A stretch of 64,000 nucleotides of DNA from Cladosporium halotolerans (Eukaryota), in contig NW_027191485.1 in assembly GCF_011745625.1 (NCBI RefSeq), forward strand, positions 62,001 to 126,000. Direction: 5' to 3'. Every line of letters starts with the position of its first letter. The stretch's first letter is position 1. Of this stretch, positions 1 through 64,000 are shown in pieces. Made by a program: the position numbers and the translations under genes. The notes under the pieces are model-generated. The model ran no database searches, was not told where the DNA came from, and saw only the letters and a program-made list of their open reading frames with translations.

Positions 1-339
1 TTCGTAAGGAACGATCGAGATGAGCTCCTGCTTCGCAAGCTCGCTAAGAATAGGAGAGCTCGCCGGCGAGTCACCCTCAATCTGCTTTGAGACCTCCGGT
101 TGGAGCAGAACACATTTCTTTCCAGACTTCGCCCGGTCAGGGTCAGGATCTGGATACACGCTCCCCAGTCGCTCCTGGTTCAAAGCAATTTTTCCACGCT
201 CGAGTTCGCCCCTGACCCGAGAGATGGTTTTGTTGTCGAAGATCCGAGCTGCCTTGACCGGAATGACTTTCTTGAAAAAGCTCCGGTCCAGAGTCTTCAT
301 CGACCTGTTGATCGGGGCGCGGAACATCTCGTCTGCCAT
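1..339 (-). CDS. TRM5: tRNA (guanine-37-N1)-methyltransferase Trm5, N-terminal part (runs off window start)
   Basis: Not in the ORF track. Manual translation from ATG at 339 gives MADEMFRAPINRSMKTLDRSFFKKVIPVKAARIFDNK...ELISIVPYE, open to base 1. It matches the Trm5 N-terminal pattern (yeast PPVNRQMRELDRSFF...EIVPHE). Confidence 0.8.
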   Translation of the reverse strand, partial: MADEMFRAPINRSMKTLDRSFFKKVIPVKAARIFDNKTISRVRGELERGKIALNQERLGSVYPDPDPDRAKSGKKCVLLQPEVSKQIEGDSPASSPILSELAKQELISIVPYE

Positions 340-893
340 CAGATGCGACGTGAAGTGCGTGTACCGCGAACAGATGGCCGATGCGTGCTTTGAGCTATCT
401 TGCGGAAATTTGGCGATGTTCCAATGACTCAGGAGCGACACTTGAAATGCGACTCGTCAAAACTTTTGGTCGCTCTGGGATCGCCTCTTAACACGCGAAC
501 TTGGGCGGTTTCACGAGAATTAAGTCGTACGCAAACAATATCTTGTGTTGATCGTCTAGTCACAGCATAAACCTTGCCAGTGAATTTCACTCCCGGTCAC
601 CTTAAACATCCTTCACCAATTGGGCAGCCGTATCGGGTTCCTGCCAGGCTCGGCTCGCTAGCTCCGGATTGGCCCACAAGTTCGCGACTCCACGCTCCAC
701 CACGCGTGAGAGCGAGGGTACCAGGGCATAACATCATACTGGCCTCCCTTTAACACATTTCACTTTCCGACCTCACCCATGCCCTTCCCGCTTCGCCTGG
801 ATCCTTGAACTCCGCTGGACAACACCGCGCTGCTCGGTCGCGTCAGACTGCTTCCACCTATGAAATCGCGATAACTAAGAGGCCACATTCACC

Positions 894-3800
894 ATGTCGC
901 CGGTCAGCGGAGGAGGAGGAGGAAATATTAAGGTGGTGGTGAGAGTGCGACCGTTCAACTCGCGCGAACATGCTCGGAACGCAAAATGTATCGTGGCTAT
1001 GAAAGGCACGCAGACGACTCTCAAGCCACCACCGCAGGATGGAAAGAACAAGGCGGTCAAGGGCGCCGAGGGGCCCAAGACGTTCGCGTACGACAAAAGT
1101 TACTGGTCCTTCGACAAGAAAGACGATAGCTATGCCGGACAGGAGAATCTCTTTGCGGATCTCGGACAGCCGCTGCTCGACAATGCTTTTCAGGGCTACA
1201 ACAACTGTATCTTCGCCTACGGCCAGACGGGTTCGGGAAAGAGTTACAGCATGATGGGATACGGCGAGGAGGAAGGTGTGATCCCGCGCATTTGCAGAGA
1301 CATGTTCGACCGGATCGACGGCATTCAGACGGACAACTCTATGAAATGCACGGTCGAGGTGTCTTACTTGGAAATCTACAACGAGCGCGTGCGAGACTTG
1401 CTCAACCCCAGCACAAAAGGCAATTTGAAAGTCAGAGAGCATCCTTCGACTGGTCCGTATGTGGAAGATTTGGCGAAGTTGGTTGTCCGGAGTTTCATGG
1501 AGATCGAGCACCTCATGGACGAGGGCAACAAAGCCAGAACGGTCGCAGCGACGAACATGAACGAGACTTCTTCGCGATCGCACGCCGTCTTCACCCTCAC
1601 TCTGACCCAGAAGAGACACGATGCGGAGACAAACATGGATACGGAGAAGGTCGCGAAGATCAGTTTGGTGGATTTGGCTGGTTCTGAACGTGCTACCAGC
1701 ACCGGAGCTACAGGTGCACGGCTGAAGGAAGGTGCGGAGATCAACCGTTCGTTGTCAACACTTGGACGTGTCATTGCGGCTTTGGCAGACGCAAGCACGG
1801 GTAAGGTCAAGGGCAAGGGCTCACAAGTCCCCTACCGAGACTCCATCCTCACCTGGCTGCTGAAGGATAGTTTGGGTGGAAACAGCTTGACAGCCATGAT
1901 TGCAGCTATCTCGCCTGCGGATATCAACTTCGAGGAGACACTCTCGACATTGCGTTATGCCGATAGCGCGAAGCGCATCAAGAACAACGCAGTTGTCAAC
2001 GAGGATCCGAATGCCCGCATGATTCGCGAACTGAAGGAAGAGCTTGCCCAGTTGCGCTCCAAGCTCAGCACAGGTGGCGCCATTGCCGGCGAAGAGTACA
2101 GTGCGGACACGCCTCCGGAGAAACAAATGGTCTCGATCACATCACAGGACGGCACTGTCAAAAGGGTGTCGAAAGCGGAGATTACTGAGCAGCTCGCACA
2201 GTCGGAGAAGCTCTATGAGGACCTCAATCAAACATGGGAAGAGAAGCTCACCAAAACCGAGTCGATCCACAAAGAGCGTGAAGCGGCTTTGGAAGAACTG
2301 GGTATCAGTATCGAGAAGGGATTCGTGGGAATGAGCACACCGAAGAAGATGCCCCATTTGGTGAACTTGAGCGATGATCCTTTGCTCGCCGAATGCCTTG
2401 TGTACAATTTGAAGCCTGGAACAACGACCGTGGGTAATGTGGAATCAAATCCTGCTCCTACGGAAGGCGAAGGCGAAACGTCATCCACGGTTGATATTCG
2501 TTTAAACGGGTCCAAGATCCTCCACGACCATTGTACCTTCGAGAACGTCGACGGTGTAGTCACTGTGGTTCCAAAAGACGGTGCGGCTATTATGGTCAAC
2601 GGTCTGCGAATAGAGTCACCACAACGTCTCCGATCGGGTTACCGCGTGATTCTAGGCGACTTCCACATCTTCCGTTTCAACCATCCGCAGGAAGCACGAG
2701 AAGAGCGGGCGGAGCAGGGAAGTCTGCTCAAGTATTCCGTGACTGCCGAGCAGCTTGACTCTCCTACACCCCAAAATGGCCACGTACGGACTGCGAGCAA
2801 CTTCAGCCGAGCCATGTCGGAGATCGACGGCGAGAGCTCACCTGGGGCTGACTCGCCAATACCGTTCCGGGGTCAAGGCCGAGATAGCGATTGGAGCTTT
2901 GCACGCCGCGAAGCAGTTACTGCGCTGCTTGGCCCTGATCAGAAAATATCGAGCCTCACGGATGACGAGCTGGACGTGCTTTTTGAAGACCTGCAGCGGG
3001 TGCGTGCAGTCCGAAAGGCTAGGCCCGAAGGCCGATTGTTTGACTCAAACGGCGGCGATGAAGATACAGACTCAGTGACGTCGCAACAGCTTCCGCTTCG
3101 TGAGAAGTATCTGAGTAATGGAACTCTTGACAATTTCAGCCTTGACACTGCTCTCACGGCACCCTCGACGCCACAGAATATGGAAGAGGACGAGCAGTTC
3201 AAGCAGGCTCGCAGTAATATGCAGGAGCAGCTCGACAAGCAGAAGGAGGAGTTCCACCAGAAGCTGACCAATGCGGAAGATGGCAATGTCGAGATTACTG
3301 ACATCCGTGCTGAGAAAGCGAAGATGGAAGAGGAATTACGCCAGGCCAAAGAGCAGATGCAAAAGCAGTTGGCGGATCAAAAAGCCGAATTCGCAAAACA
3401 GCTAGCCGATATCAGAGCGCCGCCAAAGCGACGGACCAGGAGCGACGGAAGACCTATATTCACAGAGCGCGACATCTATCTCGCAAAACATGTATTAGAC
3501 CACTGGCGCCGACATCGCTACATTTCCATGGCGGCATCTGCGCTGCGAAATGCCAGCACGCTCAAGGAGGCACAGGTCATGAGCCAACAAATGGAACGCA
3601 GCGTCGTTTTCCAGTTTGTCGTCGTCGACCTTGGCTATACATTTGGCTCATCCTACGATTTGGTTCTCAACGGTGTCTCGGCTGAAGAAAGCAACGATCC
3701 CGAATTGGAAGATGCCGTGAAGCCATGCCTAGGAGTGCGTGTTGTTGACTTCAAGAACAGCGTTGTCCATCTCTGGTCTCTTCAGAAACTCCACGCGAGG

Positions 3801-5762
3801 GTGAGAGTGATGCGGCAAATGTGTCAATACCTGGACCGTCCGGAGTACATGCAGCATTTCCGTTTGGAGAACCCGTTTGAAGAGACTTGCATGCCAGAGT
3901 ATACACGTGTCGGAGATGCCGATATACCACTGGCGGCCGTCTTCGAATGCCGAGTACAGGATTTTACTCTCGACGTATTCTCCCCTTACACTTCCTCGGT
4001 AGTGGGCATTGTGAGGCTCAGCCTTGAGCCCTCGTCAGCAGAGGCACCAAGCTCGACGCTGAAATTCAATGTGATCATGCACGAGATGGCTGGATTCTCA
4101 GAACTGGAGGGCAGTAATGTACATGCGCAGCTATTCATTCCTGGCGTGTCAGAAGAGGGTGGCGCCACAACAACATCTCTTATCAGCGACTTCGGCGATG
4201 CTCCCGTACGATTCGAAAGCGTGCACTCGATGAGCTTGCCTCTTTCGGCGCCTCGCGAGTCGAGCCTGCGAGTCAGCATTTTTGCCAAAGTAACATCTAT
4301 GCACCTTGACAAGCTTCTGAGTTGGGATGACATGCGCGATGCATCAGCAAGGCCGAAGCCGCAGCGAAATCACTCACGACTGCCCGAAAGTGAATACTAT
4401 TCTGAGGAACGTCACGATGTCTTCGCGAGGGTGCAGGTCCTTGAGATTGGCGAGGATGGTTCGTACCAGCCTGTGGAGGTGGTACAGAATAACACGCTCG
4501 ACAACGGCGCCTACCAACTGCATCAAGGGCTGCAGCGACGTGTGGTGCTGCATTTGGCGCACAGCTCTGGAGACACCCTTCCATGGGAGCAGGTTACGGA
4601 GTTTCGCGCTGGGCATGTGCATCTTCTGGACAAATCAGGTGCCGTGTCTGATCTCGACAGTGGACAAGCCGACGTTGTCCTGCCACTGGTCTCGCCGCCG
4701 ATCATTCGCACCAACGATGACGGCACGACTCAAGTCAAGATGGTGGGCCAGTGGGACTCCAGCGCACACAACTCGCTACTACTCGACCGTCCTACAGTTG
4801 AGAACTACCGGGTGCAGCTTTCCCTCAAATGGCAGGTATTGTCGCCTCGCACCATCCACCCGATGAAATTCAACCTCGACATCGCCGTCCAAACGCGACC
4901 ACGCACTTGGTTCAGGCAGAACTCCCTCCTCGCCCAGCTGTGGCAAAACACCCGTGTCGTACACTCCTGCACCGCAAACTACTCCATCACCCTGAAGCCC
5001 ACAGCCGCAAAGCGCGCCGGCGACCTCTGGCGAATGGACACGACAGGCGAGTACATCTCAGGCGAGGAAATGCTCAGCGGTTGGGCGCCGCGAGGCATCT
5101 CCCTCATCCGCGACTTCATCGACCTCCGCCGCCGCCAACGCCGCACGGCCGAAATCGAAGCCGCCCGCGGCGTCCTCAGCCTCGGCGCCCTCTCGCCCCC
5201 CTCCCGCCCAACGCCCACCGAACAAACCCAACCGACCGAAACCCAACAAGCCCTGGCCCAGAAATTCCTCTCCCTCTGGCTCACGCCAACCCCCAAATCC
5301 GACTCCCTCCTCCTCCGCTCCAACACCTCCTCTCCCGACCCCACCACCCAGCAGCACCCCACATCCTCCTCCTCCCACTCCCCCGGCGAGCACTCCCCGC
5401 CCCCCGCCCTCGCCGCCCTCGTAACCCACAACCCCAAGGCCCCCACCGTGCTCAAATCCGGCTGGCTGCTCGCGCCCGACGCCGCCGGCGCGCGCTGGAT
5501 CAAGCGCTTCGCCGAGCTGCGCCGGCCCTACCTGCACCTGTACGCCAGCGACGGCGACGAGGTCGCCGCCATCAATTTGACCAACTCGCGCATCGACGCG
5601 GAGCCCCAGGTCGCGCGCCTGCTGCAGCGCGACAAGGTGCGCATGGAGGTGTGGGCCGTGTACGCGGTCAACAAGGCGTGGCTGTTTGCGGCGCGCAGCG
5701 ATCGCGAGAGGGGGGAGTGGATTTGGGCGGTCGACAGGAGTTATGTTCTTGGCGGGGGATGA
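894..5762 (+). CDS. Kinesin-3 (Unc104/KIF1A/UncA-like), 1622 aa, intronless
   Basis: Motor motifs VVVRVRP, YGQTGSGKS (P-loop), NETSSRSH and LVDLAGSE. FHA domain (PHLVNLSDDPLLAECLVY...HIFRFNHP), coiled coils and a C-terminal PH domain (LKSGWLL...ERGEWIWAV). Confidence 0.97.
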   Translation: MSPVSGGGGGNIKVVVRVRPFNSREHARNAKCIVAMKGTQTTLKPPPQDGKNKAVKGAEGPKTFAYDKSYWSFDKKDDSYAGQENLFADLGQPLLDNAFQGYNNCIFAYGQTGSGKSYSMMGYGEEEGVIPRICRDMFDRIDGIQTDNSMKCTVEVSYLEIYNERVRDLLNPSTKGNLKVREHPSTGPYVEDLAKLVVRSFMEIEHLMDEGNKARTVAATNMNETSSRSHAVFTLTLTQKRHDAETNMDTEKVAKISLVDLAGSERATSTGATGARLKEGAEINRSLSTLGRVIAALADASTGKVKGKGSQVPYRDSILTWLLKDSLGGNSLTAMIAAISPADINFEETLSTLRYADSAKRIKNNAVVNEDPNARMIRELKEELAQLRSKLSTGGAIAGEEYSADTPPEKQMVSITSQDGTVKRVSKAEITEQLAQSEKLYEDLNQTWEEKLTKTESIHKEREAALEELGISIEKGFVGMSTPKKMPHLVNLSDDPLLAECLVYNLKPGTTTVGNVESNPAPTEGEGETSSTVDIRLNGSKILHDHCTFENVDGVVTVVPKDGAAIMVNGLRIESPQRLRSGYRVILGDFHIFRFNHPQEAREERAEQGSLLKYSVTAEQLDSPTPQNGHVRTASNFSRAMSEIDGESSPGADSPIPFRGQGRDSDWSFARREAVTALLGPDQKISSLTDDELDVLFEDLQRVRAVRKARPEGRLFDSNGGDEDTDSVTSQQLPLREKYLSNGTLDNFSLDTALTAPSTPQNMEEDEQFKQARSNMQEQLDKQKEEFHQKLTNAEDGNVEITDIRAEKAKMEEELRQAKEQMQKQLADQKAEFAKQLADIRAPPKRRTRSDGRPIFTERDIYLAKHVLDHWRRHRYISMAASALRNASTLKEAQVMSQQMERSVVFQFVVVDLGYTFGSSYDLVLNGVSAEESNDPELEDAVKPCLGVRVVDFKNSVVHLWSLQKLHARVRVMRQMCQYLDRPEYMQHFRLENPFEETCMPEYTRVGDADIPLAAVFECRVQDFTLDVFSPYTSSVVGIVRLSLEPSSAEAPSSTLKFNVIMHEMAGFSELEGSNVHAQLFIPGVSEEGGATTTSLISDFGDAPVRFESVHSMSLPLSAPRESSLRVSIFAKVTSMHLDKLLSWDDMRDASARPKPQRNHSRLPESEYYSEERHDVFARVQVLEIGEDGSYQPVEVVQNNTLDNGAYQLHQGLQRRVVLHLAHSSGDTLPWEQVTEFRAGHVHLLDKSGAVSDLDSGQADVVLPLVSPPIIRTNDDGTTQVKMVGQWDSSAHNSLLLDRPTVENYRVQLSLKWQVLSPRTIHPMKFNLDIAVQTRPRTWFRQNSLLAQLWQNTRVVHSCTANYSITLKPTAAKRAGDLWRMDTTGEYISGEEMLSGWAPRGISLIRDFIDLRRRQRRTAEIEAARGVLSLGALSPPSRPTPTEQTQPTETQQALAQKFLSLWLTPTPKSDSLLLRSNTSSPDPTTQQHPTSSSSHSPGEHSPPPALAALVTHNPKAPTVLKSGWLLAPDAAGARWIKRFAELRRPYLHLYASDGDEVAAINLTNSRIDAEPQVARLLQRDKVRMEVWAVYAVNKAWLFAARSDRERGEWIWAVDRSYVLGGG

Positions 5763-6504
5763 TGGGATTCTTTGGTTGATGGATGGATTGGTTGGTTTTT
5801 TTTTTTTTTTTCTTCTTTCGAGAGCGGGCGGGGCGGGCATGCTTGTTTTCGCTGTGCTGTGCCGTTTGAGCCTTGCTTTTGATTTCTTCTTTTGATTTCT
5901 TTTTCTTGCAGGTCTGAAGACGCGCATACGCGTGCGTCGTCGTCGAAAGATTTAGGTTTTGATACCCACCCCCCAGATCGAAGTATTTATTATCATTTAT
6001 TACTAGGACATCAGCCATTACAAGACCGTGATTGGACATAAAAGTGGTGCCTTGCGTGCAATAGTGGCAGGATGCGTAGCATGTGTAGCTACCTTACGCG
6101 TGTAGCAGCGAGGGTAGGTAATAAGGTACCCATGGCGGAAGCTGATTTCCGGTCGAGAAACCCATTGATGATGACACAAGACGTCTACGGCAAACGTGGC
6201 AGCGTGGGCTCTGGAAATTGGGAAGTCGTGGAGCGGAGCAGGATGCGGAGTCGGAGTCGGAGAAAGAGTGCATTAAATCCACCTGTACCATCCTCGTCCA
6301 TCGGAGAGAAAAGATCGTAGCGACGTCTCGAATTCCTCTTCTCTCATGCCAGTAGTGAATAAAGATCGAAAAAAAAGCTCGCTCTCGCCAGAACGCACTC
6401 AAAAACCATAATAACAGTGACAAATCCCCCCTCCCCACATTCGACTTTTGTATAATAAACCCATTCCCCAAAAACGAAAATCAATCAACCCAAGACCCAG
6501 CCCT

Positions 6505-8660
6505 CTAAGCCGAGTCCGAACTCGACCCCTCGCGCCCGCCCTTCTCGTCCTCCTCCAAAAGCGCCTCCTTACCAGCGCCATTCGCCTGCGCAGCCTTGAC
6601 GGGGCTCAGCGGACCACTGCCGTTGCCCTTCGCGTTGCCGCCGCGGCCCTTCGTGCGCTCGAAGAACGTGCTGACCTCGGAAGACCAGCCGTCCTCGTCG
6701 ACGAGATCCTCCTTGTTCTCCTTCTCCTCCGCGCGCCGCGCCATGGCGGCCTCCCAGTCGCCGCGCATCTCCTCGACGCGCTGCTCGTAGTCGCGCGCCG
6801 CGTCGTAGTGCTTGCCGACGCCGCGCAGGCGCTCCCAGACGCTCAGGTGCTTGGGGTGGATCGCGACGCCGTGGTAGTCGGCCTCGCGGCCGTCGCGGAT
6901 GTAGGCCCAGCGGCGCTCCTGCTCCTTCAGGTCGAGGCCGGTGGTGTCAGGGAGGAAGAGCCAGGTCAGCAGGGCGCCGGCGAGGCCGAACCAGGGGACG
7001 ACGAGGAAGCGGGTGGGGACGTCGATGTAGTTGTACAGGACGGCGGCGAGGAGGGCGCCGAGCTTGCCGGCGGCGGCGGAGAAGCCGTGGGCCGTGGCGC
7101 GGATGGGGGTGGGGAAGACCTCGGCGGCGGCGATGAAGGTGACGCTGTTGGGGCCGAATTGGTTGAAGAAGGAGGAGAGGAAGTACATGGCCATGAAGGA
7201 GTTGATGCCGGCGCCCTCGGCGTAGTATTCGTAGTTGAAGGCGGGGATGACGAAGAGGATGAAGTCGAGCAGGAAGCCGATGATCTGCATCCACTTGCGG
7301 CCGTAGAGCTTGTTGTCGATCATGAAGGAGGCCAGGTAGTAGCCGCAGAGGGCGACACCGACGTTGACCAGGTTCCAGAGCCAGTTGGTCATGACGGACT
7401 GGCTGCCAGGGTTGAGCACGGAGATGAACTGGGCCTGGAAGAGCTTGTTGCCGTAGAAGAAGACGTCGTTGGCAAACCACGCGCCGGCGGTGGCGATGAG
7501 ACGGGGTCCGAAGTAGCCGAGGGTCAGCTTGAGGGACTGGACGTCGTAGCCGGTGACGTGCTGCTTCTTCTTCGCGATGGCGAGCTGCTTAGAGGCAGAC
7601 TTCATCTTGTAGGTACGGAAGTAGACGAGCCAGAGAGTGCCGACGGCCGGGATGGCGAACGACACACGGTAAGTCCATTGCACGGAGACCTTGGAGTAGG
7701 GTGGGTTTCCACTGCCGGAGTGGAAGATGAGAAGCAGCAGGATGAGGATGACCTGGTTGAGGAACTGACCCCAGCCCTGCATCAGGAAAGCGGAAGTGAC
7801 CTTGCGGCCACGGTGGAGACGGTCATCGCGGGTGGAGACCTTTCCAGACCCGACTGCGTTCTCCATACCGGAGGTGGCAGTCATGGGGTACTCGCCACCG
7901 ACACCGATGCCGTAGAAGAACAGGGACCAGACGTAGCAGATGACCCAGCCGTCTGAAAATAAGTTAGTCAATGTTCACCGCTTCAACCAAGATCGATCGA
8001 CTTACTCAGAGTGACACCCCAAGCGGCAGTAAGCATGAGAAGACCGATGAACATGATGGTGGCATCCTGGATCAGACCGAAACGACGGCCCATCCAGTCA
8101 CCGACGATACCGACGAGGATTTGACCAACAATGATACCGACGATTTCCAGATATTCGATAGACTGGAGCCAAGTCTCGTTGCAGACGGTGTGAGAGTCCC
8201 AGCAGCCGGGGAAAGCAGATGCAAGTAGAGGCTTGACGTTGCCGATGGAGAAGAGTACGTAACTGAAGGAACGTTAGTATCTGGGACGAAAAACGCAATT
8301 GCGAGATCAATCGTACCCTTCGAGAAGCAGACCGGCACCAGGAATGACCATGTTGCGCATGTAGTAACCAATAGGGCTGAGAGGGTCATTCTTGATCATG
8401 CGGCCGATGGAAGAGAGCTCCTTCTTGGCCTCCTGAGAGTCAACCTTGTTGACGAACTTCAGACGGCGCCAGAGGGGCATGTCGGCCCAGTAGGTGCCGG
8501 TCTCGTCGTAGCTGTCGTCGGGCAGGAGGAGCGACCTGAAGACGTCGGACTCGCTCTTGTTCATGTCCATCATGATGTCGGCGGTGGCGACGTGCTGGCC
8601 GCCCATGTTGGGGCCGTGAGGGGCGGCAATGCCATAGTCACGCATGGAGCTGTCGGCCAT
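6505..8660 (-). CDS. MFS phosphate/organophosphate:H+ symporter (Pho84/Git1-related PHS family), ~682 aa, 3 exons
   Basis: Exons 8660-8317, 8262-8006 and 7952-6505. The GT..CTAAC..AG introns at 8263-8316 and 7953-8005 restore the frame. Motifs GDWMGRR, GIGVGGEYPMTAT, MQGWGQ, NQFGPNSVTF and EVFPTPIRATAHGFSAAAGKLGA, with multiple TM segments. Confidence 0.9.
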
Positions 8661-8766
8661 GGCTGCTATGCTGTGGTGCTCGACGATGTCGAGGCTTGGA
8701 TGAAGTGAGGTGGTGCTAGGGCTCGCCTAGGGAGCAAGAGGAAGGCGATAGAGGGTCGATCACAGG

Positions 8767-8776
8767 CCTTATAAAA
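8767..8776 (-). promoter_or_regulatory. Putative TATA box of the transporter gene
   Basis: TTTTATAAGG on the minus strand, ~110 nt upstream of the ATG at 8660, in otherwise GC-rich DNA. Confidence 0.45.
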
Positions 8777-11666
8777 GAAGCTCACGACAAGCTTCGTAGT
8801 CGGGCTCGGCGGCGCCTTGCTCGGTGCGAGATGATGTAGCCCTACGGGCTAGGGGTGGGAGAGGGGTGGGAGTTGAGATTGAGTGCGGTGCAGAATCGCG
8901 TGTTCGCCGCGTGTGGCAGCGGCACGTTGTGCAGCAAAAGCTCGTGAGTGGCCGAGGAGCAGGGCTTCAGTGCGCAAGGATCCGGAGTCGATTAGGTCGA
9001 CGGTTAGCACGCGGATGTTTCGGCCGCCGTCTGATCGCGTGGCGTTGCGATCTTGCTTGGCTGGTCGATAGGCGATGCTTGTTTCTGACGTCTGCGGATG
9101 TAATGGTATGCAGAGGGAAGAATGCTGCTGGTGAAGGCGCCCGTGGGAGAGGCGAGGTGCTTCTGAAAAATGAGCAGGGCCGCAATGATGAAAGGTGGGA
9201 GGCGGGCCGTTTTCTGCTATGGCCAACGTGTGGAGTAGGTGGGATTGAGTTTCAACGGAAGCCTCTGACAGTGCCAGTGGACGCAGCTGCCGCACGCCGC
9301 GCCCAGACGCCTGCGACGAATGACTAGCAGCAGGTGGCAGCGACGACGCCGAACCCTGTATGGCGTGGCATCGTTTTTTCGTCGTCGCTGAAGATCCGTC
9401 GGCGGACCAGGGTGCCGCAGTGCTGCCGCCGCCGCGAGAGCGATCTCGACGCCCGGGGACGTCTGTGCCTCTGGCATCGCCGAGACAGCGAGCATCTCCA
9501 TGTCATGTCGCGGGCAGCCACGGAGGCATAGGCACGGCAGGCGGAGAGATGCCCTCGCCCAGCATGCACAAGAGGCCGACAGCCGGGCTTGGAGGCGACA
9601 AGCATCGCGATGTGCGGGCTTCGCTGTTCTTCGCGCGCCCGCAAGCCCCGATGGCAAACGCCCGCACGCCAACAAGCCAGCAAGGCGTGTCGTCTGGGAC
9701 TGAGAAAACGTGCTGCAATGAGACACTTTAATTGGCTCGAGAACCAAGGCCCTCTGTGCTAAAAAACTAGTAAACGCAGAGCGCGGCTCTCAGCATGCAG
9801 GGCGCAGCTCCTCCGCAAGCCCGCGCCCATCGCTCGTCTGGCCCGCGGCAAGCGGCGGAGCAGGGCGTGGAGCCCGGTCACGCCGGTACAGACACCACGG
9901 ACGACCGATCACCTCGCCCAGACACCCTCCGATGCTGCCGCCCAGCGTCGCACGAGCACGTGAAAGATGGCCCGAGATTGTCAAGAGCCGTCCTGCAATT
10001 ACAGCGTCCGCCAGTGGTATACCAGCCGCGTTGACCAGTGAGAGCCATCCAGCGAGCCAGCAAGAAGAAAAAAACCCTGCATAAACGACAACGACGCCGC
10101 CACCAACGCCCTGGCGCTCGCCTACAAAGCTTGGCCTCCTCTTGACCGCCACGGCGGGCAGCGTCGCGTGCCCAGCTGCCCAAAGCAGCCGCCGAAGAGT
10201 CGCGTGCTCACTTGCCGCAAGCGAGCAGATGCGTTGAGCCGGCTAACTTCGCTCAAAACATCTGTGTGAAGCTGCACGTAAGTACGCGATATGCAGTCCC
10301 GCCGCCGCGAGAACCCACTCTCGTCTCGGAGCCCACTTCTGCGCGCGCGCACGCCCGGGGTAGATCAGGGACTGACTCCAGAGCCGCCCACTCACCGTCG
10401 CCTCCGCGTGCACGTGTGGGCGCCCGTTCTGGCCGTGGCCGGGCCATCCAGGTTCGGAGGGCGCGAGGCCAGATGCGAGGTGGGAAGGGGGACTAGGGAA
10501 GACTTACCTAATCGGCCATGGCGACGTTTCATTTCCAGCTACCTTATGCAGGACAGTGGCCGTTTTGGTGCCTTTTGGTAGGACATGCAGATCGGGGTCG
10601 TGGCTGGGACTGGTTTAGGCTCCGAACCTTGGGCTGGGGCCTCGGTATCTGGGTATATCGGACATTTGAGTGGACATTCTTGTGTCGAAGAGCCGTTGGG
10701 ATGTCCAGCAGTGACATTCCGAGTGGATGCTGGTTTTAGCCAGAAGAGTGCCGGCCGGTATGGCTTGCTCGGGTTGCATTGCCGTGTGTTGTAGATACCT
10801 GCATTCTGCGGCGACGATGTCGGCATTTCATTTGTGTAGTCACTCGCTTGTGACAGCAATGGGCCGTGGTGTGATTGTACATATAGAAGGTTTGGTGGCA
10901 CATGATGTCTCTAAGCTCTGCGGAACGCTTATCCAGTCCAGCATATGCCTCTTTCTTGCTCACAAGAGTACGAACGCCATATCTACCTTCAGCTGCATGT
11001 ACTGGGCTGCTTTTGCAGTAAGCTTGTCGCCTGTTACTTGGGAGGCTCTTCGGCGAAGTCAGATATCGGAATAAGGTAGTCTAGCGGTGATGGTCGAGGG
11101 CTGGACTTGAGAGATGCTCAAGAAACGCCTAATGAGCCCCTTTGCGATCGAATACGGATTCATGTGCTGCCATCCCTGTATAGTAATCAATCGTAGTCTC
11201 ATCAACAGGCGAGTGCGGGGGTGGTAATTCCTTTGCTACTCTGAGTGATGGTCCACAACGCTGGTAGTCCGTCGCATGTGTCGACTTCGATGCCAATCCA
11301 GAATGCGACCTTGAAGCGCTCACACCTCCTCCTCCGAAATCCAGAGAAAGCGATAGAAATCCAACTATACCCCAAGATCATGCATCTCTCTCTAAACAAG
11401 TACAACGCGTACTTGTCCACTTACCACGCGAATCCGCAAATCACAATAGAGTTGCAAGGGTTAGGGTTAGGGCGACACATCCCTCCCGCCCAGCCCAGCC
11501 CAGCCCATCCCATCCCATCCCAAAAGTTCGTGTCACGCCTCCCCGCTCCCGCCACCACCACCCACCTCCAAACCCATACAAACATACGCACACCACCAAA
11601 ACCCACCATCAACCCCAATCAAACACCCCCCTCAACCTCCATCAGAAAAAAAAACACCCCATCAAA

Positions 11667-12188
11667 ATGGCCCGCGGCCCCGAACTCCCCCCCTGGCTCC
11701 GCGCCGTGGCCGTCGCCTACGTCTTCCAGCTGCACATGCGGCCCAAAGACGTCCTGGCGAAACTCCCCATCTCGCGCCAGGCGCTCAGCCAGCTCGTGCA
11801 GAGGACCAAGGAGCGCGCGGGCGAGGGCGCCGAGTTGCCGGCGCTGATGGCGGCTGCGGCTGTGAGGCCGAGGTCGGGGAGGCCGAGGACGAAGGTTAAG
11901 GTCAAGGGGGGGAGGGGGAGGAAGGGGAAGGTGGGGGAGAAGGTGGTGGAGGGTGCGAGTGGGGGAGGAGAGGGTGAGGAGGGAGGGGTGCAGGGTGCTG
12001 ATGGGGAGGGTGGGGAGGTGAGGATGCACGAGGGTGGCGGGCAGGATGTTCTTGTGGATGCGGGGAGGGCGGATGAACGATCGGACGAGCTTGCGCAGAC
12101 TGGCGGGCGGGATGTTTCTATGATGGGCGGAGAGAGAGCGGATGAAAGACCGCACGAGGTTGCGCGAACGGAGACGATGCCGTCTTGA
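11667..12188 (+). CDS. Small ORF (173 aa) with Tc1/mariner-like N-terminal HTH and PRSGRPR motif, G/E-rich tail, no DDE domain
   Basis: ATG in good context (caaaATGG). MARGPELPPWLR...ISRQALSQLVQRTKERAG...PRSGRPR resembles the first HTH plus GRPR linker of fungal Tc1-like transposases. Confidence 0.5.
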   Translation: MARGPELPPWLRAVAVAYVFQLHMRPKDVLAKLPISRQALSQLVQRTKERAGEGAELPALMAAAAVRPRSGRPRTKVKVKGGRGRKGKVGEKVVEGASGGGEGEEGGVQGADGEGGEVRMHEGGGQDVLVDAGRADERSDELAQTGGRDVSMMGGERADERPHEVARTETMPS

Positions 12189-12572
12189 GATAGACCTTTG
12201 GGGGGAAAGGGTAGGTTATGTTTTATCTTTTGTGCTTTTGTTCTCAGCTGACAGCGTATAGCGTACAATTTCCTTCAAAAAGTCTAGGCTACTATGCTTC
12301 TGCCGAAAGAAAAGGGTTCGTGCTCTTGGTGGTATGGCCCCAACTTTCTCTGGCTGTAGTATATGACTTTCATTATATTGCCCGGAGTTATATCGAACGG
12401 AAAAAGGAAAAGAGAAGAAAAGGAGGCAGGGCGAAGCTGGTCATCCTGCAACCGCTTCCCCTGCTCCTCATGAATATTCGACACCGTTAAATGCACGCTC
12501 GGCCGTGGCCGGTTGCGATTTCTTAAAAGGAAAGTTCAAGGAGATGGACGTTCTTGTGCCAGGTGGAGGCGT

Positions 12573-13375
12573 TTAGGCAAGGAAGGCGAAGAGGCCGAGG
12601 ACGGCACCGGCGGCGAGGCCGAGCTGGACCTTCAGAGCGCCGGCGGCGCTGTCGCTGCCGTCCGAGGAGTCGGAAGAGCTGTCCGAGCCAGAGCCGGAGC
12701 CGGAGCCAGAGCCAGAACCAGAACCGGACGAGCCAGAGTCCGAGCCGCCAGTCGAGCTGGAGCTGGACGAGGTGGTCATGCTGCCAGTGCCGGCCGCGGC
12801 GGTGCTGTTGCCCTGAGGGAAGGGAGCGCCAGCCGCGTCAGTGGCCGCGGATGCGGCAGAGGTTCCCGCGGTCGCAATGGCCGCAGTGGCAGATGTGACG
12901 GCGGCCGACGCGGCGGTCTCGGCAGACTCAACAGCCTCGGATGCGGAGCTGGTCAGGCCGGTGGCGCCAGTCGCGGCGGAGTCGACAGCGGACGAGGCAG
13001 CAGTTGCGGCAGAGTCGACCGCGGAAGAGGCGTCAGAGGCGGCGGCGTCGACGGCGCTGGAAACGGCAGTCGTGGCAGCCGCAGCGGCATCGGTGGCATC
13101 AGTTGCACCAGAAGCCACGGCAGAGCTGACGTCGGACGCAACAGAGGTTGCAGCCTCAGCGGCGGCACCAGTTGCGGAAGAGACGGCGCCTGGAGTTGGA
13201 AAGTCAGCGACGGGGTTCGATTTGAAGCTTCAATCGAGATGGACTCACTCTCAGCGCTGTCAGCAGCGGCCGCGGCCTGGTTGTGCTCAGGGGAAGTGGC
13301 CTGGTCGAACATGGAGGTGTCGTCCAGCGCGAAAGCGGTGGCCGCGAAGGCAACGACGACGGCAGCGGCGCGCAT
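12573..13375 (-). CDS. GPI-anchored Ser/Ala/Thr-rich cell-wall protein, ~247 aa, 2 exons
   Basis: Signal peptide MRAAAVVVAFAATAFA. Intron 13190-13248 (GTGAGT..GCTGAC..CAG) joins two ORF-track frames. SSAVDSAATAA-like repeats, a (GS)n spacer and the C-terminal GPI signal SAAGALKVQLGLAAGAVLGLFAFLA. Confidence 0.88.
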
Positions 13376-14913
13376 TGTGATTGAGTTTGGTAGTTGTTTG
13401 AAGATAGGGAAGGAGATGGTGCTGATCAGAAAGGCAGGCGGATGCGCTGGTGTTGATATATAGGGCTGACGGAGGAAGAAAAGGCTGGGGTAAAGACCGT
13501 GTGATGTGATGTGCGTAAGCTGTAGTGGTTGGGACGGCGAGGAAGGGAGGAGTTTTGAGCAACACGAAGGACGACGTCGTTTTCATGGCCATGCCACGCC
13601 ATCATCCGTGGTCCTTGGCTGTGATTTGTTCCTTGCAGTAGACGAAACGCAGGCGTGGCGCTACCGTCTCCGTGCCCATGCTTAGCCCAACGTGCACCCC
13701 GACCCGGCTCCGCAGGCAAATCTAACCCAGCGATCCCTATAATGCGCCACGGGCTCTTCAGACAGTTGAAATGACGGCGGTGGAACGCTTTGGAAGAAAC
13801 GACCAACGCCTTCACGAGAAACGTCTTTTCGCACAGCGTTTCCAGGTCGTTGGAACATACATTCGAGTCGAAAATAGACCAGTGGAGCACCCGATCATCC
13901 CAAAAAAGCAGCGTGCGTATGCACGAGGCTCTGCGATCATAGCCTCCTTCTGACGTCCGCGTCCCTGTCAACCCCTGCCGCGGCGCAGTGATCTCCATCA
14001 CCAAAGGACCTCGCCAGCAATATCAGACCGCGGTCGGCAAGCGCTGACCTCTTACACGGCCTAGCTATACCGCTTGTGCCTTGACCGTTCTAGGCTTTTG
14101 TAATCCCATCTATATCCTACAAGTACGAACGCCACAATTGCTGGACTTCTGAACCTGTCTTTGCGCGACTCAGCCCCTCGGCGTGGTCGAGGAACGGGCA
14201 GGGACGCGCAAGCTGCAACGGCCCTCGCCTGCATAAGGTACCCGCCTGCCCGCCTCTGCCGACGCAGCCACCCGCGTCAGCCCTACGACTGAAGTGAAGC
14301 GACCGAGCCGAGCTGCCTCGTGGCTAGAAGGCCTGAGAACCGCGTCGTGGCCCTGCTAGCTGGGTGTTTACGTGTTGATGGCAGTTGGCACGATCTATTG
14401 TTTCTATGTTTGTGTGCATGTGCCCACTTTTGCTGTTCTGATTTTCGATCCTCACAGCCGACTTCCTGGCAAAGACGTTGCGCGGCTTCCCTTGGCCGCA
14501 CGCCGAACTGCCCAACGGTGCACATCCTCTTCTGGCGGATTCACACAGGTCACATGTTGGCGATCAGGTGTGCCATCGGCTGTCGGAAGCCGTCTTGGCT
14601 TGGCGTGCTCGAGTCTCTAAGACATTGCTGCCTATCGTGACTGTACTTCATATTGCTCATGCGGTTGCATATTCTTAGTAGCCGCTGCGGTGACAGGGAA
14701 CACAGCACAGTAATGCCAGTAAATTCTTGAGGCGCTGGCGCAATTGATGCCGCGCTTTGGTGGATTGATGTCCCCTGCACAAATCCTCTAGGCTGGACCG
14801 CGGAAAGTCTAGACTCTTGCCATTATTATTACACCCATGTTGCCACTGCGCCTTGTCACATCGTCCGATCAAGGCGCAAGATCACACGGCCCCCAAGGCG
14901 CTCACTCACACAC

Positions 14914-15684
14914 TCAGTGGTGGTTCAGCCCACCACCCTTGCCCTTCTCCCACCCGTGAATGCTCTCCGCAATATTAGACCAGTACCTCAACCTAATCGC
15001 CTCCTGCGCCGCCGCCTCCCAATCCGCCTTCTCGAAGCACCCCTCGAGCACCTGCACGCTCTCCGCGATCCGCACGTCGTTCTCCGCGCGCACGGCGCTC
15101 AGCCCCTCCTCGTCCTCGGCCTCGTCCACCGCCTCCCGCGCCTCCATCACCTCCATCAGCAGCGCGTTGTCCGTGATCTGCGCGCTCTCGTCTTCCACAT
15201 CGATCCCCTGCTGGAAGAGCAGGTAGCGCGCGCGCCGCAGCGGGTCTAGCAGCGTCTTGTAGGCTTCGTTGATCCGCGCGCTCAGCGCTTCCGCTTGGCG
15301 CTGCTTGTCGGCGCTCGCGCGGTCGGGGTGCGCTTGTGCTTGGAGCTGGATGAACTCTTTGCGGAGCTGTTTGAGGTCGGGCGTGAAGGGCGAGTTGGGT
15401 GGGGGGCCGGAGGGGAAGGTGTCGGGGAAGAGATCGTAGTATGTTTGGGGCAGGACGGTTTCTTGAGATGTCGGTTGGGATCCGGCGTCTTGACGGCGGA
15501 GAGGGGCGGTGGAGAAGGTTCTTGTCGTAAAGACAGGCTGGAGCGGAAGTCTCGCTGGTGTCCGGGTGAATGTGTTGCGGCAGCTGGCGCAGACGTAGGG
15601 TGCTCGCGAGGTCTGGAATTTTGAGACTTCCTTGAGTCCACTGCGCAGGGCGCGTCCGGCGGTTTGCGGAACGCTGGGTCGCAT
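14914..15684 (-). CDS. JAC1: Mitochondrial J-type co-chaperone Jac1/HscB (Fe-S cluster biogenesis), 256 aa
   Basis: Arg/Ser/Thr-rich presequence. J-domain with AHPD and INEAYKTLLDPLRRARYLL, and an HscB C-terminal domain (LLMEVMEARE...IRLRYW). Confidence 0.93.
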   Translation of the reverse strand: MRPSVPQTAGRALRSGLKEVSKFQTSRAPYVCASCRNTFTRTPARLPLQPVFTTRTFSTAPLRRQDAGSQPTSQETVLPQTYYDLFPDTFPSGPPPNSPFTPDLKQLRKEFIQLQAQAHPDRASADKQRQAEALSARINEAYKTLLDPLRRARYLLFQQGIDVEDESAQITDNALLMEVMEAREAVDEAEDEEGLSAVRAENDVRIAESVQVLEGCFEKADWEAAAQEAIRLRYWSNIAESIHGWEKGKGGGLNHH

Positions 15685-16133
15685 GATTATGATTCTCAAG
15701 AAATGGAAAAGGATTTGGGAGATGTATGTTGTATAGTATAACGAGGTGAAGTTGGCGTTCTTTGTCGAGGCAGATTTGGGATGAGAACGTCTCCCGCGAA
15801 GTTCCCATCGCCGCTCGGCAAACATACCGACGTCATTGACCCGATTGATTATACCGCCAACACAAGAACTTATTTCAATTTACATAGAAGAACGAGATCT
15901 CTATTGTTAAATAATGGGACTTCGGGCTCACGAGCCTCATACTCAATTTCTCATAAAATCATCTACCGGTCGCCCGGGTTTGATTTCTACCTCAAAGCGT
16001 ATCATCTACCCTTGTACGCCCACGCCACAAATGCTCAACATATCGCTCGTCCATATGGGTTTTACATTCGTCATCTTCGTAATCGTCGTTCTCGCTCAAA
16101 CGCAACAATTCGGGACGGCTTTGACGCCTTCAT

Positions 16134-16816
16134 CTACTTCGAGGCGCCCTTGGCAAGCTCTTCAGTGGAGAGTAGCTTATCAGGCCCAAATGACATGGGC
16201 AGCAACTGCTCGAGAGTCATAACCGTGTACTTGCCCTCCTTGTCGTACATCAAGATTGGCGTGCTAGGCTGTTATATAGTCATCAGTCTCGGGCCCATCG
16301 TCTGAAGTGCTCAGGCAAGGTAGATATTCACTCACGTCGCAGAATTCGCGGATGAACTGCCTGCACATGCCGCACGGGCTCGCTGGCGGGCTGATATCTG
16401 TCGCGACGGCGATGGCGCGGAAGTCACCTGCCTTTGCACCCTGCACAGCACAATCTCGTTAGCCAGGTCTTCCGAAGTGACTACCAGACGCAGGTTGACT
16501 CACATTCTGGCAAACAGCCGTAGCGATCGTCACGCGCTCAGCGCAAGTGCCGACGGGGTACGCTGCGTTCTCGACATTCGCGCCCGTCACGACCGCGCCG
16601 CCAGACAGCAGCACGGCACAGCCGACGTGGAAGTTAGAGTACGGGCCTAGATGTCGCAGATGGTCAGTGGCCCGGCGTTTGTTATGCGGTTTTCGACAAG
16701 GCGAACTTACAATACGCTTTCGACTTTGCCTCAATGCATGCTTCCGAGAGGGTTTGGACTTCGGTGGCTGAGAGTCCGTGGATCAGTGCGGTGTCGTGGC
16801 GGGCGTGACCTGGCAT
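16134..16816 (-). CDS. CDD1: Cytidine deaminase, ~162 aa, 4 exons
   Basis: Exons 16816-16711, 16646-16504, 16440-16336 and 16268-16134 with canonical introns. Motifs AYCPYSNFHVG, GANVENAAY, TCAER, SPCGMCRQFIREF and LLPMSFGP. Confidence 0.93.
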
Positions 16817-17550
16817 GGTGGGAGCAAAGAGGGGGGAGGCGGGAATGTGTGTATTGCCAGCGTGGTCTGGTGGAAGTGTTCGCACTTTGGAGAACGGGCG
16901 TTTGCGTGGGTTTGGAAGAACGCAAGCGCGTAATTGTGAGTATGCCAGCCAAAGCCGAATCCCCGTCTCCACTCTAGCAAGACCAGGGCTTTTCATCCGT
17001 CAATTATTGATGCACAATGAAGTGATCTTCTTCCTTTCCCCGTACTAGCGCAAAGACAAGATTAACATTATCGCGCTACCGATCCTGTAATGGCGGCCTT
17101 CATGTAATACGAATCTGAAGGTTCCATAGCTTTTCGCCCAAAAAAGATTTTTTCTGGCACACAAACACCACCAACAAGTCTCCCGTTTATGTACTCCAGA
17201 TCGATGCTAGGCCAAAACAGCACGGCTCCTACGGCGGCTATGCAGCAGATGTGCACATCCTAATGACACAGGGACAGATGCTCTAAACCATCTCGATATT
17301 GAGAGACGCCCGCAATAAGTACTGCGAGAGCTGAGAAGACGAGTTCTGACTATCATAAAACGAAATCTTTGGATTCTCGGTGCAGACGCCCTTGGGACTC
17401 TATTAATCTATATGCGCTCGGGTGCAGAATGCGGATTACCACGCAGCCATCTTCTTTAGGGACTCGAACACAGACGAGGTCTCGGAGATGCTGTTCGCTA
17501 TGGAATTGCCGATGATGCGGAGCGGTACGTTAGGACACTTGACGGGCGCT

Positions 17551-20458
17551 TCATATTTTCGAAAGCCGAGACTCATATTCCTGCATCATCCTGGCCAAAT
17601 ATTGATCTATCAACTTGCTGTGACCTCTGGATATTGCCGTGTACAACGCGTTGTGGCCGTGCTCATGGTCAGAGTCATCAGCATCTTCGATCGCTGCTAT
17701 TCGCAAAATCTTCTCCCGGCTGTCCAACGATGCGGCCACAAGTAATGCGTCATTGAGATCGACGTCCGCGCCTCGTGCCATCAGCGTCTGTACAACATGT
17801 CTGTGGCCACGACGTAATGCTGCGTATAGCGCATTCTCGAAGTCGCCGCCTTGAGCGTGAGGATCTGCGCCCTTAGCTAGTAGGATCTCCACGATTTTCT
17901 CATGGCCTGCCGAAGACGCTGCTTGCAGGGCATTTCCATAGAAGCCTCCTTGAGCGTTGACATCTGCACCATTTGCTAGTAGAATCTCTACTGTTGATTG
18001 GTGGCCTCCTAATGACGCCGCTCGTAGCGCATCCCAGTGTAAGCCTCCTCGGGCGTGGATGTTTGCGCCCTTAGCAAGCAGCAGCTGAACAGTTTCTCTG
18101 TGGCCTTGGCTTGATGCTGTAGATAGCGCGTTGTCTTTCTGAATGTCGGTCTCGGTGCATCCTTCGTCCAGAATTGTATCTACAGCGTGGGTGATGCCCA
18201 GGTAGCTAGCCATAATTAAGGCATTGTTCCATTCGGCGATCGTTATAGCCTTCTCAGGATAGTTTGTCCACAGCTTCCTAAAATCATGAAAACGAACCAA
18301 AGCTCCAAATGCCTCCGAGGTCTGATTGAACAATGTTGCAGACAGACCTCGCAGTTGCTGAGAACAACTCCCTGAGGACCTACAATGGATATCCCAGAAC
18401 CAGGCGGCATAGTTGGCCAGGAAAACCTCAGTCTTGCAGTCATTGAGGTCCCACTCTTCTGCACCGAAGCGAAGCAAATAGACGAGACAGCAGCTGGCCA
18501 GAATGTCGTGTGATGCTTCCTGGTGTAAGCGGAACTTCGGCACACATGCGCGGTTTGAAACGAGGTACTCCTTCACAGAAAAGTGTGCTAGTCGCACATA
18601 TTCGCTTCTCTCAAGCAAACTCGCCCGTCGAGCATAATTGTTTTCGGCCTCAAGGTCATTTTCCTTGTCGTTGTTGATGCTTTTTCCGCTGCTTGTACTT
18701 GGCCCCTCGTCGTTGTGGCTTGATGTTTCTTCGGATGAGTCGTCGCTATCCTCCTCAGTACCTTCCTCGCAAGTAGTGATCACCACGAGGCCGAGACAGA
18801 TTCGCATAATGTCCTGACCGTCTCTGAGCATCTCATCATCGACAAAGTCGGGTTCTTCTCCCAAGATGATGCCTGTCACCTCGAGTAGTTCCAATGCCGT
18901 CAATGGCCGTTCTGCGAAGGACAACCACCTCAAGATCTGCAGCGCCACATCTGCATTTTCGCCCTGGTTGATTGCACAGAGGATGCGGTCGTAAGTCTCA
19001 TCGAGGGTTTTCGGAAGGTTATCCAATGTGTGACGAACCTGAGCGGGCTTGACGCATTTGGCCAGGACGTCTAGTTGACATGAGGCCCACCTGAACCTAT
19101 CGCCTTGTCAGTATCGTAGATGCTGGGAAGTACTGGTATGGGGGGCACTGTACATTCCATTAGCCTTTTGACCAAGTGTCTTTTCGATTTCTTCCAGGAT
19201 GTTCTTGTTCTTGCTCTTCTGCCCCCTCCTCCATCCTCCAAAAGATTTGTCCTTCACAAGTCTCTCGTGAACATATGCCTGGATGTCCTTGTCGACCAAA
19301 CGACTTTCAAGGCATGTTCGACTCTTCCGCGGAACAAGATCTTCTAGCGCCTCCTCGATGTCAATTTCTTTCCTGCTCGTCGAAAGCACACGTAAAGAAT
19401 CATTGCCCCACCCGTGCATTTCCTGTAATGTTTCGAAGAGGCCGTCTCGGTCGCTGCACTCGTCCAAAGCGTCCAGCACCACGAAAGTCGGTGAGAGATG
19501 CCCAACCGTATCCTTCAATGCACCAAGAAGTTCGCCCTCAGAGGCTTGTCGCCCGCTCCGATCACACGCAGCGTACAGCTCGCGCACCCTGTCTGGGACC
19601 CGAGTACACTTGCTCAAGAGCTGGCTCAGCAGTGACTTTAGCAAGTTGACAGGCTTCTGCTTCTCGGCATCGTTGAAGTCAAAGAAGAAGAATGCCAGCG
19701 ACCTGGCTGGATCCACGTCGCAGTACTGCTGCAAGCTCTGGATGATTCCAGCACTCAGGTACGTCTTTCCGGACCCTGGCGAGCCGTAGAGCCAAGCGAA
19801 AGGAGGTCCTCCCTCCTTCCATGATGCGTATTGAGCACCTTGTAAGTACCAATTCCCAGTGTCTGCCGTCCGGGATTTGAGAGACCTTCGCAAGTTGAAG
19901 AAAGGATCGGGGCCCGCCAACCACCGTTGAATTTTCGCTCGCGTGTCTTCTGAAGTCTTGTTAGTGTGTTGGAAGGTATTCAGGTCGGCAAAGAAAAGGC
20001 TCACGGAAGCGTGGATCCAGTCTCGACGAAGACCACGCGCAGTAGAAGGTCAACCTTTCAACATAGGCGCTGATTTCCGCATTCGCATCGCGGACTTCAG
20101 ACTCTTTCCAAATGCTCCGAACACCCTTTGTCAGTCTCTTGAGCGATCTGTCCTGCGCCTCGGGGAGTATGGCAGACAGGACCTCGTTCAGCTTCTCCAT
20201 CTGTTGCTGACATCCGCGCAGACACGGCTCTATCACCTTCACTTCATCGGGAGTAATGCTTTGGTTGTCGATTCCAAGCTTTGTCTTCTCGAGTACTTCC
20301 TTCAGTATGGGAAGCTGACTATCAATGTGAGCGAAAGCCGATGGCAGCTCATTGCCCTTGCTTCGGTAATCGTTCAGTCTGCTCAAAACTTTAGCGCTGA
20401 ATTCGATGAGTTGAAGCACGTTTGCAATTACGCTGACGGTGGAAAGCGGGTCGCCCAT
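17551..20458 (-). CDS. Fungal NLR-like STAND protein: SesA/HeLo-like N-terminus - NACHT - ankyrin repeats, ~931 aa, 3 exons
   Basis: Exons 20458-20005, 19949-19154 and 19096-17551. N-terminus MGDPLSTVSVIANVLQLIEFSAKV, Walker A GSPGSGKT, Walker B VVLDALDEC, ANGMFRWASCQL, LPKTLDETYDRIL and VRLAHFSVKEYL. 33-aa ANK repeats (ALQAAS..GH..IVEILLAKGAD). Confidence 0.92.
17755..18135 (-). repeat. Tandem ~99-bp ankyrin repeat units inside the NLR
   Basis: Four consecutive 33-aa units with DNA-level similarity, e.g. GAGATTCTACTAGCAAATGGTGCAGAT vs GAGATCCTACTAGCTAAGGGCGCAGAT. Confidence 0.85.
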
Positions 20459-21407
20459 GATGAGGTTCAGAAAATAGATAGAGCAAGGTCAGCCTGATCG
20501 AAGCTCCTGTGTAAGAGCTCGAGCTCTCGCGGGGTTTTATCGTTTTGGACGCAAGGCTGAGATGGGTCACAAGCGGAGCATGAGACGCCCGCGAAGGCTG
20601 AGCAGCTGTCGAGATCGCAGCCAACGATTGCCTGAGTCCCAGCTCACTTGCATGAGCACTTTAGCGACTCACATGCCATTCGACGACAGCGCGTGACGAG
20701 GCGGCAGTGCATTTGAAGGCGCCTGAGAGCTGACTAGGAGTACCGCGCTCGGCCAACCATTTCCTTGAGAAGCTCTCTCGCTCGTGCGGTGGCACCTTGA
20801 GAGGCTGCGGATTGTGTACGTGATAGGCACTGCGTTGGGACGATCCCGCAGCGGTGGAGGCGCAAGCAACATCTACCGCATGCATTCGCGTCATCCTGAG
20901 GAAAGTTCGGCGAAAGTACCGAGCGCGGAGTGAGTGAATGCACTTCATGAACGCCTCCATGGCAGAGTACCAAAAGACATAGACGAACCAATCTCCTCTT
21001 GCGCCAAGGCATCGACTGTTCTGGGCCAGCGGCTGACGAGTGCCTTCACGCTGAGCAACCTGCGCGACCATCAGCCACAAATTTACAAAGGGCCTTCGAG
21101 TACTCGACAATGCGGCGACTTCAAGGCTTCGCAAATAGGGGATATCCAATGCCAAACGATAACAGAATCTCAATTCAACCACCCTGCCCGGTATGTGGGT
21201 ATCACGTAGGTATCTACAGCCTGTATCTACAGCCGCCCAAAAGGAAAAGAGAGAAAGAAAAAACAAGAAAGACGACGAGAAAGAAGAATGCATCGCGCTG
21301 CACAGTGAATCAGTTGGCCTCCGTCCATGCCCGCCTCCCCCTCTCTTCCAATTTTCCCATAAACGCATGTCATCCTGGATTCATGCTTCTAGAGCAAATA
21401 AGATCTT

Positions 21408-23909
21408 CTATGCGGTGGCTTCACCACCAACTGCTGGCGTTGCTGCGGCCGCCGCTTCGCCGCCTGGGTGCATCTGTGTTGAATCTTTCTTGCCCAGATC
21501 TTTGGCCGAGTCCGTCAGTGCCGCAGAATCGAGCTTCTTGCCGACACCGGGCTCCGCCTCGCTCTCGGGCTGCTCAGAAGCCGCGGGCTCGGAAGCAGCG
21601 GCGTTGCTAGGCGTGGGCTCGTGCGGCGTCTGCTCGAGCGAGCGGCGCTCGGACGCCTGCCGCGAGGCCTCGCGGTCGGTCGCCGGCTGGCTGTCTCGCG
21701 CCATCGTCGCGTCTCCCATCCCGCGCCAGCGAGCCTCTTTCTCCTTGTTGTCGCTGTTCTCCCTCTTCACGTCCAGCGGGGGGCCTTCGTGGCGCGGGAA
21801 CCACGCCTCCGCTGTGCCCTTGGGCCCGGAGGCACTGTCGTTGAACATGCGGTTCATCATCTCACGATGCTTCATCACTGTTTCCGAGAGCTCGGCGTCC
21901 GGCTGCGTGCCGGGGGTGCCCGTCCTAGCTTCTGACCCGCCGCGGCGGTCGCCGTCCATGTCGCCTTCTCCGTCGTAGTCTCCTTCGTCCATGGCTTCGT
22001 CGTCTGAGATGCCGGAACTGTTAGCGGGCGCCAGCGAGCGGCCGGAGGTCGGTGTGCGGCCCTCCATCTCCGCCTTCTCCGCCTCTTTCTTCGCGTGCAC
22101 TTTGCGCAGGTTGTTGGCCGAGCTCACACTACGCATGTCGGGGCGGCCATCCTTGCGGATCAGGATGCCGTCTGAGTTACGGATTGGCTTCGTGCGGGTC
22201 TTTTTGCTCGCCGAGTTGGGGTCCATGTCGTTAGCCATGGCGTATGGGTCGGCGTTGGATGCTACAGGGGTCGCAGGGAACTCGTGCTCGTGTCCGGCCG
22301 CGAAGGGCATCCCGTGAGGCGGCACTCCGTGGTGCATCGCAACATCTGCAGGAATCTGGCGAGCGACTTCCGATGGGGAATATGCATGCTGGCCCGCATG
22401 ATGGCCGTTAGTCGCGGGCTGCTGGGCATAGCGTTCTCTCCAGTCCGGCGTGATCTGGACGTGTTCTTGCTGAGGCGTTTCTGCAGCTGAAGATGGGTGA
22501 TCCGCAGTGCCTGAGCTGCTTCGTCCGCCTCTTCCTCGTCCACCACGACCACGGCCGCCCCGACTCCCACGTCCACGTCCGCGGCCGGTAGTGCCAGTGG
22601 TGTTATGCTCGTATCGCCCGGCAGCACCTGCTTCACCTTCAGCTGGTCGCCAATGCTCTTCCGGTTGCCCCGTAGATGTTATGAAACGGTAGGAATTCGT
22701 CGAACCCTGACCGGGCACTTGCGAGGAATGATACTGAGGATGTGGTTGCACAGGGACCTCTCCAGACGGAATGCGTGGTCGTGCGTGAGCTGGATCGACG
22801 CTAGCGGCCTGCGAGTAAGGCGATTGGTGGTGCTCGTCGCCAAAACTGCTCCTGGGCTTTAAAGGTGCGAGCTTCGGTCGCTTCGGCGAGCCTGGTTGAG
22901 ACGAGTCGTGGTGCTGGTGTTGTTCGTCCAGGGCACGCTTAGGGCCTTGGTTGACATTCACCGCCGCCCAGCCGCTGGGCTGAGCGTCTGACTCGGGAGG
23001 ATGGGATCGCAGCGGGTGACCGTGAGCTGGTGGAGGACCTGTGAACGAATCTGCAGGCCGCCATCCGGACAGAGCTGCGGGTGGAGGTAGAGGCTCTGCC
23101 GCTCGGAATCCAGGCGGGCGAGCGGCTGGATCACTGGGGTTGGGCGGGCGCTCATGTGCGACGTGGACGCCGGGTGCAGGTTGAGATTCAAGGACAGGGC
23201 CAGGCGGAGGAATTGGTTGTCTACCTTGGTCTGCCGGGTGTGCTGCGCCTGGGCGAATCGCTGGTATAGGGTGGCCTGGGGGGTGCTGGGGTTGCTGCGA
23301 GCGAACGACATCGTAAGGTGGCTGGTCTGAACGTGACGGTGCTGCCTCAGGCGGAGGGCCTGGCGTGAGACTTGAGCTTTGGGTCTCGAAGCGCTTCAGC
23401 CTCTGTTTCATGAGCTCGATCTGGATTTTGAGATTGTCGACTTCGTTCGCTTTCGTAGTGACATTGGCTATCTGGTTGGCCAAGACCTCAACGTCGGCAG
23501 GGTCATATCGACCAGGATCCAAGGCCTTGGGTGCAGCCGGCCTCGCGCGCAGCTCGTTACGCATGTCTTCCATGACGCCGATGACCTGGACCATTTCGTG
23601 CTGCATGCGGCCGACCGTCTCACTAATGCGGGCGATGTCCTGGTGGTGGCCCTGGATCATGTTATAGTTGAACGACACCTGCTGCTCGAGGCGAGTGAGC
23701 ACATGGTTGAGCTCGACCTCGGTGGGCGGGCGGATGGCCTGGCCATGCTGCGGCTCCGGTGCGCCCATTGACGAAACGCGCGAGTGGGCGTGCGAGGGAG
23801 GCTGTGAGTGCGAGGGTGGTGGCGCGGCGTCCCTATAGGCGGCGTCCCTGGTCGCCGGCGTGGTTGACGATGGTGCGCCTGCTGCCTCCGCGACCCTCTC
23901 CGTCTCCAT
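21408..23909 (-). CDS. Uncharacterised, mostly disordered, probably nuclear protein (833 aa) with coiled coil, RGG tract and basic KDGRPDMR block
   Basis: Long ORF with typical codon bias. Coiled coil ~aa 65-175, NLS-like PKRPKL, GRGRGRGSRGGRGRGGRGRGG and KKTRTKPIRNSDGILIRKDGRPDMRSVSSANNLRKVHAKKE. Confidence 0.85.
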   Translation of the reverse strand: METERVAEAAGAPSSTTPATRDAAYRDAAPPPSHSQPPSHAHSRVSSMGAPEPQHGQAIRPPTEVELNHVLTRLEQQVSFNYNMIQGHHQDIARISETVGRMQHEMVQVIGVMEDMRNELRARPAAPKALDPGRYDPADVEVLANQIANVTTKANEVDNLKIQIELMKQRLKRFETQSSSLTPGPPPEAAPSRSDQPPYDVVRSQQPQHPPGHPIPAIRPGAAHPADQGRQPIPPPGPVLESQPAPGVHVAHERPPNPSDPAARPPGFRAAEPLPPPAALSGWRPADSFTGPPPAHGHPLRSHPPESDAQPSGWAAVNVNQGPKRALDEQHQHHDSSQPGSPKRPKLAPLKPRSSFGDEHHQSPYSQAASVDPAHARPRIPSGEVPVQPHPQYHSSQVPGQGSTNSYRFITSTGQPEEHWRPAEGEAGAAGRYEHNTTGTTGRGRGRGSRGGRGRGGRGRGGRSSSGTADHPSSAAETPQQEHVQITPDWRERYAQQPATNGHHAGQHAYSPSEVARQIPADVAMHHGVPPHGMPFAAGHEHEFPATPVASNADPYAMANDMDPNSASKKTRTKPIRNSDGILIRKDGRPDMRSVSSANNLRKVHAKKEAEKAEMEGRTPTSGRSLAPANSSGISDDEAMDEGDYDGEGDMDGDRRGGSEARTGTPGTQPDAELSETVMKHREMMNRMFNDSASGPKGTAEAWFPRHEGPPLDVKRENSDNKEKEARWRGMGDATMARDSQPATDREASRQASERRSLEQTPHEPTPSNAAASEPAASEQPESEAEPGVGKKLDSAALTDSAKDLGKKDSTQMHPGGEAAAAATPAVGGEATA

Positions 23910-26900
23910 GAGGGGGATTATGCCATGCGCACACGGCGGGGAGGCCCAGTACTAATGCTCAAGCTAAAGGGGAGAGCGCCGGGGCAATAAATGCCAGTGG
24001 TGTATACAACGTTGACCTTGGCGGGCCACAGGGCGTCGATCGCTGGGAGATCGTCAGTCGCGCGTTTCACTCGAATGCGAGCAGCGCGCCCAGACGAAAC
24101 ACGCCTGTGCCTGCACTCGGGGCCGGGGGGACTCACACCTGCTGCGCGGACGGCTATCGTCGCACGCGCACAGAGATGGCAGCAATGGGAGCAGGCGCAG
24201 GGCGGCAGGCAGGAGATCTACGGCGCAAAAGAAGCATCGAAAGATCGAAGGCAGAGGGCGGACGGCTGGAGCTTCACGCGGAAAACGCCGGGTCTCTATA
24301 CCTGCAGAGCCTTAACTCGTTCTAGCTACTAATGTTTAAGGGGACCCGGCGAGCCAATAAATCACGAACCGCGCGCGGCGAATCACAGCGCCCGTTTTTT
24401 GCTTGGGCTGATTAGGAATCCCCAATAATAATTGCCCCAACGGCTGGCCGGCCATTCCTTGCACCCGCCTAGCGCGATGTGGCAATCTACGGTTGGACCC
24501 AAGGCGATCGGCTAGCTGGCGCTCCTTGCGCCCTCACTACTGATGACATGCTATATTGGCCCTGCTGCGATCCTGCGAGCCATCCGCCGCCGCCGCCGCC
24601 GCCTGTCACGCCGCCCGCCCAGCGACGTCTGCGAGTGGCGATGCCCGCGCGCCTCACACGCCGCCTGCAGGGCCAAGCGAGCGCGCATTCGCACTAGCCT
24701 CTACGTACACCAGGTATCTGAGGCGTGTAGCGGGCGTGTAGCGGGCAGTGGGCGATGACAGCCGCTCTATCTCGTCGGTCGACGCGGCACGCTGGACGAC
24801 CAAACCTTCCGCCACGCGTGCAGGATGCGAGCCAGCGATAAGAGGCAAGCCGAGGGCAATAGCCTGCAATAGCCTGCCGTCCAGTGCCGCCGCCGCCACA
24901 TCCTCGTGTAGCACCAGCGGCCTGAGCTATACGAAATGAAAGTCTCCGCGCTGCGAATAATCTCCAGTCTCTACTAATCTGTGACACGGGCGGGGCCGTC
25001 ACAGACGCTGCTCGTAACTCTGTCTTCCAATACTCCCTAGCGTGGCGCACAGCCAGCAGCCAACAGCTCGCTGGGCTCGCGGCTCCTGCACTCACCGCAT
25101 CGAGTCGCGCATACGGTAGAGAGAGCTCCATAGCTTTGTGTCGTCCTGCCTGCGGCTGCCTCGAACAGCAAGGCGCATGGCATTTGTTGGTCACGGCACG
25201 TCACCATTGGCTGTGCAGCAGTAACCGCGAGCGGGGCCTATGCAGCACCGTGGCGTTCTGGACAGGAAGCACTGGCCTCGGAAATGAAAGATGGGGCCCT
25301 GATTGCTCTTGCGTGCACTCCAGCTAGGGCTGCGGCCGGCCGAGGGAATGTACGCTTGTTAGACGAGACGCGATGTAGGTAGATGAAAAGGCCCAGCACG
25401 CAGCAAGCCGATCCATGTCGTCGAAGGCAGCGTGCTGCTCTGAGACCGCATGCCGCTTGTCTCAAACTCGTTGCGAACCGCCGGTGTCAAGCCGCAGCAG
25501 AAGGTTTGCAGGCTCGCCATGACATGACACCAAAATCAGACTTTGCGCCTTGAGGTATTGTGCGATCTGTCAGAAATTGGGATCCGATTTAGGCCCTCCC
25601 TAGCGCGCTATAGAGTCCTGCAGCCGAACAACGGCGGAAGCCGATTCCTTGGAGATACACAGAAAGTGTACTGGATGGTACCGCTCTGAGCTTGCCGGCC
25701 TGATCGCTCTGGTTGGTCTGTGTTCACTCTGGCACTCGAGAAGCTTTACACGTGACGGCCTGCGATCTTCGGGCACGAGAACATCGCACCAGGGTAAAGG
25801 GTGATCGGCACTTCAGTTGTGTGATCGCCTCTCCACCCTCAACCCCAACTACAAACCTGCCGTAAATCTGAGTGGCAGGAAACTTTGCAAAGTTTAGAGA
25901 GTTTCACTGGCGCGCGTGAACAGCTGGCCCCTGTATACCGCGGTACCCTTTTGTGGCACATCGCTACTGGTCCGCGCACTGCCGCACTTCGCTACGCGTA
26001 AGCGATGACCAGTATAGCGTCCATGGCGCTGACTCTCACAGACATGTGATCGGAGAATACGTGTTGAGTTATATTGCAAAGTGTCACTAGGTGATCTGGT
26101 CAGACTACTGTCAGGGTCGCGGTCAACGTAAGCAGCTTGCAGCGTGCAGCGTCTGCGATCTCTGTACTACTCGACGCACAGCAGTAAGCACCGAATTGCC
26201 TGATTCGATTGATGCACCGCCTCGAAATCATGCAATATCCAATAATGGTACAGACACCTTGCCCCGGGATTCAGGCGTGCAGCATTCTTCAGAGTGGGCC
26301 GGCTCAAGTTTCTCATTAGGTACACATCTGACATCGGCGAGTCCAGCCACGAAGCAGTCCTGGTTCGCGAACGCCATCTTTCAAGTATTTGGATACTGTA
26401 CACGTGTGCAAGCGGCTTTGCCGCAATCTCGGATCTAGCATTCCGTTTGGATGGGCTGAGGCACTGTCGAGACTCTTGTAGTGTACTCGAGTATTTCGAA
26501 TATAGCGACGACGTGAGCAAGACCCCGGTGGATAATCTACATCGTAGCCTAATACCCTTGTGCTTTGACCGAGTAGGTACCTTGCCTCACCGTTTCGGAT
26601 TGAAAGGCTTGCATTTGCATGACATCTGTGCCTGAGGCAGCCACGCGTCGTGGATGGACGACTAGCATGCAGCTAGATATCTACGATAGCACGAATCGGC
26701 TATCTTGCGTGAGAAATACGATAATGGTTGCATCACACCATACGGGATTCAGTGTCAGCTACAAATCAAATTAATCTGGACACAAGCAATTGCTACATGT
26801 CATGCGATAGCTGCTTTACAGAGAGTGGTACGGCCGAGAATGATCTTTTCGTCAGCAAATTACGGCATCTCGGCAGCTCGGCTCGTCAATTTCATCAAGC

Positions 26901-27157
26901 GAGATATTTCGCGTGAAGATGAATTTTCAGAAGTCGGTAGTTGATAAAGTGGACACTTGTTAAAATCCGGACACTTCACAGTCAGTGCTTGTAACGAAAG
27001 AGGGATCAGCAAGCGGCCGTGATCATCACCAAGCTAACTTTGAGAGAACGCAGCAGCGATATGATCAGGGCGCAGCCCCAGCCCAGAACGCGGGTGGGTT
27101 GCAGATAGCAGCTTCATTGCAAGAGCGTGTGCTACGACCGCTAAATCATTATACTGC

Positions 27158-29455
27158 CTACTTGACAGCAATGAAGCCCACTCCCCTCCTGGCCTTTTCG
27201 CAAGCCTTCTTCAGCTTCTGCTCCTCGTCATCCGTCCACTTGACGCTCAGCTGATCCCACTTTTTGACCTTGTACTCCTGCTTGAACTTGGTCTGCAATG
27301 CTTGCATCTCAGAAAGCTCGCGTGGGTCGCCGGAACCAGAATACACGATGAACGCAGTGCACGGGGGCAGCGACTGGTAGATCTCGCGGATGTAATTACC
27401 CGTCTGCGATACAACATCGGCCAGCGGTGTATCTGTGCTGGAGGCTGTAGCCGAGTTGCGCAGGGCGTCTGAATCCACAGCCTTGCTGCGGTTCCACCAC
27501 CCTTGACGAGCCTCGAGCTCCCGCATGCGCGCCCAGATATAGTCAACGCCGTCTTTAGGCATGGTCTCGCCGGATTCATCGCCGGCAAGCGCTCGTTTGA
27601 CGCCTGCGACAACTTCGTCGTCGGTCTCGCAGCCGATTGCGAGCTTTGCCTGTGAACCGAATCCACGCATTGGTTCGCCCCAGTCTACTACAGCTCCTGT
27701 GCGATGCTCGTCTTCACCGACTGGGTTGACTTTGTCCCGCTTGGGCCTGATGGCACGTCCGAGGCGCCTGAAGATGCTTTCGCCAGAAGCCTCAGATGTG
27801 CCCCACGCCTTACCCCTCTCGCACTTTTGCTTGACCAGATCCAAGCAGGCCCGCGCATCCTCAACACTGTTGTGGCCGGTTGAGCCAGAACCTTTCTGGA
27901 TTTCGCGAGAGAGATACTTGCTGCACAGCCATTTCAGAGAAGACTTGAGTGGTGGACCTCGAGGATGAGGGAAAAGCAGCGCCGTGTCGATGATGAAGGG
28001 GTGTGTGAGATGGAGAGCATTGAGATCCGAGTTCAGACTGTGGCCGATCAAGATGGATTGCGGAGTCAGTATTGAGAGGAGCTTCTCCTGAATATCCCTT
28101 AATGTGGTAGTGACGCCCTCGAGCATTTGTGGCGTGATGCCAGAGTATTGTGTCAAATAGTTGGTGACGGGGTTATCGGGCTGCACGAACTCGTCCAATA
28201 CGACTTCTCCGTCCCAGTCGATGATACTGATACGTGTGAGACTGAACTCCTGCGGTGTGACGCCTTCAGGCGAAGTGATGCACATCTCACAGTCCATGGC
28301 CAAGACCTTTCGGCCGAGAGTGAGAGAGCCTTTTTCGATTTGATCTTCTGGTGCTTCACCGTCAGACAGCTTGCTCACTCCTGCAGTGTCGACCCAGCCG
28401 TCTTCTGTCGTTTTCTTATCAGCCTGCCTTCTCTCTGCTTCAGCCCGTCCGAGATCACGGTCTTCGGTGAAATGGGCTGGGTGCATCACGTATCCTTCGT
28501 CCATCAGCTCTGCAGTGGTGGCTAGGAGTTCTGTCACAGGTGTCCGTTTGTTCTTCCAATTGCGACCCTCAGGAGGCGGTTGCGGACCTTTGCGATTCTT
28601 CTCTTCCTTTGTTTTCGGTATCGGCGCAGTCAGCATAGATGCAAGTGGAGAATGCATGCGAGAGTTGCGATCATCGCCAGGAGTTTTCACCGGCCATAGG
28701 TGATCGAAGACTTCGCCGATAGGGACTAGGGGTGCTGGCAGCCGATCTTCGACCAGCTTGGTAGGATAGTAATCATCGGGATTGATGTTCAGTTTGCGAC
28801 GCTTCACGGGCTCAGCCTCGGGCTCGGCCTCTAGCTTTTGAGCCATGGCCTGCGGCACTACTGAAGGATTCACGGCAATGTCTGTGCCTGCGTCGGCGGC
28901 ATGAGATCCACCAAACAGTTGTGTACCGATGGAAGTGCCATTTGATTGTTCCTGCTGCTGCTGGACTGGCTCCTCTTTTCCATGCTCTCCTTCAGTGTCC
29001 TCCTTTGGCGAGGCATCAGAAGGCTCCAGAGATATTGCGCCGTTGAACATGCCAGCTTCCAGACCAGGTACCATCAATGCGACCACTTTGCGCACGTTCG
29101 AGTGGTGCTTGATGGAGCACCACTGAGGTGCTGTGCCATCCGCAAGCAAATAAAGCACCAGATTCTGCAGATCGTGGATCTTCACGAAGCTCTGCAGCCT
29201 TGCGTGCGCTGAATGCCCAATCGAAGGGTAGTTGCCTTTCTCTTTCGTCGGAGCCTTCTTGAGCTTCTTCGATCGCTTGGATCCAGCAACTTCCCATCCG
29301 TCGCCAGTGTCCAGATCCTTCGGCTCTTCCTTCGCTCCGTCTACTGTTGGGCTGTCGGCTGTGGGTGATGCGCCGTTAAGACGCGAAAGAGTTTGGCCTA
29401 CGCTGGCATGGCTGAGACTCTCGTAGTCTTCTTGCGATCTCTTGCGTTTCGACAT
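27158..29455 (-). CDS. DEDDh RNA exonuclease, Rex1/Rnh70 (REXO1/5)-like, ~765 aa
   Basis: ExoI LAMDCEMC, VTNYLTQYSGIT, ExoII GHSLNSDL, IIDTALLF, ExoIII GHNSVEDA. First ATG at 29455 (MSKRKRS). Confidence 0.92.
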   Translation of the reverse strand: MSKRKRSQEDYESLSHASVGQTLSRLNGASPTADSPTVDGAKEEPKDLDTGDGWEVAGSKRSKKLKKAPTKEKGNYPSIGHSAHARLQSFVKIHDLQNLVLYLLADGTAPQWCSIKHHSNVRKVVALMVPGLEAGMFNGAISLEPSDASPKEDTEGEHGKEEPVQQQQEQSNGTSIGTQLFGGSHAADAGTDIAVNPSVVPQAMAQKLEAEPEAEPVKRRKLNINPDDYYPTKLVEDRLPAPLVPIGEVFDHLWPVKTPGDDRNSRMHSPLASMLTAPIPKTKEEKNRKGPQPPPEGRNWKNKRTPVTELLATTAELMDEGYVMHPAHFTEDRDLGRAEAERRQADKKTTEDGWVDTAGVSKLSDGEAPEDQIEKGSLTLGRKVLAMDCEMCITSPEGVTPQEFSLTRISIIDWDGEVVLDEFVQPDNPVTNYLTQYSGITPQMLEGVTTTLRDIQEKLLSILTPQSILIGHSLNSDLNALHLTHPFIIDTALLFPHPRGPPLKSSLKWLCSKYLSREIQKGSGSTGHNSVEDARACLDLVKQKCERGKAWGTSEASGESIFRRLGRAIRPKRDKVNPVGEDEHRTGAVVDWGEPMRGFGSQAKLAIGCETDDEVVAGVKRALAGDESGETMPKDGVDYIWARMRELEARQGWWNRSKAVDSDALRNSATASSTDTPLADVVSQTGNYIREIYQSLPPCTAFIVYSGSGDPRELSEMQALQTKFKQEYKVKKWDQLSVKWTDDEEQKLKKACEKARRGVGFIAVK

Positions 29456-30329
29456 CCTGGTGGTGTGACCCCGCGAGGAGCTGTACTGTGCGGCGACCAA
29501 AAAGTCGAGATATCAGAAAGGCAATCTTGAGCTTCTGCGACTCGCGCGGCAGTAAGCGCGCGTCTGTCCCGCCTCCGACGACCGCGATTGGACGACGTCA
29601 CGTTCGCGCTCTTGGGAACGTCTAACAACATCATCACTTCGTCCGCGATGTATACCTTGACTTAACTTGTTCGAACAAGTATCTTGCTTCAGCTGAATTA
29701 CAGAATCATGACAATGCAGTATGTGCCGGCGGCGCTGAAAACGGATCACCATCGTTCACCCATACAATTGAAAGGCATCGTCGAGTACAATTGTTCCGCT
29801 CCATGAGAGGTTGCCGAGGCATGCTATGGACGAGAACAGGATCGCAGACTGAGTCCATGGTTACTGGATCCCTTCCGCCATATATCTCTTTTCGATTCTT
29901 GAGGATTATCGACCCGTGTGTTGACAGCCCTTCTAAACTGTACCTGGATATCGTTTCCATCGGACTCGTTATGCTGGAGCCCTTGGAGACCTGGCAATCC
30001 CCACACACCACACCACACGTATTCCCAGTTGCGACCAGAATACCCTTTCTTAGGCTACGCGAAATGGTCGAACATCGATCGCGCCACCGGCACAACCGCT
30101 TGATCCCTACGCACACCTGGCTCGGAATCGCGTTACAGCCTCAGTGTCTGCTTTAAAGCTCGAGCGTGACCGATGATTCAACACTCCCCAATTGATATGC
30201 CGATGAAACGGCTGAATCGCCGCTGCTGTGACCAGGGCGTATTCGTTGTGCCTTCAAGTGCCATTTGCAAACGTCATCAAGAACGGCACAACGCGCGCCT
30301 TCCTCATCGAACACATCAAAGTTCGATCG

Positions 30330-30420
30330 GGTTCAATGGTCTAGCGGTTACGATTCTCGCTTAGGGTTGACCCTGAGTCTCGATTGCGAGAGGTCCCCGG
30401 TTCGAGTCCGGGTTGAACCC
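30330..30420 (+). tRNA. tRNA-Pro (anticodon AGG) with 18-nt intron
   Basis: Acceptor stem GGTTCAA/TTGAACC with C73, A-box TGGTCTAGCGG, anticodon stem CTCGC/GCGAG and anticodon AGG at 30363-30365. Intron 30367-30384 contains CCCT, which can pair with the anticodon loop. T-arm CCCGG-TTCGAGT-CCGGG and downstream T-runs (Pol III terminator). Confidence 0.95.
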
Positions 30421-30815
30421 ATTCTTTTGTCTTTTTCGAGCTTGTCGGCAGGTTTTTGGTCTTTTGCCTGCTGCATCTATGTTGCTGGGGCATCTGCGCG
30501 GGATCAAACGCCGCCAAAGGGGCCCGCATGATTCCGTGCACCAGCTGAAGAGCCTGGGGATTTGCACGGATCGGCACAGACCAGGACGAAATGAGAGTAC
30601 TACGAACGTGGATGAAACGTTGCGTCAGTAACATCCGTCCGATCTGAGAAACGTTGTGTATTCCATGCGAATGTTCCATGCGAATACGCGCACCTCCACG
30701 ATAGTGGGATGGCTTTCTATAAAAACACGCCCTCTAGAGTACCTGACTCTATCTTAACGCCTCCCCTAGTGTCCTACGCCATCAATGCTAATTCCTTTTT
30801 CATAGGCTGCTGTGT

Positions 30816-31839
30816 TTAAGCAGCCTGGGTCCCGTTCTGCTGGGGACGGTTCTGAACCAGGCGTACCAGGTTGCGCAGCAGCATCACAATTGTCACCTTG
30901 CCAATTGCGGGCACATATATCGACGCTCGCTCCTTGACATCAGGGTTGAAGTTCTGCGTCCATAGGTCAGTCATCATTCCACGCATTCAATGAAGGGAGA
31001 AGTCATCGTACCTTCTCACTGGAGAAATTGATGCATACAGCACCCTCCCTGATCAGGTGCGTAGGCACCTTGTACTTATCGCCAGGAACGCCAGAGATGA
31101 CAACATCACTGATCGGCAGGCATTGTTCGAGCCCCCAGCCTTCGAGGTCTTTGACCTCGTGCTTTTGCTTCCTAAGACCGCTGCCACGGCTGAATTGCTG
31201 CACACCGGTGATGTCGACGGAGTACACCTCGGCACCGTCATTCGCCAGAAGAGCAGCAAGAGGACGTCCAACGACTTCGCTACGGTTGATGACCGTGATG
31301 CGACGTCCAAAGAGGCGCTTGCCATAGTCCAGGAAAGTGTTGTAGACCCGCAAGTGCTCCAGAATCTTGATACAAGCCAACGGAGTGCAGGGGAGGATAG
31401 ACTTCTGCAGGTTGTTGGGAGGGTCAAGGAAACGGATGTTTTGGTACATGTTGCTGATCAGCTGTGGCGAGAGGCCCTCAACGTCCTTGTACATGCTGAC
31501 TGTCCATTGAAGGGTACGGTCGCGTTTTGAGTCAAAGACGGGGTAGTAGACGATCACGCCGTCGATGCTGTCGTTGGTGTTGGCATTCCTGAGCTCGTCC
31601 TCGAGATCCTCGCGCTCGACCTCGTGCAGGGTAAAGTCGAAACCGTTGTCTCTGCAGGTCTTGCCAGTCCAGTCGGCGTACATGCGTGCCGCGGGATCCT
31701 TATTGGCCAGATAGCCGTGCAGGTGAGGTTTCCTGTCGAGCTTGGACAGGCTGTCTTGCACTTCTGCAGAAAGTGGTTTGGCGATCGACGCAGCCAGGAC
31801 TACTTTACAAGAGCCCGCAGGCGGATTGGGAGCGGCCAT
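30816..31839 (-). CDS. MTD1: NAD-dependent 5,10-methylenetetrahydrofolate dehydrogenase, ~321 aa, 2 exons
   Basis: Motifs DPAARMYADWT, KDVEGL, KSILPCTPLA, VINRSEVVGRPLAALLANDGA and CINFSSEK|NF. Intron 30954-31011; exon 2 reads YVPAIGKVTIVMLLRNL. Confidence 0.93.
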
Positions 31840-32205
31840 TGCTGAAAGATACTTTGGTGCAATTACACAATCCGAGGTCGAGGTAGTGCTCCGTTCGACT
31901 CCAGACCCCTCGGGTAGACTGTCGATCGGCCAAATATGTCGAGTTGTGCCCAAATGATATCACGTTCTACAAAAACACAGCACTGCGTGACTTGACTTCA
32001 AGATTTGCGCAAATGCAGCCAACGCCCCGAATGCCGGCGCCATGCTTCACGCTAAACGCGGGTACGCCCGGGCCGGATTACACAGAAAAAGGCTGCCGTT
32101 GGACAGACTGACGTCGGCTGGCGATATCGCTTGGCGCCCGCGGCTCTGTCATCTGGCGACTTTTGAGGATTTGTTTGCATGTGACGAGCGAACGATGCGG
32201 GAGAA

Positions 32206-35200
32206 ATGTCCGACATTCAATTGTACCTCTTTGAGGTAGAGAAGAACAAGACAGAAGCTAAGCATGTCGCCGAGCGCAGCGCGCAGAAACTGGAAACCAA
32301 GGAACTGAAGTTGATCGAGTTGATCACCACCTTAGAGGAATACATTAACAACAAAGAAGATGCCGATGTCAGAGCTCATTCAGTCGCCTACCTGGCCGAT
32401 GTGCTCACTGCCGTGAGCCCGAGGGTGCTTTCTGGACAGGAAAGACGGCTGCTCTGCGATTTTGTTCTAGGCAGGATCGAGGGCGATGTCGCTGGGATTG
32501 GGTCTTCCGCTCGAGCGCTGCTTGCGCTTGAGGAGCGTGGCAAATGGGATGCGTCTACTGCTCAGAAAGTGATGAGTACTTTTGTCTCTCACACGACTCC
32601 GCTGAAGCAGTTCAGACTTCAGAGCGAGCGTTACAGCATCCTTCAGCTGATCGACATTCTCATGGCCAAATATCGCAAGCCTATCCAAGACTTGCACGAT
32701 GAAGACCCTGAGTTTCTTCCGAACTTCATCGCCTTCTTCGATGGTGAGAAGGATCCGAGGAATTTAATGATTGTCTTCTCCGTCTTGCAAGTACCAATGA
32801 TGGAGTGGGACGTGTCGCGGTCAGCGCAAGATCTATTTGACTCGGTCTTCAACTATTTTCCAATCACTTTCAAGCCACCGCCGGACGACCCATATGGGAT
32901 CACCGCACAAAATCTGAAAGACAGATTGAAGGACTGCATTGCTGCGACTTCTGACTTCGCCCCTTACGCATTCCCGGCACTCTTGGACAAGCTCGATTCA
33001 AGTTCCATGAACACCAAGCGTGACGTCTTGCACACGCTCCAGGCTTGTATCGTGGGCTATGAGCCCAACACGATCAACCTTTACTCCGTCACCTTGTGGG
33101 ACGCACTCAAGTTTGAGATTCTCGCAGCCCAAGAAGAGGATCTCGCAGTGGAGGCACTGAAAGCCCTCGCTCTGATCGCAACATCTTTTTCCACAGGCCT
33201 CGAAGGCCCTCTTAATGCCTACCTGCGGCCAGTCATCAAGGAATGCAATGAGCACCTTGAGGATGCCCCGACGAAGCAGTCGCAGTCGGCAGGCAGAATT
33301 CTCCACGCCATCTCATCAGCTGCACCTGTTGTTGCAGACAGAACGGCAAAGGGCATCCTGCCCAATCTCTTCGAGCTCTTCAAGTCTTCACAATCGATGT
33401 CCAAGCGCAGAGGGCTGCTTGAAGTTTTCAACGATATCGTCAAGGCTTACATTGAGACGGCCGTAGCGGGCGACACATTGATCCTTGAAGGTCTCCAGGC
33501 GTTCAGCAGCGAGGCTTTGGAGGCTTTGCTTCGCGCTCTTCTCAATGCACCGAAGTCGGAGGTCTCTTTCCGTTTGGTATCGCTAGACGGCCTGGTGAAG
33601 CTCACGGCAATTAGAAGCCTGCTTTCTGATACCGACGTTGAGCGCGCTGTGGACGCTGTCACTAGCGTTGTATTGCACGAGCATCTGGACGGTCACGGAG
33701 ACATTCGCGCGGAGGCGATCGATGCCTTGACGAAGATGGCTTACACTGCTCCTTACGCCGTCAGGGATAAAGCACTACCAGCCTTCGTCGTTGAGCTCCC
33801 TGATGTGCCTCAAGACGAGGCAGCATGCATGCCTGTACTCGAAGCTCTCGCAAAGCTGAGTAGTGCAAAAGAAGCTTTCGACACAATTGCGCTGCGACTG
33901 AAGAACAGGCACACAGCAGCAAGGCAGCAGGGCGCCTCAAAGACGTACCAACAAGCTCTGCTTAAAGCGATCTTGTACGCTTTCACCTTTGGATCGCCTG
34001 CAATGGAGAGCGGGATCATTCGCAGCTCATACTTCTCCGATTTTGCCGAGCCACTTGTGCGCCAGGTCCAGCAGACACCCGTTGCAGAATGGGATGCCAC
34101 AGAACTTGAGATCATCGGCAGGATCTGCAACGCCTTGTTGAGGCCTCAGATCTCGCACTTCCAGAGCGCGATCTACAATACCAACACACAGTGGCTTTCA
34201 CCTGCAGTCGAGGAGGGAGGTGGAGCGCAAGACATCGTGCAGAGCATCGCTCCTTTCACCCTCTACTATTACGCCGCCATCCGGCCAGCAGTGGTGGAGT
34301 CGGCCGACATCCTCAATGTGCTCAAGACACACGCGGGTATCGTCCTGAGCGCCCCAAAGCTCGATCCAAGCCATGGCGTCCTACTTCGCCACATCACGCT
34401 CCTGGTCAACAAATTCGCCGACCCGAAGATCATGCACGAGACCCTCCGATCAGCAGGCCTCGACGTCGAGGGCCTTCTCTCCGACAATCCCGGCCCGCAG
34501 CAAATCAGCCTCTCCTTCGCGGTCGTCAAGGCTCTCCTGACCCAAGGCAAAACCTCTGCCCTCACCTCCTCCTACCTCCAGCTCCTCCTCAACCTCCTCC
34601 CAACAACCACTCCCTCCAGCGCCCGCCTCTTCACCACCCTCCTTGCGCCAGACGACATCCTCACGAAGCAAAACCACTGCCCCATTTCCGGCCTCTACAA
34701 GCAAAAAGCCTTCAACGCCCTCGTCCCGGCCCTCACCGCCGCCCTGCGCGCCAGCCCCACCCCAGAATCCAAAACAAACCACCTCCTCGCCCTCGCCGGC
34801 CTCCTCCCCCACCTCTCCTACTCCGTTCTCGAGGCCTCGCTCCCCACCCTCGTCGCCCCACTCTTGCAAACCCTCGACCTCGCCGCCGACCAGCCCGCCA
34901 AGGCCTCCGCGCTCGCCATCTTCGAGTCCGTCCTCATGCACGACCCGGCCCTCGTCGCCGAGCACGCCGCCTCGCTCATCACGCGCCTGCTCAATTGCAC
35001 GGCTGCGCCGGCGAACACGGCTGCGGTGCGCGCGCGCGCCCTGCAGTGTCTGGCGCTTGTGCCGAGGCAGTTGAAGCGCGAGGCGGTCGTGCCGTATCGC
35101 AGGCAGATCGTGAAGAGGTTGATGGCTGTGTTGGATGATAGGAAGAGGAGCGTGAGATCGGAGGCGGTGAAGTGTCGCGGTGCTTGGTTGGCGCTTGAGG

Positions 35201-35223
35201 AGGCGGAGGAAGAGGAGGAGTAG
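32206..35223 (+). CDS. MMS19: MMS19/MET18 cytosolic Fe-S assembly targeting factor (HEAT repeats), 1005 aa
   Basis: FDGEKDPRNLM, FNYFPITFKPPPDDPYGIT and LWDALKFE; C-terminal LDDRKRSVRSEAVKCRGAW. Confidence 0.95.
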   Translation: MSDIQLYLFEVEKNKTEAKHVAERSAQKLETKELKLIELITTLEEYINNKEDADVRAHSVAYLADVLTAVSPRVLSGQERRLLCDFVLGRIEGDVAGIGSSARALLALEERGKWDASTAQKVMSTFVSHTTPLKQFRLQSERYSILQLIDILMAKYRKPIQDLHDEDPEFLPNFIAFFDGEKDPRNLMIVFSVLQVPMMEWDVSRSAQDLFDSVFNYFPITFKPPPDDPYGITAQNLKDRLKDCIAATSDFAPYAFPALLDKLDSSSMNTKRDVLHTLQACIVGYEPNTINLYSVTLWDALKFEILAAQEEDLAVEALKALALIATSFSTGLEGPLNAYLRPVIKECNEHLEDAPTKQSQSAGRILHAISSAAPVVADRTAKGILPNLFELFKSSQSMSKRRGLLEVFNDIVKAYIETAVAGDTLILEGLQAFSSEALEALLRALLNAPKSEVSFRLVSLDGLVKLTAIRSLLSDTDVERAVDAVTSVVLHEHLDGHGDIRAEAIDALTKMAYTAPYAVRDKALPAFVVELPDVPQDEAACMPVLEALAKLSSAKEAFDTIALRLKNRHTAARQQGASKTYQQALLKAILYAFTFGSPAMESGIIRSSYFSDFAEPLVRQVQQTPVAEWDATELEIIGRICNALLRPQISHFQSAIYNTNTQWLSPAVEEGGGAQDIVQSIAPFTLYYYAAIRPAVVESADILNVLKTHAGIVLSAPKLDPSHGVLLRHITLLVNKFADPKIMHETLRSAGLDVEGLLSDNPGPQQISLSFAVVKALLTQGKTSALTSSYLQLLLNLLPTTTPSSARLFTTLLAPDDILTKQNHCPISGLYKQKAFNALVPALTAALRASPTPESKTNHLLALAGLLPHLSYSVLEASLPTLVAPLLQTLDLAADQPAKASALAIFESVLMHDPALVAEHAASLITRLLNCTAAPANTAAVRARALQCLALVPRQLKREAVVPYRRQIVKRLMAVLDDRKRSVRSEAVKCRGAWLALEEAEEEEE

Positions 35224-35659
35224 ATGGGATGCCAATGATTGGACGCTGTTGGATGACGTGATGATTGGGATGCGGTCGTATATAGCGTAGACAACATGAC
35301 ATGAAGTTCACGTTCTTTCCATGCACGGATCGAGGAGGTGATACATGGCGGCTCAACTTGGAATGGGTCTGTTCACCATCACCACTCCCTCGGAGCTTCA
35401 CGTAGCGCCTTGCAAGGCCTTATGACACCTTTCGGGGTTAACATCGTGGGATTCCGTTCTGTTCTGTCCTAATCACTGCACGGTCCCTTTCCAAACTCCG
35501 CTTTTCGCATCATCACTCGTTATTATTACACAAACACCTTATTCACTTTCCTGCCGAGGCTCAACCAAGAAGAAAAGGAAAAAGCCACCAAGAAAGAAGC
35601 AAAAGAGGCATTTTCTCACACCTCTAGCGCCATTCGTTCGGACGGCAGGCTCCCCTCAT

Positions 35660-38600
35660 TCAACCCCTAGGCACACTTGCCCTATCCTCGTAAACGTACC
35701 CAGCCTGCAGCTGCGGCTGCGGCGCAGGACGGTGCGTGTGATGCATCGTCTGCGGAGGCTGCAGAGCTGGGGTCGCGTACTCGCCATGGCGCGCGTACTG
35801 CTGCTCGTACGGGTGCTGCATGTACTGGACGGGGGCAGGTGCGGCGTTGACGGGAATGAGCTCGTGGCCGTACTCGTCGACGTAAACCGTCCTCGGCGGC
35901 TGCTGGCGGTGGTCGTAGCGGTAAGAGGGCATCGCCGGGGTGTTGGAGATGGGGACGTATTGGACGGGAGCGGGCTTGGCATCGTATGGCTGGTGGTGGT
36001 AGTGGTAGGGGGCGGGCTCGTCCTCGTAGGCGACGCGGAAGCGCGGTGGAGAGCGAGGGGCGTAGACTGGAGCAGGCGCTGGGGCGGGCTCGAAGTGCGA
36101 GTTGCGCGTGAAGTGGTGCGCATTGCGCATAAGGGCGGCTTGCAGGTCTTGGCCGTCGTTGCGAGCGGTTGAGGCCTCGACGGAGCCGCGGTAGTTGTCG
36201 CCGAACATTTGGCGGCTGCTTGGCCTGCTGCTCTGGGCGCGGGCGTATGACTGCTGTGGACGCGGGTCATACGGTTGGTATGGATGCGGGTCGTACGCCT
36301 GGTACGGCGTGTGGGTAAGCGCACGGTTGATGGCTGAAAAAGGAGTAGAGGACGCAGCTGAGCCTTGGATTTGCCCCTGAATTCCGGCCTTGATGGAAGC
36401 GATGTCCGGAATGGCTTGCGGCAATGCCTGTTGCGTGGCAATTCGTTGACCATTCTCTGTGCGTGACTCTGGTCGTCCAACCGAAGGTCTCCTCTCTCTT
36501 ACATTCGATGCCGCCGCCTTCCCAATCTGATAGGCTCCGAGCTTGTCGAGAGCAGCAAGTAGTTCCGGAGACAGGTTGATGTCCACGTGCGGAACTTCGC
36601 GAGGAGCCTCATCCTTGCGAGGAGTCTCCTTGTTGCGAGAGAGATAAGTATCGTAACGAGCGAGATCGAACTCTTCTGGCTCTTGCCTCACGAACACAGG
36701 ATGCTGCGGGTCATATTCATCCGCGTTTGGTCCTTCGGGAGAAGCCTCATCCTTGCGGTGAGCCTCGTTCTTGCGAGACAGATCAGTATCATAACGAGCG
36801 GGATCAAATTCTTCTGGCTCTTTCTTCACGAACACAGAATGCTGCGGGTCGTATTCATCCGCGGCTGGCTCCGGTCCCAGCTCAGGCGAGCCGTCCGTGG
36901 CGTGCGAGAACGCCTGGCGGTTCTTATTCTTCTTCTTGCTCTGCCGCGGGCCCTCCGCATGCTTCCTAACCATCCGTGTGGCGAGCGTATCGTCCGCGCG
37001 TGGCTCTGGACGAGTCTCCTGGACAGTGGGGAGCGGAGGCTGTTTGAACACCAAGGGCAACGCTTCGGCGATTAGAGCCAGCTTCTGGTCGGTCATTCCA
37101 GGCTTGTGGATTAGTCCGCGGACCGCCTCCGGCTCTGCGATCTCGACTATTTCCTTTTCCCAGTCAAGCTGTCCTTCAAGCCGTCCTCTCGACTCATGGA
37201 ATAGCTTGTAGTGCACAACAAGATCAATGAGGCTGCGAGGGTTCTCGTAGACCCGCACACCATACGGTGCCTGATCACCGGATACGGCAACTTGTTCAAG
37301 AGCGCATTGCTTGCACAGCAGCCAAGAGGTAGCCTTGAGTGGGCTCACGAATTTCCTGCTGTGCAAAACAACCGTAAGAAGATCCAAGTCGGGCAATTTC
37401 TTGAAGCGCTCGATAAAGCGGGTCGTTGCGTGGTTGATCACAGTCTGCACGCGTACACATTCGAGAATCCCTTGAAGCTCGTTGACGCCATCCAACTTGT
37501 CCCAGACTTCACGGGCATGCGAGGCGAACGTGTCAATCTCAGCCGACGAGTAAGAGATAGACTGTGTGCCCGAGAACGCAGGGTTCTCCGAGAGCAAAGG
37601 GACATGGGCCGGAGAAATGTGTCCCTTGTTCTTGCGGGGATGAGGTTTGCCTTGGGGGCGTCCAATAGGGGCGGGAGTCCATCCACTCGTCGTAAAGATC
37701 TCTTCTGGGTGATCATGAAAAGGAGGCTCATCCGGCCACTCTGTGGTCTGCCAGCGAACAGTACTATTATCGACAGAGAAATCATCGGTATGCTTGGCTG
37801 CGTAATGCTGGACCAGGCCGTCGAAGGTGAACCAATGTTCATCGCACCCGGCGCAGGCAAACAGGCCGCAGGTGATAGGGTCCGTGTAAATCCGGATTTT
37901 CTTTTCAAACACCCATTTCATAAGCTCCAGAGACAGAAAAGGTTTCTGTGGCGGGGAAGACGCGCCACCGGCCTTGGGGCCGGGTTCCAAGATGGATGAG
38001 AGGATCCCACCATCTTTGTCCTCGTCGAATCTCCTGCGGACATACAGAAGCACATCGACTGCAAACAAAGCGCAGCCGTTCATGTCCAGAGAACGCCCCT
38101 GGTGCCAATAACCGTTGATACGATCACTTGCGTATTCACCCAGCTTTGAGCGAAGTGGCAATTGAACCGCTTCATAGTGGCGATCAGAGGCTTTCTTCGC
38201 TGACCGCTCAGCTAAGCGCATGTCCGACTTTGTTAGCATAGTCGATTGTTGAACCTCCATAATCGCACGCTTATGGCTTTCGTTATATTCCTGCATCTCA
38301 GCTGCCTCTCGCTCCTTCAGGATCTTCGGCTTGAGCAGGTTTTCCCAGAATTCATCGGTGAGAGTGTTCGTGATTAGCAAGGTATCTCTGAAACACTCCA
38401 TGTGTTTCAATGCTTGCGGCTGCAAGGGAGGCTCGAGCTCCAAGCAGCGCCTCGCGATATCCGCGCGAAGAGCCTCGCGAGCGCCACCAACCTTGGGTGC
38501 ACCGCATGCGGTTCGCGGAGGCCGAGGAATAGCCTGGTTAGCAGTTGGAGCATTGGATTTGTCCGATGCAGACAATATACTAGTAGAAGCAACAACTCGT

Positions 38601-40322
38601 GGAGGCAATGGGTGTGCGCCTAATAAATTTGTTAGATCTTCCGTCACCTTTTTTGCAGATTCAACTCAATTTATGCGAGGCGGGAATATATGAAAGACAT
38701 CACCAGTAATGCCCCGGAAGGACTTGGCAAGTTGTTAAAACATGACAAGCTCGGGCAAAAAAGGAAAGAATTTGACAGTCAAAGAGAGACTTGTTGTTGA
38801 CTTACCGCGCGGAGGAGGCGGTGGAAGCACTCCACTTACGGGTACAGGCTGGCTTGTCGATTGCTGCTGTTGGTTTGACAATTGTTCCACATCACCAGAA
38901 TGGTTTGGTTGCTTTCCCGCGGTGTCAGAACAGATAGCGCGTTCACACTCTCTGAGCACCTCAGCAATGAAGAGGGGATGCAATGATGCTTCCCATCGCT
39001 CCCATCGCGAGGCGTCAGACATCGCATCTTTTCCTCTCTGCGGAAGCCCTTTGCGCCATTCGTCGACAGCGCCGGGGCCAAAACTAAGCACTTCCTGGAA
39101 CTCAGCAGTTATACGGTCCACGTCATCTATGCTGTAGGTTTTCTGAATGCGAAGATGGCCAGGGATGCCGTTCGGAGTCTGACGGATGTGGTCGGGCACG
39201 AAATGGCCATCGGGAGTTCGAAAGGCGTGTGGAATAGCGCGAATGAGGGACGCAGCTTGGTCTTTCGTGATCAGAACCTCGATGTCCTCATCATCATGTC
39301 AGCCATGGCGCCATTGGATTACACTTCTAAAGATAACTTACTGTGAGAGATCTTTTGGCAAAGCAAGTGCCGCAAAGACGAACACGATGACCCCAAATTA
39401 CACGGACGCCGCTCTCCCCCGGACCAGCATTGAAGGGGTTGGTCCCGAGAGGCTTTACGGGCGGCTTGCCGCAGGATTGGCAAGTGGAGTTTCCGATGAG
39501 TTGCAGCATTTCCAGCTCTGTGAAACCCTGCATAGGCTTAGGCAGGGTGGGGTATACGGTTTTGCGCGCATGTGCCCAGACGGCATTACTGTCTGGAATA
39601 CGTGTGGCATCCCTTGTACCTGCGGACTGAGTGGGTGTCCCTCCGGTCAGGTAGAAGTAGAAAGGTTTGCTGACTCGCAGGCACTTAGCGAGCGTGGCCG
39701 GTGACAAATTCAAGGCTATCTTCAACCAGATCTCCGCAGGCAACTTATGAACAGCGGGAACACCATCGCTTGTTGGCACAGCTGAAGACGCCGTAGGCGT
39801 GGCATGAGGACCACTGTCATCTGTTTCCGCAGCTGGAGGCGCCGTAGGCAACCCATGAACGTTGGGACCAATGGTGCTCGTTGGCGCAGCTGGAGGTGCG
39901 ACTTTGACCTTTTTGGCTGAGTCTGGAGCGCCGCCGACGGTGTCGGCAGCATCCAATCCCGCGTTGTTCAATTTGCGCTTCGCTCCTGCACGTGCGGCTT
40001 CATCAATGTCTGAGCGCGCAGAGAACGTGGGACCCGCGGCTCCATCCGATACATCCATTTCAGAAGTCTTTTCTTCATTGTTTTGCAGCAAGTCCCTCGA
40101 GAGGTGGCGACCCTCGGGCTCCTGTGAAGTCATGTTTGCTCCGGCAATTGGCAGGTCCAACGAGGGTTGGCAATCCTCCGGCTGCTGGGGCACAATTGAT
40201 GCACTCACAGGTGGCATCTGTGAGTGGTGTAGAGCAGGCGCGTCGGGCGCGTCTGCTGTATAGAGTTGCGAAGACGAGGAGGGTGGCGCCTCGCTCGTCT
40301 GCCTACCGTCGGCCTCGGCCAT
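35660..40322 (-). CDS. Large F-box protein with Cys clusters and C2H2 zinc fingers, ~1473 aa, 3 exons
   Basis: Exons 40322-39342, 39286-38806 and 38619-35660 join three ORF-track ORFs in frame. F-box-like LPAEIWLKIALNLSPATLAKCLRVSK, CQSCG..CGTC, C2H2 FACAGCDE..GLVQHYAAKH and CKQC..HYKLFH, and a Y/P/Q-rich tail. Confidence 0.82.
36606..36863. repeat. 138-bp (46-aa) in-frame tandem duplication in the F-box gene
   Basis: ADEYDPQHSVFVKKEPEEFDPARYDTDLSRKNEAHRKDEA vs ADEYDPQHPVFVRQEPEEFDLARYDTYLSRNKETPRKDEA. The DNA copies start at 36606 and 36744. Confidence 0.9.
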
Positions 40323-41119
40323 GCGTCTCACGCGCGTGGCCACGCGCTCGACGTTTGTTTGTTTGTTTGTTTTGAATTTATTTTTCAGGACGCGACTGCG
40401 CGTACAACTGAACGGGAAGAGAGGGGTCTACGTGTGTTAGATGAACGACAAGCAGCCGCGGTGTGGAGTCGGAGAGAGGGGAATGCCACAGACAGCGGCG
40501 CAGGGGAAGAGTGAGAAAAGGGAGGCGGTACTTATGGCGCACAGGCAACGAGCGCCGAGTACATGCGCTGTGCGTGCGAGACGGCTGACAAGCGGTAAAG
40601 GGAGGGAGATGAGGAAGACAGGCTCCGCGGGTTACGTGGCGGCTGTGATCGTTGGTGTGTGTTGTGGTGCAGTGAAGGTTGACGAAGCTGCGCCAGTCGC
40701 GAAATTGTAGGGCGAGATGCGAGCTTGGACCCTTGCCACCAGCCGGGGAAGGCGCGCGGTCCCCTGGTCTGCCTCAGGCCGCCTGCGACGCCAACAGACA
40801 GCCAGCTGGGCCGAGAGGTGCAGATCACGTGAGAGGTGACGTCGTACGGGCGGCGGGCTCGGTTTGGAGCGCGAGCTGGGCGAAGCAACAGCACGCAAGC
40901 TGGACCGCAGCACGAGCAGGCAGTACTCAAAGACATATCCGCCTGCATACCCAACCTCGCTCACGTCCCACTCCTGCTGCGATTCTTCCCCCGCAGCACT
41001 TCACGACTGGCCGATCCACGCTTTAGCCAGTCGATTGAATATTTCGTCCATTCCGTACACAACCGCGACTCTCCCACTGCTTGCCGGCCCCGTGCCTGCA
41101 AGCTGTCATCCCGCCCGCC

Positions 41120-43706
41120 ATGGCCTCCCTCAATCTCTCTAGCAATGGCCCTTCTATCTCCGCCTCCTACCAGAAGATCGTAAACTCGCCGCCGCCTTCC
41201 GGCCCTGCCGCGAACTCGCCCACATACGGCCAATGGGCCGTCTTCGCCGTCCAGGCCCCGCTCGCCAATGCCTTCCAGCCCGACCCCAGCAAGGAAAGCG
41301 TGCTGAAAGTGCAGACCACCGGCGAGGGCGAGCTGGTCGACATGCTCGATGACTTCTCCGACGGCAAGATCCAGTTCGCCTTCGTCAAGGTCAAGGACAC
41401 CAACTCTGGCCTGCCCAAGAACGTGCTTGTGTGCTGGTGCGGCGAGGGTGTCCCCGAGAGGACCAAGGGCTACTTCACCAGCCACATGAACGCTGTTTCC
41501 AAGCTGCTTCACGGATACCACGTGCAGATCACCGCTCGCTCGGAGCAGGACCTTACGCCCGAGGGTATTGTGCAGAAGGTCGCGGACTCCTCCGGATCTA
41601 AGTATGGTGGTGGCAGCGGAGGCGTCTCTGCGCCGTCCACCGGCGGCCCTAAGCCTCCCGTGGCCTCCAAGCCGGCCATGCCAACTAAGAGCTTTGGTGT
41701 AAGCACTGGTTCTTACTCTATGGGTGGACGTAGCAGAGCACCTCCGCCCGCCGCCAAGGTCGATGCGGATGGCTGGGGTGAGGACGCGCCGCCTGTTACA
41801 AGATCGCAATTGGAAAAGGTCGGCTCTGCATACCAGCCTACAAAGGTGGACATGGCATCGCTTCAGTCTGGACCCGACGCCTCAAGGTCGAAGGGACCTG
41901 ACGCCGCGCCGTCCAACCCGGACGTGGTCAAGGGTGGCTACCAGCCCATTGGCAAGGTTGACATCAACGCCATCCGCCAACAAGCACAATCCTCCCAGGA
42001 CGACCGGCCTACCGTTGTCAAGGGTGCGTACGAGCCTGTTGGCAAAGTCGACATTGCAGACATCCGCCGCAAAGCCCAGGGATCTGCCTCTCCGGCCCAG
42101 CCTTCGCCTCCTCCTGCTCCTGCTGCGGATGATGAGGACGACAGACCCAAGTCACTCGCCGACCGCTCTGCCGCTTTCACTTCTTCTGAGAGAATGACTT
42201 CGCTTCCCAAGCCCAAAGTGGCCAACCGCTTCGGCTCGACCACGAGCTCTTTCGCTGGAACCAAGGCCCCCACTCCCGGCGGCTTCGAGTCCAAGCCCAT
42301 CGCCACTTCTGCACCCATCGGCGCCGCCGGTCGAACATTCGCCGACTCAGCTGGCAAGACTCCCGCTCAGCAATGGGCTGAGAAGAAAGCACGCGAGCGT
42401 GGCAACAGCGGTGCTGCGGACACAATCTCGCCCTCTGGTACCGGTGCTGCCGCTGCTGCAAGCCCCGTCCAGAGCCAGCAAAGTGGAGGTTGGCAGAGCG
42501 GCTATTCTGGCAAGAAGTGGGGTGTGCAAATGCCCACCAGGACCGGTGGCAGCGGCATCAGCGAACAGAAGACCGGCCAGGACGAGCCGCCGCAGCAACA
42601 AGAGGAGGAGAACGAAGCCCCTAGCGGTGGCATTGGAAACATCCGCGACCGCTTCAACAACGCTCCCCCCATGGGCGCTGCACGCGAGGCCCCCAGCGCT
42701 CCCGAACCTCGCGCTCCCTCGCCCCCGCCGCTCGACACCGCCAGCAAGCCCAACGCCGGCGCCGGCCGCGGCGTGCCCATCCCAGGCATGATGCCCCCAC
42801 CTCCCCAAACCCAACCCGACGAAGAGGAAGAGGACGACCAGCCCCCGCCCCCTCCCCCCGGCCGTCCCACCGAAGAGCACGTCAACATGCCTCCCCCGCC
42901 TCCCCGCCCCATGCCCGCCGACGAGCCCTCCGACGACGACGAACCCATGCCGCAAGGCCAGGGCTCGCCCATCCCCATCGCCCGCCCCGTCCCCCGCGGC
43001 CCCTCCCCGGAGCCCCTGGAGAAGGCCGAATCCCACGCCCCGCCGCCCCCGATGCCCGCGGACTCCATCGCGCAGGCCGCCGCCCGCACGCAGCCCGAAG
43101 AGCCCGAGCCGGCAGTCGAGGAGGAGGACCCCGCGCGCGGCGCCGGCCAAGCGGCCGCCGCGGCCTCTTTCGGCGAAGCCCAGGATCCGCACGCGGGTGC
43201 CGCCGGCAGCGGCGGGCACGAGGCCGTCGCGCAGTACGATTACGAGAAGGCGGAGGACAACGAGCTCGAGCTGCGCGAGGGCGAGCGCGTGTTCAACATT
43301 GACATGGTCGATGAGGACTGGTGGATGGGCGAGAACAGCCGGGGCGAGAAGGGTCTGTTCCCGAGCAACTATGTTGAGCTGGTCGAGGGCGGTGGCGCCG
43401 GTGGTGCCGCTCCGCCCCCTCCTGCTCCGGAGCCAGCGGCTGCTGCTGCTCCGCCGCCTGCGCCGGCTCAGTCGGCTGGTGGCAAGACTGCTACTGCGCA
43501 GTATGATTACGAGGCTGCGGAGGACAATGAGCTTAGCTTCCCTGATGGCGCCAAGGTTACTGGCATTGTAAGTGGAAGTCTCAAAGTAACGTGTCATGAG
43601 ACAAGGCTGACTTTCAACACAGGAATTCCCCGACGACGACTGGTGGTTCGGCCACTACGGCGGCAAGTCTGGCCTGTTCCCTGCCAACTACGTCGAGCTC
43701 GATTAA
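41120..43706 (+). CDS. ABP1: Actin-binding protein Abp1 (ADF-H, Pro-rich region, two SH3), ~843 aa, 2 exons
   Basis: ADF-H domain (GKIQFAFVKVKD..LPKNVLVCWCGEGVPERTKG), YQPIGKVDI repeats and SH3 AQYDYEKAEDNEL..WWMG..GLFPSNYV. Intron 43568-43622 completes the second SH3 (EFPDDDWWFG..GLFPANYVELD). Confidence 0.95.
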
Positions 43707-44068
43707 GAGGAGAGGAGGGTGATATAGCGAAGCGAAAATGGAGAGGTAGTCTTTTTGACGAGTTGTACACAGCGTCTCATCAAGCGTGGCGCAGCGTATC
43801 GTAGAGCATGTCGTCCGCGGATGCAAGCAAAATCGTAAAAGCAATCACAACGAAGAACAGCGCATGTCTTTCCACCACAATTACTCGTTTCCGCTACCAG
43901 CTCTCATGATCGCCGTTCAAGGGTATATGCACGCTTCATATCGCATCAGACAACCAACCAACCATCCCACCTCCTGCTATCACCACCAATGATCCGTCTC
44001 CAGCCCCAGCCAGCATTACATTACCTCCCCCTTCCCTCTCCTACTCCCCTCTCCACCTCTTCTCCTCC

Positions 44069-45124
44069 TCACAAATCAACCCCCTCCCACCCCCCACCCC
44101 CCTCCAACCCGCGCTTCAACCCCTCCAACACCTCCCCCTTCTCAACCCACCTCTCCTCCAACCACGCCCGCAACCCCTCTTCACTCCCAGGCAAATCCTC
44201 AACCACAAACCGCCGCACGTGCACCGCCATCTTCCAGCGCCGCCCAATATCCCCCTGCAGCACGCTCTGCGCGAAGGTGGGCGGGGACTGGAACGCGAAC
44301 GGCTCCTGCGCGGTGTCGGCGTAGGCCAGCGTGAGGTCGTAGATTGCGCGGACGTGCGGCGCGGCGCGCAGGTGCTGGACGCTGGCGGCGAAGCCTTTGG
44401 TGCGCGGGAGGAGGAGGTGGGGAGGCAGGGTTTTGTTTGTCTTGCGGGCGTGGGCTGCGGCGAGGGCGCGTTTGGAGGGGGTCAGGCGCGTGGATTCGGA
44501 GAAGGAGATGAGCCCTACCGGTGAAATACAAGTGTTACTAGGTGGTTCTCTGGGGGAGAAGATTTTGAAGGATACAGATGGGTTTTTTTGGGAATATGGT
44601 ATGAAAGAGAGGAGAATCAGAGAAACAGTAAGGTACATACACATGGGCCAGCCCTCGCCCACGACGCCCTCGAAGACGCGCTCCATCTCGCGCTCGTCCT
44701 CCGCCCACCGCCTGCTGACCAGCGGCATGCCCATGGCCCACAGGCCCCAGCCCAGGAAGGGCACCCAGCGCAGCTCGCGCTTCGCGAACCAGCGGCAGCG
44801 GCCCAGCATGCCGGCGCGCTGGGCCAGCGCCTGCACGAGGTAGAAGTCGGTCCACTCGACGTGGTTGCTGACGACGATGGCGGACTCGCCGGGCGGCAGG
44901 GCGTCGCCGAGCACGAGGATGCGGGCGCCGTTGGCGGAGGTGAAGAGGTGCTGGATGTGGGCCCAGACGGTGGAGGCGATGAGGGAGGAGGCGTTGTAGG
45001 TTGTTGTTGGGGAGAGGAAGAGGGAGAGCGGGAGGAGGAGGGAGAGGAGGGTGTTGGCGAGGAGGAGGTGGAGGAGCCAGAGGGCGAGGCGGGCGAGGGC
45101 GAGGGGGAGGTGTGGCAGTGGCAT
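44069..45124 (-). CDS. PlsC-family lysophospholipid acyltransferase, ~309 aa, 2 exons
   Basis: Catalytic SNHVEWTD, FAKRELRWVPFLGWG, FSESTR, LLLPRTKGF and IYDLTLAY. Intron 44515-44640 (GTATGT..TAG). Confidence 0.9.
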   Translation of the reverse strand: MPLPHLPLALARLALWLLHLLLANTLLSLLLPLSLFLSPTTTYNASSLIASTVWAHIQHLFTSANGARILVLGDALPPGESAIVVSNHVEWTDFYLVQALAQRAGMLGRCRWFAKRELRWVPFLGWGLWAMGMPLVSRRWAEDEREMERVFEGVVGEGWPMCMYLTVSLILLSFIPYSQKNPSVSFKIFSPREPPSNTCISPVGLISFSESTRLTPSKRALAAAHARKTNKTLPPHLLLPRTKGFAASVQHLRAAPHVRAIYDLTLAYADTAQEPFAFQSPPTFAQSVLQGDIGRRWKMAVHVRRFVVEDLPGSEEGLRAWLEERWVEKGEVLEGLKRGLEGGGGWEGVDL

Positions 45125-46515
45125 GGCTGTTGATCGCGGTGCGGGTGCTGCGCGGTGCATGGCCAAGCAGTCGCACACGGGACGGTGGTGGTGATCGCGG
45201 GCTTGTGCCTTGCTGCAGGGCAGGGCGGGACGGGCTTGGAGCTGGGGAGGGAGAGGGGTGAGAGGCTCTGCTCGCCTGTCTGGTGGTGATTTTTGGCGGG
45301 GCGCCGCGGATGAGTGACGATGCTGCCGCCGGCCTCGGCTGCGGATCAGCGTCACTGGTTGCCGATCGAGGATGGGGAAGATGGACGACGATTGCAGATG
45401 TCGCTTAGCATGCCGCATGCCCTGTCTTCACGCATCTTGCCGCGTCGATGCGGCATCTCCCGTGCGAGGGCATGCCGGGGAGGGCGTTGTCGTGCATGGT
45501 GGATGTGCCGTGCCGTACATAAGGTAGCAGAAAGACATAAAAGCAGGCATGACAGGCATGGACAAGCCGTGGATGCCTTATTAATATCTCCGCTATCACC
45601 GCAACGCAACAAGCGCAGCAGCAACGAAACCCCACAGCGCGGACGTCAGGCCGCCAGAACGCCCACCCACCGCCCGTTCGCCAGCCGCCAGCCGCCGCCG
45701 CCGTCCAGCGCCCATCGCAGCAACGCACATAACAAACCGCCAGCCCGGTCACGCCGCATCCTCCCACGCAGCCACCACCACCCGCCGCGCCCGCCACCAC
45801 CATCGCCGCCGCCGACCCGCACATCTGCCGCCACCGCCCTCACACCACCCTCACCTCTGCCATCCTCGCACGCCTCACCACCACTGCCGCCGGCACTCTA
45901 CCACACACTCTACCACGCTTGCTGTACAAGCGCACGCCGCGGCCGGCACTGCCCGCTCCCCTCGCCCTGCGTCTATTCCAAATTGCCTCCGCCTGCCCAT
46001 TGGAATCTGTCAACCTTTCCGCTACCCTCGTAGAACCTGCCCAGCCGACCTCGCTGTTTTGCTCGCTGCTCCGCCTCCGTCTGCTGCGCCCACCGCGACC
46101 ACTGCATAACACAGTCAGCCCGCACGCCTCCTCATCACCTCCCGCCGCCACCGCCATTCCCGCCCACCTGCGTCCGCTGACCTCTGCTGCCCGTCCTCGC
46201 TGCTTGTCTTCCCCCCTTCGCCCGCGTCTACTGTTCCTTCGCTGCGGTCCGACTGCGCCTTGCCGATTTCCGAGCGAGCTCGCGCCCGCAACGGCTGCCC
46301 AGAGCCTATTCTGAACCATATTTGCCTGCACACCGCACGGTCGAGACCCCCGCCGCCAGCCCCGCGAACTAGCATCCGATTCCACGCGCTCTTGCCGACT
46401 TTCGCATATCACTCCGAGCCGTCTGCCATTGACCGTTTGTCGTCTCGAAATTGCTGTCTACCGCGCGAATCGTTACGACAGTCTTCTGCCTGCTGTCGAT
46501 CACACAGTGTACACT

Positions 46516-48096
46516 ATGTCATCCTACCCTTCACATCCGGGCGCCCATCCTGGTGACATGAATGCTGGCTACCGTAATTATATCCGTCGCTTCTTCAATT
46601 GGATCACTTCACTGAACATCAGCAGCCGAAAATGCCGTGTCGCCCCAAAAAGACAGTGCCAGTCCATTGAGCCAGCTGGGTTTCCTCAAAAATCTAAACA
46701 ACGACAAGAAGCAGACGAAAGGTAGGCAAGAATTCGCTGTAAGCCTTTCGCGCTTCATGCTGATTTCATTACAGATGGACAACCTCCCAAACGGAGAGGT
46801 CCCAAACCAGACAGCAAACCTGCTCTGACTCGGCGACAAGAACTCAATCGACAGGCGCAGAGGTTCGTTTGACTTGCTGCTGCTCCCTTTCCACCCTCTA
46901 ACATCCGACAGAACCCACCGCGAGCGCAAGGAGATGTACATCAAGGCCCTCGAGCAAGAAGTCCTCCGATTGAAAGAAATGTTCACAACCACCACCAAAG
47001 AACGCGACGCCGTCGCCGAAGAGAACAGACGGTTGAAAGAGCTCCTCGCCAGCCACGGCATTTCCTACGACTTTGCTTCAAACCCAGTGACCTTCTCCCG
47101 CGAAGACAGCAGCGGATACGGTCCCAGCTCAGGTGGCGGCAGCCAGTCCGGCAGCTACTACAACTCGCACTCCGAAAGCACAAGCACCAGCTTCAGCCCT
47201 CCACACAACCAAGCGCAGAGGCCGCTCCAACCAACTCCAGGCGGCATGAATCCTGCGCAAATCCCCGCCCAGCTCCCGAACAACAACCTCGACTACGACC
47301 AGCTAGGCATAGACTTCGTCCTCGCGTACGACTCCCAAGGCAACCCCATCCTCCCAAACAGCGTTGCAGGCGCCTACCCCACGCCTTCGCCTAATCGCTG
47401 AAAACACCACACCCATCCTGCCCAAAAACCACCCCATCCACCCACCCCTCCCACCACCGGTACGCACCGCCCTCCCAACCCCACAACCCGCACTAACCCT
47501 AACCCTCCCCTCCCACAGCCTCGAACGCCCCTGCATGGACCACATGCAGTACCTGCTCGTGCGCTCGCACAACGCCGCCAACCAGCCCTTCCACCACCCC
47601 GCCGAGCCCGCCGACGACGCCGCCCACGAGCACATGTCCGGCCACGCGCTGATGGCCACCGCCCCGCCCCTCAGCCACGTCATGCACAAGCCCGCCGAGC
47701 CCTACGCCCACCAGCCGCCCGAGGGCCTGGCCACCGGCGAGCTCGCCAAGCTGCTGCATCTCAGCAATCGCTTGCCGATCGATCGCGATGGCGAGATCAC
47801 GCCCGTCATGGCGTGGATGATGGTGCTGACGGATAGGAGGGTGGGCGAGCTGGGCGAGCGGGATCTGGAGAGGCTGAAGGTGGGGTTGTTGGATAAGGTG
47901 CGGTGTTATGGGTGAGTTATCTTCCCCCGATGGCTTCGCGTTTGAGGTTGGAGTACTGATTTTTGACAGTTTCGGCGCCGTCATCGAGGAGTTCGAGGTC
48001 CGCGACGCGCTGCTCGCGCTTTTCGCAGAGAAGGACACGGGCGCGCCCGTCGAGGGGCGGCTGTTCGCGCCGCAGGAGGTGCCGGTTTATGCTTGA
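46516..48096 (+). CDS. meaB: bZIP transcription factor MeaB-like, ~392 aa, 6 exons
   Basis: Exons 46516-46573 (least certain), 46623-46721, 46775-46862, 46912-47325, 47519-47911 and 47970-48096. Basic region PKRRGPKPDSKPALTRRQELNRQAQRTHRERKE plus zipper; C-terminal GEITPVMAW..KVRCYGFGAVIEEFEVRDAL. Confidence 0.82.
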
Positions 48097-48403
48097 ATGA
48101 ATGACTTGGGTTTAGATTGACGAGTAAAAAAAAAAAAGGGCGTTTGGGGGAGTCTTTGCCTGTAGAGAAGAGAAGAGAAGACACACGCGCGGCGGAGCGA
48201 TGGATGGTGAAGGAGGTGGAGGGTAAAATGGCTGGGTTGGCCTGATGTAATAATTTACAAGCAATGCTGTGCATGCAACGCATCCATGCTGTCATTTCTG
48301 TTCGTGTAACGTTAATCTTCGTCTCATGAATGATCGTCCGAATAAGTCGGTCGACGGCCACGGGGAGATCTAACTGATGGAAAACCCGCGTGAATCCCCA
48401 GAT

Positions 48404-48472
48404 CTTCCTTCCTTCCTTCCTTCCTTCCTTCCTTCCTTCCTTCCTTCCTTCCTTCCTTCCTTCCTTTCTTCC
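48404..48472. repeat. (CCTT)n microsatellite, ~16 units
   Basis: Direct reading: cttccttccttcc... between the convergent meaB and histidine kinase 3' ends. Confidence 0.97.
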
Positions 48473-48923
48473 GCCGAGACTTTGGCCTCTGTATGCCGTC
48501 TCTGTGGTCTCGGACGGTGCGGGACGGGCTCCGCGAGCTCGCCCTCTGATCGCCGCCCTGTTTTGAAACACAACCAGGCCAAAAGCGCAGTCTCGGGTTG
48601 CGGCTGGCATGTGAAAAGCCCACACCCAGTCGTGCACCCAGCCGCGCTCTCGGAGTCCTCAGGGGAGCGACACGAAGGCGTTGGGCCGTCCACTGGTCAG
48701 TCAGTCAATCGGGGGCCTCGCGCCATCTGGTTTCGAGCGGGAGCCCCGCGCCGTGACTGGCAATGTCCGCCGACGAGAGCGGCTCTATGGGCTGGGGGAC
48801 TGGTGAATTCTCGCTGGTGAGTCTCGAGGACCAATGCCGTCCGTCCTGTCTTTGAGAGCTCGCGGTCGAAAAAAAAAAGAATTAAGACATCCGTCCCTGG
48901 AACCAACGCCTCCTCACTCACCA

Positions 48924-51900
48924 TCATCCCTCGCCCCCGAACCCCGCCCTCCACCTCTCCACCACGCCCCGCACATCCCCCAGCCTCGCCGGCTTGACAA
49001 GATACTCGTCGACGCCCGCCGCGAACGCGCGGTTCCGGTCTTTCGCGCTCACGAGCCCCGTCAGCGCACAGATGAACGTCCGCCGCGACCCGACCAGCGC
49101 CTCCGTCTCGCGGATCGACGCCGCGACCTCGAAGCCCGACACGCCCGGCATGCTGAGGTCGAGGAAGATGAGGTCGAAGCGCTGCGTGGTTGTGCTGGGC
49201 GAGGAGGAGGTCGGGAGAGGGTGCAGGAAGGAGTCGCCGAAGGCTTCGATGGCGGCCTGCCCGCCGGGGGCGCAGAGGGGCGGCTGGGAGGTGCTTTTGA
49301 GGAGGTATTTTTCGAGGACTTTGAGGTTGATTGCGTTGTCGTCTACGAGCAGGGTGCGGGGTTCTCGCGGGGTGGGTATGTTGAGAGGGATCGGTGGCGA
49401 GGCTGCCGGGAATTCGTCGGTGCGTTGGGCGAGGAGGGGGTTGGGGAGCTGTTCTTGGGGAAATGGGGGTGGGGTTGGTTCGGGAGGTTGTTTGGCTGCA
49501 AGTGGTTGTTGTGTGGTTTCCCCGGTTGATTGGTGAGGTGGTTCGCCTGTTGTGCTAGAGTCGACGACGTCGGTGGTCGGTTTGGTGGATGTGTTGGGTA
49601 TTGAGACAGCGCCCAGGTCGAGGAGTGCTAGAGCATGATGGAGGTTGGAGCTAGTCACTGGCTCGAAGATCCTCGCCACACCCTGTTCGCAAGTCACACG
49701 CTCTTCGAAATCGTTTTCCTTCCTGGGACACAGGACGATCCGCTTGACTGGGGAGGAGGATTTGCTGACGATCTGAGCGGATTGGTCCAAATCTTCATCG
49801 AGAGAGACCAGGAGGTCCAAATCTCCTTGAGGCTCTTCCCAGGCGACAAGATTGGTGCGAACGCGCTGTTCCAACCCTCGCGCGAACGAGGCCAGGAGCA
49901 CTTCCGTACATCGCCGACCCCGGACTAAGTCTCCGGTCTTCCATCGTTTGGGCACAAGGAATGCAGCTTTGATCTCTGGGAGCTGTGCTCCGTTCAGATC
50001 CGCACTGGCAGATGCGGAAGTCGACAATTTGGCGGACAGCTCGTCAGAGTCACCCGTCAGCCGACCGACGGGAAACGAAGCCTTCACGGTCGTTCCAAGC
50101 GATCTGTCCGATGCGACGTGAACGTCTCCGCCGAGGGAGGTGATGGCTCGCTTTGCGAGGAAGAAGCCGAGCCCGATGCCCTCGTTGATGGGATCCTCCT
50201 GGGAGAAAGCGCCGGAAAGATGGCGCCGGACGTAATCTAACGCCATTCCCTTGCCGGCGTCGACGATGGAGAGCCGCACATTGGACTCGCCCACATCGAG
50301 GCTCACTCGTATGCAGCCGGTCGGCTCCGTGAATTTCAAAGCATTACTCTGCAAAAACCTCAGTCTGATTGCTGGCTAGACGAACAAAGGTGTGATACTT
50401 ACGAGCAAATTGGCAAACGCGACGCGGAATCCTCCGGCCGCGTGGATGGGAGACCACGCGAAGGAGTTCGTGTCAAATGTTAGTAAGGGAAACGCTGGCA
50501 AGTCGGATGATGGTTCTGACGAGCTCATGGCTGTCTCGAAGTTGATGGGAGTTTCGCGAGGGCTCATGGGGCCCACGGCTTCCTTCAGGCGGACCATTCG
50601 AACCTGCCGTTGCATAACGTCCTCGCATGCTTGGGTCATGTCCATGTGTTCCGTGCCGGCCGGCAGAGATTGTCGTAATTTTTGTGTAAAGCTAGATTTC
50701 TGTACAAGGGAAGGCTTGTCTCCTTCATCCTTTGATGTCGCTCTTGAATTCTCTGCGTGGTCACTGATGTTGCTGTAGTCGAGGACTTGGTTGATGGTAT
50801 CGAGCAGTGAAATGCTGCCGTACCGGGCGGTCTCAATCAAGTCGAGCTGTTCCCTCGTGCAGGACGTGTCCGAGAGCAGCTCAATGCTTGCTAGAATGCC
50901 ATGAAGGGGTGTCCGTAGTTCGTGTGAGATGGAGCCGAGGAAATCCGACTTCACCTTATCCACGGCCTGGACTTCGAGACGTCGGACCTGCATCATGAGC
51001 GTTGCGCAGAAGGCGGACATGGAAGAGAGGTCGGTCGGGCCGAGGTGTACTTTCAAGAAGTCCTGCGCGAATCCTATGATGGCACCAGTGTTGCGCTCGT
51101 GGTGCGTATCCCACAAAGGCATGAGCATGATCTGTTCTGTGCTTGGAAATGCTTTGAGGATTTCCGCGGCGAGATCACGGTCAGTTATTGGAGTGACCCC
51201 GCTCGTAGAAGTGGAAATGGTCACATCTCCAGACTCGCGGATGAGCTGGAAAACACCTCCGGATGGCACCATTTCCAGGAGAACCTGGATCAGCGTGGGA
51301 GGGGCCACCATGTGTTCCTGAAATCCATCCCGAACATGTTGTCCGAGAAGGTTTGATCCATTCCAATCAGGATTGTGATTGATTGAGTTCTCTGGCAACC
51401 CTGCTTCCTCAATTCTGACCCCGTCGAACTGAAAAATGCTGCCAAGTACATCCGCTGCTAGTTGATAAACGTGTAGTATAGGGCCCGGATGCTGATTTGA
51501 GACCGTAACTTCCTCGCCTGTGGAGGCGGAGACCTCAGGTTTAGCTCGCGAGTCTTCCCCATTAGTGCCCGTAAGCGCAGCAATGCCTTGATTAAACGTC
51601 AGCATCCGCTTGCCCTCCAGGGCTTCTACCGATTGCTCCAGACATCTCGTGATATGCTGTGACATTTCGAGCATGTAGGATCGTTTGTCGGCAGAAAGAC
51701 CAGACGTGGAGGGCTGATTGCAGAAGAGGAACACAGTCCCGATGTTGTAGCCACTGTAAGGGCAAATTGGAACGCCGAAGTAATGTCGGAAGCTTGCGAT
51801 AGTGCCGTTCACAAATGGTAAGTCCTTGGTTTGTTCCTCGTTGGCCAAGTCGGGGACTTCGAAGTAGGGTGGTTCTGCAGTATCATTCCCCATCGCGATA

Positions 51901-52283
51901 GTTCGTTCGCACAGCCCTCCGTGATGCGTCACCGAATCGCAGCCGTACCATTTCGTGGAGTCAATTGTGACGCGAGCGTCGTGCAGATGGGTTAGGTCGG
52001 AGCCGGAGACGAAGTACTGCGTGCGATCGTCCAGGAGGCAGACCATAGCGATTTCCGCCTCGATCTCGTGAACAATACATTTCAGCATCGACGCGAGTGC
52101 ACCATTTACCTCCACGTTGGGCTGCTGCTGCGTCTGCGCCTCGAGCGGCGTGATCCCTGAGAGCGTGCCCTTGCCGCGCACATATTGTGTGGCGGACGGT
52201 AAGACCTGGCAGAAACGTCGGACTTCCCACACTCGCGCTCGGTCAGCCACGTACGCCGACTGTTCCTCAGTAAGTCTCGCCAT
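48924..52283 (-). CDS. Hybrid histidine kinase (GAF-like - HisKA - HATPase - receiver), ~1101 aa, 2 exons
   Basis: H-box FLGSISHELRTPLHGIL. N-box NLL|SNALKFT spans intron 50349-50402. DAGKG and GIGLG boxes; receiver LLVDDNAIN..IFLDLSMP..ALTG..YLVKP; GAF-like region DLPFV..FRHYFGVPI. Confidence 0.92.
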
Positions 52284-53558
52284 GTCCTGAAGTTCGGGCG
52301 AAAACGATGAACAAGCCTCGGACGAGCGCCCCACAACAGTGGCGTTACGTGTGTGTCGAGCAGCAGGCAGTCGGACCTGGGTACGGTCTCAATAGAGAGG
52401 CGATGGTGGCGGGGACGGACACGCCTGCGGATGCAATGGCCAAACCCCCAATAGGCGTGTAAGCGGCTAGGCTTGCGATGACTGCGGTAGTGCACAGAGA
52501 TTGCGATGCGAAAGTTTCGGCGCGGCCATGCGGCACTGGAAGCGACCCAGACATTTAGATCTCAAGGGCACGGGAACAAGGATGTAGTACTCACCTTGGC
52601 AGACATTACAGACATTGGCACGATGGAAGCGGTGTTGGATACCGCCGGTGCTTGTGACGGGCAGCCCGACATCCTCGATTGATCATGCCTGTCAGATTTT
52701 GAGCTAATGTCGGTTGTGCCCATCCCCCTCTTGTGCCGGCCGCCACTGATGAAGAACCCTGACGCCAGTGGGGACTAGTCGTGTGGGAGGACCACTCCAT
52801 ACAGTTGCTCCTGAGATACGCTAGTGCGTTCGTATCTCGTTGAGTCCGAAAGCCCTATTCCGCGGACACTGACGCGGTAGGATAATATACCGAAAGCGCA
52901 GCCTCACAAATGCCTCTACGTGGTGTCCTTCACGTTGTTCTCTAAGCAGCGAGACCGTCTAGACCGTCATGCTCGGCCGTCCATCGACCAACGGCGTGCG
53001 GCTATCTGGCCCCCATGGCTTGCCATGTGGACACCTTTGTGGAGCGCCAGGTGTGTCTATGTAGCGTGTAGTGGACGCCAACGTGGGTGTCGTTGACGCT
53101 GCATGACACTAGAGAGCCCGGTCCGTCGCATTCAGAACATGCGATTCTCGTAGATTGCCGTCAGCTGCCTCAGGAGGGATGGGAAAAGTGCAGATTGCGA
53201 GGTGCCAGAATTCGCCACAGCCACGGTGTTTGCTCCGAGGCCCCGGCCCACCACCACACACACTCCCTGCGCCATTGGCCCGTCGCCGCGCGAAGATCGT
53301 CCACGCAGGCGGGCAATCTTTTCACAGCGCCCCGGGCAAGGCGCGTCAATTCCTTTCTGGTACGCCAGGGTGTCGATGAGCTAGACTCGGACTCGTCGCA
53401 ATTGTCAGCGCCCACTGTCGTTCTTCGTCCAAAGAGGGTCCACTGATGTCACTCCTCTGGGCCTCGTTAATCCCATTTAGACCCAAATAATATGCCTCGG
53501 AAAGTGCACTTTGCGATGACCTGCGAGCAGCATTTCTGGCACTCCTGCTCCCGGCTCC

Positions 53559-54520
53559 ATGGATGCGTGTGGCAGCTGCGTCACCGAGATCCGCTTGCGT
53601 GCCACGGAGCCGGTTGACGGCTTGACCAGGCTGCAGCAGCACCTGTCCTCGAGTCCTTACACGTTCGGCGCCTTCTACACGTCTTTAGCGGCTCTCTCGT
53701 CGAACCCATTGGCCGTCACTGAGTCATCGGTGGCTGATGATGTATTCGCATCTCAACCCGAGATCCACTCGACCTCGTTGCTTCTCTTGAAAGCCGATTT
53801 CAAATGGCGTTTGGGGGGCATACAGGAACAGGGGGCGTCCCCTCCGTGGCTCTGGATGTCGGAGATGCTCTGTGGACCGCCTCCGTATCATGCCCGTGAC
53901 CTCAATCGATTCCTCGCCACAGGGCTGCCTGGGAAGAGTCCTCATTTGAGTATGACTACGCCACGCACATCCTTAGATCCTCTCAACGAACGACAAGCAA
54001 GGTACTGACGAAGCTGTCAGTCTCACCCGCGTACATTGTGCGACTCGGCTTTTCCGACTCGCGCCATCCAGGGTTCAAACACGCCGCTGTCGACTTCCTC
54101 CAAACGACCGCAATTTGCAAACTAGCCGGCTGGGTTGCGGAAGAGTGGTACGATGTCAATACGAACGTTCCCAGCGAGACCTCGGATTCGGTACGCTACG
54201 TGTGCATGCTGAGCTTCGACGCAACAGCACCTCTGGACACCGCAGTGGCGATAGTGAAAGAGTGCTTGGGCACCGCGACGCTGCATGCGCCTTTCTTGAG
54301 CTGGAACCTTGGGGTGTACAAATCAGAGGGGTCAATGGCATGCCATAAGGCAGATTTTTCGGGAACCATGGGTTCTTGGAGTCTGGAGCCTCCGGCCGTC
54401 CCGAAGACGCTGTCTACCAAGCGGGCGAGAGATTATGTGTCGTCGCCTTTGAAGAACGAGATGGGGCCCAAGAAGTATAGGACCAACGGCGACGTCAATT
54501 GGAGTGATCTTGTTCGCTGA
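53559..54520 (+). CDS. Hypothetical protein, ~296 aa, 2 exons
   Basis: Two adjacent ORFs are joined in frame by intron 53950-54020 (GTATGA..ACTGAC..CAG). No recognisable motif, and the start is uncertain. Confidence 0.6.
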
Positions 54521-54783
54521 CGTACTTCGTCCATGCGGTCTTGATTGATACGGAAGAATGTGAATGAAAGATGTCAGAGTGGAGCCACAGGTACATGATC
54601 TTGCGGAGAAGGACGTACAGTGCGAGTGTGATGGTTCGGTGCTAGTGCTACGATTTTCAACGACCTCGGCCGTTACGCATGGGAGGACCACGTGTTATGG
54701 CGTCAATGTTATACATTACATATGGTCTCCAGCATTTTTGGGAGTTTGGTTGGTAGTGTTTATGACTCGAGCGCCATGAACAT

Positions 54784-55809
54784 TTATTCGACTTCTGAAG
54801 ATCCTTGTAAATCGTGGTGCGATGTTTTAATGTGCTGGGCCCAATCTTTCGACGTTTCTGCGCGGAATCCACAGCCCACGTGCACACACTGGTTCCGGTC
54901 CGAGCTATTCGAGTTGGACATGACATGGCGGAGATTGCGGTGACATGCGTAGTAAGGACAATGAAAATGCAATTCAGGCGGCTCTTCCTCAGTGTCGTCA
55001 GATGCTTGCTGTGGTGCTCTCGGTTGACTTTCAGGTTGGTGACTTTGAGACATTCGGTTCTCTTGAGCGGCTTGTCTCCTTAACTGTTCACCAGAGCTTT
55101 GCGGCGTCCTTTCGTGCTGATGAAACATCTGCTCAACTTCTGCTTCTTGGATTTGCGAGTTCAATGAACTTGTTAGGTCTTGTGACTGGAGCCTAGTATC
55201 TTGCCTGAGCATTTGCATGGCCAGGTTGCTTTGCAGATGTCGCTCGATCTGATCGAGCCTTCGCGCCGCTCTTGATCGAGCAGATGTCATCGTGTCGCTA
55301 TCTGCATGGGTCTCTTCCGATTTGGTCGATTCTTTGGCTACTGTGGTATCGTCTAATCGAATCGCAGATGGTGATATGGAAAGCGAAATCGATGGCGCTT
55401 GATCGTGCGTATGGAGAACTCCTTCTTGTCGATCAAGATCCGGGAACGATGCGGGGGACGCGCTTGTGGGCCAGAGCCTCCAGGTATCGTCAAATTCCTT
55501 TCGCTCGTGAAAACGATCGAACTCGTCTTCCGCGGCTTGCGATGCAACGGCGCTCGCTTGACTGCGAAAACTATTTTCGCGGGAGGATAGACCCGGTCTT
55601 CGTCGTATGAGGTCAATACTTCGGCTATTGGAAGATTCTGACGCTTGTGTCGAGCTGCTTCCTCTCTGCTTCGCATCACCTGGATGTCTCAGTTCGTTCT
55701 CAATGCCGGATAAAGTTGACCAAGCCAAGTCTTTCGCTGAGCTTGCCACTCTGTAAGGCAAGGCCGTTTCTTGGGCATTCATGGTGGCTTTCGAGATTCC
55801 AGTACTCAT
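54784..55809 (-). CDS. Hypothetical S/Q-rich protein with C-terminal Cys/His (C2H2-like) motifs, ~341 aa
   Basis: ORF >1 kb. C-terminus FHCPYYACH...CVHVGCGFRAETSKDWAQHIKTSHH. Confidence 0.7.
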   Translation of the reverse strand: MSTGISKATMNAQETALPYRVASSAKDLAWSTLSGIENELRHPGDAKQRGSSSTQASESSNSRSIDLIRRRPGLSSRENSFRSQASAVASQAAEDEFDRFHERKEFDDTWRLWPTSASPASFPDLDRQEGVLHTHDQAPSISLSISPSAIRLDDTTVAKESTKSEETHADSDTMTSARSRAARRLDQIERHLQSNLAMQMLRQDTRLQSQDLTSSLNSQIQEAEVEQMFHQHERTPQSSGEQLRRQAAQENRMSQSHQPESQPRAPQQASDDTEEEPPELHFHCPYYACHRNLRHVMSNSNSSDRNQCVHVGCGFRAETSKDWAQHIKTSHHDLQGSSEVE

Positions 55810-57688
55810 GCGAGCTGCACCAAATCCACCTTCCTTTTTTCTTTTCTCCAGCAAATAGACAGTAAAGTATGGTGATCTTCACAATTAGGTTGTGCGGAAG
55901 AACTTCTTTCTCGTTCTTATACATCAGCTTAAGGCTCGGTCCGGCGTCGCATCGGCGTGGCTGAACTCAATTTCGCGCGCTGACAGCCCTACCGATTTTG
56001 GGCCCATTATGCTGAAGAAGGTCGTCTTTGCTTTTGACATTACTATGTTCTGAATAAACTTTCATTAGCTTCTCTTCTCGACGACCATGCCATTCATTGT
56101 CTGGTTTACCAACACACGAAATGTTACTACCTGGTCTCTCCAATCTTTGCGCTACCGCATCTGACGCTTGGAGTTCCCAGGGTTAGGGTTGGGGTTGATG
56201 GGAAGTTTCAGGATGAAGCATTGAACGCTTCACACCACGCAACAAGATAGTAATTTGAGCATACATCAATATCTAGATTATGTCTCCTGCTTTTTGTACT
56301 TCATTTGTATTGAGATCTAGTTGCAGATTACCCTCGTGCTGCCTATCGTGTTCGCCGGTGTGACAAAGCTGAGGCATTGGTACTGATATCGTTGAATCAA
56401 GCACTCCAAGCTGGGGGTAGACAAGCATATTGACGTTGATGTTTCGCCTGCATGCAGCCGACATGATTTACGCCCGAGATGACATAGACTAAATCAAAAA
56501 ATACACGATATACACTGACTGGACTTGGCTGGGTTTGCACAAGCACGACTCATCCGTCTGAGAGCCGAGAGCACGCAACGATCATCCGGCAATCATACTC
56601 TCGTCCGCCACGTCTGGTTAAGAAGCGTTGCAAAGAGATCAGCGGTCACACACAACACAAACATCCCAATCGTCCTCTGCCGTCTTCTGCCGACGACTTT
56701 GCCTGCAGCACATAATAGTCAAGCCAAGCGCGTCTTACGCGCCGCGATCCGAGCAACCGCAGCAGAGTCGAGCCTTCAACGCGTCACGACCATGTGCGCG
56801 TGTGTGCTCCATCAAAAACACGCAGACAAGATGGTGAAACACAGTGCGGGTCCTCGGTGCAGGTCCCCGGACCCCCTGGTCCCTCCTCCCTCGGTGCCGG
56901 TCGCAGGGGACATAGATCTTCAGCAGTAGTGAACGGTGAACGGCAGTGGTGGTGGTGAAACACGAATGCTGGCCAGGTTCTGAGACGTATGTGCCGGGTA
57001 TGATTCTAGAACGTCACCAGAGGCCATCACGCCCTTGCAATCTATGTGGCTTACCCACGTGGGAGTCAAAGAATGCTTTCGGAGGCGTGGTCCATGGACG
57101 TGAAGAGGCGCCCCGCGCCCAGGTGCGACTGGACGTGCCACCACCCAGCGTTTGCAGGGCCTCGAGCGTGGGCGTCGGGAGGCCATCCGCGCGCGCCGCG
57201 CTGGCAAGGCTGCGATCAGGCCAAGCCAGCCCCCTGAACCGACCTCGAAGCTCCCTCCAACCGCAACTCCACCTCTGCCAACGCTGCTCGGGAGGCCAAC
57301 ATGCAACATTATTCGTTGATGGTAACTTTGGCGGTTCCTTCAGTGATCAACACACAGCAAGAGACCCGAAGACTGCGGGTCTGGACGGCTCTCTCTCCTG
57401 GCTACCGCTTCTTGATATGTTTCAAGCTGCCATAGCACCAGATATCCACAATTGTGGTAGGTATAAGAGTTTCCCTCGTCTCCTCGCGTCCGACACATCT
57501 TCCGTTCGTCAGAGCATCAATCAGCTTTCCACTCTCTTTTTTTGCTTTCGTTCCATCTTTGCGAAGAGCCGCCAGTCGTGCTCGCACCTTTCATTACAAA
57601 AGGACGCCGTTGATCGGGTCCGAATACAATCGTTCAAACAACAAAATCACGTCGGGATTCAAAATTCAACCACATCAATCAATTCAGA

Positions 57689-58639
57689 ATGAAATCCACC
57701 TTCTCAGCCGCCGTCCTGGCTCTGGCCCTCTCAGCCACCGCCGCCCCATTAGGCAAACACTCATCCGCCCACGCCAGCCTCCACTCCCACTCCGGCTCTA
57801 GCAACCACACCACTAACCCCTCCGAATCCTCCTACGGCCCACCAACCTTCTTCGGCGACAACCCATCCACCTACAAAGGCCCACCGCGCGGCAGCCCCGA
57901 ATCGCAGGCATCCTCCGCAACAACCCACCGCACACCCCCCTCCGCCGCAAACGCCACCTCCCCCCACCCGCACCTCTCAACCAGCACCTCCTCCTCCAAC
58001 ACCTCCCTCCCCCTCACCCCCCGCAACGTCCCCGCCCAGCCCTCAACCCCAGACTACAAATCCTACATCTCGCACGACAGCACGACCATGTTCGGCCTGC
58101 AGAGCCCCACCTGCAGCGCCGTAACCCTCATCTTCGCCCGCGGCACGACAGAAAAAGGCAACATGGGGACCTGCGTCGGGCCCTCCCTCGCCTCTGCGCT
58201 CCGCGAGAAAATCCCCTCCCTCGCAGTCCAGGGCGTCGACTACCCCGCGAACTCCGAGGGCAACACCATGTACGGCGCCAGCGGCGGGCCGAACATGGCG
58301 ATGCTGGCGCGCGCGGCGCGCAAGATGTGTCCCGGGACGAAGATCGTGCTCGCGGGGTATTCGCAGGGCGCGAGGTGCATTCACGGGGCGCTGGGGAAGA
58401 GCGAGGAGCCGTTTGACGGCGGGGATGTGGCTGCTGTGGTGGCGTTTGGGGATCCGTTGAATGGGCACAAGGGGGAGGAGTTTGAGGGCGTTCGGAGGGA
58501 GAAGGTGCTGCAGGTTTGCGGCGATAAGGATGGGCGGTGTCAGGATGGGAAGGTGGACTTGGAGGTCGACGGCGGGCATATTAGTTATGGGAGCTCGGCG
58601 GAGGATGTGGCGGAGTGGATTCAGAAGACGGTTGGTTGA
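57689..58639 (+). CDS. Secreted cutinase (CE5), 316 aa, with long S/T/P/H-rich N-terminal extension
   Basis: Signal peptide, CSAVTLIFARGTTE, nucleophile GYSQG, FGDP, CGDKDGRC (catalytic Asp) and GHISY (catalytic His). Confidence 0.93.
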   Translation: MKSTFSAAVLALALSATAAPLGKHSSAHASLHSHSGSSNHTTNPSESSYGPPTFFGDNPSTYKGPPRGSPESQASSATTHRTPPSAANATSPHPHLSTSTSSSNTSLPLTPRNVPAQPSTPDYKSYISHDSTTMFGLQSPTCSAVTLIFARGTTEKGNMGTCVGPSLASALREKIPSLAVQGVDYPANSEGNTMYGASGGPNMAMLARAARKMCPGTKIVLAGYSQGARCIHGALGKSEEPFDGGDVAAVVAFGDPLNGHKGEEFEGVRREKVLQVCGDKDGRCQDGKVDLEVDGGHISYGSSAEDVAEWIQKTVG

Positions 58640-58959
58640 TTGGTTGGAAAGGGGGAGAAGGGATTGATTGCTTCGTCAGTGCTGGATGCTGCGAATGTAT
58701 GGTCGTCTGCCGCTGAATTTATGACTCTCTTACCTAGCATGATGAACAGTTACCACATCACCCGAATGACACTCAATCATGCGCAAGCCAAAAAGGTTAC
58801 TATTGCTCAAGGATATACAACAGAATGTGCGAAGCCCCCAAAGATAAAAGAAAAACAAGCTAGCTGTATGTCATCTATCGTGAAACTCGTCTCTCGCATG
58901 GCCCTCCGCCCCACCACACGCCACCAACAGCCCATTAATTACAAGGCCACCCCAACCCT

Positions 58960-61900
58960 CTACTCCGCCAACACCATCCTCAACATAGCAGTGAAATGCT
59001 CCCCCAACTTCGGCAACTCCACAATCGCCGGCTTGACCGGCTCGCCCGCCGACCTCTTCAACAAATCCCTCTGCCTGCCTCTCCTCTTGCGCTCCGCCTC
59101 AATCGGATCCCCTCCATCATCGTCCGCCTCGCTCTCGCTCTCCTCGTCATCCTCGTCCGCGAGATCCAGATCCTGCAAGTCCATCGCGTTCAGCCCGAAA
59201 TCGCCCGGCTTGAAAGTCGACGCCAGCCCGCCCATGCCGTTCGCGCCCTCGGCGGCGCCGCCTCCGCCAGACGCCATCTTCTGCCGCGTCTTGTCCTGGT
59301 GCCACTTCTTGCGCGCCATCTGCCAGCGGATGAGGGAGTTGATCTCGCGCACGGCGGCGTCCTTGTCGACGAGCCCGACGCTGAGGGCGCCGGAGAACAG
59401 CGCGTTCATGTCGAGCTTGCCGCCCGCGGGCCCGTTGCGCAGGAAGTCGAGGATGCTCTCGATCCAGTTCATGAGCTTGTCGAAGAGGCCGTTGTCGTGC
59501 AGGTGGACTTCGTGGACGAACTTGTACAGGTCCTCCTCGTGGCGCGCGCACAGGTCGATGAAGGACTGCACGGTCTGGTTGGGGTCCGCGCTGACGTCCT
59601 GGCGCTGGGCGCGCTCGATGGTCTGGATGGCGTCGTCGACGAAGCGCGCGAAGTCCGTCACGCTGCTGTAGACGTTGGCGCTCTTGTAGACGCGCACGAG
59701 GGGCTCGTAGAAGATGGTGAAGAGGTCGCGGAAGAGGTGGAGCGTGGTTGGCTCTTCGATCATCTCGAGCATCATTTCTTTGTCGCGCTTGCGGGTGTAG
59801 AGCTTGAGGAGTTGTTTGAGGCGCGCGAAGAGCTCGGCGCCCTGCCGCATGGACTCGTCGATGTGCTCGACGGCGTTTTCCCAGGCGACGTAGGCGTTGA
59901 AGATCTGCGCGATGTGGTCGTTTGAGAGCTGTGGTTGGAGCTCCTCGGTTTGCATGATCTTGACCAGCAAGTCCACTTGGTCGGCTTCCGCTTCCTGTTT
60001 GATTGCGTTCTTTTGAGTTTCGTCCGAGTACGTGAAGTTCTTGATCTTCTCGAAGTAGAGGTTCTCCTCGATCTTTGGGAGTAGGGAGTCAATGGAGCGC
60101 TGTATACTCCGTACACCATCGCCAATCGCAAAGCCAAACATGCGCTGGAGTAAGCTCTTCGCGCCGAGCGGTTGTGCCATGAAGAGGTCCAGAACACCTT
60201 TCATCACCGCTGCAGGATTGGTAAATCGAATGACCTGCTTCAGAGCCGTATACGGCACCAAGCCATGTATCCTCTTCAACTGCGCAAAAAGCTCAGGGCT
60301 GTTGTCCTCGGCAAGGAAAAGGTGGTACAACGTGGCGGCCACTTCAATGCGAAGCCATTCGCAGACCTTTTGGTACTCAGGCGCCAGCTCGGAAATACTG
60401 TTCTTGACCTTGACCTCGGCGAACAGGTTTCGCAAGCCGTTCTTCTCAATCACCGTCCTCCTGAAGCTCTCCATGTGCACGTCGAGCTCCTTGGCGCGCT
60501 GGCTGGCGATTTCGAAAAACCTCCGCTGCTCCTCCATCCGCCTCTCGTCCATCTCTTTTCGCCGTGCGATGTCGTCCAATTCTTCGCTGGTTAGCTTTGT
60601 CGGATCCGCTGTTAAGAAGTCCGTCATGGCTCTGCTGTGAGCGATGTTCTCGTTCTGAAGGAAATTACGAAGGAAAGCTCTGAGTGATACTCGTTGGTCT
60701 TCACGAGGGAGTGTGTGTGCCGAAGTAGGCGAGCCGGAGCGTGGTGTGGCTGCAGTCGCAAGATTCGAAGAAGAATCCATGCTAGGGCGAGGCGATGCGC
60801 TGCTGGGAGTGAGCGACGGGGCGCGCTTGTGGTTAGGCGTGGCGCTGCCTCCTCCGGTCCAGGATGAGAGGTACGAGCGGAATCCTCCTGATGAAGCCTC
60901 TTGGGCCTGCTCTGGAGGCGCGAGACTGGCAGCCGTCGTAGACATTGAAGACATACTTGAAGCGTCATCATCGTCCGCGCTTGTGAACATCGACGAGCTC
61001 TTGTTTTTCCTTGGCAAAGGCGGAAGCACTTTTCCGGGCAACTCCTGTCGCAATTTCTTATGCATCCTCACGAAATCACCGAACCGTCTGGCTACGTGGA
61101 TCTCTGGCTTGTCCTTCTGCTTCACCCTCAGCAGAAAGCTGGCATGCTGATGTTTCCTGACGTGCCGTTTCTGTGTGACCGATCGCACGCCTTCCACGTT
61201 GACATCCCAGCCATTGATCTCATTGCCCTCAGGTTGGTTCACGACAAGACCTTGCTCATTTGCTCCGCGGTCCACAACCTCCATCTCGCTAAAGCGGATC
61301 CTCTCCTCATAGCCCGACGCGGTGGGGATTCCGGAAACCATCATCAGCTCGACCAGCTTGGTCGCCTTGATCGCGAGCTTCGACCTCTTCGTCTCTTCTA
61401 GTCTGTCCTCGGAGCCCGAAATATGTTTGTTCGCAAAGCTCTCGAGGAAGATCTGCAGCTTGTCCTGCCAGAACTCCTTCTCCTGCGCCTGGTTGAGGAA
61501 GGGGAATTTGCGCACGAAGTGAACGAAGATGAAGCGCAGCAAAGGCAGCTCCGAGTCCTCGGGCGCGACCTCGCCGGCGTCTGAGAGAAAGGGTGCGCCG
61601 AAGCGGCGCAGCGCAGTGGGGTGCGAAAGCTCGCGGATCTCCCATTGCGTTTGCTGGCTCAGCAGCTCGCGCTTCAGGTAGTGTTCCTGCTTGCCAGTGA
61701 GGACTGAGCCGGGAGGCGGCACGGACATCTTGGAGTTGAAGGAGACGGCGGAGTGTAGTCGCTCGAGCTGCTGCTTGCGCTGGCCGTCTTGGTCGTCGGA
61801 TTCGGGCTGTTCCTCCGGAGCGTCGACAAAGGGCGTGACTGTTTCCATGGTGTCTGTCCGCCTCGGTCGGGTCATCTCTTGCTCCTGCGAGCCTTGCGAC

Positions 61901-62001
61901 GGGCGATTGCTGGGTGTGAGCTGGACTCTGCGGCCGTCGAAGGTGGGGTAGGAGACGGGCTCGTTGGGGTCGTTGCCGCCGGTGACTCTGGGGCTCGCCA
62001 T
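58960..62001 (-). CDS. PX-domain protein of the Ypr097w/Lec1 type (PXB-PX-PXC), 1013 aa
   Basis: QEHYLKRELL, FVRKFPFL..FWQDKLQ, PX RRFGDFVRMHKKLRQELPGKVLPPLPRKNK, LPREDQRVSLRAFLR and FYEPLVRVYKSANV. Confidence 0.9.
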   Translation of the reverse strand: MASPRVTGGNDPNEPVSYPTFDGRRVQLTPSNRPSQGSQEQEMTRPRRTDTMETVTPFVDAPEEQPESDDQDGQRKQQLERLHSAVSFNSKMSVPPPGSVLTGKQEHYLKRELLSQQTQWEIRELSHPTALRRFGAPFLSDAGEVAPEDSELPLLRFIFVHFVRKFPFLNQAQEKEFWQDKLQIFLESFANKHISGSEDRLEETKRSKLAIKATKLVELMMVSGIPTASGYEERIRFSEMEVVDRGANEQGLVVNQPEGNEINGWDVNVEGVRSVTQKRHVRKHQHASFLLRVKQKDKPEIHVARRFGDFVRMHKKLRQELPGKVLPPLPRKNKSSSMFTSADDDDASSMSSMSTTAASLAPPEQAQEASSGGFRSYLSSWTGGGSATPNHKRAPSLTPSSASPRPSMDSSSNLATAATPRSGSPTSAHTLPREDQRVSLRAFLRNFLQNENIAHSRAMTDFLTADPTKLTSEELDDIARRKEMDERRMEEQRRFFEIASQRAKELDVHMESFRRTVIEKNGLRNLFAEVKVKNSISELAPEYQKVCEWLRIEVAATLYHLFLAEDNSPELFAQLKRIHGLVPYTALKQVIRFTNPAAVMKGVLDLFMAQPLGAKSLLQRMFGFAIGDGVRSIQRSIDSLLPKIEENLYFEKIKNFTYSDETQKNAIKQEAEADQVDLLVKIMQTEELQPQLSNDHIAQIFNAYVAWENAVEHIDESMRQGAELFARLKQLLKLYTRKRDKEMMLEMIEEPTTLHLFRDLFTIFYEPLVRVYKSANVYSSVTDFARFVDDAIQTIERAQRQDVSADPNQTVQSFIDLCARHEEDLYKFVHEVHLHDNGLFDKLMNWIESILDFLRNGPAGGKLDMNALFSGALSVGLVDKDAAVREINSLIRWQMARKKWHQDKTRQKMASGGGGAAEGANGMGGLASTFKPGDFGLNAMDLQDLDLADEDDEESESEADDDGGDPIEAERKRRGRQRDLLKRSAGEPVKPAIVELPKLGEHFTAMLRMVLAE

Positions 62002-63201
62002 GGTTGCAGAAGGAGTGGGTGGAGAGCGGCGACGGGCAATGGAGGGAGGCGGCCCCGGGACTACCTATTCGGTGGTGAAGGAGTGTTGGAGGGCTGTGAC
62101 ACAAGACATCCGGGCTGGCGTCTGTCAAGCGCGCCGGTGGTGGGCACGCGTCGATCGGGGCGGTGGTGGAGTCGCGGCGTGCACAGCACCGCGGACGATG
62201 CTTGACGTAAGCCCCGCGACGCCCGCATCCGCCAAGCGCCTCGTCATGCGCGGGCGGTGCGGCAATTTTTTGTAATCTACTACACGGTTTTGATCATATG
62301 GTGGGGAGCATCACGAGGCTAGGAGGTCTATGGCTGTTTGTGCGAGGTGTGAGTGAAGGGCGCTGCCGTCACTGCGAGACAGAGCAGAGCAGCGCGGGCT
62401 GTCGCAGCGAGCCACCGGGCAGCGTCAGCCAGCACCGGCATCACCAGCCTCTCGCCCACGGCCCACCACAGCCAGCAGCGCGCACAGATCTCTCCGCAAA
62501 TCACGCCCCCCTCCTTCTCAGCCCTACTGGGCAACGCCAAGCGCCTTCTCTCGCGCGCGCATCTCCACCCACCGAGGTCACCGTCCTATTGGCGCACGTT
62601 ACGATCCGACCACCAATGTATCGCACGCAAACAGTCTTGACTTCCTCCTCGGTCCGTCTGCCCTGTAAGGCTGCGCGGATAGTTCGGCCGGTCAAGTCAT
62701 CTTGGCCTTGGGCCTGTGCTGGCGCGACGCTTTCTCGCTGCCTGCTGGGCTTGACGCCCGGCTGCCGCGGCCGGAGCGGCAGTGACGGTGTATCTCCGTG
62801 CTGTGTGTTGTGTGTACATGGGCTTGCGAGGCGGTGCTGAGAGCTCGCGGTGCGAAGTCTGTCACGTGCTGGTGGAATCCTGGGCTTGAAGTGCGTGTGA
62901 GTACGTGGACTTCCTGTGGCTGTGGTAGAGCTAGTGGCCCGGGGGGCTTTTCGCATCCGCAACGACAAGCCACCGTAAGGATACAGTCGAAGTTCTAAAT
63001 GCGGAACGTCAAAGAGTCGTGGCTCAGCCATACAATGTGACAGAGGTATCTTCAGCCGACAGACAGCGAGCGGTGTGCCAGGCTTGCCCTGATGACCTCG
63101 CTCCAAATGGCGGGACGCACGTGTGGACCATTGCGCGTGTGTTTCGACCGAGAGAATACTCACAAACGGTAATTTACATCAATCAAGCATCAACTCGTCT
63201 C

Positions 63202-64000
63202 TTACAACCCAACCCCCTTCACCTCCCCCTCGCTCACTCCCCTCACCTGCCCCTCCACTACCTTCCCCTCAATAACCTCCCCACCCCTCCCCAACATCAA
63301 ATGCTCCACATTCACCTTCGGCCCCTTGAACCACTTCCTCGCATCAACCACCCACCAAACCACCGCCCCCAGCATCGGCGCCCCATAACACAGCGCCGTC
63401 CAATTCATACTCGCCGGGTCCAGATTCCGCCCCGTCACGCTCGGCAAGCACAGGATCGGCACCATGAGCGTCACGAACGCGCTGCCCACGGCGCCGATCG
63501 GAATGCTCGCGCGGCCCAGGTTCCAAGGGCCGGGGCGGAACCGGTTGCCGACGAAGAAGACGCGGATGACGATCGGGATCGTGAAGGCGACGAAGGCGGC
63601 GCACGCGCCGATGCTGAAGATCGCCCCGATCGCCAGCTCGCCGCCGAAGATGAGCAGCAGGCACAGAGTGCCGACCAGGCTGTTGAGCCAGACGGCGTTG
63701 ACGGGCGTGCGCGTGTAGGTGTTGACGTGCGACCAGATGCGGGAGAGGGGGAAGACGTCGTCGCGGGCGTAGGCCTGGGAGAGGAGGTAAGCTTGGGGAT
63801 CTGAGAGGGTGGAAGGGATGGAGTGGAGGCTTACGAATGTCACGCGCGACGCGGCGATCATGCAGCCCTGGCCCATGGCGAAGCCCGCGATGATGGTGAG
63901 GGAGAGCACGGCGATGACGATCTTCTGCGGCAGGATGTCGTTGAGGTAGGCCGCGAAGGGCTGGCCCAGGTCGCTCTCGAGCACCGCCGTGATGTCCACG
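63202..64000 (-). CDS. APC-family amino acid/GABA permease (UGA4/TPO5/HNM1-like), 3' part (runs off window end)
   Basis: SRVTF|AYARDDVFP spans intron 63775-63834; TPVNAVW, FRPGPWNLG, MNWT and ARKWFKGP. Confidence 0.9.
   Translation of the reverse strand, partial: VDITAVLESDLGQPFAAYLNDILPQKIVIAVLSLTIIAGFAMGQGCMIAASRVTFVSLHSIPSTLSDPQAYLLSQAYARDDVFPLSRIWSHVNTYTRTPVNAVWLNSLVGTLCLLLIFGGELAIGAIFSIGACAAFVAFTIPIVIRVFFVGNRFRPGPWNLGRASIPIGAVGSAFVTLMVPILCLPSVTGRNLDPASMNWTALCYGAPMLGAVVWWVVDARKWFKGPKVNVEHLMLGRGGEVIEGKVVEGQVRGVSEGEVKGVGL

What the first reader, a model, noticed from the sequence alone, without database searches (positions are those of the whole stretch)
4850..64000. Recurrent bipolar strand-skew domains (C/A-rich, then CG core, then G/T-rich) over gene 3' ends
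Seen: about a dozen ~0.6-1 kb segments where the + strand goes from strongly C/A-rich, through a very GC/CG-rich centre, to strongly G/T-rich. Approximate spans are 4850-5800, 6420-7350, 11480-12230, 14880-15520, 34450-35280, 35500-36320, 42650-43560, 43940-44600, 44640-45300, 47270-48240, 48890-49620, 57700-58680, 58880-59960 and 63200-64000. The pattern reads the same on either strand, so it does not depend on gene orientation. Centres are typically a few hundred bp inside stop codons. Both partners of several convergent pairs carry one (kinesin/transporter, MMS19/F-box, ABP1/acyltransferase, meaB/HK, cutinase/PX). The NLR, CDD1, REX1-like, MTD1 and the two hypothetical genes lack it. Inference: a localised bidirectional mutation or fixation process. 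Candidates are replication origins with G+T-rich leading strands, recombination hotspots with resection and GC-biased conversion, or selected structure such as C-block/G-block mRNA fold-back, G4 or R-loops at terminators. I know of no named element that explains it.
Basis: partly seen in the sequence, partly recalled or inferred. Interest (0 to 1): 0.72.

Follow-up and report, generated by a model that had tools for sequence, protein, structure and literature searches.

The report
Mirror skew peaks near gene ends
In about a third of this fungus's longer genes, silent DNA letters rise to a G+C peak some 250 bases before the stop codon and swap from C-rich to G-rich at the top of that peak, an extreme and mirror-shaped form of a known but unexplained fungal pattern that may be the scar of a local DNA-repair (gene-conversion) hotspot.

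Summary
Real. All 14 spans switch from C/A to G/T at synonymous sites. In 976 kb of the same genome there are 151 switches against 23-33 in codon-shuffled controls; 133 lie in coding sequence, 68 in + and 64 in - genes, mostly 100-400 bp before the stop. At fourfold sites the domain is a G+C peak with an amino/keto step that flips at its top; the arms are near mirror images, ignore dinucleotide context, and are only weakly present in orthologues of close relatives. No fold-back, no origin-like long-range skew. Closest known: the gene-end GC skew of fungi (McLean and Tirosh 2011), which lacks the internal C arm and the GC peak. My best reading is a strand-resolved gene-conversion footprint (0.4); termination-coupled mutation is close behind (0.3). 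Introns gain little G+C, which counts against plain conversion, and no recombination or allele-frequency data could be had. The scan noted this before on other DNA: 16 notes in this genome, several in other fungi.

The parts
4850..5800 (+). Domain at the 3' end of the kinesin-3-type gene (CDS 894-5762); switch about 5540-5610, 155-220 bp before the stop
6420..7350 (-). Domain at the 3' end of the MFS transporter gene (6505-8660); switch about 6845, 339 bp before the stop; convergent with the kinesin
11480..12230 (+). Domain spanning a 173-codon ORF (11667-12188) whose first 75 residues resemble a multicopy HTH family; switch about 11780-11795; filter score 1.16
14880..15520 (-). Domain in the HSC20/HscB gene (14914-15684); switch about 15210, 294 bp before the stop
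34450..35280 (+). Domain at the 3' end of MMS19 (32206-35223); switch about 35000, 223 bp before the stop
35500..36320 (-). [quoted passage not shown]
   Evidence: p 1.6e-2, the weakest of 14
42650..43560 (+). Domain in the ABP1-like gene (41120-43706; last intron 43568-43622); switch about 43097, 610 bp before the stop; left arm partly driven by proline-rich coding
43940..44600 (-). Domain in exon 2 of the acyltransferase gene (44069-44514); switch about 44268; filter score 1.17
44640..45300 (-). Second, weaker domain in exon 1 of the same gene (44641-45124); switch about 44812
   Evidence: below the 0.5 filter threshold
47270..48240 (+). Domain at the 3' end of the six-exon gene 46516-48096; switch about 47720-47780; the intron 47326-47518 in the left arm is itself C/A-rich
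48890..49620 (-). Domain at the 3' end of the hybrid histidine kinase gene (48924-52283); switch about 49147, 222 bp before the stop
57700..58680 (+). Domain over the cutinase gene (57689-58639); switch about 58255, 384 bp before the stop
   Evidence: weaker in 5 orthologues
58880..59960 (-). Domain at the 3' end of the PX/DUF3818 gene (58960-62001); no T at fourfold or C/T sites over codons 721-900, C/T sites 80% T in the last 52 codons; switch about 59250-59325
63200..64000 (-). Domain at the 3' end of an amino-acid permease gene (stop at 63202, gene runs off the window); switch about 63490, 287 bp before the stop

Best explanation
The domains are long-term footprints of a point-source repair bias, most likely gene-conversion (recombination) hotspots that sit about 250 bp inside the 3' end of about a third of genes. 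Shown: two one-sided biases face each other. Left of the centre the top strand gains C and loses T most; right of it the bottom strand does the same (G gained, A lost on top). They overlap for a few hundred bases, which makes the G+C peak, and fade within about 1 kb. Inferred: after a break, resection keeps the top strand on the left and the bottom strand on the right, so heteroduplex flips strand at the break; if mismatches with C on the kept strand (C:A, C:C) are converted less often than T:G and G:G, and repair also favours G:C, C is fixed on the left and G on the right, with G+C highest where breaks are most frequent. The ranking of mismatch repair efficiencies is recalled from yeast work and comes from no call. 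The published fungal 5'-C/3'-G skew would then be, in part, the genome-wide average of such footprints.
For: G+C term peaks (about 2.1 log units) where the amino/keto term flips from about +0.9 to -1.0 in 61 domain genes; 188 unselected genes aligned on the stop show the same (peak 0.98 at 200-300 bp, sign change at about 300 bp). In 95 unselected genes of 2 kb or more the bootstrap intervals of upstream and mirrored downstream terms overlap in 6 of 6 pairs, the sixth only marginally (0.01 versus -0.35). No dependence on neighbouring bases, unlike CpG, RIP or deaminase signatures. Patchy: 61 of 188 genes, bimodal, uneven among contigs (26/48, 18/75, 16/52, 1/13; p 0.0009), correlated between convergent partners with stops under 1 kb apart (rho 0.55, n 77) and fading by 12 kb, unrelated to a crude expression proxy (p 0.24). 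Strength and centre shift between orthologues; absent in one gene of two relatives and in distant relatives. It overrides codon preference and shifts amino acids. Synonymous divergence is not raised (upstream arm 96-109 of 241, body 324-325 of 625). A SPO11-type domain is present and 4 of 9 adjacent pairs among 10 listed strain variants show all four gametes. Precedent: hotspots in exons in Zymoseptoria (PMC5844332, passages), a small recombination peak inside the CDS before the transcript end in Arabidopsis and 3'-biased hotspots in other plants (PMC11414407, passages), strand-aware restoration of recipient G/C in mouse (PMC6715734, passages).
Against: No recombination map, break map or allele-frequency test was possible (one search listed 40 of 1026 variant rows). 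Introns in the upstream arm show the skew (0.65) but little G+C gain (0.22, 694 bases of 15 introns) and the G excess ends about 100 bp after the stop, whereas a DNA-level drive should not see exon borders. Non-domain genes carry a weak copy at the same place, so the anchor is a general gene feature. GC-biased conversion was extremely weak or absent in Zymoseptoria (PMC5844332). The mouse model restores G and C alike, and mismatch type had little effect in a mouse annealing assay (PMC9001825, abstract). Diversity between strains is about the same inside and outside domains (1.8-2.4% versus 2.2-2.4% on four contig pieces). Breaks in yeasts and plants favour nucleosome-poor DNA, not GC-rich exons (passages; general knowledge). 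The four-gamete result rests on three contig sets, one of which (X7) looks mixed.
Confidence: 0.4

Rival explanations
1. Termination-coupled mutation or repair: each transcript leaves an A-to-G (and C-to-T) bias on its non-template strand over its last few hundred bases. The sense transcript makes the G/T tail; an antisense transcript starting at the terminator and ending about 1 kb inside the gene makes the mirrored C/A arm. This extends the mutational hypothesis of McLean and Tirosh.
For: Tight anchoring to 3' ends on both strands; a weak copy in non-domain genes; centre nearer the stop when the convergent gap is longer (rho -0.26, n 66, p 0.035; tandem rho -0.28, n 27, p 0.16), as if tied to the transcript end; skew stops about 100 bp after the stop; extra T on the sense strand downstream.
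Against: Needs antisense transcription about as strong as sense to give the mirror; tandem genes have the same centre distance as convergent ones (median 241 and 260 bp); no link to the expression proxy; single-strand damage should favour C-to-T over A-to-G and lower G+C, not raise it (general knowledge); no antisense RNA was shown (one search held contigs only, which cannot show strand).
Confidence: 0.3
2. Selection on composition at gene ends (polymerase pausing, R-loop or G-quadruplex potential, nucleosome placement, or a loose C-block/G-block RNA fold) keeps a C-rich then G-rich stretch before the stop in a subset of genes.
For: G+C gain is far stronger in exons than in introns or UTRs; introns are rare 250-450 bp before the stop in domain genes (2 of 61 versus 23 of 127, p 0.005, one of six distance bins tested); most of the 30 G4-like motifs of the window fall in domains; slightly lower synonymous divergence in the upstream arm.
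Against: No folding beyond composition in 19 of 19 window genes (z -1.4 to +1.4 against locally shuffled codons, 10 shuffles each); only degenerate inverted repeats; spliced-out introns share the skew; orthologues with the same function differ widely; one of the two strongest domains lies on what looks like a transposon-derived ORF; no shared motif at centres.
Confidence: 0.17
3. Replication origins: each centre is an initiation site and the leading strands become G/T-rich.
For: Polarity is that of an origin (leading strand G- and T-biased, as stated in the introduction of PMC3315797); the arms are mirror images.
Against: Skew returns to baseline within about 1 kb instead of running to a terminus; 133 of 151 centres lie in coding exons; one centre per 6.5 kb; an origin does not explain the G+C peak; no motif.
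Confidence: 0.08
4. By-product of amino-acid composition or gene prediction.
For: Codon-shuffled controls keep 23-33 of 151 peaks; proline-rich and acidic tails add to some arms.
Against: Synonymous sites carry the signal in 14 of 14 spans; gene models match 8 introns seen in a spliced run and 4 of 4 proteins tested are on record letter for letter.
Confidence: 0.02

Closest known systems
Opposite GC skews at the 5' and 3' ends of fungal genes (McLean and Tirosh 2011, PMC3315797; parts 1-3 of 4 read; supplement not read)
   Same: Coding strand C-biased early and G-biased at the stop; fourfold sites, UTRs and amino-acid use affected; present in many but not all genes; cause unknown.
   Different: Here the strongest C bias is internal, 400-500 bp before the stop (fourfold C 0.58 versus 0.31-0.36 mid-gene and 0.38-0.40 at the start in 58 long genes); A/T also flips at synonymous sites; a G+C peak sits on the switch; arms mirror each other. 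The paper describes flat AT skew and a three-line shape with a constant middle.
[quoted passage not shown] 2019, PMC6715734; passages)
   Same: Kilobase-scale, context-independent gain of G+C; outcome depends on the base on the broken (recipient) strand.
   Different: That model treats recipient G and C alike and so gives no C/G flip; here introns gain little G+C and no recombination data exist.
Exonic hotspots in Zymoseptoria (PMC5844332; passages) and hotspots near transcript ends in plants (PMC11414407; passages)
   Same: Hotspots inside coding sequence or at 3' ends, labile between close species.
   Different: The passages seen report no strand skew; Zymoseptoria showed very weak or no GC-biased conversion.
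Bidirectional strand asymmetry around human CpG islands (PMC2817419; search listing only) and skew jumps at replication origins
   Same: Sign change of strand bias at a GC-rich centre.
   Different: Long-range and at promoters or origins; here about 1 kb and inside last exons.

Membership tests
Fungal gene-end GC skew (McLean and Tirosh) | Coding strand C-biased at the 5' end and upstream of it | tested here: met
   First 50 bp upstream of starts C 0.35, G 0.19; fourfold C 0.38-0.40, G 0.25-0.26 in the first 200 bp of long genes; modest
Fungal gene-end GC skew (McLean and Tirosh) | Coding strand G-biased at the stop, extending into the 3' UTR | tested here: met
   Fourfold G 0.44, C 0.28 in the last 100 bp; first 50 bp after the stop G 0.30, C 0.19
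Fungal gene-end GC skew (McLean and Tirosh) | Affects fourfold sites and amino-acid use | tested here: met
Fungal gene-end GC skew (McLean and Tirosh) | Skew rises from 5' to 3' with a constant middle; AT skew flat | tested here: not met
   C bias is deepest 400-500 bp before the stop and A/T flips at synonymous sites
GC-biased gene conversion hotspot | Local, context-independent G+C peak that fades with distance | tested here: met
GC-biased gene conversion hotspot | Non-coding DNA inside the tract gains G+C as synonymous sites do | tested here: inconclusive
   Intron gain 0.22 against about 0.3-1.6 at fourfold sites across the arm, on 15 short and possibly constrained introns; none in UTRs. 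Leans against.
GC-biased gene conversion hotspot | Raised recombination or break rate at the site | not testable with these tools
   No map; only presence of a SPO11-type domain and four-gamete pairs
GC-biased gene conversion hotspot | Derived-allele spectrum shifted towards the favoured base | not testable with these tools
   One search listed 40 of 1026 variant rows from three other strain sets
Replication-origin skew | Upward jump of G/T skew on the top strand | tested here: met
Replication-origin skew | Skew persists over the replicon; centre outside transcribed coding sequence | tested here: not met
   Baseline within about 1 kb; 133 of 151 centres in CDS
Selected mRNA fold-back | Specific complementarity between the arms beyond composition | tested here: not met

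The most novel reading that the evidence does not exclude
Gene conversion in this fungal lineage is biased in a strand-resolved way (C kept on the strand that survives resection), and its hotspots sit about 250 bp inside gene 3' ends. The C-to-G switch would then let break hotspots be mapped to about 100 bp from one genome sequence, would explain the long-unexplained fungal 5'-C/3'-G skew, and would show conversion rewriting protein C-termini.
Probability: 0.3. Interest if true: 0.75.

Novelty: new variant of a known kind. Interest (0 to 1): 0.45.

Why it matters
The fungal gene-end skew has had no settled cause since 2011. This genome shows it in an extreme, focal form that splits into a G+C peak and a strand step with near mirror symmetry, present in a third of genes and absent or weak in orthologues. 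That gives built-in controls and makes the question directly testable with population data: conversion, mutation and selection predict different allele spectra in each arm. It also biases codon-usage, dN/dS and gene-finding estimates near stop codons, where several long shadow ORFs appear.

Tried and rejected
mRNA or DNA fold-back: no excess stability against local codon shuffles in 19 window genes (one gene reached z -3.3 against whole-segment shuffles, which destroy the arms); inverted repeats are degenerate. Translation selection alone: the tail prefers T-ending over C-ending codons and introns share the skew. CpG, RIP or deaminase chemistry: no neighbour dependence, although three DNA methylase matches exist. 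A general exon-end effect: 139 introns far from stops show no G/T rise before donors. A break in the shared terminator with single-strand deamination: right sign for the tail, but it does not give the internal C arm, and tandem genes show no mirrored arm downstream. Orientation of the next gene: 39 of 105 convergent versus 20 of 80 tandem, p 0.08; longer downstream gaps in domain genes not significant (p 0.10 and 0.18). Centre motif: none. Position of the AT-richest stretch after the stop does not track the centre (rho 0.10, n 63). Polarising changes on this lineage failed: it branches outside both relative clades. Polymorphism test failed: variant table cut to 40 rows; the ABP1 rows for run X3 (3 differences in about 910 bp of domain, 15 in about 1550 bp of body) are too few. 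Chromosome-end effect untested: no telomere repeat found. MAT alpha search rang nowhere and says nothing. Skew in the multicopy relatives of the 173-codon ORF was not examined and stays open. PMC11922761 and PMC5638367 (passages) gave no comparable compositional switch; the first reports strand-asymmetric C mutations near human non-crossovers without, in the passages seen, a usable sign.
Full report
Setting. The window is G000:C256:62001-126000 of a 27.9 Mb assembly, a filamentous ascomycete by its gene content and short GT-AG introns. Earlier notes call it Cladosporium-like; I did not verify the genus. I fetched about 960 kb of the genome and analysed four continuous stretches of 976 kb including the window (the small loci L040-L047 were left out of all counts). 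A self-trained gene finder gave 377 genes, 373 complete. Its models reproduce 8 introns seen in a spliced run identical to the window (43567/43623, 44513/44640, 46573/46626, 46719/46773, 46860/46910, 47325/47520, 47910/47969, 50348/50403; one further joint, 52535/52595, lies outside the models), and 4 of 4 predicted proteins tested are on record letter for letter.

Observation. The switches are real. A matched filter finds 13 in the window, covering 12 of the 14 spans, against 0 in 50 base shuffles and 2-6 in 12 shuffles of synonymous codons and non-coding segments; at the stricter threshold 9 against 0-1. In 976 kb there are 151 against 23-33, and 61 against 3-7. All 14 spans differ left and right at synonymous sites. 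In the PX gene no C/T site carries T over codons 661-900 and third positions are almost all G or C over codons 781-900, after which C/T sites turn 80% T. CpG is only mildly over-represented in cores (0.94-1.38 against 1.01), so the core is a G+C peak rather than a CpG island.

Position. Of 151 centres 133 lie in CDS, 18 between genes and none in introns; 68 are in + genes and 64 in - genes. In genes of 1.5 kb or more, 55 of 66 lie within 600 bp of the stop (24% expected), with a mode at 200-300 bp; 7 lie nearer the start. Opposite (G-to-C) switches are 89 of 100 intergenic. In 58 genes of 2.4 kb or more, fourfold C reaches 0.58 at 400-500 bp before the stop, against 0.31-0.36 mid-gene and 0.38-0.40 at the start. 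So the C arm is a feature of the 3' region, not a leftover of the 5' C bias. Internal introns far from stops carry no such pattern (139 introns). By a fixed rule (T under 0.12 in the arm, A under 0.12 in the tail) 61 of 188 testable genes are domain genes and the distribution is bimodal; the other 127 carry a weak copy at the same place. Frequency differs among contigs (26/48, 18/75, 16/52, 1/13). Strength is shared between convergent partners whose stops are under 1 kb apart (rho 0.55, n 77) and weakly over 2-12 kb; orientation itself is not significant (p 0.08).

Anatomy. At fourfold sites, log ratios to the gene body split into a G+C term and an amino/keto term. The first peaks at about 2.1 at the switch and falls to half within about 500 bp upstream and 200-400 bp downstream; the second is about +0.9 upstream and -1.0 downstream; a purine/pyrimidine term stays mostly small. 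The step is partly built in, because centres were called on C/G sites and genes were chosen on T and A, but 188 unselected genes aligned on the stop show the same shape. In 95 unselected genes of 2 kb or more, upstream C matches downstream G (0.47, 0.58), T matches A (-0.54, -0.74), G matches C (-0.13, -0.09), A matches T (-0.40, -0.27), and twofold C/T matches G/A (0.84, 0.94); the last pair is less even (0.01, -0.35). In 25 genes chosen on twofold sites only, the fourfold rows still mirror, with A more depleted than T on the sense strand. The bias does not depend on neighbouring bases and shifts amino acids in the tail (E, G, V up; S, T, P, H down). Introns in the upstream arm are C 0.41, G 0.15 against 0.30, 0.19 in non-domain genes: skew 0.65 but G+C gain only 0.22. 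After the stop the G excess lasts about 100 bp. This weak response of non-coding DNA is the main fact that the best reading does not explain well.

Relatives. Of 26 metagenome loci with a PX orthologue, 18 were run through the gene finder. Close relatives (about 77-85% protein identity) have a weaker domain at the same place in PX and cutinase; one has a G/T tail as strong as the window's; one gene with a strong domain here lacks it in two relatives; one non-domain gene lacks it in all five; distant relatives (about 60-65%) lack it in PX, apart from a partial C arm in L016. The centre shifts between species. The window's lineage branches outside both relative clades, so changes cannot be assigned to it; at sites where both clades have C it shows T in 0 of 88 upstream-arm sites against 19 of 105 body sites, and overall synonymous divergence is not raised (three genes). 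Three other strain sets differ by about 2% inside and outside domains alike. Of 40 listed variant rows (1026 in all) I used 10, dropping rows private to one run, most rows shared by all and one mixed row; 4 of 9 adjacent pairs show four gametes. That suggests recombination, but one run looks mixed. A SPO11-type domain is present.

Mechanism. Shown: two mirror-image one-sided biases towards C on the strand whose 3' end points at the centre, overlapping at a G+C peak, anchored near gene ends, patchy and labile. Inferred: this is the geometry of heteroduplex around a resected break, and the sign is the one expected if T:G and G:G mismatches are converted more readily than C:A and C:C (recalled from yeast work; a library search for support returned one paper that I did not read). 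I give this 0.4. Termination-coupled mutation by sense and antisense transcripts (0.3) explains the anchoring better and the symmetry and G+C gain worse. Selection on composition (0.17) explains the exon bias but not the lability or the intron skew, and specific fold-back is excluded. Origins (0.08) have the right sign and the wrong scale.

Comparison with print. McLean and Tirosh 2011 (PMC3315797; parts 1-3 of 4 read, supplement an old .doc that I did not read and that holds codon-position profiles bearing on this comparison) describe 5' C and 3' G bias across fungi with flat AT skew and a three-line shape. This case shares the end biases but fails the shape test, so it works like, and probably contributes to, that pattern without matching its description. 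Nine library searches showed no paper on a mirror-symmetric G+C peak inside fungal gene ends; the library lacks most subscription papers, so this is weak evidence of absence. Passages were read from PMC6715734, PMC5844332, PMC11414407, PMC11922761 and PMC5638367, and the abstract of PMC9001825; two of these count against the best reading (weak or no GC-biased conversion in Zymoseptoria; little effect of mismatch type in a mouse assay).

Earlier notes. Sixteen notes in this genome fit the word 'skew' and the 8 shown describe the same pattern, filed under McLean and Tirosh; notes on other fungal genomes split between that filing and a hotspot reading. These are unchecked and not independent support.

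Verdict. A real, genome-wide, already noted feature; a new variant of a known and unexplained fungal skew; interest 0.45.

Noticed in passing
window 11667-12188 (+): A 173-codon ORF whose first 75 residues match 11 other places in the genome at 32-45% identity (E 3e-5 or better), mostly in open frames of 250-530 residues and often on short contigs or near contig ends; look-alikes are HTH domains at scores under 0.9 and Pfam gave nothing. It looks like a truncated transposase-derived gene with a G/K/E-rich tail, and it carries one of the two strongest domains.
   Followed up: partly
window 47326-47518: Intron with two donor sites (after 47325 and after 47459) seen in the spliced run X2; an in-frame stop lies inside the longer intron. 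The intron is strongly C/A-rich.
   Followed up: no
window 45560-46460: About 900 bp of very C-rich top strand upstream of the gene at 46516, facing the G-rich 5' region of the divergent acyltransferase gene: a strong G-to-C switch at about 45580.
   Followed up: no
window 8700-11200: Long, GC-rich intergenic region upstream of the transporter gene with G-rich, C/A-rich and G/T-rich stretches and no gene in the final models.
   Followed up: no
window 48274-48923: About 650 bp between two convergent stops, holding a (CTTC)n microsatellite near 48400-48470, is replaced by 570-590 other letters in all three other strain sets.
   Followed up: no
window 44180-44189 and 44444-44446: Clusters of adjacent differences shared by other strains inside the acyltransferase domain (five in 10 bp; three in 3 bp), possibly multi-base mutation or short conversion tracts.
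   Followed up: no
G000 sample, domain genes: Introns are rare 250-450 bp before the stop in domain genes (2 of 61 versus 23 of 127) and gene bodies are slightly more GC-rich at synonymous sites (0.66 versus 0.61, p 0.003).
   Followed up: partly
C100 and C1 stretches of G000: 18 of 151 switches lie outside predicted genes, two of them strong (scores 1.03 and 0.84); they may be missed genes, UTR introns or non-coding transcripts.
   Followed up: partly
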